Assembly: GCA_051294905.1 (NCBI GenBank)
Contig: CM119372.1
Coordinates: 17,982,001 to 18,046,000, forward strand
Direction: 5' to 3'
From: Botryllus schlosseri
Lineage: Eukaryota
DNA: 64,000 nt
Shown here: positions 1 to 64,000 of the stretch, one piece after another
Layout of the letters: every line of letters begins with the position of its first letter
How positions within the stretch are numbered: position 1 is the stretch's first letter
Translations under genes and position numbers: made by a program
The notes under the pieces: model-generated
The model's input: the letters and a program-made list of their open reading frames with translations, nothing else
Told to the model about the DNA's origin: nothing
The model's database searches: none

Positions 1-1424
1 TATGCAGTCTACGCGGCCGCGTGTCTATTTTCGAAAGCGAAATCGATTATCGTAAATTAGGTCTTGGACAAAGCAACGATAGCAGCGCGTCGTATAATAC
101 CCGAGCTAGGGAGTTATTATAAACCTGATCCTCGCACCGCCAACGAGCCGTAACCACAATTCTAATACCGCAACAATCCATACACAATTATACCGGGAGC
201 TTTCAAAATACCAGTTGACGGGCTTCGAGCGATTGTCGACACGTGATCCGTGCTCTGTGATCCGTAACAATATCTAGAGCTTTATTTACATGGTTATTCT
301 TTCTGGTTCTCGAGAACTCGAGTTGACGCGTATATTTATAGACGTAACAGATCATTTCCACCGTTATAATTTCAGTCAATAAGCAGAGTACGATTCCAGT
401 ATGACACAGACCGTAGGCGTCGCTTTGCCCAACCAAACGCATCGACACCTAAAACGCGCACCAGGATATCCCGTGTCAGGAGAAAACTCTGCGTCAGACA
501 ATCATTACCAATCCACATCGTACTATAAACTATTAACACTCGGATGGATACGCTTCGTTTTTTTTTGTAAGTAAGTGAGAATCCACTTTGGCGTATCATC
601 TGGCCGGACGCGCGTTGACAATCCACCTAAAACACGCACCGGGATCTCACATACGGATCCGAAGGAACAAATACTATACTATTGTTGTTCATAGGGGGAA
701 ATATAACAATACTATACTGTTGTTGTTCGGGGGAAATATAAAAATTACTAGTAAGTACATACCATCGAAATTAAAAGCCAATCCATTGTTATTCGAGGGA
801 AAATATAATAAATAATACACAAGTCTCGTGTCCAGAGGTCAGGCGAGGTAGAATCAGGAGTGGAAAAGTACAAGTAGAATGACTCCAGTTTGATGTCTGA
901 GTACAAAGGTCAATCCAGATTCTTTGTTCGTTTTCTCTCTAATTATTCCCCTTTTTTAATTGCCGCACAGTCAGAAGGGAAATCCCCTCGAGTATTGCTG
1001 CAGAATTGAGAATGAGCTAATTCTTTCACTATCTTTTATATTCATAATTCTTGTTTGTTTAAGTTAAATCGTGTTTTGGCACATTCCGCCCATTTATCAA
1101 ACTACTAACATTAAACGGAGCACCGCCGACGGCGATTAACATTTAACCTTAAAATCCCAGAACATCGGCGACACCTTCGATATTATTATCTTCAGCAGCT
1201 GAAATGTCTCATGTCCATGACATCCACATTAGTTGAGTTGAAAAAATTATGAGGGCCCAATACCAGCCTGTGGGGTTGCATGACAATGTGCTGTTTCCAC
1301 CCTGGATAGGAGGGGGCACAAGAAACATTTATTGACAGCTCAAGGGGTACGAGCGTACCGTACTCTTTAAGGGTGTATTACTTTGGTAGGATGTACTGGG
1401 GTGTACCAAATATCAGTAGGGGTC

Positions 1425-4400
1425 TCAGCTTTCCCGTGGCCACTTACTGGCCACAGATTTTTTTGTGGCCGGCCACGAATATCTGGTGGCCGGCCATGAA
1501 AATGCGTTGTCTCGTGGCCGGCCACAGTGAATTTCATGGCCGGCCATAAGAATTCATCATGGCCGGCCACGAGTTCATGGCCAGTTCGTGATTTTGGCAC
1601 ATCTAGTTGGATCAAAATCCGCCCTTTGCATCCAAGTTGACAATAGTCAAGTAGATCTTCTTCATTTGCAATACGAACTTGCTGGTGGCAAGGTTTGTAT
1701 AGACGACATCCACTATATTATCGCACGTACCAAAGTTACATTACCACTTTATTGAGTAGTTTAGGGATGGGTTCAAAATTTGCACGGCTTTACACGTGTT
1801 ACCTTCTCTGTTCGCTGTAGAAATGAATTTAATTCCCACTGACTATTGAAAAAGTACTCTGGGCGGTGCGTTGTAAACTAACACCGAAACATACGTTCCT
1901 TGAACTTTCTAGAATCTAAATAAATATTTGATAGAGTAATGTATGAGCGTACTGCGTACATCTTATTGCTCGGTCAGACAAACGTCTCTACATTAAAACT
2001 GGTGTCCACACAGCTTCCACGCCAGGCGATCAACACAATGGGATTGCGTGGAAAGATAAAACCGTGGTGCAGACTCGATAGCCTTACAGTGTCTTCGCAT
2101 CTCCGTCGCCCAAGCCCATTAGTGATGCAAACGTAGATAACCTGACTCCCTGCCCCTCTTTCGTTTTCTACATAAAGAAACCGTCATATTTTGCTACAAA
2201 AAGTTTGTTTATTCCGTTACCAATTTCACAAAATCTGAAGCAATTGAAGATATGATCACAATCATTCACAATTCATATACAAGTAGTTGCATGAATGCAA
2301 TGTGTCCAGTACATGCTTTTCACAGAAAACACCCAGGGGCACGAGGGATCAGATGCACTTTACACGGTGATAAGTATTATTTGCACTGCATTCAAATGTC
2401 GAATCTTAATGAACGATTGGGACTTGTCTGTGTCATCAAGATTGTTCGCTGAATTGCAGATTGTTCCCTGCATCAACCACAAATATATCATGCCGATTGG
2501 TCAATTCGCAGGCTTGGCATGGGCATTTTTCCGTCGATCGATGGCGCTGAATTTGATGTCGCATCGATCGATGATGCTGCCTTTGATGACGCAAAGTATC
2601 TGAAGTTATCTATTATTATAACAGTAATTTAATTATATAGCAGGCACATTTACGTCCTATGCCCACCATATCGGTTAGCAGCTTGATCAAACAACGACAT
2701 GCGATACAAAACGATCCTTGCACCCAAGTATAATCAAGTATCCTCTGGCATACACGGCATCGTTAGTGACTGCGACATGCATCTCATTCGTACAATGTTC
2801 TTAGATTCATCGACACGATTCTCATCGTGCAAATGAGTGCAAGCTCCATTGATGTTGAGGATCTCGAACGTCGTATGTATTGTATAGCAGTACGATAATC
2901 AAATATGTATATAACCGTATATCGCGGACTCATCATAGACCTGATACAGAAAGGAAGGATTGTATCAGCCTGGCATTATCCAATTCACAGCTATTCAGCT
3001 ATACGAAAGATAACAAACTATGGAATTGTTTGCAACTACATGTCCTATAGCGTTGGAAAGACATATCAGTAAAACTGCACTCAAACCACTGCAGAAACTA
3101 CAGCATAAAGTACTCCGAATCATAGCTAGGGCCCCAAAGGGGCCTGGCTGCCCATCCAATAAGTCGCTGCTGAAGAGATTCGGCGTCCTAAACATAGAAG
3201 ATATGCGGAAACTAGAAATCGCCAAGTTTATGTATCAGTTTCACTGCGGTCGTTGCCCCGAATATTTCAATGACTTCTTTACCTCTGAATCAAAAGCGCA
3301 CAAGTACAACACACGCGCGTCCACGTCGTCCAAATATCATATGATCGACCGAAAAGATCATCGCTCCATCAAATATGCCGGACCTGATGTGTGGAACAGT
3401 ATCCCGCCGGCCATCCGATAGTCGACGAGCATGTCCACATTCAAGTCGAAATACAAGCAATTACTACTAAATAAATACAGTCCATCCTCAAGATTACCGG
3501 ACCACGACTGACCTATCGATCTCGCTTCCCATGACATGCCGCCCTATTTCTTGTCGCATTCTTTTTCTATACTATCTTCTTTACTTTCATTCAGTGTGCA
3601 TGCCTCCTCTTTACATCGCCTAGGCCTAGGTGGGTGTCAGATTCCATAGACTACTCCTTGTCGCTTCGACATCTTCCTGTCTTTTCATTGTATCGCATTT
3701 TTGTGGTGTATTGAACTGATAAAATTTGCTAATAAACCAATGATGATGATCAGATCGGGGGAAGCACCGGCCACAGCGAGCTGCGAGCTGCTCTGTGGCC
3801 GGCCACAGAATGTTATGTGGATTTCACAGCTTTTCTGGAACTTGAAACAGTACTTTCCACATATTCTTGGTTCTTTGATTCCCTAATTGTTTCGTTCGGG
3901 TACTTTCATTACGGTATTTAGTATTGAAAACAAGAAAACAGGTAAAATGACCGCATATTGACCGATCCAGTATCTCGATGGAACAGATTATGCATTCAAG
4001 GAGGTATATAGTCGAGTCTACTTTAAGCGTAAATCGAAAATCGGCAGTGAATTAAGACAAATTCCCAGTACAGTATTGTATTATTCATAAATTCATCAGG
4101 GCAATCCACGAAAGATTTTAAACTGCCCCTACAAACATCCTTAAACTGCATGATCAAATATATATGTATTACTTATTCGCATCGCAGACTCATCATAAAC
4201 GATAAACATGGTTGAAAAATGAAGGACACTATCATCATCATATTGTTTAATCGTAGGTTTGCATATTTACAAAATAAAACTAACTATACAATCGATTGCA
4301 ACTGCACAATGCACATTGCACAATGCACATCTTACGGTTGAAAATCAAGATCAGAACGGGGGAAGCACCGGCCACAGCGAGCTCTGATCTGTTCTGTGGC

Positions 4401-5160
4401 CGGCCACAGAATGTCATGTGAATCTCACAGCTTTTGGGGAACTTATAGAGATTTTCTGACGTATATCTGGTATACATTGTTTTTTCCAATTCTATGCAGT
4501 TGCATACGATTAGCTGTGACGAGTGTCAGCCGAATATTTAGGTCTATTTCTATAAAAAAGATACAAATCAACACTTACCAGTTACCAGTTTTGGTCGTGT
4601 CTTCATCGCTTCTAGCTTTCTATACCATTATTTCCTGTTTCATTTAGCGGATATTCCCCTTTTTAATGCATTCTTTACATCATTTTTTGTGTTTTTAATT
4701 GATATATAGAGACTATTCCAGATCGTTCCATCTTCTTCCTATCGTTTCATTGTATCGCTATTCTTCTGGTATTTCGGGGGGAAATGCATATAAACTGAGC
4801 TAAACTCTCGCTCTCACCTAGTTCTATTTACTGTACGCCCATAATAGAACATAATTGACCATGCATTTGACCACGATTGGGCCACATACAGTACTTATCA
4901 TCGATTCTAACTTGATATATTGCAGCCGGCCATGAAATTTGGCTATGGCCGGCCATGAAATTTAGTCATGGCCGGCCATGAGAATGAGTTTGACATGGCC
5001 GGCCATGGAAATTTCATGGCCGGCCATACTGAAATTTCATGGCCGGCCATGAAAATCACCATGGCCGGCCACAGAATAGCACTTTTCATGGCCGGCCACG
5101 GAATATCTGTGGCCGGCCACGAAATTATCCGTGGCCAGTAAGTGGCCACGGGAATGCTGA
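1425..5160. mobile_element. Large non-autonomous TIR DNA transposon with subterminal GGCCGGCCA repeat arrays (contains a nested LINE fragment)
   Basis: Left end TCAGCTTTCCCGTGGCCACTTACTGGCCAC (from 1425) is the near-perfect reverse complement of the right end GTGGCCAGTAAGTGGCCACGGGAATGCTGA (to 5160). Arrays of GGCCGGCCA(T/C) occur at 1467-1570 and 4925-5120. No clear TSD and no transposase seen. Confidence 0.75.
3020..3750 (+). mobile_element. 5'-truncated LINE (CR1/L2/Crack-like) ORF2 C-terminus with 3' UTR and tail
   Basis: Translation LQKLQHKVLRII...LNIEDMRKLEIAKFMYQF...HKYNTRA...SIKYAGPDVWNSIPPAIR*STSMSTFKSKYKQLLL matches the typical post-RT C-terminus of these LINEs. It ends in AATAAA followed by (TGA)n at about 3731-3750. 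Confidence 0.8.
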
Positions 5161-6009
5161 AAGTCCGTCTCCCAAATATTGCACTATGTACCGATCACAA
5201 GCTATCACATTATAGGCAAGTTTATGCTTCAGAGTCAAATTGACCGGTTGTAAAGTATGGTACAATATTTGTCTCCGAGTGTAAGCAGCTTGTAAATTAC
5301 ATTCTCTTTGTGATATCATTTGCAAATATTTCTTCTACTAATTATAATTTTAAAGTAGAACAGGATTGAGTTAAAATATGTTTTGCTTGCGACTTCTGTC
5401 TTTGGTGCAATATACATAAATGCAACGCACATTCAAAGTTACAGTTTTTACTGTTGTTTGCCAAATGTAAATATAGGTATGTTTTTCCAGAATTCCAGTG
5501 TTGGCCTAAAATTTATATAAGAGGCATGCGCATGCACTGCAATAAAAGTAACGGAAAATAACATAAAACAGGGGTTCTTAAAGTATGGGTCGCGCGAAGG
5601 GTACAAATGTTGGTCGCGAGCACCCAAAGCGATTACGAAATTTTGCAACAACAATATTTTTTCGCACTTTGCGCGATATCCTGTTCTTGATTTGTACATA
5701 TACAAGGTCACTGTGATGAGTACTGGTCAATGCGAGACACGCACAAAAGTCCTTACTACAAAGGAATGATCATGAAAATGTACCCACCTTCGTATTATAC
5801 AAATTGGTTTGATGTCATGATAAGATTTGACTGGCATTGGTTTCTCTGGAGCGGTCTAACTTGCGCCGGTGCTACTCGGGCAGGATAGACGGAGGGAAAG
5901 AGCGCAGCCGTAACTTCCACATCCCATAGTTTTTATGAATAAGCATAATTTAAAGAAATAATCGACTTCCTCCGCAATTGTGAAACAGCAGAATATTGGT
6001 ATCATCGTT

Positions 6010-6281
6010 TCAACGGCGCCGGAGACCGTTGGGTGCTAGGGGTGTGCAACGGTAGATCGAGGCCGCCATGTCCGCCCACGCCGGGACACATGAAGACATA
6101 TTCGAAAAAACCTTGGTCCAAAATGACCGTTGCTGGTTGGCCAGTCTTCGAAATAGTCGGCACCGAATATATAGTCTCGTCCTTGCCATCTGAGCCCGGT
6201 AGTACAAATGTGGCCAACAGAGGAAAATAATGCACCCCGATTCGAAACAGCGTGCGTCACACATGTTTAATAGAGATGCAA
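6010..6281 (-). pseudogene. Decayed canonical-type IL-17 cystine-knot exon
   Basis: Acceptor TTTCCTCCGCAG at 6282-6283. IL-17-like motifs follow in two alternating frames: DARCFESGCI, then GSDGKDETIYSVPT, then LFRRLANQQRSFWTKVFSNMSSCVP. Compare IL-17F EAQCRNLGCI..GKEDISMNSVPI..VVRR..SFQLEKVLVTVGCTCVTP. Frameshifts are present and the first Cys of the terminal CxC is lost. Confidence 0.55.
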
Positions 6282-6380
6282 CTGCGGAGGAAATGCCAAA
6301 TCAAATCACCCCTCGATACCGGGCTAAGATCAGACATATCGACTTACCTGACACATGCACCTCTTTTTCATCCTTTATAG

Positions 6381-8160
6381 CAGTGGTTCTCAACCGCCGG
6401 TCCGCGGACCGGTGCCGGTCCGCGACAACATTCCTGCCGGTCCGCGAGGTATATTACAATTTTATACTTCAATTTCAAGGTGTAATGTTGAAGGCTTGTT
6501 CATTGATAGAATAAATAAAACATCAAATTTTATAATAATTCAGAAGTTCGTGAGGTAGCATTTTGCAAATGAACCTAAATCATAGCGTATTTTTCTGAAT
6601 TTGTTTCCAATATTTTTCAATTTCTTTTCGCGATTTGCGCGATTTAGTGTCACTGAATGTCTTGCTTATTAGTTGCCCTTCTCCGAGATATACGCATGAT
6701 TTACAGAAATAGGTATTTCGGCGTCAGCCAATATCCAGCCACGACGTACCAACCCCTAATGAAGTATAGGCTAACATGGAGTCATTGCACATTTTGACTC
6801 GAGTCAAGTCAAGTCAATTAATTTTCGAAGGTGACTCGAGTCAAGTCAAGTCACTCGATTTTTGGAGGTGACTCGAGTCAAGTCGAGTCAAGTCAAGTCA
6901 AGTCACGAGTCAACTCAAAATTCAAGTCAAGTTGCCTTTTCGAAGTATGAAGCATGGTTACGTCTTTGCATTTCGCTAGGTGTCTGAATAACCGATTGAT
7001 TGGTCATCGTTTCTGAGCCGATGAACGAATATAGAGTTAATTATACATGTAATAAGGGGCTGTATCGCTCACTTATACGTAGAACTGTTAAACTACGTAA
7101 GTAATTGCATAGCCTCATTTTATAGTTGCCAGCTAAGATAGAGAATCGAGAAACGAATTGATAAGATGCAAAACGGAACCCATGTATACATATTGATATG
7201 ATACAATTCAATTCTGCGCCAATGGTTGAGGAGAATATAAGCGATATTCGATTTCAATTTCAGTGAAACAAGAGGTTTGGTTAAGGTAAGAACAGAGAGC
7301 AGAAATATATATTTTGCTATTAAATTCCTTTGCTACTAGTTTACGACAACGTAAGCTTTAGCTTCGATCACTTCGTTTGGGGTCAATATATTTGTGAGAG
7401 AATATTGGAGGCTCAGTAAAACGCACGATCATTGAATGATCGATCGCTCTCATGGGTTACACAAGTGTTTGGTGAACAATCCGAACATATGCAACATAAG
7501 GTGATTTTTACTTGATGACTTGAAATTGACTCTTGAATTTTGCTCCGAGTCACGAGTCAATCCACATTTCTGATACGCCGAGTCAAGTCAAGTCAAGTCA
7601 TTTTAGCAAAGTGACTCGAGTCAAGTCAAGTCATACGAAGAAGGTGACTTGAGTCGGACTCGAGTCAAGTCATGACTCGAGTCATCCCAACACTGATAGC
7701 CGGTATAGTTGCTGCAAGGTGTTTTCCTGCGGCACACACTGTATTCGTAGTTGTCAGAGTAGCGTATGCGTCTGATGGAAGTGGGCAATGAGCAAGGTAG
7801 CACGGCAAGGTGCTCGGTTTGACTTGGTGCTTGGTTCGAGTTGGTTTGGTCGGTTATACCCACGGCCTTCGGCGCGAAAGACTGTGAACGACTCTCGGCG
7901 GTAGCACGTTTATCTGGATAAGGCAGTTTTACCTCGATTCAGCAGACTGACTACCATAAAATCACATGGATACTATCATGAAGATAATTAATAAAGATCA
8001 AAACCCTTTAGTAAATGTCACTCTCTAGCACCATATAATTGCAAAAAACGGTTGCATACTTTACATTTTGGCTTCATTTCAATCTTGGAAGTGCACCGGT
8101 CCGCCAGACATTTTAAAAAATTTTACCGGTCCGCGAGGTGAAAAAGGTTGAGAACCACTG
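6381..8160. mobile_element. hAT (Charlie/Buster-type) non-autonomous element
   Basis: TIRs CAGTGGTTCTCAACC / GGTTGAGAACCACTG, with an exact 8-bp TSD CTTTATAG at 6373-6380 and 8161-8168. Confidence 0.9.
6776..7695. mobile_element. Nested MITE with (GAGTCAAGTCAAGTCA)n subterminal repeats
   Basis: GACTCGAGTCAAGTCAAGTCA arrays at about 6795-6930 and 7545-7685. The right end ...CATCCCAACACTG resembles a hAT TIR; the left TIR is not recognisable. Confidence 0.6.
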
Positions 8161-8696
8161 CTTTATAGGTCAGTAGTTCCCAAACTTTTTACACCACGAC
8201 TCAAGTCTGAGTTTTAATTCATCGCGCGACCCCAGCCTCACGCATCGACATGATTTCATTTTAACGTCAGTGGGCTACGTATTTATAGGCATTTATGAGA
8301 ATAGAGAAGGCGCGAACAACATCTTGTGGCTTTGCTCATCATTATTCCGATTAGCATCACTACAGATTTAGTGTATTATGTAATTATGTTGACTGGGGAG
8401 TGCAAGTTTTGAGCAAAACTACTGCTATATAGGCTATCTGGACTGATCCGTAAGCTCTGAGTGCTCTACAGTCTACTACACGAACATAGTCGGTTACTAA
8501 ATTACGAGAAGCGCTATTGATGCTATTATGTCCAAATTTGAGGCCTACTACGGTTTTGCTACTACATGTTGTATACGCTGTGGACATAATGCTCATTGTT
8601 CATCAATCAGGAGCAATGGGATCCTATTATTAATACGCTCATTTCCCACGATTCAAAGTATATCATATATTTCTCGATCTCATGAATGAATGGTTA

Positions 8697-9903
8697 GGTA
8701 TGTACCTATCAAGCTGTATGCCACGAGGTCGATAAGTACCACAACCACACCGCAACACGTAAGGAACTCTTGCGTGGCAATAATAGCCGTCTATCGTAGT
8801 GTCGATTGTTTCCTGTTCTGAAAAACACTACGTTTAACTTCTTCAACTGCTATATCGTTTCGCAGAATACGCTTGTCGGATATCACGTTGATTTTCAGCG
8901 CAGGCGTTTCAGGGTGTTAGCTAGTCAGAGTGCGGGAATAATTATGCAGCGCGGCCCTGGTACAGTTATTGGTGAAGTAGCTCAGCAGTGCTAGTTCAGC
9001 GAAATCAGGCTGCTTTTGCCTTAGCGACAGGTATCTTGTGAGTTTTGTCTTGCTACAGACTTATTGCCGAGCCGGTGTGGCGTGCCGCCAAGTCGAAATT
9101 AGTACTGTGACTAATGACTATATATAGACTCGCACTCCAACATCAGCCGACATGTAGCGTAAATCTATTCATTTTCGATTTGTTCGAAAATGATTATAGC
9201 TTTCCATGCATGATTATGATTAGTGTACAACGTGTTTGACCATCTGCAATGCAGTGGTGGAAGTCGGTGACGGCCCATCATCGCATAGGGCCGAATACGC
9301 AGTGCTCATTCGACACGCTGCAACTTTCTGGCGATACCAAAGCGAAGGAAACTTGAGCGGGATTCCTTAACACTTTGGCTACCAATGCCTATTATGGAAA
9401 TTTGAAGTAAACGCCAGCAAACAATGAATTTTCGACTATTTGGACATTTAGCTGGAATCGGGCGTGCTGATCAGTGCAAATCTTGTGCATCTTATGAAAA
9501 GATTTTTTTCAATATCAAGGAATTATAAAAGTATCGCAATTATTCGGCTGCTCATTTTATGAAAAGACACCTAGTGGTCAAACCAAAAAAGGTTGACCTA
9601 TTGTATACAGATGTGATTTTTAAAAAATGCTTCCGGTAACGAAAATGGTCGTTTCTGACCACAAGCCTATTGAGTAGCCCCGAATACACCCGTAATCCGT
9701 GGATAGAACCAATTCCGGACTTCACTGTACGCATTTGAAAAATATCCCAAATATAGGATCGCTGGCACTTTATGGTATTGAGTAAAATCCTAAATTTATG
9801 ATTGCTGGCAGTCAAAGTGTTAAGAGATGTGATACTGTTCAATATGGGCTCGGCTACCAGCAAACAGAACTAAGAGCGTACGTATATTTACAGACCATGG
9901 TCA
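8697..9903 (-). pseudogene. Possible 5' part (signal peptide and pro-region) of a decayed secreted-protein gene, probably belonging with the 6010-6281 IL-17-like exon
   Basis: ATG near 9903 leads (with a frameshift) into the hydrophobic stretch NIRTLLVLFAGSRA. The duplicate copy at about 24720 reads MTV*SVNIRALLILLAASQA. A long near-open frame at about 8700-9060 has stops and ends near a GT donor-like site at about 8705. Confidence 0.3.
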
Positions 9904-10279
9904 TTTTGAAGTTCCGACTCAGGTCATTGCCAGTAATCCCGTCCCTAGGCAAATCAATATAAACCTATAGCCTACTCGGAGTCTTGCCGTGCAGTCGGTA
10001 GTACTAAGTGACAAGGCGCAAGGGCGTTTCTAATAAATTAACGTTCTGGCGCGCAATTATCGTGTGAAATCACAAACTCAACTTTGCCAAATCATGGTGC
10101 GATACAATTAATTTACAAAACCCGCACATCAGTTAATATAGGAATGTCCAGCGGAAAGAGCAGAAAAATAGTATTTATTTCAAAGATCGTTTAGCTATTT
10201 TTTAGGTAAAGTAGAACGTGTGTAATAAATATTAACTATATAAATAATATTGGTATTTGCGTCGCATCACTCTAAATAG

Positions 10280-12100
10280 TCATCTTCGGGCCTCGTCAAG
10301 CCGAATCCTTTCTTTATGTCGATAGCCTTCGGGAGTCAATGCGCAACTGGAAACGAAAATAATTCGGTTTCATGATTGACCGGAAATGCTCTCTGTAATA
10401 TTCCAGAACATTCTGCTCCAATTCGCAGTTTCCTGCTGTTACAAGACTCTGAATTCTAGGTTTAAGGCAAAATTTCATTTTGGTTTTATGAATACGAAAA
10501 TCAGTCCTATGAACTTAGACTAATTAAATCATTTAATCAGGTTTAATAATATTTTCATCGTTTCAAAACATCACAAGACTGCGATACAATGAAAAGATAG
10601 GAAGGTGTCGAAACAACTTGGAGTAGCCTTTAAGATCAGACACCCACCTTAGTCATTGCGAAGTAAATAAGAGGCACGCACACTGAATGAAAAGTAATGC
10701 AGAGAATATAAGAGTCATGTTGCTGTGTCGATTATTCAGAGCGAACATTTCGCGCTTCAATTGTAGACACTTCCAAGGAGTTTGGAGCCTTAAAAAGCGT
10801 AACGGGACCACTGACCAACCTGCATCCGATAACGTTTCTTAGATGATACGTTTCTTCGCCGATGATAAAAGGCATTATATAAGATATCTCGCGGACTTGA
10901 AAGTACATCCGACTAAGCTTTGCTTCCACGAGGGGCCTGGTGCACGATTGTTCGCATTGGATGAACTCGAAAGCCGATGGGGTCACACCTGCACATTCAA
11001 CTCTGAAATATCGATACGATTACTTAGTCACAATTAGTCATACGATCGCTTGGTCACTTAGTGGATTCCACATAGGGCCTACTTGAAGCATGACTGTCAC
11101 TCTAGACTGAAGTCTTCAATCCACAATGTGGATTCCACTAGCATTTTAGACCAAGTTATTTTTGACCAACCCTAATGTGGATTGTGGATGTAGTTAACCG
11201 TGCATATGTGCAGGTGACGCGATGCTTTCATGTCAAAATCTTGGTACGATATATAACACGATGGTGGACTAGGTTTCATCGCATCCGACAAATGCTACGA
11301 TGATAATGATATATATATATATATATATATATTTGAACGTTTTTTCTAGGGTCATTATCCTTTCGGTGTTGACCAATGTTCCCCTGCGCAGAGACCTAGT
11401 CAGCACTGCGCAATTGCACACGTGCGCAGCTTAGAGAGAACATTGGTGTTGACCATGACTATTCTATAGCACATAGTTAATGGTTATGCCGGTCCACGCT
11501 CATCCCATTTAATGCTCAATTGCTGTTTTGACTTGGTTTGTTCCCGTCATAAAGCGACAGCCAAAATGCGAAGGAAAAATGCAAACCAAGCTCACTGATA
11601 AGTGCAGTATCCAACAAACTCGCCGTGCTCACATTGCTTCTCTGTCAATTCGTGTCTCAGACCTTGAGACTCCACAAACCTAAAATTCAAAACTGTGTTC
11701 AGGTGTTCTCTGTTCAGTTCAGGTACAGCATAGTGTACTATACAGGACATTATGGTTACAGTGCAGCACGCAACAAGTGCTGTCGGTCGCTATTCATAGG
11801 ATTTGCAAAACTCCGAATCACGTTCGTGTCAGAGATTTGATCAGTAGAGAATTGGATCGGACAGTAGCATTTTTTTGATAAGTTCTCAATTAAGCCTCAA
11901 GCAATCAATAGGAATACATGCTCCCAGTACCTACCGAATAGATGGGGATGTGAAGTTATTCTCGCCGTGAATTCCATACGATCCAGGAATGGAACACGCA
12001 ACCCAAGCCATTATAAGGAGAGCCATAATCTGTGAATCATAAATGATTGTTCAAAAATATTGTCAATAGTGAATTAACAGCGATGACTTACCTTCATCAT
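10280..12100 (-). CDS. Secreted divergent IL-17-like cystine-knot protein, paralog A (145 aa, 5 exons)
   Basis: Exons 12100-12092, 12029-11935, 11679-11596, 11002-10820 and 10346-10280 are all GT-AG and phase-compatible. Protein: MMKIMALLIMAWVACSIPGSYG-IHGENNFTSPSIRFVESQGLRHELTEKQCEHGEFVGYCTYQVECAGVTPSAFEFIQCEQSCTRPLVEAKLSRMYFQVREISYIMPFIIGEETYHLRNVIGCSCALTPEGYRHKERIRLDEARR*. It has a signal peptide plus PS..xxxCxxxC and IGCSC motifs. The gene model is solid; the IL-17 assignment is motif-based inference. Confidence 0.8.
10560..10740 (-). mobile_element. LINE 3'-UTR fragment (same family as 3020-3750) in intron 4 of paralog A
   Basis: Reverse complement resembles 3580-3700 (TTCATTCAGTGTGC..GGTGGGTGTC..CTACTCC..TTTTCATTGTATCGCA). 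It is absent from the equivalent intron of paralog B. Another copy lies at about 55320-55515 (+). Confidence 0.6.
11374..11445. mobile_element. 72-bp hAT-type MITE in intron 3 of paralog A
   Basis: Ends CAATGTTC / GAACATTG, flanked by an exact 8-bp TSD GTGTTGAC. Confidence 0.8.
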
Positions 12101-12172
12101 TGTGCAAGACAGCTGTGGTTATGAAAGTAAAACTCGATTTGCTTATAATACGGCGAACATCCCGCATCCTCA

Positions 12173-12182
12173 TTTATATATA
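12173..12182 (-). promoter_or_regulatory. Putative TATA box of paralog A
   Basis: TATATATAAA on the minus strand about 75 bp upstream of the ATG. A similar TATATATAG occurs upstream of paralog B (about 26438-26446). Confidence 0.45.
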
Positions 12183-13239
12183 CGCCTGAATTCGATCCCG
12201 TTTCTTATGCAATATCTTACTCTGCATACTGCAGATTTTTTTCGGGTGCAGCTCCTGGGTATTCACCGATCCACATCTCGGTAATGGGGAATAACAGAAC
12301 GTAGGCGTCGTTTGCGGTTTTGCGTGAGCATCTACTATCGAGTCACGAAACTGTCAAAATGATGAAACTTTTTTGTGCGTTTCTCAAATGGTGTCTAATA
12401 CCTCTCAGAAAGAGATGGCGGAATTAGTATAGCTATAGATGTGTAGTAGGGTCTGCTATTGATACAAATCACCAAAATTACAATCACAATTACGATGAAT
12501 GAAATTCAGTAAAATCTAACTACAATCGAGAAACATGTAATAGACTGACACCCCTCGTCTACGTTGTCGCTATAGCTACCCGAAGCTCAGTTCCATTATA
12601 GTCCCGTCCCGGAGAAGAACCCTTTGCCGCAATTCCTGTTTGGCGATGATGGAATTTACCGTCGGCTCTCGCTTGAAAAGTATGCATGCGCTTGCACACG
12701 AATCGATCGCACCATTTCGACTGGTCGAAATGAAATACAAATGACCGTTATCAAAATGATATTGAGAAATCGTTGAGCCTATACCCGATTGTTGAAATTT
12801 TGACAATCTGTTTAAAACGCATTGTATATTGCAGTGCTTTTCAACCTGTGGGATGGTACGCACTTGTGCAGATGAAAAAGGGCAGTGCGAATGACAGACA
12901 CTGTGAGAATGAGTACGGATGAAATTGAGCATATTTTTTTACTTTTTCTAACGTGAAATAATTCAAATAAACTTAGTGGGATATTGAGTACCGTGGCTCC
13001 ATAAATTTTGTCGTTGCTACACATTTGTAAGAACTTGTTGCATGTACGATGCACTGACACTGACCGTAGCTTTTACAATAATTATGGATCGCACAAGCCA
13101 GAGTCAACTATATAGGCTAAACCATAAAGTTCGATAGAGCTAAAGGGCTTAACACACAGTTAGGACAGTGTATCATGAAGGTGACAAGCTCTAATGTTCC
13201 CACGTTGCTTGATATTTTTTTAATCTTATATTTTAGCCA

Positions 13240-13610
13240 TCAGGCAGAAGCATTGAAAGCAAAGTTGTGGGTTTTGCATCCCTTCCAGAATCCTCCGGAA
13301 CCTTTTGGCCACGCTGATAAAATGATTTCCATCAGCAAGCATTGTTCAATCGCGGAAAATATGCTGTATTTTGGTTATGAGTTCTGATAGTTCTACTAAA
13401 GACCAGACCATCGAACCACTAGAATTTCTTGTACAAAACCCCACAACTTATCTGGCCGAAACGGGCTTTAGTGCACTAGTTGACATGAACAGGAGTTGTA
13501 TACTTAGTGAGACACTTGATGGCCTAACGCTTTAGGGCGAGAAGCTGTGCCTAACTGGTCTGGAATTACCAGAAATATTTAGCAGCAACCGAGATATTGA
13601 TAAATCGGTA
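13240..13610 (+). mobile_element. Degenerate hAT (Buster/ZBED-type) transposase C-terminal remnant
   Basis: Reads LKAKLWVLHPFQ ... PTTYLAETGFSALVDM, resembling the hAT dimerisation motif FPTTYLCExGFS. Interrupted by stops and frameshifts. Confidence 0.55.
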
Positions 13611-13777
13611 ACCTATAGGCTACTTCTTCGACAATCGAACAGAAATGTGTCTAGTCTCTTCATTTTCCTTTTGTGCAATAATTTTCGGATGGTTTGTTTG
13701 GATGAATTTTTTTTTTGCAAAATAGAAAGTGTGGATGGTTTTCAAAAAGATGGAAAAGCACTGGTATTGCATATGTG

Positions 13778-14046
13778 CAGAGGTGGCCAAGATAGTAATC
13801 CTGAGTACTCAAATAGAAGTATAAGTAACGTTGTAAATATCTAATCAAAGAAGTAGAAGTAGCGATTTCCAATAAAGTAAAATGTAAGTATTCTATATAG
13901 TCCTTAGTTATGCATAAAAACTGAAAACTGTTAAATAGATTTAAAAGTAATATAAAATCATAACCATTTCAGTAAGTATTGTAAGTGAGAAAAATCGACT
14001 TGAATATTTCGAAAAAGTACAAGTACTTCATCACTGACCACCTCCG
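13778..14046. mobile_element. Short hAT MITE, CAGAGGTGG family
   Basis: Ends CAGAGGTGGCCA / TGACCACCTCCG, TSD CATATGTG/CATATGAG, AGTAGAAGTA subterminal repeats. Confidence 0.75.
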
Positions 14047-14504
14047 CATATGAGGGTGTGAATATCGTATCTGATTCGTTTTGACTTTCAGCAGTTCTCA
14101 ACCTTCATGAATTGCATGGAAACTTGTCGAAGAGCTTTTCCACTGCGAATCAATAAAATCGACGGCTGCTAAAATAAAACATAACCGAACTATTATTTGC
14201 CGTTACTCGTAACGGCAGCTCGCGATATCTGTATCAAGTTGATTGCTTATAGGCAATAGACGGAATGTTCAACTACTAGAAGCATTATTCATTACGGTTG
14301 AATTTATGTTCACTTTATCTTATTTTCATATGGCCCCTATACTTGAAACTGGCACCAATCGTTATTTCTCAATTCTTTATTCAACCAACTCTGGAATCTA
14401 GCGACATAGCTATCCGCTTGCGCTTGCACTATGTAAGCGTGGGTTGCAGCTAAAATGAAAATCGTTGGGGGCAAGAAATCGTCTTATATAAAGTTGGGTA
14501 ATGG

Positions 14505-15863
14505 CAGAGGTGGTCAAAGTAGTCAAGAAAGCTACTCAAGTAGAAGTAGAAGTAGCGACGAAAAAATCTACTCAAGTACGAGTAGAAGTACTTCTTCCAT
14601 AAGCAAGCTAAAACTACTTGAAGTAGAAGTAGAATTGACTGACTTTAAAAGTACTCAAGTAAGTAAGTAGTTGTGAAAACGATCCTAATTCGTTCACATG
14701 GATTGTAAAATGGTGCAAATTAAGCTAAGCGAAAGGTGACGAGCTTGATTCATATTGATGCATACCAGCAGGCATCCAATTTTCGATAGCATAAGCATTC
14801 GTCCACATCATGGGAAGAAAATGATAGAATTGATATGGAAATGCGATACTTATCCTCTGTTTTCTCGAACAGCACGTTTTAGAAAATAGCATGGTATGGC
14901 GCCATCCCCCATATTATGAAGTTCGTAGTTTAGTCGAAGAGCAATACGAAGAAGTTGTCTAGGATCCGGTGTAGACACTTTGCGCGATTAGTAAACGTTA
15001 AAAAATATGGTGGTGGTGGACCGTAAAAATGCGATATTGTGTAGCTTTATTTCCGGAAATTAAAGGCATTACTATACACTTGCTTTTATAGCCTACTTCA
15101 ACATGCATGTTATCCAGACAAAATAACTGATTTTAATTATAACTCAAAGTATATCATACTGGGAATTGAAAATGAAACATAAATTCTACTTCTAAAAGCG
15201 GAACACGTTTTTCATGCCTTTAGTCCAGAAAGTTTCAAAGGTGGTATGCTAAAACAGCTCTAAAAACTAACAAAAAAATTTCAGAGTCCACTTTGCCAGG
15301 TTAGGACGCACCATGAACATGCTAGATTACGATATGACAATTAAATGCTAGATTGCGAAACATCGGTATCAAACGTTTTGATGATCCGTATATACCGTGA
15401 TGAATTATTTCATATGGGCGAAGGGGGATAATGTGGTGTGGACGCAGGGATATCTAGATATGTAATTCTAGATATCCCTGTGTGAACGGAACCACGCCAA
15501 CCCGCTACCTAAAATATATTCATCGATACTTCCGTGAAATCATACTGGTAACTCCGCATATCCATCATTGCGCGCGAAGCACGACGAAAATTCTGGGCTT
15601 TACTCAATTTTTATGAAAATTAAATGTTGATACTCCGTGAAAACAGCCCCGAAATTCCTCAGGCTATCCTCCTGATTGAAAGATTGAACTACTTCTACTT
15701 GACAAACTGAAAATAGCGAAAAGTAAGTAAGTAGATCACCATATAATACGAAGTAGAAGTAGAAGTAGCGAAAATCAGATGTACTTGAGTAAGTACCAGA
15801 AGTAGAGGATAACTACTTGAGTACTTCGAAAAAGTAGAAGTACTTCGTTACTGACCACCTCTG
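14505..15863. mobile_element. 1.36-kb hAT non-autonomous element, CAGAGGTGGTCA family
   Basis: TIR CAGAGGTGGTCA / TGACCACCTCTG with an exact 8-bp TSD GGTAATGG. Homologous along its length to 39274-40580. Confidence 0.92.
15445..15480. mobile_element. 36-bp TIR-only micro-MITE
   Basis: CAGGGATATCTAGA-tatgtaat-TCTAGATATCCCTG with TSD TGTGGACG/TGTGAACG. Absent at the homologous position (about 40210) of the sister element. Confidence 0.8.
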
Positions 15864-18800
15864 GGTAATGGTTATATCGTGACGTAACAATAAAAAGGAC
15901 GTCACATATAAAAATAATTTTTCTCTCTCGTGAGGCCTTCTTATCCCAATCGTTATATTGTGTTCCAATGTGTTCATGAAACTGTTTAACTGTTTAAGGT
16001 TCAAGAGTCAAGAACCAAAATAAATGCAATCGTGAGTAATAGTGATTACTTTTACATGTAATCGCGATCGACTACATCGAGATTTTGTAGCAATCGTAAT
16101 CGCAATCGATTCCTTCATGTATAGGCCTACTAGCCATCACCCCATGTCTGATTGCTTACATTACAATATCTGCAGGACAGCGCTGAAAAACAATGTTTGT
16201 AACTACAACCTCCCCATCAGCTTTATTGAAAAGTTGCAATCCGATAGACAAAGAGCAATCCAACACGCTTTCACGATCATTTTACCACGGTCGGCTCAGG
16301 TTGGCACCAAACGGTCACTGATCGTACTAATTCAGTCTTTCACTGGCTCTTGACAACACTCAATTGTTTACGGTAAAGCTAAATTAATTCAAAATCGCGT
16401 ACGAAGTTCGGGCTTGGAATGCAGTTTCTACAGGTCAAGTGATGTGAATTTGTTGAGTATGAATGTGAACTTGACATGACGTGACGAAATTGTTGCACCG
16501 CAGATGTGTTGCATATGAATTTACCATTCTCAAGGAACCAATCGCTTCAAAATTTTTGCTGTCCGACACGGCATGACATTGTTTTCTAGCATTATCGGCA
16601 GCACTGTGATTCTCCCGCATATAATACACGCGTATCCTATAGGCCTACTGTTACAAATGTATGAAAATGCGGACATACGTAAATGTTCGGAATGATTGCT
16701 TGTTGCATAACCTACCATCACGTGCCATGCTAGACAGACATTGCTATGCGGTGGGGCAGTATGTTTCCACTACGTATATAGGCTACTCTACTGTAAACGC
16801 TCCTACGCAATATTGCAGTATACTCCTCTACATTCCAAAAATATAACAACGTACGTCTCGACTGCTGGTGGTAATGATAATGAAACAAACAATCGGATTT
16901 CGTCATCAATCTTATTTAACACCGTGTCGTATTCTCGTGAAATTGATCTGAAATTTGTCATGGCATCAATACATATGAAGAGAATATCTAAATATGTAAG
17001 TGGATCAAGTGTTTTCGAGGAGAGAACAACAAAATCTTCGGACTGATAGTGAGCAGTTCACTCCACTACCAAACCAAGTTCACGGACGCTGTGTCGTCAT
17101 CTTAGTCTGCGATCGCAAGCCATTGTAACGGTGGCATCGTTTCCTGCAACAACAAACCTTTGGAAAGAAAATAATTGCTTGGAACTTGTAATAACACTTT
17201 TAGCATCACAATGACGAATACTCAACAGTCAAATTCCCCATTTCATTCGCAATGACAATGATGCGTTCCAATCTCTATATAGTCGCAATGTGTAAAAGAT
17301 GGCGTAAACGTGAAGTGCACGTTCGCGTTCGGTGTGTGAACCTCAGATATTTGGATGTTCGTGTTCACAAACGAACCTTGGTAGGTTCTACGCAACTGTG
17401 AACCTTTTATAGAAAATACAATAATTTAAGTTACGTCAACACATCAACATCTTTGGTTGAAATCATTACCATTTCAACTTCGGGTCACTCTCGGCATGTC
17501 GATGGCGACATGGAGTGGATTTAGCACAAAAGTATAATGCACATTGTCAGTTTCAAACATTTTATTCGCCGTGTTAGAATTGTGTGATTGAAATATTCAT
17601 ATTTTCCGTTCGTAAATATTTAAGACACTCTTGGGTCATCGATGTTAGCTTGTACCGCAATAACACAATATCATGTGAATATTACAATACATGTAGGAAG
17701 CAGGTAATAAGCGAACTGCGCAGGTTGAATCAATCAATTGGCAATTCAACGAAATTGATGAGGAGAATGTATCGTTGTCTAAGGCAAAAAGTTGTGGTGC
17801 ATGTACGCATTCAGATATATCCCTCGAACTGGGGCAAAAGACGCATTACAATAATAGGCCTACTATATTCCCTTCGAAAATGACGAATATAATAGCGAAA
17901 CTTAAAACAATCAATCCGGATTGATGTTAGCTTCCACATGCAGGGTCCAGAATCCAAGCTTATATCCATCGATCGTAATAAATATGCACATTGCACATAG
18001 TCTTCTTGATACAATTGTACATCACAGCGCACCCTTTGTAAAGGTTCGTATTCACACGAACCATAACCTCTCAAGCCTTCCCACCATCCCTAATATGGTT
18101 ATGACTTCGATCATGATTTGTTCGGGCAAATATCGTAATAACTGTTCCACATTTGTATCAAACCCATATCTGAAATCACATCACACCTAATTCCACTTAG
18201 ATCAGTGGTTTTTGACCGGCGTTCCGTGGACTTCATGCCCAAACAATGGTTGTAAAGCTGCTCGAATATAGGCCGTAAAGATCTTCTTGGAGGTACACAA
18301 CTTTAATGTACAATTGAATGGTATATTCATATTGAAATAAACCCGAATAGTTTCGTCTGACACTCGCCAGGGGTCATCGTCAGTAACTTGAAATTTGGCA
18401 CGCTGCACACGAAAGGTTGCCGAGTGCCGACCCGTGGTATATACCATTTTTAAAATTAAAATGACGTTTCCTAATTTCTGAAAATGTTGAAAAATGGGGG
18501 TTTGTTTGAGGGTGGTATGGATTTCGAAGAGGGATACGGTGGATAAAAGGTTGGGAACTCCTGTTGTAAACAAACCAATTGCTCCGCAGGCTTATAGTAT
18601 ATCCGCTTCTATGGAGATATGGCGGTTTCGAGGCTTAGTTTTTTTGTTACGTAGTCAGATGCTGTCCACAGGTTAATTGGAGATTTTTAATCATTTGCGA
18701 CTTTTCACATCATATCCACCGCTCTATCACATCTGCAAGAAGCAATACGTTTTACCTGCAACCAGGCATTCACGAATGACCAGATGTGTCGTGCTTCATA

Positions 18801-19071
18801 TAGCAGCAGCAAATATTCAAATGAGAGATATGTAGTGTAGGTAACCTAACTGGCAGCCCGTCGCATGAATCAGAAGTAGCTCTTGGCTTCAGAAAGGTTG
18901 GCGACCACTGGTTACTATGTTCTTTCTATCGGCCTTACAGTTGCCGGAGTTGCCATTTGCGCCGAAGCTTCATACGTCTTGGTGTGTCCTGCGGCGGAAT
19001 TTATGGTCGGGTCCGAAATATCGGTGCCTAATAGCCTTGCAACAACAGGTTGCACGGCATACACCCTAGCG

Positions 19072-19482
19072 CAGTGGTTCCCAACGTGGGCGATTTTGAG
19101 AAAGAAGGGGGTCATATGGGGCGAAAATGTTATAGTTAGAACGTCAAGTGATATATATTCAATTAACCGCCAACCAGTCACGGAAAAATTTTGCTACGTG
19201 AAAAGTTGCTTATTCTGTAACTATCCCGAAAGTTGACTGAATAAAAGTGAAGTGGTCGTGGAAACCTGTTTTCCGAGCACCGTCTCGCAAATATTAATGA
19301 CCTTTTTTCTAGTCAATTCACCAGCGATCAGAGTCGAATGTATAAATTTCCTGTTTATATGTTCTCTTTTTTGGATCTCAAAATACTAATTTATTTATTT
19401 TTTATTTTTATTTTTTGTGGGAGCGAAAATTTGTGTCGAGCTTGATAAGTCGAAATGAGTGGAACAAAGTTGGGAACCACTG
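19072..19482. mobile_element. hAT MITE
   Basis: TIR CAGTGGTTCCCAAC / GTTGGGAACCACTG, TSD CCCTAGCG/CCCTAGCC. Confidence 0.85.
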
Positions 19483-19840
19483 CCCTAGCCTATGCATCCC
19501 AACAGCCTCAAACGAGACTAGAAATATACCGTTCGAAAACAGTTTGACGAACTTCTTCAAATGCGTATGCTTGATTCGTTTTTAATATTACTATTATTTC
19601 GCGAGATGTTATCTATAGTATATTAAAATAAAATAAAAACCATTGAGATGAAATCACGCACCGTGCGAAGAAGATCTTCGTTTCCCAGATTCTATTCGAC
19701 TTTTGTTCGTTTGTGAAATAATTTTGGGTTCTAGATAGCACATCGTATATAATTCCACAATACAGTTCGTACCCCCTGCTTTGAATATTCGTATTCTCAA
19801 AGAGTCCGCGGACCCCTGGTTAAGAATCCATGCCCTAGGG

Positions 19841-20631
19841 CAGGGGTGTCAAAATCTTCTTGGGTCGCGAATTGGATTCAAACATTTTGATCACTCACAG
19901 GTCGGACCAGTCAAATGATTCAAAAATTTTACTTCCATATCCATACTTTTTTTCATTGGAATGCGTTATTATCAAGGCTTATTGTCCTATACATTATATT
20001 ACGGTTCGTATGACTCTATAGGAACACTGTCACTCGCGACCAACAACGGAATTGGCAAAAATACCATGATTGACCGATTGAATGTAATTATAAACCACTA
20101 AACAGTGACACCGACGACGATATAATTTGACATATTTATATACCCCCTTTGCTTTAGTCATGATGCGACGTTGGCCCTGCGTTCATTATTTTTAAATCCC
20201 CTCCGGGTCTCTCTAGCGCTAGGGGCCTTTTTGGTCAGAATAAGGTATACAACGGTGCGACCAACGACATCTGAATTATATTCTTCGTTTAACTATTATA
20301 TTCGCCATGGACCTTACATAAAACGGTTTCGCATTGGCATTTTCGTTTCTTTGAATAACTAATTCTGGTCCATTTTCCAGAAAACTTTGAACCGAGAGTG
20401 CACTTGTTTCTCTTCTCGGAATGTGGTGTCAATGTCACCGACTTGTTTTTAGTGGAATCTTCAGTCAAAACTCAACGCACTACCGTCGGATGCTTATAAT
20501 GTAGCATATGAACAATGAACATATGTTCGACTTTTTTGATCTTGACAGATTATCTACTTTAAAGTATTTAGTCAGAATTGCCTCGCGGGCCAGATTAAAT
20601 CGTCTGGCAGGCCGTATGTTTGACACCCCTG
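19841..20631. mobile_element. hAT MITE
   Basis: TIR CAGGGGTGTCAAA / TTTGACACCCCTG with an exact TSD CCCTAGGG. Confidence 0.88.
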
Positions 20632-22292
20632 CCCTAGGGCGCACCAAAATTGTTAAATGGTGTACCACAGGAGTATCAAACATATATGGCTTGCGCGCCA
20701 CATCCCTCCCGCCAGACGATTTCATCTGTCCCGAAAAGCAATTCTGAGTAGATAGGAAAATACTTGTATCATCCAGCACATTTCTGACAAATGTTTGGGT
20801 TTTTAGTTAGAAATCCTTCCATTATATAATACTTCAAGACACCAAATGTTGAGTTATGTTTGTAGTCCGCTTTATAACCAGCCAACAGCGGTAATATGGT
20901 TTTACTCTAGTTACCATTAGGAACCAAGTCACTGACATGACATCCGATTCCGAAAAGTAGTTCTTCTCAGAAGCGAAAACGCAACTGCGAAACCGCTATT
21001 CGCAAGCTATATCTGGAGAATAAAATAGTCACACAATCATAATTCAAACATATGTTGTCGCACCTCTGTATCAGTTCTTACTCAAAAGATCCCCGGCCTC
21101 CACATAAACCCGATTCGCGAATTAATACTGATGAGCCAAATTCCAACGTGCGCGTTTATTGGAGTTAAATCTCTTGTATTACTCGTAGCGCATACCCAAC
21201 CACCCAGGGCTAACGGCAGATTACGACTAAAACAAAAAGAGCATAGAAATATGCCTGCTAACATCGTCATTAGAGCCACTGTTTTAACGGTTTATAACTA
21301 GGGCAAGTTTTTGCAACTTTTGCAACTATTTTTACTACTTCCGGCAGCTTCCAACATACTCAGAAGATATATAGTATGGTGTTTTAACCTGTTTGGAAGG
21401 ATCTTATATTGCAGCTTTCTGCAACTTTTCTTCATTTTTCATGCATATATTTGCAACTTCTTCGATCTTTCAGGCAAGTTTTTTGCAAGTTTTTTCGATT
21501 TTTTATGCACCTAACTTTTTACTGGAAATATTTTGGACTATATGTCAATCAACCGCGTGATTATTTTATTGTCGCTTAAATTTGAGGCCATTTCTGATTT
21601 GACGTACATTAAGGCTAGACCGCCGAAAAATATATTTTCACTCGGTCAATCTTTTCAGGCTATTGATTTTTTTGAATTCGCCTATACATTGGGTTCTGCT
21701 ACAGTGCCTTGGATACGGAACGATTCGAGTATCTCATACCTTAATAATTTCAAGGAACTTGTCCATAAATGCAACTTTTCAATGCAGCTTTTATGAAAAA
21801 TAAATGTAACTTTTTACAGCCACTTTTATACAAAATAAATGCAACTTTTCACCGATTTGACTGCAACAAAAACTAAACTTGCCCTAACCTTGTGCAACCG
21901 GCCAATCATCGGACTTTTGCTAACGCGATTGTTTGCGAATATAATGGTGTTACTAGAATAGAACCCCTATGATCCGTAATATAATGTAATCTACTATCAC
22001 GTACACAGGCTTGATAATAATATATTCATATGAGAACACGGGTACGGATTTTTAGGTAACAATTTGAAATTTGACAACAATTTGGCTGGTCCAGCCCGCG
22101 AGCGATCTGACGGTTTGAATCACTGACGGTTTGACACATAGCCTACATAGGGTATCACTTTGATGGGGTTTATTTGGGTGTGCTAGATAGAGCATCACAA
22201 TAGGCCGGTCACAAGCTATCACATTATAGGCAAGTGTATGCTTTAGGACATGTCGACTGTATGTATGGTACAATATTTATCTCAAATATATA

Positions 22293-23674
22293 CAGGGTTG
22301 CCATACCGTCCTTATTTCTAAGATTTGTCCTTATTTTGAAGAGTCACGCCTTAGAAAACTCAGCTGTCCTTATTTCTAAGACATGTCCTTATTTTCGACT
22401 TGCGTCCTTATTTTCAACCACTACAGAACTTTGATCGTTTTCCTCTGGTATCTGTGTTGCACATTACTCTATAGTTATGCTTTCGCGTCGAGTTTTTATG
22501 ACATCATAAATGAAAGGAACTCTCGTGTCGTACACACCGCAAGATTTGACTTCCAAGTGGTGAGATAGCTGGGGCAGTGAGTGGTGGTATAGCAGTTTCG
22601 TCTGTACCAAGCTACCGCAGCGGACGTCATTTTAGCAGTAAACAGCAGTACCAGGTGTCTGGTCTTTGGTCTACAACAGAATAAGCTCAAGCTGTGGGGA
22701 AGGCAGAATTTATTGCGTAGTGCAAAAGGCGCATTGCAGTCGACACATTGGTTGAACAGCAGTAAAGCTATAAATCATTAATAAATTTATCTAAATTATA
22801 TTGCACTTACGCATATAGTTTAACTACTAATATCGCTAAATCTGATTAGTTAAAATGAGCAGGCGTAAAAACGATTTTCGTAACAATTACGAGAGAGAAT
22901 TCAAAGATATCTAACGAAGCTTTGAAGGCGAGTGTTTCGCACATTGAAATATCTGCAATTGGGACATTAACCTCGAGGCCATGGGAAAGACTGCTATTTC
23001 AACTCACATTGGCACCCCAAAACACAAGAAGCGTGTCATAATAATTAATTTGAGCCAGTCGATGAATAATTTTTTCACAAGTCGATCAACACTAACGACC
23101 ACAGACTACAAGGCAGCTGCTGCAGAGGGTATCCGGGCATTCCATACTGTCAAACACCAGTAATCATTCCTCGCCAATAATTCCACATCGCAATTGTTCA
23201 AAGCAATTTTCCCCGATTCCAACATCGCAAATAGGTTTCTTCGGCCAGGACCAAGATTACAAGCATTGTTATCGGAATTCTTGCTCCACACGCCCGTAAA
23301 ATGATTTTGTCTAAACTTGGTGCAGAGCCTTCCTTTTTCCATCTTGGTTGACGCCCCTAATCATAACGAGATGAAGAAGTTTGGTTTATCACCCTATGGA
23401 TGGGGGCGGCAAGATCAACGTTTTTTTAGGGGGGAGCTGACGAAGTGGTGTTTCGGCCTTGAGTAAAGGTAAACCTAGACCTGAGCTATCGTGAAATCCA
23501 TGAAACACTTTCTAATAACCAGGAGATGCTGGAGCAGATTGTTTCTGTCGAAAAGTATGGAATGTGATGTACCACGGCTAGCATAAATACGAAGTATGTA
23601 CAAAAACGCTTTTTTCATGCTAATCTAATTTTTCGACTGTCCTTATTTTTGGGTCGATGTCGATGGCAACCCTG
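22293..23674 (+). mobile_element. Internally deleted hAT transposon with a transposase N-terminal remnant
   Basis: TIR CAGGGTTGCCAT / ATGGCAACCCTG with an exact TSD AATATATA. The degraded frame at about 22855-23390 reads GKTAISTHIGTPKHKK...AAAEGIRAFHTVKHQ*SF...LFKAIFPDSNIA. The element is absent from the first duplication unit (about 5275). Confidence 0.85.
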
Positions 23675-25104
23675 AATATATACGAGGCTTGTAAACTACA
23701 TTCTATTTGTGATATCATATGCAAATGTTTCTCTTAATAATTATGATATAACCTTTAGGAAAGATTCCTCTTGGAGTAGAACTCGGTTGAGTTAACATGT
23801 GTTTAACTTGCGACCTCTCTCTGCCTTTAGTGCAATATGCATGAATGCCATACATTAAAAGTTACAGTTTTCCAGCCTAGTTTGGTTTTGCTGCATATGG
23901 ACATAATGTTTATTTGCTGGAGCAATAGGATTGGATTATTAATACGCTCATTTCCCCCGCTTCAAAGTACATCGATATTTCTTGATCTAAAGAGTGAATA
24001 AATGTCACAAGGTCGATAAGTACAGCACCGCAACACGTCAGGAAGTCTGCCGAGGCGATGATAGCCGCAGTGACAATTGTTTCCTGTTCAGAACAATTAT
24101 GCGTCTAACTTAGTCCACTGCAGCTATATCTTTCGCAGAATACGCTTCTTGCATATCACGTTGATTTTCAGTGCATGTGTTTCAGGGTGTTAGCTATAGT
24201 CAGAGAGCGCGCATAATTATGCTGGGCGAGCCTGGTACAGATTTTGGTGAAGTAGCTCAGCAGTAGTGGTCCGGCGTGATCAGGCTGCTGTTGCGTTAGC
24301 GACAGGTCTATTGTGAGCGTTGTCTTGCTACAGACTTATTTTTATTTCCGAGCCTGGCGCACCTCCAAGTCGAAATTAATATTTTGACTATAGAATCTCA
24401 GTAAAACATCACTTGACAAGCAGCATAAATCTATTCATTTCAGATTTGTTCGAAATGGATGACAACTTCCAATGCATGATTGGTGTACAATGTCTTTAAT
24501 CAACTGCTATGTACGATGGAGTGGCGAAATTCGGTGACGGACCATCGCCTCATGAAGCTCAATACACAGTGCGCTTTCGACACGCTGATGAATGCAACTT
24601 TCTACCAAAGTGAAGGAAACTTGAGCGGAATTTTTTAGGAGGTGTGATACAGTTCAATATGGGCTTGGCTAGCAGCCAACAGAATTAAGAGTGCACGTAT
24701 ATTTACAGACTATACGGTCATTTTGAAGTTCTGACTCAGGTCTTATAACCGACGCTTTGCCAATAATGCCATCCCTATTCTATTCAATATAACCTATACT
24801 CGGAGTCTTGCCGTACCTTCAGTAGTAGTGACGTGGCGCAAGGGCGTTTCTAATAAATCAACGTTCTGGCGTGTAATTATCGTGTGAAATCACAAACTCA
24901 ACTTTGCCAAATCATGGTACGATGCCACATATTTACAAAACCCGCATATTAGTAAATATAACAATGTCAAACGGATAGGCCTATAGAGCAGAAAAATAGA
25001 CTTTATTGTGAAAATATTTTGGCTAAATTTTTAGATTAAGTAGAATGTGTGTAATAAATATTAAATATATAAATAATTTTGATATTTGGATCCCATCACT
25101 GTAG

Positions 25105-26328
25105 TCATCTTCGGGCCTTGGCAAGCAGCCGAACCCTTTCTTTGAGTCGATAGCCTTTGGGAGTCAATGCGCAACTGGAAATGAAAATAATTCGGTTTCA
25201 TGATTGACCTGAAATCGTCTCTGAAATATTCCAAAACATTCTGCTCCAACATGTAGTTTCCTATACTGGTACGAGACACTGAATTCTATATATACGGAAA
25301 AATTTCATGTCCTATGAACATGAACATAGACTAATTTGAGTCGTGTTGCTGTGCCGATTATTCATAACTAACATTTAGTACTTCAATTGTAGATAGGCCT
25401 ACTTGCAAGGAGTTTGTAGCTTTAAAAAAGCGTAACGTGACCAACCTGCATCCGATAACGTTTCTTAGATGATACGTTTCTTCGCCGATGAGAAAGGGCA
25501 TGATATAAGATATCTCGCGGACTTGAAAGTACATCCGTTTGAGAATTCTTTCCGTGAGGGGGCTGGTGCACCATTGTTCGCACTGGATGAACTCGAAAGC
25601 TGATGGTGTCACACCAGCACAGTCAACTCTGAAATATTGATACGATTACTTATAGTCACATTGAGGAATAAAGACTCTAGGGTAGAGTTAAAATCATGCT
25701 CCAAGTATGTGGATTGTGGACAGTAAGCCGTGCGCATGTTAAATTGTGCACTGTGCCGCGATGCTGTCATATCCAGATTTTAAGACGACACATTATCCAC
25801 GTCTGTTAGATTGATCAATGATCAATTATGGTTCATGAATTATGTTTCGGTCAATTGCTGTTTCGGCTTTGCCTATCCCTGTGATAAAGCGACGGTCAAA
25901 ATTCCAAGGAAAAAATTCAAACCAAGCTCACTGATAAGTGCAGTGTCGAACGAACTCGCCGTGCTCACATTCCTTTTGTGTCAATTCGCATCTCAGACCT
26001 TGGGACTCCACAAACCTAAAATTCGAAATAGCCCATGGAAAACTGTATTTACGCCTTCACTGTTTAGCTCAATTACAGTGCAATACATTGCCAGGGGTTC
26101 TCAACCAAACAATTGGAATGTATGCTTGCACCTCGTGTAGCATAACTCACAGTATAGGCTACCTACCGAATAGATGGGGACGTGAAGTTTTTTTCTTCGT
26201 TAATTCCATATGCTCCAGTGGAACACGCAACCCAAGTCATTATTACGAGAGCCATAATCTGTAAATCGTGAATGGTAGTTCAAAGCATAGTAAATAGTCA
26301 ATTAACGGCGATGACTTACCTCCATCAT
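25105..26328 (-). CDS. Secreted divergent IL-17-like cystine-knot protein, paralog B (145 aa, 5 exons)
   Basis: Exons 26328-26320, 26258-26167, 26015-25932, 25628-25446 and 25174-25105 are GT-AG with the same phases as paralog A. Protein: MMEIMALVIMTWVACSTGAYG-INEEKNFTSPSIRFVESQGLRCELTQKECEHGEFVRHCTYQVDCAGVTPSAFEFIQCEQWCTSPLTERILKRMYFQVREISYIMPFLIGEETYHLRNVIGCSCALTPKGYRLKERVRLLAKARR*. Indels relative to A preserve the frame. Confidence 0.8.
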
Positions 26329-27984
26329 TGTGCAAGACGACGGTTGTTACGAAGCTACAGTAAAGATATCGATAAGATAGCGGATCGGAAAGTAAAACTC
26401 GATTTATTTATAATACGGTGAACAACCCGCATCCACACTATATATACGCCGAAATTCGATCCCGTTTCTCGCGCAACATCTATATTCTGCATACTGCAAT
26501 TTTTTTCTGGTGCAGCTCCTGGGTATTCACCGATCCACATCTCGGTAATGGGGAATAACAGAACGTAGGCGTTGTGTGCAGTTGTACGTGCGTGTCTACT
26601 CCAGGTATGACGTTATACGTCGTTTCGAACGAACCAATTTCAAGTTATGAATCGTGTACAATTACAATATATACATTATGCAATGTATATTCACAGAATC
26701 CATGACAATTTCGCTAGTCACATAAAGCACCACAGCGATGCGAACATTTGACTCTCTGCATATATCATATGATATTCACCTTCATATGAATTGATGCTTT
26801 GCTAATAAAATACATCGTTATAAATATTGGTGAGGATATTTTCTATCAGATGGCCGAATCAACTGGAGGAGTATGCGTGACATCGACAGTCGACACCTTC
26901 ACGCTTATAATTCATATTGCGGGTTGAAGGCATCTCAGCAACAGCATTAGCAAGAATGAGCATTGAGCAATGACCAATTGAGCAATGAGCATGGATGTTG
27001 AATGAGCGCGATGAGTGCTAACACTATTGAGCTGCTTTTATGCGATATAACTTCATGTTGAAAAGAATCTCTGAGCTCGACATCGTCTCTTACCGGTCAG
27101 TAATCAGTTATAAACTCTTATGGTCAGAACCGCTTTGTCAACAATGTGGTTATTTATGCTGATTACATTCGACAAGCTTGATTCGATGCGTACGACGTGA
27201 TAATGATTCGTTTTTGAATCGTTGATTCGTTTTGAACATCCTTAGTGATAATTTTCCGAAGCTTTCATTTGCGTATAGCGAAACTGTTGCCAGAATAAAA
27301 AAATAGGATGGAGAATTTTTTCAAAATATGGCGAGACGACACAGATCCATTCTAACTTAATCCTTGTAAATGATGTCACAATGAAAATGTTGAAGATTTG
27401 GACGGGGATAGGCGTCTTTCTACTGTCGGGCAATGTGTTATTATGCTAGCTATTAGTTAGTCAATCATGTAGAAACAAATCGGATAATTCACTTAATCAA
27501 ATATGTCGTCATCTCCTGTTTTTTCTTCTTCTAATTTTGAAGGCTACCATACCGCAAGGAATTGTTAAATGATGACACATTTAACGCCATGCACTCCCCC
27601 CAAAAATGAATATTGTTTTGACCAAATACAGGTATATTTCTGAAAGGTTTGATTAAAATTCGTTTTAATGCTGTCCGTGTACATTTAACTACGTCAGGGG
27701 TCCAACCTTTTTTGACCAAAGGTTCACTCGCGGTTTACGGCTACATACGGGCGCTTGATTGTTGACGACCCTTTTTATTCATCGGGAAGATTTTTAGGAA
27801 TCAATTGACAATATGGCCGTGGAGAGGGGGAAAGTGATGACCTCCCTTTTGTTCATCAGCAATATCATCATCCAAAATATTGCTTGGGGCTGCAAAAGTT
27901 ATAGTGAATGAATTCGGCCAATGATATTGGTACGCAATCCATTGGTGTTTCTGCTGGAGATCATACCACTACGCTATCTCCTCA

Positions 27985-29075
27985 CTCGCACAGATTTAGT
28001 TGGTGTATTTTGATAAAAGTCGACTCCAAGGAACCCAAATGAAAGTGTGAACGGCCACTCCCGACAACATGAAATATGTCGTTCCGATATAATTATTCTC
28101 GCAAACAGGATTATCTAACAAATGTTTGCCAATGGCACTATTCATGGCCTTCGCCTGTTCTGAATCAAGTTACAGAGAATGAGTCAAGGGTGAGCCTTTA
28201 ACCAAGCGTGATGCGCGTATTCCAATATATCTAGAGACATAGTGGCGCAGACGCCAGCGCTACAGAATTACCGAAGCACAACAAGATCCCCAGTAAATAT
28301 AATTGAAAAGATTGAGACAATTTCGAAATTTGGGCGGCATTTTCAAGGAAAGCCATGGTCGACAGCATATGCTCCTACGCCACTGTCGGGACATGCTGAT
28401 TTATGCGATCCTGCAAACGTTGTTTCGTTTTTCCCTCGTAGTCACAATCACAGTGGCACTTAATTCATAAACTATACAATACAGACTACATGACTTCGTT
28501 GAAGTGCAGGAGCTTGTCGCAGGGAGCGGTTGGGTTGTCGTAAAAATCACGCAGGTTTTCACTGTGTGGTATGGAAACACCTACTGACCGCAGAAATCAA
28601 TAGTTTTTCAAAGCGGGTGGAAATAGGACCAGTCCATGGTAGATGGATATGAACAACTTTGGTTGTTCGGTCGGTATAGGCTCGGTTGACTTTATTGCGT
28701 TGAATTGCGTTAATTTCCTGTCGATGCAGCGGTTGATGATGGGTTCGGGGTAACGATGATTTTGCGGATTTTCATTCAAGAATGATTTTGCGGGTGTTCT
28801 CAACCTCTAAACTCAATTTGTTACCCTAACATATCATCATCGCTCTATGCACGAGAGTGCCTACGAGGTTGATTTTTCTGCATCTAGGGCTAAATGAATT
28901 CCAACGTACGTATTGGCCTGTGATACGATTGTTGATATACAATGTTCTTTACGATTCTCTACTAGCTGCTGACGATTACCCCTGACGGGTGCCAGCCGCA
29001 AATATTCAGGTTCATTTCAATATGAATATACTATTCAATTGTATATTGAAGTTGAGTATACCTCCGTGAAGCTCT
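27985..29075 (-). mobile_element. Penelope-like retroelement fragment (RT thumb plus GIY-YIG endonuclease) with an inverted terminal repeat
   Basis: Minus-strand remnants GQYVRWNSFSPRCRKINLVGTLVHRAMMIC, YPEPIINRCI, CHCDCDYEGKTKQRLQDRINQHVP and NSAIGKHLLDNPVC...HLGSLESTFIK. A terminal-repeat copy at 28925-29075 is in the opposite orientation, as is typical of Penelope insertions. Confidence 0.85.
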
Positions 29076-29746
29076 CGTCAAAAGAATGAAAGATTTGCAT
29101 GTGCAACTGCGCGTTTCTAAATATAGTGTCTAAAATGAAGATTGGAGATAGTGGAATTGGTGTGTGTATTGTATATAGGTGAAAAGCCGGGTATGCTAGT
29201 GATACAAACATCAAATTACGATGAATGAAATAGAGTAAACCACAATCAAGGGACGTATAATAGACTCGCCGCTCGTCAACTTCGTCGGCATAGCTACCCG
29301 AAGCGCAACTTCATTATAGTCTCGTCCCGGAGAAGATCCCTTTGCCGCATTTCCTGCTTGGCGATGGTGGAATTTACCGTCCGCTCTCGCTTGGAAATTA
29401 TGCATGCGCTTGCACACGAATCGATCTGAACATTTCGACTGATCGAAATGAAATAAAACATACGAATTACCGTTACCGAAATTATGTTGTAAAATAATTG
29501 AACCTATATACCCAATTGCAGAAATTTTGACAATATACTGTATTTAAAACGTTTTGTCTATTGCAGTGCTCTTCAGCCTATGGGATGTATTGCACTTGTG
29601 TGGATGAAAATATTACAATGCGGATGACGAAGTTGCGCGGATGAACATTGCGCATATTATTTACTTTTTCTAACGTTGAATTCATATAAACTTAGTAGAA
29701 TATGGAGTATCGCGGCTGCATATTTTTTGTCGCTGCGACACATTCG

Positions 29747-29892
29747 TTATTGTTGTTGTCTGTGGTGATTTTCGAGAATCCTTCAACACTTTTGAAGGAA
29801 TTCTGGGGTCGACCTCGGTCGGACTCGAACCCAAACCAGAAGCCCATTGGTGTTGTAGCTATATGGATCGTACCACTAAGCTATACCTCGTC
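29747..29892 (-). mobile_element. tRNA-derived SINE
   Basis: A-box TAGCTTAGTGG and B-box GGTTCGAGTCC, followed by a non-tRNA body and a (CAA)n tail. Absent from the first duplication unit (about 13018). Confidence 0.75.
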
Positions 29893-30093
29893 TCTTCTAC
29901 ACATTTGTAAAAACTTTTTCCACTTACAACGAACTGGTAATCGTACCCGTTAAAATAGTTATGTCACACACCAGCCGGAATGAATTAATATTTGCGTACT
30001 ATTATGATTGCGTAATCAAAAGTCTGGATAGAATGCGTGTATGTAATCACGTAAAATCGGCTTTCTTCTTTCTGTCTTTCAACGATACCTTCT

Positions 30094-30670
30094 TAGGGCG
30101 GTTCAAAAATAACATTTTTTCCTTAATCTTGCGGGCTACATGATTAAATCGTCAGGTTACCTTAAAAAACGACGCACACCAAATTTGAATTCATTCCAAC
30201 CAATATTCGCGGTTTACGTAGAGTTTGAAAATTTTGAATTTGCCCAGAAACGCAAAAAAAATTTTTTTTCAAATTTTTCTGCTAACCCCATGAAATTGTT
30301 GGGCTGTCTTCAAAGACTATTCAAAACAAATTTTACTCAATTCCAAGCCGTAGAAGCGGAGTTATTCCAGTTTTTCGATGAAAATTCTTAGATTATCCAC
30401 CGATCAAGGATAATCTCTAGCGGTTGGAATTGAGCCAAATTTGGTGTGCATCATCTCTACTGATAGCCTAACAATTTTATGGGGTTGCCAGAAAAATCTT
30501 GAAAATAGGTTTTTTTCGTCTTTTAGTGATAAATTCAAAACTTTCTACTGCAAGAAAATCGCTTCTACTGGTTGGAATTGAGCCATAGTTGGTGTGCAGC
30601 GTTGTTTTCACCAACCTAACAATTTTATCAAGTAGCCAGTAAAATCTGAAGAAAAAGTTTTTTTTTGAAC
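30094..30670. mobile_element. Non-autonomous DNA element with internal direct and inverted repeats
   Basis: Ends TAGGGCGGTTCAAAAA / TTTTTGAAC, with internal repeats of GGTTGGAATTGAGCC..TTGGTGTGC..CCTAACAATTTTAT. A related piece lies at about 58545-58773. Confidence 0.5.
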
Positions 30671-30887
30671 GTTCAAGTTCGTTCAAGTATATTTGGGCAA
30701 TCGTTCACGAAAATCGTGTATTTTATCGTTTTCGCCGTAGCACAGTATGCAAATTAAGCCAGCAGCACTTTCTGGTACAAAATTGCTTTCACACTCATCT
30801 CAGTTGATTTATGATTATGGGTCAAATAAAACAATTCTTATGATGTGTTTCCGATTTGCTTGTACCAACTAGGCCTATGGCAGTGGT

Positions 30888-31445
30888 TAGGGTTGCATTG
30901 AAAACAAAAATCAATTTAAAACAAACATGTTTAAAACAAGGCTCTTGTTTAAAACATGTTTTTATATTGTGTTTATTTTTTCAGTTCACTTGTGTATGAA
31001 AGGGAATAGTTTTGGTTTTGGAGGCATTGAGCTGAAGTTGGTTGGATGCCATTAGGGTTGCATTTAAAATGAAAATCAATTAAAAACAAACATGTTTAAA
31101 AGAAGGCCCTAATTTAAAACGTGTTTGTTTATTTTTTTAAGCCATGACGTCACGAATATTCAATTGTAACGTCATAGTGGATTGACATTGACAATTGCAA
31201 ATATAGAGTTAATATAACTCCTTTTACGAAATATCTATACTATTGCTGTTGAACCGACTATTTTGAGGGTTCAAACCATTCCATATCGATATAGGCTGGC
31301 TATATACGGTGGTAATTGCCCGTAGGATCTTACGACATGTTTTTTGGAAAGTATTTACACAGTTACGGCATAATTTTACAACTTGAAAAAAACATTTTTT
31401 TAAAGGCCTTTGTTTAAAAAACACTTTAAAACATGTTTTAAACAA
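30888..31445 (+). mobile_element. MITE family TAGGGTTGCATT with TTTAAAACA repeats
   Basis: Starts TAGGGTTGCATT. An inverted homologous copy lies at about 37775-38214 and a fragment at about 49995-50400. Confidence 0.6.
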
Positions 31446-31693
31446 GTCTATGTTATACTCTTGACTCTTGAGTATCATCTCGGGAGGATATGGGGAAATG
31501 CTCGAACGTTCATTTATCGTGTCTGGAATGATTGTCTGTGCGTTTTTGTTGAAGCATGTTTGGCGGTCGGATACGTTATGCCTGTCGTGTGTTCGAACTT
31601 TGATTTCAAATTACGCATTGAGTTGTAATGTGAAATATAATTTTATCTTCGTGTTATACTTGTTTGTCCTGATATGGGGTGGTAAGGGATGGT

Positions 31694-32342
31694 TTAAAAT
31701 GCACAAAGCGAGGGGCGTTTAGAACATTGTTGACAAGTACCGGCGTAGAGAGACATACTTTTGATTGCAACATAAAAGTCGTAAGCGGGTATAGCAAACG
31801 CCAACATAGTCAAATATTTACAATGTCGGCAATATTCATCGTTTTCCGGTCGCTCACTTGTGCAGAAGATCTTCAAGGACGATGGGCTTGTGGACAAATT
31901 TGGAAATAAGAGCTGGCCTAGTGTAGAATCACGGCCAACTCGGAGAAGGGTCAAATTAATTCCAGTACAATATCTACTGGGAAAGCTCTGAACAATATTG
32001 CTTAGTTACAATTTCACCTTAGCCCAGATTTAGGAGTTTCAACCCGATCGAAAAGGGTATTTCGCGACGCTTTCACGACCATATAACCACAATCGACTGG
32101 ACTATCACCAAAGTATCACTGACTGCAATAATTCAACACATCATTGGTCGGTAAAGCGACATATTTAAAATTACCGTTCGACGTTCTGACCTAGAATACA
32201 GTTTGAAGAAGTCAAGTGATGTGAACTTGGTGAATGTCGGTGTCGGCCTACATCTACATCTGTCAACAGGTATCATCGCTAAACTCAAGCAGCAAAACAT
32301 GACGAAATTGACACACAGACGTGATGTTTTTGAATTTACCAT
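31694..32342 (-). pseudogene. Probable decayed canonical-type IL-17 gene
   Basis: Open first exon 32342-32175 with a signal-like segment: MVNSKTSRLCVNFVMFCCLSLAMIPVDRCRC-RPTPTF...RSERRT then a GTAATT donor. Downstream NLSTSPSSLKIFCTSERP...CRHCKY (about 31900-31815) resembles IL-17A NRSTSPWNLHRNEDPERYP..CRH. No intact spliced frame could be built. The homolog at about 16240-16530 carries a deletion. Confidence 0.4.
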
Positions 32343-33085
32343 TCTCGGGGTATCAATCACTTCTGAGATCATTACTGTCCGACACGGCATTGTCCGCAGC
32401 ATTGTGTTTTCCCGCATCTAATACACGCGTATTTTAAAAACGTATGAATACACTGACATACGTAAACATTCGGAATGATTGCTTGTTGCATAACCTACCG
32501 TCATGTTCCATGCTAGATAGATAGATATTGTTATGTGGCGATGCAGTATATTCCAGTCACCAACGCTTCCGGTGCGTTAATGTGTACGCTCCTACGCAAT
32601 ATTACAATATACTCCTTTGCATTCCAAAAATATAACAACATCATACGTCTAGACCCGCGGTCGTGAAAATGTAGAAACAGGCAAGCACATTTCGTCATCA
32701 TTCTTATTTTATAATGTGTCGAGTGCTCGTGAAATTGAACTAAAAAGACGAAGAGAATATCTAAATATACCGGTAGATCACGTGTTTTCAAACGCCGAGG
32801 AGAATATCTAAATATACAATACATGTGTATTGTGTAGCGATTGTTGATATACAATGTTCTTTCCAATTCTCTACCTGTTACTGATGATTACACCTGACGA
32901 GTGACAGCAGAAAATATTCGGGTAATTTCAATATGAATACACTATTCAATTGTATATTGAAGTTATGTACCTCCAAGAAGCTCTTCAAATATACATGCAG
33001 ATCACGTGTTTTCAAAACCTTCGGACTGATTGCGAGCTTTTCACTCTACTTATCAAGCTCAAGGACCGTAGTGATTGAGTACGTC

Positions 33086-34038
33086 CAGTGGTCGGGAACC
33101 TATGGCTCGCGAGCCATATATGGCTCTTCTGGGTATTAGATATGGCTCTTTAACAAATTTTTAATTTTGTAAAAAATTATCAATATTGTAGCAACTTGTT
33201 AGTAAATTTTGATTACCCCCGGGATAATTATTTTCGTGGCATCCCAAACATGTCCTTGAGAGGTCAAGAGAGTGGGGTGTCCAGGGTTAGGATCTCGCAT
33301 CCCCCTTTTCAAAATTCTCGAATATTTAAGTTGCTGTCGCGCCGGCGACTAACATCACTCGCGAATTCGATCTACCCGACATCGCGCTCCTCGAAATTTT
33401 GGATTGCACGATACCTTGATTGATCAGAGAGAATAGCAAACCTGGAGATGCTTGTATCACACAGCAGTTTTCATATACACATTTCCTTCCTGATCCACGC
33501 CGAGAAATGGACTGCCTTGGAAGCGACATTCACAATTAAAAATTGAAATTAAAAACAGCGCTACAGCTAGCCATATTCTTGATTGGTAAGTAGCTTTCTT
33601 GTTATCGCCGTTAAAATGTAGGTGTGTAGCATAACATTGTGTTAGCTGAATACTGGAGAAGTCGCGACAATAAAATTCGATTAATGCTGATCACAAATTC
33701 TAAGCTATTTACGATGAGTTGCGCTATCACAGGGCTTGGCTATCGGAGTGAAAATGTTCAAAATCTAGTCATTCATTAACATTGATAGAAAATACCAATA
33801 ATAATCATTGAAGGTTTCAATGTATTTACTGCAGTAGTGACAATGTTTAGCTCTACCTACGCATGTGAGCAGAGAAAATATGGCGCACCCTACGAATTCC
33901 ATGTATTGGCGCTACCAATACGTCACGGTTTTTCAATTGTGACGTAACAGTCGATTGATATTTATGGCTCTTTGGGAGTTACATTTGAAAATATTGGGTC
34001 AATATGGCTCTTCGGTCGAAAAAGGTTGCCGACCCTTG
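33086..34038 (+). mobile_element. hAT (Charlie-like) deletion derivative
   Basis: Ends CAGTGGTCGGGAACCT / AGGTTGCCGACCCTTG, subterminal ATGGCTC repeats, and an internal remnant VVTMFSSTYACEQ (hAT dimerisation motif) at about 33835-33872. Confidence 0.7.
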
Positions 34039-34339
34039 TCTTAGTCTGTAATCAAAAGCCATATCAACGGTGGCACATTTTCCCCGAATTTCAATCCCTT
34101 TGGATCGAAAATAATTGCTTGTAATAACATTTCTCATCACAAAGACGAATACTTCCTCATTTCATTCGCAAAGACAATGATGCGTTCCAATTTCTATAAT
34201 TGTAAACTGTAAAAACCGATTCGTTGTGATCGAATCTCGCAGTGCAGTAGGCCTACTATCTTTATGGCGTTTTATGATAATTACGTCGATAATGATTTGT
34301 CATTTGCGTTGAAATAAGATTCTCGAATTCCACGAAGAA

Positions 34340-35465
34340 AGCTGCTCAAGTAGAAGTTGAAGTAGTGACGCTAAAATCTACTCAAGTACGAGTAGAAGTA
34401 GTACTTTTTAGAGCATCCTAAAACTACTTCAAATAGAAGTATAAGTAGCGGCGCTAAAATGAACTCCAGTAAATAAGTAGTTGTGAGAAGTAGTCATAAG
34501 TACCCTCTCATGGGCTATCAAAAGCTGGAAAATGAGCCCTGCGGACTGTGCAGAGAGCTGGGTTCGTGCTGCTATATACTAAGAGGGACAAAGTCTCCAA
34601 ATAAGAATTGGACCGCTTCAGGGGATGTGAATGATAGTTTTGCTTTGGAACAGTGGTTCTTGACTTTTTTTTACCCCATACCCCATATCAGATAATGTCA
34701 TGGAATGGTGCCCTCCGCCGTATTAGAAGGCCCATAGTTGAAGCGAGAAGCATTACGGAGTTGTATCAGACACTGCATTAACGATTTGCGCGGTTATTGT
34801 CTGCTAGCCAAAAATATGGTAGATGGTAAATGAGACATTTACATTTAATTTTACTTCCGGAGGGAAAAGGCAACAGTGCACTTAATTTTGAACTTCTATA
34901 CGTACATGCGCTCCGGACAAAAGGACTCAGATAAATTAGAAGATCTCTTTGTAACGATACCGTGCATAAAGAGAAATACAACTATAATCTTTGAAAAGAG
35001 GGAATATATTTCTTGTATTTTGTCCAGACAGTTTCAACGGTGGTTGACGCTCAATGGGCTAGCTAGCGCTTAAAAGTCAAGTACCACTTTTTCCTCATCT
35101 GAACACACCCTGTGCGGTTAGAATGCTAGGTTACGATAAGATAGTTAGAGGTCAGCTTACGATACGATAGTCCCAACAAACATTTCTGAGCCATACTGAC
35201 TGTGATGAAACGTGTCATGTGGGTTGCAATACGGTGTGAAAGGAACCACACAACCCGCCACTCAAAATTATATTGGCCGATACTTCAGTGAAAGACACTT
35301 TCCATAAATTTTGTGATAGTTAAATTATTGTGAAAGTAAGAAGGTAAGTCACAAAATACGACGAAGTAGAAGTAGCGCAAAATGAGATCGACTTGAGTAA
35401 GTACTAAAAGACGATAAAGATTACTTGAGTACTTCGAAAAAGTATTCTTTACTGACCACCTTTGG
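34340..35465. mobile_element. Degenerate copy of the CAGAGGTGGTCA-family hAT element
   Basis: AGTAGAAGTA repeats at both ends, right end ACTGACCACCTTTG, and internal similarity to 14505-15863. Confidence 0.6.
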
Positions 35466-36014
35466 CCACATGTCATGCTCTGATGATGATGTTTAGTATG
35501 CATGGTATTTCGACATGGTTATTTTACAATGGTGATCTTATTATGATTCCTGAATGCCATCTTATCGCAGGGCCCACTTTCGGCCTAGGCATTGTTTGTA
35601 TTATGGTGTTGGACTTTGTTATGGACTAACTAAATTATGTCTGCATATCGTTATTTTCTTGCTGTGTACCGGAAAAAGTAATTCACGGCGGTCTCGCCAG
35701 GCCGTCCGCTAAATCGGCAAGAACCGAATTTGAAAGTTCTGCGCGAGCTGACAGCGAAATGCTGTCATGTAGGTTTGAAACCTAAAGAACAATAAAAGTG
35801 TATGCATGATCGATTGAACAGCAAAGAAAGAAAAGAAACAAGCAGATATCCTGTAAATCCTAATCTGTTGGGTTAAACAACAGAAACTTTCGAGTATCTC
35901 ATATACCCAATAAATTCTAAAAAATTATAAATGCAACTTTTTACTGCAACATTTGTTAAAATTAAGTGCAACTTTCTCATGATTTCAGACCGATATTCTG
36001 TATTTTGATTCCGT

Positions 36015-36170
36015 AGCTGCTGGCTTATAGCACGGCCCGCTTCCAGGTACGGAGGAGCCTAGATAAACCTCCAACACATGGGAAGGCATTCTGGCGTCGA
36101 CTCCGGTTGGAATCGAACTCGCGACCTATTGCAGCTGTGGACAATATATACCACTATACTCTATTTCGTC
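36015..36170 (-). mobile_element. tRNA-derived SINE (related to 29747-29892)
   Basis: GACGA start, TAGTGG A-box remnant, B-box GAGTTCGATTCC, and the shared body GTCGAC.CCAGAAT.CCTTC...GTGTTG.AGG. Confidence 0.65.
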
Positions 36171-36647
36171 ATTCAACAGCACTTGTGATACATGCAATCA
36201 TCGTGATTTGATATGTGTTCGTTATCCTTTTTCATGTCATTACCGCGATAAAAATATTATGAACTTCAATTATTTCAATAAATTATGCCATAATTAACAT
36301 TCCAGTCTTTGTTTATTAAAAGTAAAATTATGAGGAAGGCCGATTGAGCTCTTCTGCCTTCAAAATGTTAAAATTAAGAAGGCTGAAGTACAGGCAGTAT
36401 ATCGTATCATTTTCGATTGAAGGTTTATTGCTATTTGTGATACCATTGCAGATGTCACAGCAATCGGATGAAGGTTATATAACGCGCAGCTACGGCATTA
36501 ATGGTAATAAATATAATCATAGTTGCAATCGACATGGACCAACAAAAAACATGACAATCGAGAAATGGGATTAAAGCATCAAAAGAACTTTTTTGACCGA
36601 CTTCGTATTTATATGTGATGTGTCATAGCACACTACTCGTTGACGGA

Positions 36648-36650
<3 letters not shown>

Positions 36651-36678
<28 letters not shown>

Positions 36679-36820
36679 GTTAGATTATATTTTCATCTGC
36701 CCAAGACACACACACACAATGTACAATGCGATATACAAGGCACACAATGCGATGTAATGAACAGATAGGGGGTTGCCGAACGACCAACCAGTTGAGCTTT
36801 TTCGAACTGGCATCCACCTC
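36651..36820 (-). mobile_element. Probable LINE/SINE 3' tail ending in a (GATT)n microsatellite
   Basis: (AATC)7 at 36651-36678 adjoining a 3'-UTR-like segment. Confidence 0.4.
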
Positions 36821-37544
36821 GACCTAGTGCCCGATGTCACAGTCTTCTACGATGTTATTCTTTCTTCGTCGGTCCTTTTTTTCTTGCTCTTTTTCTTTCT
36901 TTTTCGGTTCATCTTTTTCTAATCCAGTAACTCCCCCGATGGTATCGAATTAATCATTATGACACACTTCTGTTTTTGGGTATCAATGTAATTCAAAATA
37001 AAAGCGGTCTTTCCCGTGAACTACAGGTTTATGTCACAATAGAAAGTATATGGCAATGTGCGAAATACTCGCCCTTCAAACTTAATTTGATACCTGTGAG
37101 TTTCCTCTCAAAACCGCCACGAAAAACGTTTTTATGCTTGCTCATTTAAACTTCATTTCCACAGATTTAGATGTAGCCTTATCAGAAACCAAAACTATAT
37201 ATGCAATGTAACTAATATATATTTAGCAGTCGTTTATAGATTAGAGGCTTTTCTTCACTGTTCGAGCGCGTTTATTTCACCATCATACTACAGATAGAGT
37301 TATCCAAAAACATATCAGTGCACCGGACGTACGGAAAAGGCGGTGCTTGACAAGACAGTCAATTTTCGGAGAGAAACTGTAGCCTTTGGCGTAGCAGAAG
37401 ATACATCAACAAACTTGCCGAAAATAACGAAATAAATTAAGACACAAGTCAAAATCAGGACAAATCAGAGAAATAAAGACAGTATAGTTTTATCAGACAT
37501 CGCCACTCAAAATGATCTGAGTAAACAGGATGTAGGGTATAGTG

Positions 37545-40500
37545 TTAGGGCGGAGTCTTCTTTTTCCGCACTCTTGTTCGTCGCTTTGGAAGTGTCCGGG
37601 ACCGTGCCCGGTGTCCCCTTTTCGTCAATGCACAGCTTTTCAAGAATAAAAGATGTTTAATTATCCAAACTGCCTCGACTCACTATAGTAATTCAAAAAA
37701 ATTCGTACAGTAACTAGTATTGAAATGATAAAAATGATATAAGATACCTTACAACGCATAATAAACATGATAGTTAAGGTTGCGTTCAAAACAAGTGGTT
37801 TTTTAAAACACTTTGTTTAAAACATGTTTTAAACAGTGTTTTAAACAAAGACCTTTTTAAAAAAAATTGAGTTTTTTCAAGTTGTAAAATTATGCCATAA
37901 TCGTGTATATACTTTACAAAGAACATGTTTTATGAGCCTGCGAACAATTACCACCCGATATATAGTCGACGCAAACGATATGGGATGGTCGGAACCCTTA
38001 AAATAGTTGGTTCGACAGCTATAATACGCAGATATGTCGTCAAAGGAGATATAGTTACTCTATATTTTCAATTGTCGATGTCAATCCACAATGACGTCAC
38101 AATTGAATATCCGTGACGCCATGGCTTAAAAAAAGCAATAAAAACATGTTTTAAACAAGGGCCTTGTTTCAAACAGGTTTATCTTAAATTGGTTTTTGTT
38201 TTAAATGCAACCCTATTGATAGTTCATTGATCAGTCATTATAACTCTGTTCAATTGATGGTTGAGCTTGTTTTTGCTCGGACAATCGCTAGTTTGGTTAG
38301 TAGAAAAAGCCAGTGGCATGTCATGTCAAATATCCAAGACACTGCACTGCTTTGTCTTCAGAAGTAATATTGTTGAAAACCTACATTCACACACAACGAT
38401 ATGTTGATGGGAAAGGCAATAGAAACGGCTCATCTTTCTTTTAGCACAAATTATAGAAAAAAATCAATATCAATAGATCTGAATGTAAAACGAAATAAGT
38501 AAACTGAATATCAAGAATAGCTTATGCTGTATTGGTAGTATTAGATTTTTTGAATTATCTTTGCTAAAATGGAGTAGAATGAAAGATAATGATATTTCAT
38601 ACCGCACGCTGAAAAAAGGCTCATGACCCCCAGGTTGTGAACCCCGTTGTGAACAAATCAATTGTCGTACAAGCTTATACTATAGCCGCTGCTATGGATA
38701 TATGACGGTTTCGTGACTGTGTTTCACGCACGTTAATCGGGAGATCTATAATCATTTGCGACCTTCATCACCAGATCTGTTATGTTCGTGCATTTACGTT
38801 TTAGTGTCGTACAACTCTTTCTTTCTATAGGATTAGTAATTACCGCCAATCATTATTTCCTCGTGTGTCGTGCTTGTATTTATACCCTTTGTGTTCTGTT
38901 CTCTATCGTCTTTCGTTTACCAGTACTCTAGATCGTGTCGCTGTCTCAAGTTGTTCTGCTGATAACATACTGATTTCATATTGCAACCTCGTCGTATGAG
39001 TTATTGTTCAAAAGAAGATCCACGCTCCATCACATCTGCTAAAAAGCTACGTTTCACCTGCAGCCAACAGTAATTTTCCCTGTCGTTGTCTTGTCGGAGC
39101 GCAGACCAAACGTCTCGTATACGAATGTTTCATCAACTTGATAATATTTTCTTGGCATTTTCTTCAGGGTCATAGGATCGTGACAAGAACGGCTGCATTC
39201 TGCATAGCTGAATATGGACGGCGTGATGTCTTTGCAAACAGCACTGTAAGTTAAAGGAAAGGATTATGATTATCAGAGGTGGTCAAAGTAGTCAAGAAAG
39301 CTACTAAAGTAGAAGTAGAAGTAGCGACGAAAAAAGTATACTCAAGTACGAGTAGAAGTACTTCTTCCATAAGTCATATAAAACTACTTGTAGTAGAAGT
39401 AGAATTGACTGACATTAAGTCTACTCAAGTAAGTAAGTAGTTTTGGAAATAGTCGTAATTCATTCGCATGGACTGTCACAAGCTGCAAATTGAGCTATGC
39501 GGAAGGTGCAGAGAGCTTGATTCGTATTAATGCATCCCAGGAGTTATTAATTTTCGACAGAATAAGCGTTCTTTCGCATCATGGGATGCGAATTATGGCA
39601 TTGATATGAAAATGCCAGTCCAACCCTTTGTTTACTAGAAGACCCCGTTTTAGAGAAGACCATGGCATGGCGACCTACCCCATATTATGAGGCTTCAAAT
39701 TTAGGCGAAGAGCAATACGGAGAAGTTGTATCGGATACGGTTTCAACGCTTTGCGCGATTAGTACACGTTAAAAACAAATATTGTGGATCGTAAAAGTTA
39801 TATTTGATGTAGCTTTATTTTCGGAAAATAGAGGCATTGCTACACATGTTTTTATGCTTCAACATGTATGTTCTGCAGACAAAAAACTGAATGTAATTAG
39901 AACTCAAAGTATGATACTCGGAATTGAAAATGAAATACAAATGCCACTTCTAAAAAGCTGAAAATATACAAATACCACTTCTAAAAAGCTGAAAATATAT
40001 TTCATGTCTTTTGTCGGTAAAGCTTCAAAGGGGATCTGCTAAAACAGGTGTAACGTTAAAAAATCCGTATTTTCCAGATCGGCAGGACACGTCATGGGCT
40101 GCTAGATTTCGAAATGATAGGTAATTGCTAGATTGCGAAACGGTAGTTTCGAACGTTATGGTGGGCCATATTTACTGTGATGAAATATTTGATATGGGCG
40201 ACAATGCGGTGTGAGCGGAAGCAAGCAATCCGGTACCTAAATTTTATTCACTAATACTTTCGTGAAAACATTTATGTCACACCATGATTACTGTGCGCGA
40301 AGCGCAGCAACATTTCTGGGCTTTACTTGACGTTTATGAACATTAAATGTTGGTACTCCGTGAAAACAGCCCCGAAATTCCTCAGGCTATCTTTGGTATT
40401 GGGGGATTAGACTACTTCTACTTGACAAACTGAAAATAGCGAAAAGTAAGTAAGTAAATGTCAAAATATTACGAAGTAGAAGTAGAGAAAATCAGATCTA

Positions 40501-41767
40501 CTTGAGTATGTTTCAGAAGTAGAGGAAAACTACTTGAGTACTTCCAAAAAGTAGAAGTACTTCGTTGCAGACCACCTCTGATGATTATAGCGTTGGCGAA
40601 TAGGGGTTGGTCGTATCATGCGCAGCATACGAAGCATGCAGTAGGCCTACATTCGCCACGTTCGTTGGTGGATATCACATAGGCCTATTTATGACGTCGT
40701 GATCAATTCACAGTATTGTCACAAGGTGCAATGAAAAAGGTATGGCAGAAAAATACCAAAGAAGGTTTATGTGATCGAACGGGCATTCTATTTTTGTGGC
40801 CGCATAAAAATTACATATTTGAACTTTTCACATACGTTTCTGACGTCACAACGAGTGATACTCGACTCGAAGCCTCGATTCAGAATCGAATCACTCAGGT
40901 TCTCGATTTTGCCCGCAGTCCTATTGGCGACCATGACGTACAGACATGGATGTAATTCAAACGCATAATTCCATATACCCTTCGCTGTTTATACACAGTC
41001 ATCACTTGTATCCGTACATATACATACTTGGATGACGAATACCCAATACCCAATAGGATAGTCAATGGAATTTGCTGAATTTCGTCAGATACCGATATGC
41101 ACATCTTTTCACGAAGAAGTCATCGCTGCAGCCATCTTTTATGTAATCACATACCACGCCTTTATCGCGGAGCATCTGTCTAAATTCAAGTGTGGTGAAA
41201 TTGTTGCGATACAAGTACCCGACATCATTGCTTCGGGGAACTTTAGGGCTCGGATCTGAGACTTTTGAGCGGGACTTATCGCACGCCCCGTTTACACACA
41301 CATCCACAAACCCTCATTGCAACGCTATCTTGGAATATTAATTTTCGTATACACCCGTGATGGCGAAAGGAAGTAAAATCACTGTCATTGATTAGTTGAG
41401 AATATACCTATGTATTTCACTGCTAACCCCGTTTATATCGCAAAATGATGTATCAGTTACTGATCCCACCACAGATGAATATTTTCTGTAGTTCTGATCC
41501 GAATCCATAGAACGAGGGCCTGATCAATCCAAATCTCACCTGATTCTGGATTTCGCAAAACATTTTCTTCTGATCGTCAGGACAGCAAATACCAACTGCA
41601 GAACGAATTATATGCATTTGTCATCACAAGCATCTCCAGATATTCAAGATTTCAGTTTCCGGTAAAATAAACTCAGGTTTGTATTACATATATAACAGAT
41701 TATCATAGTTTCCTATTCGAATTTAGGCAACTGTACTCACGTATATGAAATGGAAACGCATTTTCAT
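37545..41767 (-). CDS. Secreted divergent IL-17-like cystine-knot protein, paralog C (148 aa, 5 exons, basic tail)
   Basis: Exons 41767-41741, 41595-41540, 41179-41093, 39243-39058 and 37635-37545 are GT-AG with the same intron phases (0,2,2,2) as A and B. Protein: MKMRFHFIYLVFAVLTIRRKCFA-KSRIRQMLRDKGVVCDYIKDGCSDDFFVKRCAYRAVCKDITPSIFSYAECSRSCHDPMTLKKMPRKYYQVDETFVYETFGLRSDKTTTGKITVGCSCALTKRGHRARSRTLPKRRTRVRKKKTPP*. Its Cys pattern aligns with A and B. Confidence 0.78.
38778..39015. mobile_element. Probable solo LTR in intron 4 of paralog C
   Basis: 238-bp insert starting TGTT and flanked by a 5-bp TSD AGATC. It is absent from the homologous segment at about 18715. The 3' end reads AAGA rather than AACA. 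Confidence 0.55.
39274..40580. mobile_element. 1.3-kb hAT non-autonomous element, CAGAGGTGGTCA family, in intron 3 of paralog C
   Basis: TIR CAGAGGTGGTC / GACCACCTCTG with an exact 8-bp TSD ATGATTAT. Confidence 0.92.
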
Positions 41768-41822
41768 ATGCACATCACCCCATAGAACATAGCATCAGCA
41801 AGGATGCTGTCGGAGACTCGTA

Positions 41823-41830
41823 ATTATATA
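41823..41830 (-). promoter_or_regulatory. Putative TATA box of paralog C
   Basis: TATATAAT on the minus strand about 55 bp upstream of the ATG at 41767. Confidence 0.4.
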
Positions 41831-42304
41831 GAGTCTACTGCTGGTGGTTTCTTTCCATTAGTCCCCACCCCCATATGTTGTGGTGCGTACCTAAAAGTCG
41901 GTAAATTTTTTTTAATTGAATGAATTTGTCCTGAGAAACTAAAATTATCGACGCGTACAGTGGGTACACGTGCTCGTGCTATGCACTGTTCATGTACAAA
42001 TAAAATGGGAGACATGCCACGAAACGAGAGATCAATTCACTACGTTATATCTGTTATAGACTGTTGTGCAAGGGGTACAAAAATAAAGATACCAGCCACA
42101 TCTGAGCCCGATGGAATTATATTATCTAGTCGCTGTTAAAATGGCGGGTATTGGTTTATATTATTTGTGTGCTTTTCGTGTAATATTCAGAGTTGATACG
42201 GCGACGATAACAGGAATATCGAGTTGTTCGCAATATTTTACGCAATATTTTATTTTGTGATGCGATTGTTGATATACAACGTTCTTTCCAATTCTCTACT
42301 AGTT

Positions 42305-42349
42305 GCTGACGATTACCCCTGACGAGTGTCAGCCGAAAATATTCGGGTT
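42305..42349 (+). ncRNA. Minimal type-I hammerhead ribozyme motif in a solo Penelope terminal repeat (42262-42415)
   Basis: ACCC-CUGACGA-G(UGUCAGC)C-GAAA-AUAU-UC-GGGU. The cores CUGANGA, GAAA and UH are intact, stem I is ACCC/GGGU, stem II is 1 bp and loop III is palindromic. Confidence 0.7.
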
Positions 42350-42896
42350 CATTTCAATATGAATATACTATTCAATTGTATATTGAAGTTCTGTACCTCC
42401 AAGAAGCTGTTCAAATATTTTACGAGAGCCGAAAATCGATTGCCAAACTATGAAGAGAATTTCACCCGACGGACCTCAATATTCCATCTTTGGGTATTCA
42501 TACCCTTAAATTAGGGCTTTAACGGCCCGGTCTTCGAATTGGAAATGTTTTATTACGGAGCTTCACTCGCAAACTGCAACGTATCGACACCACAACATAA
42601 AACGGCCATGAGCCAGCGGTCACACGACCTATGCCAGCATGGCGTCGACACCAGAAAAAGCAAATCACCTGCACATCTCATGACCACAGATAGCATAAAT
42701 AACAAGATGTCCAGCAGAACCAGGTCCGTCACAGTGCTACGGTGCTACTGTGGTTCGTGGGCTGAATATGTCGTCATAAATCATATTTACTAGTAGTTAT
42801 CCCCCTATTATCGCGATAGTGTAGGCGTATTTGTAATCAGAACTTCGGTAATAGACGTGAAAATAGCACAAGTATAGCCTACGCTTGTATAAAATA

Positions 42897-43211
42897 CACT
42901 GGGAAAATTCTCGTATTTCCAATGCCGTCTGGGAGTTATTTATACGGGATTTCCATTGCTCAAAAGGGGAGTGCAGCGAGTGATGAAGTAGCTTTATTTA
43001 CAATGAAATCGGATTTCTTTATAGTAGACTGATTTTCAACGAGGCGTGAGATTTTGGTACAATATGGGAAAATCACCATATAATCAACGCTAACTGAGGA
43101 ACCGATAAGGAAATTTGTAACGGGTAGGTTGTCAGAGTTAGTTTGCAACTATATGGCGACCGCATGTTTACAATAATTTCCCGTAAATCGGTTGCACCGT
43201 TTTTCCCAGTG
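42897..43211. mobile_element. CACT-ended MITE (CMC/EnSpm-like)
   Basis: TIR CACTGGGAAAA / TTTTCCCAGTG, flanked by TA on both sides. Confidence 0.7.
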
Positions 43212-43229
43212 TACCGTTAGGAACTCACA

Positions 43230-43267
43230 CATGGATATCTAGAAACTAGAAGTTCTAGATATCCCTG
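43230..43267. mobile_element. 38-bp TIR-only micro-MITE
   Basis: CATGGATATCTAGAA...TTCTAGATATCCCTG, TSD AACTCACA/CACTCACA. Confidence 0.75.
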
Positions 43268-45139
43268 CACTCACATTGCTCATTCATATCATTCATGTCA
43301 GTACATGCCACACTTTTATTCAATTTACAGATATGTCAATAAGCGTCACTGATTTTAGACAGATACTGGAGCTTATCTAAAATTCAAGCTAGCAAAACCG
43401 CCGCACAGGATTGAATATATATCATGTAAAGCACTGTTGAGTTCTTAGGGTATGAAATGCGGTGCTGAGGGGTGCAATTGGTTCTCAATCTAATGCTATC
43501 TATTTGCCATCATATTTGTTATCATTATGGAGTCATGCTAGGACTCCAATCAAACGCGTATCTGGGGACTCACTACCACACTGTCACCTTGCCCCTTTTC
43601 TTTATTTTTTCCTATTTGATTAACAGTTTTTATAACCAGATCATGTAAAGGTAGTGTAGTCGCACTTCGTCTTTGCTAAAACTTTATCTGCCTTGGTATG
43701 TCTTTTTGGTACGAACATCTTGTTACCTAAATAGTCCGGTAACCACAGGCAGCACATGGTTAAATGCAATTTTGTACATCGTGCGTATTTTTATTTAGTT
43801 CTAATCTTTAATTTTTATCAATCGTGTTGGTTGAATAGTTCCATTTTCCGAAGATACAATGAAAGCCATGACCGTCTGATCATAATACTTGCCTATACCA
43901 CTTTATCAGTTACTTTACTAACCGCAGAAAGCAGCAATGCAAAACCCAATAGAAATTCACCGTGTCGCATATCATCGGCGAGGTGAAATGAAGTTGTGTA
44001 GCTATATTGGGCCCGAGCCTGATTTGAGACAGAAGTTTGTAATGACATTCTTATTTGAATCCGAAATATAGTACAATTCTAATATTGTTTATTACCCAAC
44101 CGGTCAATCGGCACGTCTCAAACCCGAAATAATTTGCAAAATCAAGCCCGAACACGGAAACTCCACCCAACTTCGATCACCCCCCACCATCTTCAGGGGC
44201 GCGCCCCCCTTGGGGGCGTGAAACATCTGAAGGGGGGCTCGAAGTTGTGAGCAACTGAAATTTTTTTTAGCGCTCGGCGCGATTTACCTCCAGTTCATTG
44301 TTATTGCTCTTGTGTATAGGCCAGTCCATAATTTCATATTTTCCAATTCTCTCATGAATACTGAACAACAGTCATAACCTCCCATGCCATCAAACTATCC
44401 GTTGGGATTGCTCGCATTCTGGTTTCATTTTGTAATATGACGATAAGGAGGGCGCGACCATTTTCACTATCAAAAAGGGGGGAGTGCCTAAAAAAGTTTG
44501 AGAAACTCTGTTTTAAGAGGAGGGCACCACACCATAAACATCTCTGGAAGGGCGCTGGCGGAAGAAATTTCTTGGCTTGAAATATCGACATAGTACCTAT
44601 ACTTTTACCTCATGACCTTATCTTACCCAAAACATAACTAATAACTTCATAATTTCGGTTTTCATCGGCACCGGTTTAGTATCTTTTATTACTGGTAAAA
44701 TGTTTATTATTAACGTTTTTCTCTATTGTAAAATTGTGTTGAACAGATTCGTGGTAACTCAAAAATTTGTATGACATATATGTCGTATAGTGTTCACTGA
44801 GGGTTTTTTGAAAAGCTAACATAGAGACCCGTGTTATGCTAAGAGACGTTTGGCCTCTAGGTCTACTTTGCTCTGAATTTCAGAGCTTCACAGCAAACTT
44901 TTTGAAAAAATGACTTGAAATTTGAAATTTCGAAATGGGATTTCTCCTAGAGGGGTAGCACATATTCCTTCAAATTTTAGCATAACACAGCACTGTCCTA
45001 GTACTTCCTAGAGAAGGCGTTAGATTGAAAAAAAGGCTTCACAATATTGAGATTTTGCATTCCCCGTGTCGGTGCATTTTTTCTGCTTCAAATCCACAAT
45101 CTGCAGGGTAGGACTAAACTTTTTGTTTTTTGTATATAG

Positions 45140-45682
45140 CATATAGTATATTCATATTAAAATGAGCCCGAATATTTTCGGCTGATACTCGTCAGGGGTA
45201 ATCGTCAGCAACTAGTAGAGAATTGGAAAGAACATTGTATATCAACAACCGTATCACAAAATATGACGTCATCAGCATGAAAGAGAGAGCGTTCAATGTA
45301 GGCCTACTATTTTTAGGTGGTACTCGAACTCCTTTTGTTGACAGAGTTTTGGTTGGTGTATTTTGATAAAAGTCGACTCCAAGGCACACAAATGGAATTG
45401 TGAACGACCCCGCCCAACGATTCGAAATTGGTCGTCTCGATAATTATTCGCACAAATCGGATTATCTAACAGATGTTTGCCGATGGCAGAATTAATGGCC
45501 TTTGATCGATCAGCATCAATCTTAAGCGGATGAGTTAAGCGTACGATTGTTGATATACAATGTTCTTTCCAATTCTCTACTAGTTGCTGACGAGTGTCAG
45601 CCGAAAATATTCGGGTTCATTTTAATATGAATATACTATTCAATTGTATATTAAAGTTCTGTACCTCCAAGAAGCTCTTCAA
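45140..45682 (-). mobile_element. Penelope-like element 3' fragment flanked by inverted terminal repeats
   Basis: Minus strand reads INSAIGKHLLDNPICANNYRDDQFRIVGRGRSQFHLCALESTFIKIHQPKLCQQKEFEYHLK (GIY-YIG C-terminus). A sense repeat lies at 45250-45145 and an inverted repeat at 45545-45682. Confidence 0.88.
45165..45209 (-). ncRNA. Minimal hammerhead ribozyme motif in a Penelope terminal repeat
   Basis: CCC-CUGACGA-G(UAUCAGC)C-GAAA-AUAU-UC-GGG, in the sense orientation of the element. Confidence 0.65.
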
Positions 45683-46654
45683 GTATACAGCATAGCGACA
45701 TCTAGCGACTGAAAAAATTTCATGGTGATGGGGTAGCCATCTGAGAGTTAGGTTTTTGACTTGCTAGTCCCCTTCAGACATATTTCCTTCATAAAATCGA
45801 CTGACAACTATCTAAAGTTCGTTCTCTGCGTGACTGCTCAGAAGTTTAAGCAGTCGCGGCAGCTGGAGCGTGAAGGTCATGTGAAAATTTCAATAAATTG
45901 CAGCTCCATTACCGTGGCGTTCTGAAGAGAATGGCTGCGGCCAAATTTTTTTCGTTTTGCCCTTCAATTTGAGACCACATCATTTTTTTAGTGCAGTGCC
46001 CCTTTAACCAACCTGAGTATAAAAAGTACTGTCTCAATTTCGGCCGATTCAACAACTGTGACGATCAGGTGTTAAGCGACAACGCGCGTTTTGTGCTTTC
46101 GTTTGATAATATTGACACAAATTCAACGTTTTCTATATCCTAACTAATTAGAGTCTACCTACAACTATCTATTTATAGAGCCCCATATCTACTACTCGGG
46201 TCCCGCGCCTGCAACGGACTTTCCTTGCATGTAGATGTAGGCCCTATTCCCATCTCAGTAAAACAGGGTAGGCTATTTAATGTAGAACTGTCGAACTTGA
46301 TACGAGCGCCAACATATTGCCGCCTGAATATTGCGGCGTATAGAACTTACTAGCCATTGGCCACATATTCGACACGGGAGTATGCTTGGGAAAATTGAGA
46401 CCTAGGTTAGTTGTCGCAGCAATAGTAGTCCTATATTAGGAAATTTCAATTACACGGGCTGCGGCTATCGTCTAAGCGCGAGGCGTCGTCCGCGAAAAAC
46501 GCAGAATACACAACTCCAGAATGAAACATATATATATTATATAGTCTCTGACAAACAGCGGTAAAACATTCTAAAATGTGCATCGGTGGAAGACACGAAA
46601 ATCGAAAGGACAAGGCTACAAAAACTAAAGCGGTGAAGAATTCGCGATGGCATT

Positions 46655-49600
46655 TCAATCCACGATCTCCGAAGCCCAATACGGTATCGAGGCCGCTCGC
46701 AATTCCTCTTCGTCGTACTGAAAGAAACGAAGATTCAGGTCAGGTCACGTCAGACTGGCTGGCAGTAGGCGGTCAGGCGACCGGTAGTATAGTATGCACA
46801 GGTGGTCAAAATAGTCAGCGTTGCAACTCGAGCAGATGAAACGCCGTAAATTTCTACTCAATTTCAAGTACAAAATGGAGTGCGGAATCAGGGATATCTC
46901 GAAGTTCTAGATATCCCTGCGCGGAATAAAGTAATTACAAAAGAATTGGAGTAAAAGTAGCCCACAAGTATTATTTTATGAGTTAATCGTAGGCGGCAAC
47001 TTCCAGAAATGCACGATGCATCTTCGCGACTAACGCAAAACGGCAAATGACTTTTCACATATAGGTGCAATGTTCGAAAATATATTCTGTCGCCGTGATG
47101 TAACTCAAACGCCCAGTGTTTACGACAATTTCATCATAAAGGTGATGCAAAACTATCCAGTAACTACTTTTTACTTGTAATACTGGAGTCTATAAGCAAG
47201 GTTACCATCGACAAGGATCGAAAATGAAGGACAGCCAAACTCTTAATAGCCTAACTGCCAAATTTCCAAATTGATGAGCAAAAAAAGGTGACCACTTTCG
47301 TCCAGTACGACCTCGTCGCCGAAAATAAGATAAACTAAAGGTACGTGTCAAAAACAAGGACAAAGTAGTTTTTTTTATGATATTGCCCTTCAAAATAAGG
47401 TATATGGCAATCCTGTCTAAAAGGTTAACACTTATCTTCGAAAATGGAGTTATACGCACGATGCACATGGTAAAGTCATATCAGTAAACATACCACGAAT
47501 TTACGCAAGAGTGAAGGTTCACAACAGCGACGCTTACCGTGAGCGGCGTAGCGGACAGTCTGGGATCGATTTTACTTTCGGAGTAACGCAGATTGTCGTA
47601 AACGTGAAAGTTAAAGGCTCGCACCAACTCCTGACAGAAACGCAGGCCTCGAACGGAATTACCTGGAACGACAACTAGCTTTGAAGAAACACTATTCGAA
47701 ATTACGGATAATTAAAACTCCGTTTCCGCAGCGCGCAACGGTTGGAATTCGGGACTCTCTGGCTATTCGCCTGATTTGGCACTGACGTATGACGCCACTT
47801 CGACGGCGTGACTCGGTACATGCAGACGAGATAACATACCAAGGACGATACTTTCCCGCCGAATTGAAGCTTCTACTATAACCGCACAGGTCGGCAGGGA
47901 TGGGTCGAAAAGATGGTTAATACCTCACGGTTACCCCGAACAGAAGTGGGTCCAGAGTTTCACAACTAGGGCAGGCACGGTTCGAGTACCCGAATCCAGT
48001 CGAGAAGTGAGCCGATGTTTTTGAGTAACACCGAAAAATATTTCCACCGCTGGAGCATCGGAACCCCGGTTAGCGAGGTTAAGCAACGAAACGTACGTTG
48101 CGGAAGGCTACGAATATTCATGGAACAACGGACGAAGTAGTGGTCGACCCTCACAATGGCCACAAAGCGCTACGAATAGCCACGGTCCCGAAACACAGAA
48201 TTAGTTAGGATTACGTGTAACTGGCATCGTTGAACTTGTGGCCGCCCAAGAGATAGATATTCAAATTTCTGAAGTCAGTATTACTGTCGTAACGCCCTAA
48301 CTACGACGTTGAGAAGACAGCGGGAGTCATCGTTACCAAGCAATCACGGGGATTTAGCGCCAAATCAAACGCATCACCAACCTCTCTCGTCCAGCAAAGG
48401 GCTCCATATCATAACCCCCATCACGTTTGGCACGACCAGCATCAACCCGCCAGCAACGCCAGACTTTGCTGGTAATCCGACCTGAAAGACGCAACGAAAA
48501 AGAAAACGCTTCAAGAACACACCGCGCGGGTAGTATAACAGCAGGGCTCACATCAAACGCGAACACTCCCGAGTAATCGTACATCCCGCAGGAATGCATA
48601 AGCGAGAGAGTGTTCCGCACCGCTTCCGACGACAACACGCGTTTGTCCGGCAACAATGGGCATACGCCTCCGTTCGCTAGCGTCGACGACGCGACGCTCG
48701 CGGATAGACAGGTCATTTTCAAGGCGCACAACTGCAGGTAAAAGTCCACCGTATGCTCCACTGAAGTGCCGGGTGGAAAACACTGAAATGGGCGGCCGCG
48801 GTCAGGACGATAGCGCTATGCGTTTTGCCGGGACTTACGTTTTTCTCCATTAGCAAATACGCCAACGCGAAATTTCTGAACGCGGTTACTTTCTCGGACT
48901 GGAAAACCGCGTTGTGAAAGGACGTGTACTCGTTGGCGGCCATGACGCTTACGATATTCTGTACCTGGAACCAGCAATTATAATTCAAGAACTGATGCAT
49001 GAAACTGCACGCATGTCATGCATCTGCTCAGAGCGTGTGTCTATGTAACAAGGTGTTGTTAGGTTACACGAGTCGGTTTATATATGTCGAAAAAACACCA
49101 GGGACAAAAATACAAACGTTCTATTCTTTACCCAGATCTCAATTGAGCTTCAAATTTGTGGGATTTCCATCGAGTATGCACTGGGTGTTATTGAAGGACT
49201 GGTCCGCAGTCGAATTTGTTGTGACGAGTGCCTTCATAATCGAAGCTCGACACGTTCGTCGAACCGAGCCTTCGCCAGAAACCCGAAGATGAGCGATTCG
49301 AAAATTCTGGCTTGGGATTATAGATTTTTCCAAAACAGGAGTTAGTAAAAATTACGATATTCTCGCCACTTTACAATGGACCCGAAAACAGAAGACCGCT
49401 AATCTCCGCGGAACCCGAAGCAATGTATTTTCACGCCGCACTGCGCAATCGGCGCGGAGTAGCAATCTATCGCCATTCTAACTCTCTGAGCGTCGCGCCG
49501 TGCACAGACGGCGAGAAATTAACTGCTTAAAATCACCGACCCCGACAGGTGGGAGCGATGGCAATCAGAATTATTCGCCGAGCATTTTCGTACGTCTCAC

Positions 49601-52600
49601 AGCTACAACAACAATGGGTTACGAGTTCGAGTTCGACTCCGGAAGACAGGATTCAGGCGAGCGAGAGCAAGTTCCTCCTCGCCAAGTCGCCATCACATTT
49701 GCTTAAGTGGTGTCTTGCGAAAGCCTAGAACGAAAGTGGGCCGTACTAGAGGTCGACACGTCACGAATTTATAATAAAGAACTATCGTCCTGTCCTGTCT
49801 AAACACCATTTTCGGCGTGAGTTACATCGTTGGATTACCATTGCACATTTCATCTAAGGGCACTGTCATTTCAACAAAACAGTGCCACGCCACACCCCAG
49901 ACGGAATAACTGCGTACGGGAGAGTGTAAAACTCCCGCGGCGGGATATATAACGGTGGGACAACAGCGCGCTCCAGCTTTGTATTATATCCGTATTTAAA
50001 TGTGACGTCACAGTCGATAACATTGACAATTGAAATATATGGTAGTATAACTACTTTAACTAAAAAAAGCTTCCGACCCGTCATAAACGGACCAAAATAT
50101 CTTCAACCAGGACGACACCGTTATACAGCATTTTATACTGTCGGCGATCATCATTATCAGATCACTCATTCTGTACCAATGATGTATGTTTACGCGCTAT
50201 AGTCGTAGTTTTCGAGGATTCCAACCATTCCATATCGTATACGTCGACTATATTGGGTGCATATCGTCCGTAGGCTCATACTACCTATTTTTTCGGAAGT
50301 ATTTACACAATTATGACATACCGATATAACTCGACACAAATTGTGATCAGAGTGAAAACCTAAGATTGCCGGGTTGTATGTAATGTGACATATGAACAAT
50401 TGGACATGCTGGACATTTGCTGTCTCGAGGGATCAGTATTTACTTCGAAGTGTTTCCCAATTAAAATTTCATCTTTTGATGGATACGCGCTAGATATTAC
50501 GATCATCTATTCATGTACTCATCCCGGGCCGCATGTTTGACATCCCTGGCGTAGAACATGAAAGATCTAACGTTAACAAAGAAACCATCCAATTACGTGA
50601 ACAAATCGATCGGCGAGCGGCGATTCCGGGTTCAGCAGCGAGCAGATCACCAGCGCCCCGGCGTTGATCATCGGATTGTGCGGCTGCTCTGCGCAACAAA
50701 TCACAGCTCGTCAAGAACAGCTCCGGTTGGCAAGTCGAAAGAAATCTGAGACTTCACCCTTGTCGTTGAGCTTGATCTCGTTGAACATATGCCCGCTAGG
50801 TTCCTTCCCGACGCGGTCGTGTACTCGCTGCGACGTGTGGTTGGATATCGCCACCGCGTACTGAAACGGCTTGATGCACGACTGCATGCAGAACGGCACG
50901 TTCGCGTCGCCTATTTCTATCCTGCGAGCGAACGACGAGGAAGCGTCAGACAGAGCGCGCGACTGTGCCATCCAGATTTGCACAAACTACCAATTTAGTT
51001 AGCTGACGGTTAGGTAACGACTGGTTTTACGACGCACATTAAAATGAGTTTTTTGCCGAACCGAAATTGACTCCCAGTCAGTTGTGTTAGAGTTACTTGG
51101 CTGCGGAATTTGAGAGGTCGTTAGTTCTAGTTGCGCACTTTGACAATAGTAGTTTGTACAAGTCTGGTGTCGTCACAAATGCGGCCTTACCTCTGCCCGT
51201 CGACGGTGCACAGCGCCATTCCAAAACGGCGCGGGTCCTCCTTCGCCAGCTGGGGAATATAATTGGCGAGCTGCATTGATCAAGGGGCTTCGGTTACAAA
51301 AAGGCACGCTACGGAAGAGCTAATCGTGCGTAACAACTTGCCGGTGCTCAACTACTTTCACGATCGTTTCATTGCAATAAATTGCGTCTGTAGTCTACCA
51401 TTTACGGGAGCATTACAAAAATGTCGACATGACACGCATGGCCCAGTTGCATTTACATTTTTATTTGTAAAAGTGATGCAAGGATATCTAAAATTACTTT
51501 CCATTTTACAAAATCCTAAGTGTTAACAGTTTGTAGGCAAAAAAGTAAGTAGTTTTGCCTACAAACTGTTGAGTAGAAGTACCGGTAGTCTAAAAACACA
51601 ACACCTTTAGTAAGCAGTAGATAAAGCCTACTGGGTTCACCGAAAAAGCCGAAGAGAGAGCCTTTTTACAAAAAAAGGGATGTAACAAAGGGCATTATGT
51701 CACGTGGGTAGGTTTCTAAAATGAGGAATTGTTTCCCAGGCTAAGAGAAACTTCTTCTCAGACGCAATGTTGACTTCAAATATGATGTAATGTGACATCG
51801 TAATACATCCTTGTCATCAGTTGATTTCCAATCTCAATACTTCCTTGACCCAGGGAGGCCATCTCGCTCAAGCTATGTGTGAATGTGTCATTTGCGGATA
51901 ATAGTGATGCTAGACTGATCAACGCAAAACTCTGAAAGAGTGTTGAACATATGGCGTGTATTGATTGGTTAAATGGTTATATAATATAGCTTCAGATCAA
52001 TGAAACGGAGTTCTAAATTGTACATGGCACCCACGTACAGTTTACAATAAACAATATCATATGGCAACAGCTTTCTCAATCAGTAAAGTTGTGTTGTGTA
52101 TCCTTGGATATACAATGACTAGAGTACACTACACAGATTTACTGAGAAATCTACACCGCGACATGACACAAGAATCATCAGATTTGTAACCAATTGAACA
52201 ATGAATGTACACACACCTTTCCCGATTGGTCGGGTTTGATGTAGTCGAAGATGGTCTTTATTTTCTCACTAAACCTTGCAAAGTCAGGTATGATGCATTG
52301 TCGAGATAGCGCTTTAGAAATAATCGCAAAACAACGTGGATTGCCCAACAACCTAAACAAATCAGCATAAAAGCAACGTAGTAGGAATCCGAGAAGGTCT
52401 GTTCGAGAGACTTAATTGCATATCGACCTATACCAAAGAATATATTACTGATCATAAGATATTAGACACACATTTCAAGTCCCAACCAGTTGACATAACA
52501 GCTCATAAAATATATACCGTACATTTCAACTAGTCAAGTTACGAGATCATAGCATTGGCGTAAAACTTTTACGATTCAAGTACTGCATGTGAATTTCGAA

Positions 52601-54717
52601 AGTATACTATTTACAACAGTAGCAGTAACAGCCAATAAACGACGTGGCATTTCTCATTACCGTTGGAGCTCGTCTTGGTTGCAATAGTCAGGATGGAAAT
52701 CTGAATGCCTTCGCTCCTTTTTCAAGATTTCAATTTCATTGCGAAAGCTTGCCAGTCTAGGATCTGTTTTCCACAATATGCCGTACTGAGATAACGCCTA
52801 AAATTAAGGGTGAGAAAATAATTTCAGTAGACTCCAGATCATAATGTCAATCCTCAGGGCATTTTCTCATTGGCACTAAGACACAAAACTCAATTCATGG
52901 TCACCAAAAATTTCATATTTGATTGTTGGACAGAGCATGAAAAATGCTAAATAAAACATTGAACAGAGAATTTGACCTTTGTACCGATTCAGTAATCAAA
53001 TATCGTCAAATATTTACACATAATATACTATATTATGAATTTGTAATGTGGTTAAAGCAAATATGTAAAGGTTCGGTAGAATTAGAAACATTGATCCATT
53101 TACTAATTGAAAAATTACTTTTTTGAGCCGATAAAAGACCTTTTTCTCACGACCTATTCTGTATTTTAAAATTGATGTTACTAGGCAAGACATATAGGCC
53201 TACCGTATCAATTTTATTAAAATAGATACTACCTCAACAATTATTGGCAGGCTACCCTTCAAAAATGCAACAACAAAATCTCACACAATTTTTCTGACAA
53301 TATTATAGACATTCTAATGAAAAAGGGTTAGGTAGGCTATTTCTTCATGGGGTGAGGTTGTATTGGTTGTCAGTTTATAAGTGTTCAAGAGTAGCTTACA
53401 TAGAGTTCATAGCTCTTGACATCTGCACTCATATATGTGAAATTTTCATCAGTTATTGCGTAATATTCACCAACCCAGGCATTTACATGACATTGAATGA
53501 TCTCACTGATGTCAGTTCCCTTAATCATTTTCATAGATATGGAGTCAAATTTATAATTGTTACTGTGCGTATACAGCGAAGGTGTATAATTATGGGATAA
53601 CTTATTAGTGTAGGCTACATCTGGAATGGAGAAGTATTGTTGCATAGCTAAGGAATCGGAACTTTCATATCTGACATACGGTCAAGAGATTAAATACTGG
53701 TACAGTGCAAGAATGAGGCCTTACCCTCAGGCCGCTACATGTCCACTGAACAAATACAGGTGACATTATATTCAAAAGACAGCAAATGAATATCACAATA
53801 TATAGGCCCTATATAGACTTGGGGAATTGAGATGATGCATCTTCATATTGACCGATATTCGACTACCTTACAAGTCAATATAAATGTGAAATACTAATAT
53901 AATGCTGTACGCCACTCGATTACAAACCTTCACGTGTGGTAATCAACCCACTAAACAATAGCTTATCAAAATGATGATAGATGATAATGTTGCCACACAG
54001 CTATTTTGTCTTTGAATTTAGAACAATAGGAAATTTTAATGAATTACATACAGTGTAGTGAAGGTTTGGCAAGCAAGCAGCAGACAATACCAAGTTATCA
54101 ATTGGAAAACCAGTGCCTACGCTTTACATTAAAGCTTTTATCTTATTCTGAGCCTCAGATATTTCTTCCAGATATATGGCATCTAGGCTCTAATATATTA
54201 TCTGTACACATGTTTAAATAGTGTCACTTTCATTACACATGCATTGTATCTGTATCATCACGTGGGATCTTGTGACATATCAAAACAATATCTGCTGTGA
54301 TATGAGTCAAGACATATCAATAATGTATGTTGGACGTATACTAATAGGCTAACATGCTTATTATAAAATATTATCTTACTGCTTGTAATGCAGGGATTGA
54401 CATTTCATGTGTATGGTTTAGAAACATCTTGAAAATGGTATTACATGCATCAGTTTTAGATTGGACCAATCCACCATATTCTCTGTGTTCCTTGGTATGG
54501 AATCTGTTACAGGAAATGATAACGTTATATTAGATACAAACAGAAAATCGACATAGTGCCCGCTGCCAAGCACTTAGTACAGAGCTTGTAGAACTTACCC
54601 ATGTGAGAATGCATTTGATTCATGCCTCTGAGTACTGGGAGACAGAACTTTATGATTCAATCTCAATATACCACGGCAACCATAGCGGCATATCCCCCGA
54701 GCAGTAGCAATTGCCAT
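46655..54717 (-). CDS. GLS: Glutaminase, mitochondrial (kidney/liver-type family), 498 aa, 12 coding exons, no ankyrin repeats
   Basis: Exons 54717-54599, 54503-54380, 52797-52661, 52352-52217, 51270-51191, 50921-50758, 50688-50597, 48964-48839, 48782-48552, 48481-48382, 47662-47538 and 46717-46655 are all GT-AG and in frame. Motifs: [21 protein letters not shown], catalytic [49 protein letters not shown]. The Arg-rich N-terminus resembles a mitochondrial presequence. The first two exons and the last exon are less certain than the core. Confidence 0.95.
46889..46919. mobile_element. 31-bp TIR-only micro-MITE in the last GLS intron
   Basis: CAGGGATATCTCGAAGTTCTAGATATCCCTG, TSD TGCGGAAT/CGCGGAAT. 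Confidence 0.75.
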
Positions 54718-56473
54718 ATAGTTTCCAGATACCAGTGTTCGGATCTAGATCCTACAAACAACGCTTTCACTCCACAAAATGTAATTCCAGGTTATATTGA
54801 GTAGATACTTTGTAACAGATCTGTTCAAATTTGCCGCGGCATGCAAATCTGAAATACGATAACCACCTGTTTACATTTGCCCTTGAGCTAGTTAAACAGT
54901 ACAGTCAGTATGCGGGCTAAGTAATGGGCGAAACATGTAAACTAGAAGTAGTAATGTAATGTCACACCACGCTAAATACACTCCACATATGTCTGCGTAC
55001 GAGAAGTACGCGTCTCCGCGAAGACAGCAACGAAACGAGTCCGATTCGATTGAGCCAGAAACTTCTCATCAGGTAGATCTCCCTGCTTTATATATGTGAG
55101 AGAGAGTGAAGGCATACGCCCACAACCCACCCACCAAAATTGTATACTTAGAATGCCTTACGAAGGTCAGCGAGGAATCACTATGGAATATTTCATTAGT
55201 CACATTCAATGATTTCATCAATAGTTTTCTATGATTTTATCGATATAGGAGTGAGAACAAAACTGAAAAACGCAATTATGCCAGTGGAGTCCGCAGTAAT
55301 CATACGTATTCTAACTAGTCGGCCCTCAAGATTACCGTATCACAATCTGATATATCGACCTCGCCTACCGACACAACACATGCCGTATTCGTTTTCGTCG
55401 CTTCCTTTTATATTATAGTTTCTTAAATCCAATGTGCATGCCTCTTATCTGCATGCTGTAAAACAAAGTAGGTGTCTGATTAAAAACTACTCCACTAAGT
55501 CGTTTCGGCACCCTCAGTTTCCAGCTCTTGACAGCCCATGAGATCGTATTTATTACTGCTTGTCACAACTACTTACTCACTTGAGTGGATTTTGCCGTCG
55601 CTACTTCTACTTGAAGTAGTTTTGGGATGCTTTCAAAAGGAATACTTCTACTCGTTCTTGGGTAGAATTTAGTGTCACTACTTCTACTTTATTGACTACT
55701 TTGTACTTTTCATTATATCGCAATATTGCAGTGTATTGATTTGATCAGTATCAGTTGACATGAAGTCAATGAATAACGGTACCAAGTTTTCCTCGCTACA
55801 CGCCGATCGTCCGTAGGCTACTCCGATTGGAACTGATGGGTGCTGCCACTGCTGCGTCCTAAGACTGATCGACCCTAAACTAATTCTTTCCTTCGAGACC
55901 TAGGGGGACCATATAGGCTACGTTCTCCTTTAGGAGGATTTGCCTTCCTTTTTTTCAGGAAATTGAAAACGTCCTGCGAGGATACCTAAATGTCCTCCTT
56001 TACAGCTTTTACAACTAGGAGGCTAATGCACACGCACAGTGTCAACTGAAAATCGGCGTCAAAGACGCGAAATAGGTAATGCGGACGTTCGAGTGGGTTA
56101 GTTTTTAGGCAACACAACAAGATCTCCAGTGAATATTTCGAAATCAGCTGTTTTCAATTTCGATAAACAGACTTTTATGATTTCTAAAAAGTGTCCTTCT
56201 TCTCCGGATTCCCAAATATGATAACCCTAAATTACCTCCATCCGCACTTCAAGTAGCCTATCTCAGTGCTCTTCAACCGGGGTGGTCGTACACCCTAGGG
56301 TGTACCAGAATTTGCAAAGGGTGTTCCACTCGGATGGGGTGTACAGGGGTGTACCAGATCCGAATTACAATGAGCCGATGGCTAGCTATCACAAAGGCAG
56401 GTTTATGGGTCAGTACAGGTTGACGCAAAGGTTAATGAGCAATATGGTACGATGTTATCTCAAAGGTAATACT

Positions 56474-56512
56474 CGGGGATATCTAGAACTCCTAGACTTC
56501 TAGACATCCCTG
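56474..56512. mobile_element. 39-bp TIR-only micro-MITE
   Basis: CGGGGATATCTAGAA...TTCTAGACATCCCTG, flanked by the direct repeat GGTAATACT. Confidence 0.7.
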
Positions 56513-56646
56513 GGTAATACTGTACACCGCTTGATTGTGATGTCATAAGCAGATATTTCTCCTATTCATTTAGCCGTCGGCAATATACCAATGGTTAGGT
56601 TTGGTGTTGGAAAGTATGCAGTTAACAAACATGTGTTCAGCTATAG

Positions 56647-57954
56647 CAGGGGTGGGCAATTATTTTACTCCGCGGGCCAAATGAGAAGTAGAAAATACGT
56701 TGGCGGGCCGAGTGGAAATTTTTAGCTATATTATCCAGTGTGTTTCAATTTCTAAATTATATTGTTATTATATGCTGCTCAGTGTTGATGTTAGCTAATG
56801 AGAAAGTGGCGGTTAATTAATGAAATAGCTAGCTGTCGTCATGATTCGAAACAATGTTAAATATGATACGTTTTTAACTCTTTTTAAACCCCTATCGACG
56901 TTCTTCTATTAAGAAACTAAAACAGTTGTTCTCGAACTTATTTTAGGAACGCCCCGCTTCATGATAGTGAAAATGTTCACGCCCAATCCAACGGATGGTT
57001 TAATGCCATGGAAGGTTTTAGTTGTTGATGAGGGAATTCTATAATATCAAATTTGGACAATACACAGAGCAATAACTATACTATGAGCTTGGAGTAAATC
57101 GCGCGGGGCACGAAAAAAAAATACATTTAACTTCGGTTTCGCGCCTCCCTTCAGATGCTTTCGCGGCCACCAGTTCGAGAGCAACTGCACTGAAATGTAT
57201 ATGGGATAGTAGGCTACAAAGCTTGGTCGCTGTATTCCGAGTAGTGTGCAGCTCGAATAGCCTTGATGTTGAGCGAAGTTTGCAGTTTTCCTGAAGTTCG
57301 CCCTCTCTTGACCGAGAGATTTGTGTTTTTGTCATAATTCAAACCCTTACTTCCGCCGACATGATTGGCAAAAACTAAAATGACCGGTCTACCCCTAACT
57401 CCAGTATACAAATATTAGTGCGCTAAACCCTCTATGAATTTCAGCTTTCGATTTCCTCTTTTTGACATGAATAACTTTCATCCTTCATGGGTGATAGATA
57501 TTAGGTATGATGATGATGATGAGTCATATAGCAGTCGCGAGCACTGATTGACTGGTTTTACCAACTACAGATTTGGAAACAGCTCACGTTACGATTTGAA
57601 ACTCGTACCGTATAATGCGTAATGTGACAATCGCAACTAAGAAGGTTTGACCTAAACTATGGAAAGAGTGATTTCTTATGGATTTAATTGTTGCTCATAC
57701 TTTGCCACAATGCCTTTATTTTGAATCTGGAGTACGCATGAAAGGTATGTAGGAAGCGTAGTCGTGACATATTAATGAACAGGCTTCAAAGCAAACGAAT
57801 TGTCTGTTTATTTGATACAGCCTAAATTTTAGTCCACGCATCATCATTAAAAAAGCAGGTTGTATGTTAAGAATTCCAAGCAACCTTTCGCGGGCCGCAC
57901 AGGATGGCTTCGCGGGCCGCATTTTGCCCACGGGCCGCACTTTGCCCAGGTCTG
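56647..57954. mobile_element. hAT MITE nested in 56264-58846
   Basis: Ends CAGGGGTGGGCAA / TTGCCCAGGTCTG, GCGGGCCG subterminal repeats, exact TSD AGCTATAG. Confidence 0.85.
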
Positions 57955-60732
57955 AGCTATAGTCATTTGTCTTTAAGTTATTTTTGAGGAAACCGCCGCG
58001 ATAGCTCAGACTTCTTGAATCGGTACTTCCTACCCGGCGTTAATAAATACCGCAAATCACATGAATGAAGTGACGTAGCCAGCCAGGGTCGAAACAGCTT
58101 CCATGTTGAAATCGAAACCCTTTTGTTTTAAAATGCCGATTTTATATCCAATCTTTCGCCATACATTTGCAATTTAGTATTTTGTTATTAGTGGTGCCAA
58201 TTAGCGACAATAGACTGCGTATAGCGGCATACGATCTGAGGTTAGGCTACTGACATCTCTTCCAGCCCATGTGCTACTATCGACTGTGTGTGGTGTGAAG
58301 CAGGCCTGATACGCAGTAGGCTGGTGCGCCTGCTATCATCGCTGATCTGAATTACCGCTTCTGCAGCAGTAGCTTTACTTACTTTCTCCCCAATACTGTT
58401 AAATTTAGGTTGATTATCGTTCGTAATGTCATGCTGTTTTGGGGCTGACACGAAATAAATTCCAATTTGCGTGGCGGGCAGCCTAACTGGCTGCGAATAA
58501 ACTCTGTGACCAAATACTATTTTATTCAAATCCATTTTTTTTGACGGCAATAACTCCGCTTCTACTGGTTGGAATTGAATCAAATTTGAAGAACATCATT
58601 TTTATAGACAACAGAAAAATTTAACATTTTTCGTTATTTATTTTTATATAATAAAGACGGCTACTGGTTGGAATTGAACCAAATTTGGTGTGTAGGCTTA
58701 AGTTAGGTAACCTAACAATTTTATCAAGTAGCCAGTACGATTTAAGGAAAAAAGTCATTTTTGAAGACCCCTAATGAACAGGGGTGTACGAGTTTTGAGC
58801 AAACGTTAAAAGGGTGTACCACGTCGAAAAAGGTTGAAGAGCACCGCTATCTCATATGCTTCAAGGAACCCAGCTAAATCATAATTCTATTTTCCAAACC
58901 GCCACCGGTTGCCAGTGAATTCGGCATAATGTAGGTTGATAATATTGCAGTGAAAGCGATGCATCGATGGTAAGTCAATATAGTTAATTCGCAAATGTAT
59001 GTTACACTAAATGCGAGCGTGAATAGTTATACGGAGATCACGTAGGCACGGCGGGTGAATGCGCGCAGTTCACCTTTCGAGCATGCATGGTCGAATCGGT
59101 TGGGGACCGCCGCCCGTATCTCCAACTGCGCACGTAGCTGGTGTGAAACTGATTGACTGTGCCGAATTAACTGGTAATCCCGTAACCACGACACCAACCA
59201 CACTGGACTAAGTATAATTTACATTGGTTTGATATCTCACTTCCTCTCTCGCTGTCCGGTGGTCTTCTTTACATTGCTGTATTTCGAACGGCTGGTTGCT
59301 GCGTTTCTTAAAAGCAACGGCTTTATTGTAATTGGTTTTGTCAAATTTGATACTGTTTGTTATACCAAGGGGACGTGATTGTTTTTCGCCGACTAGAACC
59401 GATCTCCAGTGTACCTGCATGTCAGGAGCTTGAAGTTGACACAGAAAAATGATCACAAGGATAAATGATACGCTGAATTTATTCCATTAAATCAGATATT
59501 AGCATGCAACAATACTGTGCCAGAAAAAATGATTACAATCACCTATAGTATAATTCGTTGATGAAAAAAAACATTGCAAGTTATGTGATGTAGTACAGGG
59601 CGAATACCACACTTGAAACGATGCTTGGGCGGATAACACAACAACCAGTGAGAAAAATCAGTAACAGTACATTTATATATTTTTGCATGTCTTCAAAGCA
59701 GGCAGGAATTCTGGAACATATCACACCACTACACCTGGTAAAAATCTTGCGAATACTGGATAACAAATTTAGACTGCACTAAAAGTGTCAGTTTAGATGA
59801 AATCAGTAACCAAAAATCACTTGTTTAAGAAAAAATAAACGCAAGGCACATCGCTCCAGTGGAAAATAGACGAATTTCATCGCTATTCAAACAAAATCAA
59901 CTGTCTGTGACAATAATCTACAAAGCCATCCGCAATTAAGGGGACCACTTATATGGCAATATTCACGATTCCAAAGGCAAAGGGCAATTGTGAGTTTGAA
60001 AAACAGGCAGTTTTGGAAGGTAACCAGACAATATCGAGAAAAAAAATATAATCAGCTTCAGCAATACAGATATATCCGCATAAGTATAGTAGTCTAGGAA
60101 AAGTTAAAGCAAAAAAGACGACCACGACAGTAGATAAAATTGACTTCTTTCAAACAAATACAGTTGCATTCTCATGTCATATGGCAAAAAGAAATGAAAA
60201 AAAATCTCAGAAAGCCAAAGATCACACTAATCGGAGGCAGTAGACAAAATGAAAACCGCTTCACAAAAGGCAACCCCGTTGAACGGTTAAGGATGATGTA
60301 AACCTCGAAATGAAAATGCTTCCAGCATAAGAGCGTGGGGTTGATAATTCAAACTTCATATTCAGCAAATCATTAATCAGAACTCGATGAACGTTAAAAA
60401 AAATTATAGTTTCGCGAATCATGATACTTGAAAAACTATGACAAGTCTTGACTAGGTATTGGAGTTTACAGAGTTGAGCAAGGTAGGGGGTATTTCTTAA
60501 CAACAGTAGTAATCGTAATACAGTCCATAATCAGTGATTTCATAATCCAGTGCTGGGTCAAAAACCATGAATTTATGTACAGTTTGGTGTGAAAGAAGTC
60601 ATAACAGAGGAATACAATCAAGCATCAGTGTGAGAAAGCAATAAATCTCTGTGAATCCAGTATTACCGAGTTAATGTGTGTGAAAATGTTATCATAAACT
60701 TTGGGAATAGCATGCACTTTCCAAGTACGATC

Positions 60733-62863
60733 TTAGTGTTCCTCTTTCTCGAAGATCTTCAGAGTATACCTACAATGAAAATGAAAAGACGGTAATGTTA
60801 AATTGTAGTGTTGTGACGACACGGTGGAATGAGATGGAGTGGATCGATACAAATTTTCAAATACGCGCTGACTTCACCTGTAACTGAAAAATGATCTAAT
60901 ATGTACGGAAACTAATCAATTAATACGTTTACTCAATTATAATCCCAACCACCACATAACTTTTTGCCACAGTCACAACTACAAGAATAAGGGTAAAAAA
61001 TTGTAATAATCACTGCAATTAAATTTTTCAAATGCTTCGAACGTTTTCAATTAAAATCAGAATTACTTTAGGATTACTATTACAAGGGCTAAAATTGTGA
61101 TATGACATCGAAATATCATTAGGCCTACTTGATAACATTTCAATTAAAATCATGAGTACTTTATGATTCTTTTCTCATTTACATTTACATTTTCCATAAT
61201 TATAATTACAAGGGCTAAAAAAATTATATTTAATTTCAATTTAATCTTTATTGATTAGTCTGAACGAAAATTGGAAAAATCGTGAAACACGAGTACACAG
61301 CCTACCATTCCAGCTGTGACTTTGAAAAATCATAATCCCTCAGGTCGATCATCAGCTGCCCCATCAGAGCCTTCTCGGAGGAAAGCAGTCCGGTTTTATT
61401 CTTCACCGCGATGTCGAGTCTCTGCTCCCGTACTTCGGACCTCTCCACATCAAATTCCAGCCTGGAAAATTGCTTGATCAGACCAATTCGTTGCGAATGT
61501 GGGGCGTAACGGGCAGATGGAAATTTATCATCAGGATTAGCGGCAGGCTCGGCGATAACAGCATATCGTTAGGTGTGTTACATGCAGAGGACAACTCAAG
61601 TAGGGTTTAATTACTTGGGCTGCTTGCTCGAGTTATATTTGTAAACTACTTCTACTCAAAAATGTTTTGGGATAGGTTTTCATCAGTTTTATGAGTGAAA
61701 TTGCCACAATGACCAGTCAATACAGCTCTCATATCGCTGAAACTGAATACATTAATTCGAAAATTGCTTGCAGTGTCATTAGTCGGGTCTTGCAAATCCG
61801 AAAATAGCCACAAATGAACTGCTAACAGTATGTGATCGCTAGACCAAACCTATTCTTCGAGATAACTATATTAGTATCTTTCAGATCTACATTTTCTACT
61901 AACACTGGAAATAGTTTTGACAAGTCTTGGAAATCACTAGCTCTTCTTGTAATTGAGTAGAAATTTACGGCGTCAGGTCAACTGCTACTTGAGTACCAAC
62001 GCTACCTTCTTTGACCACTGCCGATTAGATGTCTGTTTTCTATAGCGAACAGAATAAGCTCTTTACTATACACTGTATAATATATTTATTGGCCACGTCT
62101 ATGAAGATAAAAGCATTAGACATCTGCCGTCGATAAGATATTGCTATTAAATTGCGTTGGATGGTGCTTTGAATTGTAATTTGAAAATATTGTGCTAATG
62201 GGGGCAGATGCCATTTTCAGGTTTGATATCTGAAAGAGTATAGGTCTAGTCATATCATTACGGCTTAGATTTGGAAGGAGAGATGAGAATCCATTTTACA
62301 TCAGACTACAGAAGGGGGCTGACTAAAGCATATTATTCACCAAATAAACGCTATATCATCACTATGTTAAAGACAATGCAGCAACGCAAATTTGGAAGAT
62401 ACACGGAATCTCATAGCAGTGATCTCTGATTCCAATAATATTTGCCTTTGTGACTGAACAATGGCAGTAACGTTTTTACAGCTTAATCGAGTGCAAACAA
62501 GTACTGCTTTTTAAATGACAGGCAACAATAAAATGTAACGGAGTAAATGAGGTACTTTGTGGCCATTTATGACATAAGGCGTAATACGAAACCACTGACA
62601 TTGTGGATCTGAAAATAATCAGGTGTTCTCCTTCGAACGGTGACACAATGGATGTTAAATATAATCTTAGTTTACATACAACCAAAGTCTGTGACACGAA
62701 TAGTGACACAGGAACTGATACTCACGTCTCTTTGAAGATTGGATTTAGATCGTTTTTCACCACTTTGGTCTTCTTCTTCTGGGTGCTCCTATGACGGCGA
62801 TGAAGATAGATTCTGACGTAGGGATCGGAAGTATTATTGTCATCGTCACAGACAATTAGATTC
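60733..62863 (-). CDS. ESYT: Extended synaptotagmin (ESYT2/3-like), final C2 domain; 3' partial, gene continues beyond the window
   Basis: Exons 62863-62726, 61461-61306 and 60769-60733 are GT-AG and phase 2. Translation NLIVCDDDNNTSDPYVRIYLHRRHRSTQKKKTKVVKNDLNPIFKETLEFDVERSEVREQRLDIAVKNKTGLLSSEKALMGQLMIDLRDYDFSKSQLEWYTLKIFEKEEH* matches the E-Syt C-terminal C2 domain (SDPYVR..KT..LNP.F..LD.AVKN..G.LS..W.Y.L). Confidence 0.88.
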
Positions 62864-64000
62864 CTGCGGAAAGGAAGGAAGCATTAGCAATTTGCATGAC
62901 AATAGGAGTACTGAAGAATGGACCACCACTTGAGATACGGAGACCAAGAATCATGATTGTTGTAAATGGAAATTGATGTCAATGATTCTCCTGCTAACTA
63001 GCAATATATCAGTAACTGCATTACACTCGATTCTATGGGCAATGACATGTCAAAGAAGCATAATTATTAAATTCAGCATAACCGATTAATAATTTTAGTT
63101 CTTTAACTAAGCGATCAAATTTTTTCTACGATTAATAATATTGTAAGTGAAATACGTAAATTTTAAATTTGTGATAATTTGTTTTACAGAACCAACTCAT
63201 GCCCGACTTGGTTCGCACATTTTTTTTTCAGGTTGACAGACATTTGGAGTCGCAAATGATTCAGAAAACAATTTCAAAATCCATGTTTACCACCTGCTAG
63301 TCAGGAAGTCACCCATGGTATTTTAAAACGTTGAACTTACTAATATATACATCAATTATGAATTGATTTAATAGTATTAGTTCAAAACGTCACAAGATCG
63401 CAGCGCAACGAAATAGTAGGGAGGACTTGGCAAGGTAGCCGGAGGAACACGGAAAAAGTTGATTAAGCAATGTGTTTTCTTCCTATTTTTGGTAATGATG
63501 TTATACTTAAACGAGGGTGCATACGTTGCACAGACAGTACACTTGTACTGGTATAATGCAGAAGTGAAGAAGTTGATTAATTGAGCAAGACATCGGCTGC
63601 AGTTGAAAAGATACACAAATCCACAGATTCCCCTATCTTTTATATTATTAACGCAAAATTTTGTGAGAATAGAGTCCCTGTTTACCAGCTTCATAACCTA
63701 TACAAACGACACACCACATATCCAAACAAACAATTAAAAATCACTTATTACCATTGCCAAGGTAGGTGGAATCATGGGTATGAGGAAATATGTAATCAAA
63801 TCCCTAGCCAACAAAACGAGGCAGATGTGGAAATGACATGATCAGCGATTTAACCACGAGCCACAATGGACCCACATGCTAATACTTGCAAATTGCAGCA
63901 TATTGATATTGATTTTGAGATTAGGAGGCAGAAATTTGGGAACGGATATGAAGAATGGACGTGGAGTGAATTATAATATTATTGCCCTGTCACGCAAAAG

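Follow-up and report, generated by a model that had tools for sequence, protein, structure and literature searches.

According to the published surveys, IL-17 is the one family of interleukins common to vertebrates and invertebrates (PMC11087794), and the tunicate and vertebrate IL-17s of the 2024 survey are of one disulfide type only, the tunicate part of that dataset consisting of four IL-17s, all from Ciona (PMC11087794). The criterion applied to chordate members is the presence of knot cysteines 2, 3, 5 and 6 with positions 1 and 4 non-Cys (PMC11087794, PMC4517768); loss of motifs occurs in some IL-17s, as PMC4517768 reports. In the colonial ascidian Botryllus, one IL-17 is up 60-fold in allogeneic resorption (PMC8398012). 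Expanded sets of IL-17s had been described earlier in marine invertebrates (PMC8353272), and the present finding is to that extent less surprising. Here we analyze a 64,000-nucleotide stretch of the Botryllus schlosseri genome (the window; contig CM119372.1, positions 17,982,001 to 18,046,000), in which three genes, A, B and C, probably belong, with a probability of roughly 0.6, to a subfamily that derives from IL-17, is old and has expanded separately. The proteins it encodes are probably secreted and are predicted to adopt the IL-17 fold.

Three intact genes in the window

Genes A, B and C are genuine and intact. Their features, with coding sequences spliced by coordinates, are as follows.

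12100-10280, minus strand: gene A coding sequence, 145 aa, stop-free
12092..12100, minus strand: gene A exon 1, start codon, 9 bp coding, phase 0
11935..12029, minus strand: gene A exon 2, hydrophobic signal-like stretch, one N-glycosylation sequon
11596..11679, minus strand: gene A exon 3, His44 at the first-Cys position of the paralogs; C51, C60
10820..11002, minus strand: gene A exon 4, C66 at the Asp position of the IL-17 DxxR; knot cysteines 2, 3, 5
10280..10346, minus strand: gene A exon 5, knot cysteine 6, tail, stop
10174..10179, minus strand: AATAAA 3' of gene A
26328-25105, minus strand: gene B coding sequence, 145 aa, stop-free
26320..26328, minus strand: gene B exon 1, 9 bp coding, phase 0
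26167..26258, minus strand: gene B exon 2, signal-like stretch
25932..26015, minus strand: gene B exon 3, C43, C50, C59
25446..25628, minus strand: gene B exon 4, C65; knot cysteines 2, 3, 5
25105..25174, minus strand: gene B exon 5, knot cysteine 6, basic tail, stop
25002..25007, minus strand: AATAAA 3' of gene B
41767-37545, minus strand: gene C coding sequence, 148 aa, stop-free
41741..41767, minus strand: gene C exon 1, 27 bp coding, phase 0
41540..41595, minus strand: gene C exon 2, signal-like stretch
41093..41179, minus strand: gene C exon 3, C38, C45, C54
39058..39243, minus strand: gene C exon 4, C60; knot cysteines 2, 3, 5; matches IL-17 when modelled alone
37545..37635, minus strand: gene C exon 5, knot cysteine 6; a tail in which 13 residues are Lys/Arg and zero are acidic; stop
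37271..37276, minus strand: AATAAA 3' of gene C

A first-pass annotation of this DNA had proposed three minus-strand genes of five exons (9-186 bp) with identical intron phases and a terminal CxC split by an intron, and splicing bears out each of these points: phases 0,2,2,2 are common to the three genes, all 12 introns are GT-AG, and the last intron interrupts the codon between the two terminal cysteines. An AATAAA lies 97-268 nt past each stop; ATTTA occurs 4, 6 and 1 times in the 400 nt of 3' flank of A, B and C, respectively, a count that has no control and was left unused. When 13 paralogs from elsewhere in the genome are made into a profile, the spliced proteins reach 37-56 bits against it, and none of their shuffled versions (200 each) goes above 11.6 bits; the three spliced genes are thus not a product of chance. 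A six-frame scan found no fourth copy within the window. The best 11-residue Kyte-Doolittle mean is 2.45-2.76 within the first 25 residues and at most 1.37 elsewhere, and the products of A, B and C are likely secreted; the putative cleavage site is least clear in gene C.

A wider subfamily in the genome

The three genes are part of a subfamily of at least 19 loci distributed over five contigs, in a genome that also has 24 or more canonical IL-17 loci. The subfamily proposed in the first-pass annotation is separate from these in introns and on a tree, and its size had been underestimated. In the tree, subfamily and canonical IL-17s are split by a 99/98 branch, which, since there is no outgroup, gives the split and not its direction. 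The last intron of the canonical genes lies in the Arg of RxP at 24 of 25 loci, with CxC contained within one exon, whereas the subfamily intron is located six codons earlier and is often accompanied by a further intron inside CxC. A protein in another assembly resembles an ortholog of paralog L052 (74% identity over 90 aa). Five weak genome matches (L078, L083, L084, L094, L095) were excluded from membership.

Cysteine pattern and motifs

The N-terminal cysteines are spaced Cx6Cx8Cx5C (positions 43, 50, 59 and 65 in B; 38, 45, 54 and 60 in C), and the Cx7 first gap previously given is in error. The four-Cys module described at the N-terminus is complete in two of the three genes, because gene A has His44 at the first-Cys position; across the family, one Cys pair of this module stands, and the second is seen only in A, B and C. 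The family-wide pair consists of a Cys at the Asp position of DxxR, found in all 16 aligned subfamily members, and of a second subfamily-wide Cys approximately 22 residues upstream. Knot cysteines 2, 3, 5 and 6 and the terminal CxC are present, as in a chordate-type core; knot position 1 is Val, Ala or Ser wherever readable, and the stretch from knot cysteine 3 to knot cysteine 5 is free of further Cys in A, B, C and 14 of the 16 aligned members, so that the complete three-disulfide knot of Trunk/PTTH, NGF and spaetzle, with its cysteines 1 and 4, is not found.

SPW/CPW, DxxRxP and the SVPI serine are absent from A, B and C, as had been claimed. Elsewhere in the genome, paralog L052 has a literal SPW with the spacings of the genome's IL-17s (Trp-to-Pro 12, Pro-to-Cys 8), and the motif is degenerate (AP followed by an aromatic residue or His) in eight other paralogs. 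At the level of sequence, this SPW-like motif bridges the subfamily to canonical IL-17.

Relation to IL-17

The proposed derivation from IL-17 is supported by profile, language-model and predicted-fold evidence. A profile of the 16 members, searched against 177,635 PDB sequences, gave three matches, all to IL-17F (E 0.0017-0.0019), in alignments that pair SPW, PS, CxxxxC and VGCxC; profile-profile comparison with 21 IL-17 exons of the genome (hhalign) gave a probability of 90% and an E of 1.5e-6. In the ESM Atlas, 23 of 30 matches fall in the IL17 set (top score 0.92), at a recognition value of 2243, slightly below the tool's 2300 mark; gene C exon 4 alone gave no usable match there. Pfam IL17 matches four of the 16 members at E<=10 (best E 1.5e-4) and none of the three exon-4 pieces of A, B and C at the same threshold, in agreement with the earlier remark that profile searches could easily miss these genes. 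The curated PF06083 cut-off of 24 bits, which is a detection threshold and not a biological criterion, was reached by no scanned member among the matches listed (L006 13.4 bits, P0001 21 bits). With a profile of the canonical IL-17 last exon, 18 (A) and 27 (B) of about 190 shuffles score equally high; for A and B, the link to IL-17 is thus transitive, via the paralogs.

Other searches returned little. L006 alone found nothing in the PDB sequences, and a galectin match (E 0.94) obtained there with an eight-row alignment was rejected as chance. Weak Pfam rows for RAP, DUF1573, DUF7313, RECK-like and TSSC4 were also rejected, being restricted to single members and far below cut-off. In protein databases, none of nine candidates was retained for L006 alone and none of 207 for the exon 4 pieces of A, B and C (longer lengths), and one of 460 was retained with the family alignment as query; these searches need shared 5-residue words and so cannot show an absence of relatives.

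Two structures were modelled, the intronless paralog L006 and gene C exon 4, so that the disulfides discussed below are inferred and not seen in coordinates. In the L006 model (pLDDT 81.9), strands 33-41 and 48-55 are flanked by C33 and C55, and all the Foldseek matches listed are IL-17. The listed matches of the gene C exon 4 model (pLDDT 90.2) are likewise all IL-17 (TMq up to 0.81, E 0.26-1.2), the best being IL-17F (TMq 0.79, rmsd 1.8); neither model gave a Foldseek row at E<=0.001. For L006, the fold comparison suggested in the first-pass annotation put IL-17 first, with VIA Z of 8.3, 8.0 and 7.9 for IL-17 entries (best IL-17A and IL-25), against 5.5 for NGF, 5.4 for the Torso-ligand entry and 3.8 for spaetzle. 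By these models, IL-17 is the closest solved cystine-knot fold to the subfamily.

The genes might instead descend from a different cystine-knot lineage (Trunk/PTTH, NGF, spaetzle), in which knot cysteines 1 and 4 were lost independently and the likeness to IL-17 is convergent. According to PMC11087794, IL-17 has its closest relative in Trunk, which is reported no further than amphioxus; a degenerate tunicate Trunk is thus conceivable, and NGF and spaetzle clusters do occur in the lower ESM Atlas rows (0.86-0.88). This origin nevertheless appears very improbable, given that the PDB profile search matches IL-17F only, that the Z gap to NGF and the Torso-ligand entry is about 3, that L052 combines a literal SPW with IL-17 spacings, and that most members are without Cys at knot position 4.

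Expression and selection

No spliced reads or exon-shaped coverage were found for A and B in four runs, nor for C in four runs, exons 1-3 of C having zero depth in 4/4. The spliced transcripts that the first-pass annotation had set as its own check were thus not recovered in the seven runs altogether, of which the raw ones were read at 3-13% and for which a subset of joints was displayed; none of the runs listed as containing the sequence is recorded as RNA. One X1 contig (depth 5) aligns to gene A exon 4 with three differences that are gene B letters, and is not counted as expression because X1 covers introns and intergenic DNA at similar depth. Where read depth is high within the genes, intronic repeats are the source.

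Judging by their sequences, A and B arose by recent duplication, sharing 118 of 144 aligned residues; in exon 4, the identity of gene C to this pair is about 33%. A and B have a dN/dS of 0.54 (p=0.06), so that purifying selection on this pair is not established. This value, the lack of transcript in the seven runs, the loss of a family-wide Cys in gene A and the interruption of exon 4 in one C12 copy would all fit intact-looking but silent or decaying duplicates, with the working members elsewhere. We regard this reading as quite unlikely: the three frames and 12 splice pairs are intact despite the divergence of C, A and B differ at 16.5% of synonymous versus 9.3% of nonsynonymous sites, and both of their length differences preserve the frame. 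Moreover, resting expression of cytokines is often near zero.

A proposed mechanism

As members of an IL-17-derived subfamily, the three genes would encode secreted chains that keep the two chordate knot disulfides, 2-5 and 3-6, while the Cys at the DxxR position would pair with its upstream partner; this bond would staple an extra strand at the N-terminus to strand 1, the fold being without a 1-4 disulfide. In A, B and C, a second nested pair (C50-C59 in B) may lock the hairpin and replace the SPW motif; as gene A has seven mature cysteines, one of them may be left over to bond with a second chain. With its remodelled N-terminal surface, the subfamily probably picks receptor chains other than those of canonical IL-17s, and B and C are probably retained on sulphated surfaces by their basic tails. 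The genes are probably inducible or expressed in few cells, and upon induction the products would likely dimerise and engage the IL-17-type (SEFIR) receptors of the genome.

Expressed products could also act off the IL-17 receptor pathway, either through another receptor in development (for instance an FN3-containing tyrosine kinase) or as decoys or heterodimer partners damping canonical IL-17s. The loss of SPW and DxxR, the added hairpin, the basic tails and the long branch to canonical IL-17s are compatible with such a role, and arthropod IL-17-like ligands are described as switching between IL-17R and Torso (PMC11087794). We consider it unlikely, however, since the knot core superposes better on IL-17 than on the Torso-ligand entry and nine SEFIR matches in the genome leave room for private receptors. 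Returning to the IL-17 pathway, we tentatively suggest, at somewhat less than even odds, that sea squirts possess a second, hitherto unseen IL-17 lineage, nearly matching the canonical one in size and with its own receptors, in which an N-terminal staple replaces the lost third knot disulfide as a sixth structural type, and that A, B and C form a branch remodelled further still, where a double-stapled hairpin has taken over from SPW.

Comparison with known systems

If these genes are active, the IL-17 repertoire is nearly twice Pfam's count in this genome (19 hidden versus 24 or more found), they would illustrate a natural way to re-stabilise an incomplete knot in the closest invertebrate relatives of vertebrates, and they would be candidate ligands for several orphan SEFIR receptors in injury and allorecognition.

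Like the ligands Trunk/PTTH, NGF and spaetzle, the subfamily is predicted to have a cystine-knot topology, and its products are probably secreted as theirs are; its Z is about 3 units lower on these than on IL-17, and it is without the cysteines 1 and 4 of their full three-disulfide knot (PMC11087794, PMC4517768). With vertebrate IL-17A/F and IL-25 (PDB 8dyf, 3jvf, 8ruu, 7uwj; PF06083) it shares a cystine-knot core predicted to have four strands, the four knot cysteines, non-Cys residues at positions 1 and 4, the terminal CxC, the Trp-to-Pro and Pro-to-Cys spacings of 12 and 8, a signal-like N-terminus and a length of about 140-150 aa. It differs from them in its identity of 17-28% in structural alignments, in having a Cys for the DxxR Asp with an upstream partner Cys, in having mostly CxxxC instead of CxxxxC, in a shorter strand 3-4 hairpin and, for A, B and C, in the absence of SPW and the presence of the second extra Cys pair. 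The T2 tunicate IL-17s (Ciona IL-17-1, -2, -3 and -D; PMC11087794 Dataset S1) resemble it in the T2 knot, of which disulfides 2/5 and 3/6 only are predicted for the subfamily too, in their tandem clusters and in C-x-[DN]-P past knot cysteine 3; unlike the T2 canonical copies of this genome, the subfamily has other intron positions and lies on the other side of the 99/98 branch, and its extra N-terminal pair falls outside the five IL-17 disulfide types given in PMC11087794.

Structure of genes A, B and C

Splicing by coordinates turned the three minus-strand genes of the window, animal DNA at C2:17982001-18046000, into uninterrupted reading frames, in agreement with the first-pass annotation, which had described three intact five-exon genes with identical intron phases.

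12100-10280, minus strand: gene A, 145 aa, uninterrupted after splicing
26328-25105, minus strand: gene B, 145 aa, uninterrupted after splicing
41767-37545, minus strand: gene C, 148 aa, uninterrupted after splicing

The five exons of each gene measure 9-186 bp, all 12 introns are bounded by GT-AG with phases 0, 2, 2, 2 in each gene, and each gene has an N-terminal hydrophobic stretch in its product and an AATAAA downstream of its stop codon. A and B are identical at 118 of 144 aligned residues; C shares approximately 33% identity with them in exon 4. The N-terminal cysteine module noticed earlier is present, with two corrections: its spacing in the window genes is Cx6Cx8Cx5C, not beginning with Cx7, and its first cysteine is replaced by His44 in gene A, whose mature protein contains seven cysteines. 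The C-terminal tails are strongly basic (8 Lys/Arg in B, 13 in C).

The A/B duplication reaches past the genes (8610-12336 and 23919-26600, in blocks 73-86% identical). A 1.4-kb repeat, to which many reads of other genomic origin map, occurs between A and B (14505-15880) and in intron 3 of C (39274-40593) in copies 74% identical, with a related piece at 34335-35044. At 48357-49015 (minus strand), successive parts of Pfam Glutaminase are matched by two overlapping frames (E 7e-6 and 1e-20) that no intron separates; this is likely a processed pseudogene with a frameshift, or a fragment. Frames at 45293-45616 (minus) and 3014-3421 (plus), without a Pfam match at E ≤ 0.01, resemble a retroelement endonuclease of the GIY-YIG type and the tail of a retrotransposon.

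The predicted junctions were not seen in sequencing runs: for A and B, runs X1, X2, X16 and X20 showed neither spliced joints (among 15 of 19 listed) nor coverage in the shape of exons, and the same held for C in X1, X18, X21 and X14 (among 15 of 25 joints listed), with 3-13% of the reads of the raw runs being covered. Between A and B, dN/dS is 0.54 (p 0.06).

A family of at least 19 loci

Searches of the 495-Mb assembly that used the exon 4 sequences from A and C, three paralogs and the tail of Pfam IL17, together with profile scans of fetched regions, revealed 19 loci of the new family, a lower bound in which most models outside the window are incomplete.

Loci of the new family by contig
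C2: four (A, B, C and L070)
C5: two
C8: one
C10: one
C12: eleven

The alignment comprises 16 loci; a C12 copy with an interruption and both C5 copies, found later, are not among them. Scored with a profile of the 13 rows from outside the window, the spliced proteins reach 40.5 (A), 37.3 (B) and 56.0 bits (C), against at most 11.6 bits for any of 200 shuffles of each. All 13 loci examined have an AG acceptor exactly 7 nt 5' of the anchor cysteine, the residue aligned with the Asp of the IL-17 DxxR motif, and the C10 copy and six of seven C12 copies have a phase-2 GT donor after knot cysteine 5, although one of these six could also be read through; the gene structure thus agrees with a single family.

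Eight members form a tandem cluster at C12:9726776-9785919 (L009-L012, L023-L024); in the copy at 9774204 the knot exon is interrupted, its remainder lying about 1.4 kb further on. Two full-length members are intronless (L006:1420-1845 and L070:1477-1950, both minus strand), possibly retrocopies, and would be the easiest to express. A protein database search with the window genes found no outside relative; the only one found is P0001, a protein from another assembly with 74% identity to L052 across 90 residues.

Kinship with IL-17

As had been anticipated, profile searches miss the window genes: none of the three exon 4 pieces matched Pfam, and a canonical-IL-17 profile did not separate A and B from their own shuffles. 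Four of the 16 aligned members match Pfam IL17 at E ≤ 10, and the intronless L006 scores only 13.4 bits but spans the whole profile. The proposed derivation from IL-17 is nevertheless supported. Among 177,635 PDB sequences the family profile had three matches, every one IL-17F (E about 0.002), and hhalign gave 90% (E 1.5e-6) for its comparison with a profile made from 21 last exons of IL-17 loci in the same genome. Galectin, the sole PDB match of an earlier 8-row profile, was dismissed as chance. In the ESM Atlas, 23 of 30 hits of L006 fall in IL-17 clusters (top 0.92, at a recognition value just short of the tool's threshold); exon 4 of gene C on its own found nothing there.

The fold comparison with IL-17 and other cystine knots points the same way. 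With the AlphaFold2 model of L006 (pLDDT 81.9), every Foldseek match listed is an IL-17 (E 0.001-0.004), and a second, independent aligner ranks IL-17A (Z 8.3), IL-25 (8.0) and 6wio_C (7.9) ahead of NGF (5.5), a Torso-ligand entry (5.4) and spaetzle (3.8); 6wio_C, titled only as a Fab antigen complex, we take to be an IL-17, judging by its length and the residues it spans. Gene C exon 4 modelled alone (pLDDT 90.2) likewise retrieves only IL-17 among the matches listed (best TMq 0.79, rmsd 1.8, E 0.26). Taken together, these lines, which are partly interdependent since the same alignment lies behind most of them, give IL-17 ancestry of the family a probability of about 0.9.

Predicted disulfide staple and mechanism

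The family knot lacks cysteines 1 and 4, as in the T2 type, which is defined by disulfides 2-5 and 3-6 only. According to PMC11087794, two strands stay unbound in this state, which is the sole type in tunicates and vertebrates. In the L006 model, strands 33-41 and 48-55 lie between C33 and C55, a layout that fits a hairpin closed by a putative C33-C55 bond. The lineage would have gained an N-terminal disulfide staple, and the window branch a second one nested in the first. The products are presumably secreted and, IL-17 being dimeric, probably dimeric as well; gene A has seven mature cysteines, which may leave one for a bond between chains. The basic tails of B and C suggest, from their composition, retention on sulphated surfaces. 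By family membership, the products may act on FN3-SEFIR receptors and have an immune role. We consider this scheme as a whole somewhat better than an even bet.

The genome holds nine SEFIR matches, perhaps including the adaptor CIKS; four cluster within 65 kb (C11:17024601-17089295) and are candidate expanded IL-17 receptors. Among animals, GH6 cellulases are known as a tunicate trait, and three GH6-family matches with flanking introns on a chromosome-scale contig (L098, L099; C9:15.02-15.07 Mb) are consistent with a tunicate genome.

Comparison with canonical IL-17s

A literature search, covering few subscription papers and not the Ciona IL-17 report, found no description of such a subfamily; an alignment figure in PMC11087794 may bear on earlier notice of a similar cysteine pattern. 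At least 24 loci of the genome exceed the Pfam IL17 cut-off. Many of these canonical copies (L026-L041, C2 and C16 clusters) have extra cysteines of their own, a strand 3-4 loop pair and, in L026-L041, often one three residues after the SPW Trp.

In an unrooted tree built from 16 rows of the new family and 21 canonical ones (72 columns, four near-duplicate canonical loci left out), the two groups split at 99/98, a separation that the later start of the canonical rows may sharpen. In the alignment with IL-17, the anchor cysteine stands 7 residues after the SPW Trp and 5 before the conserved Pro, and a second cysteine lies 19-24 residues upstream of it in all members whose upstream part was found (four single-exon cores, four of the ten intron-bearing paralogs searched, both C5 copies, genes B and C), gene A excepted. 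SPW itself is literal in L052; in the paralogs it otherwise reads AP followed by His or an aromatic residue. In the window genes, the Phe in front of this motif is all that is retained, and two further cysteines follow the first at distances of 7 and 16 residues. Of 25 canonical loci examined, 24 have an RxP Arg codon that starts with AG and is preceded by a pyrimidine tract, and for 16 of 25 the 1.5-kb upstream flank contained an SPW exon whose end is at that Arg; in the new family, by contrast, the intron lies six codons earlier.
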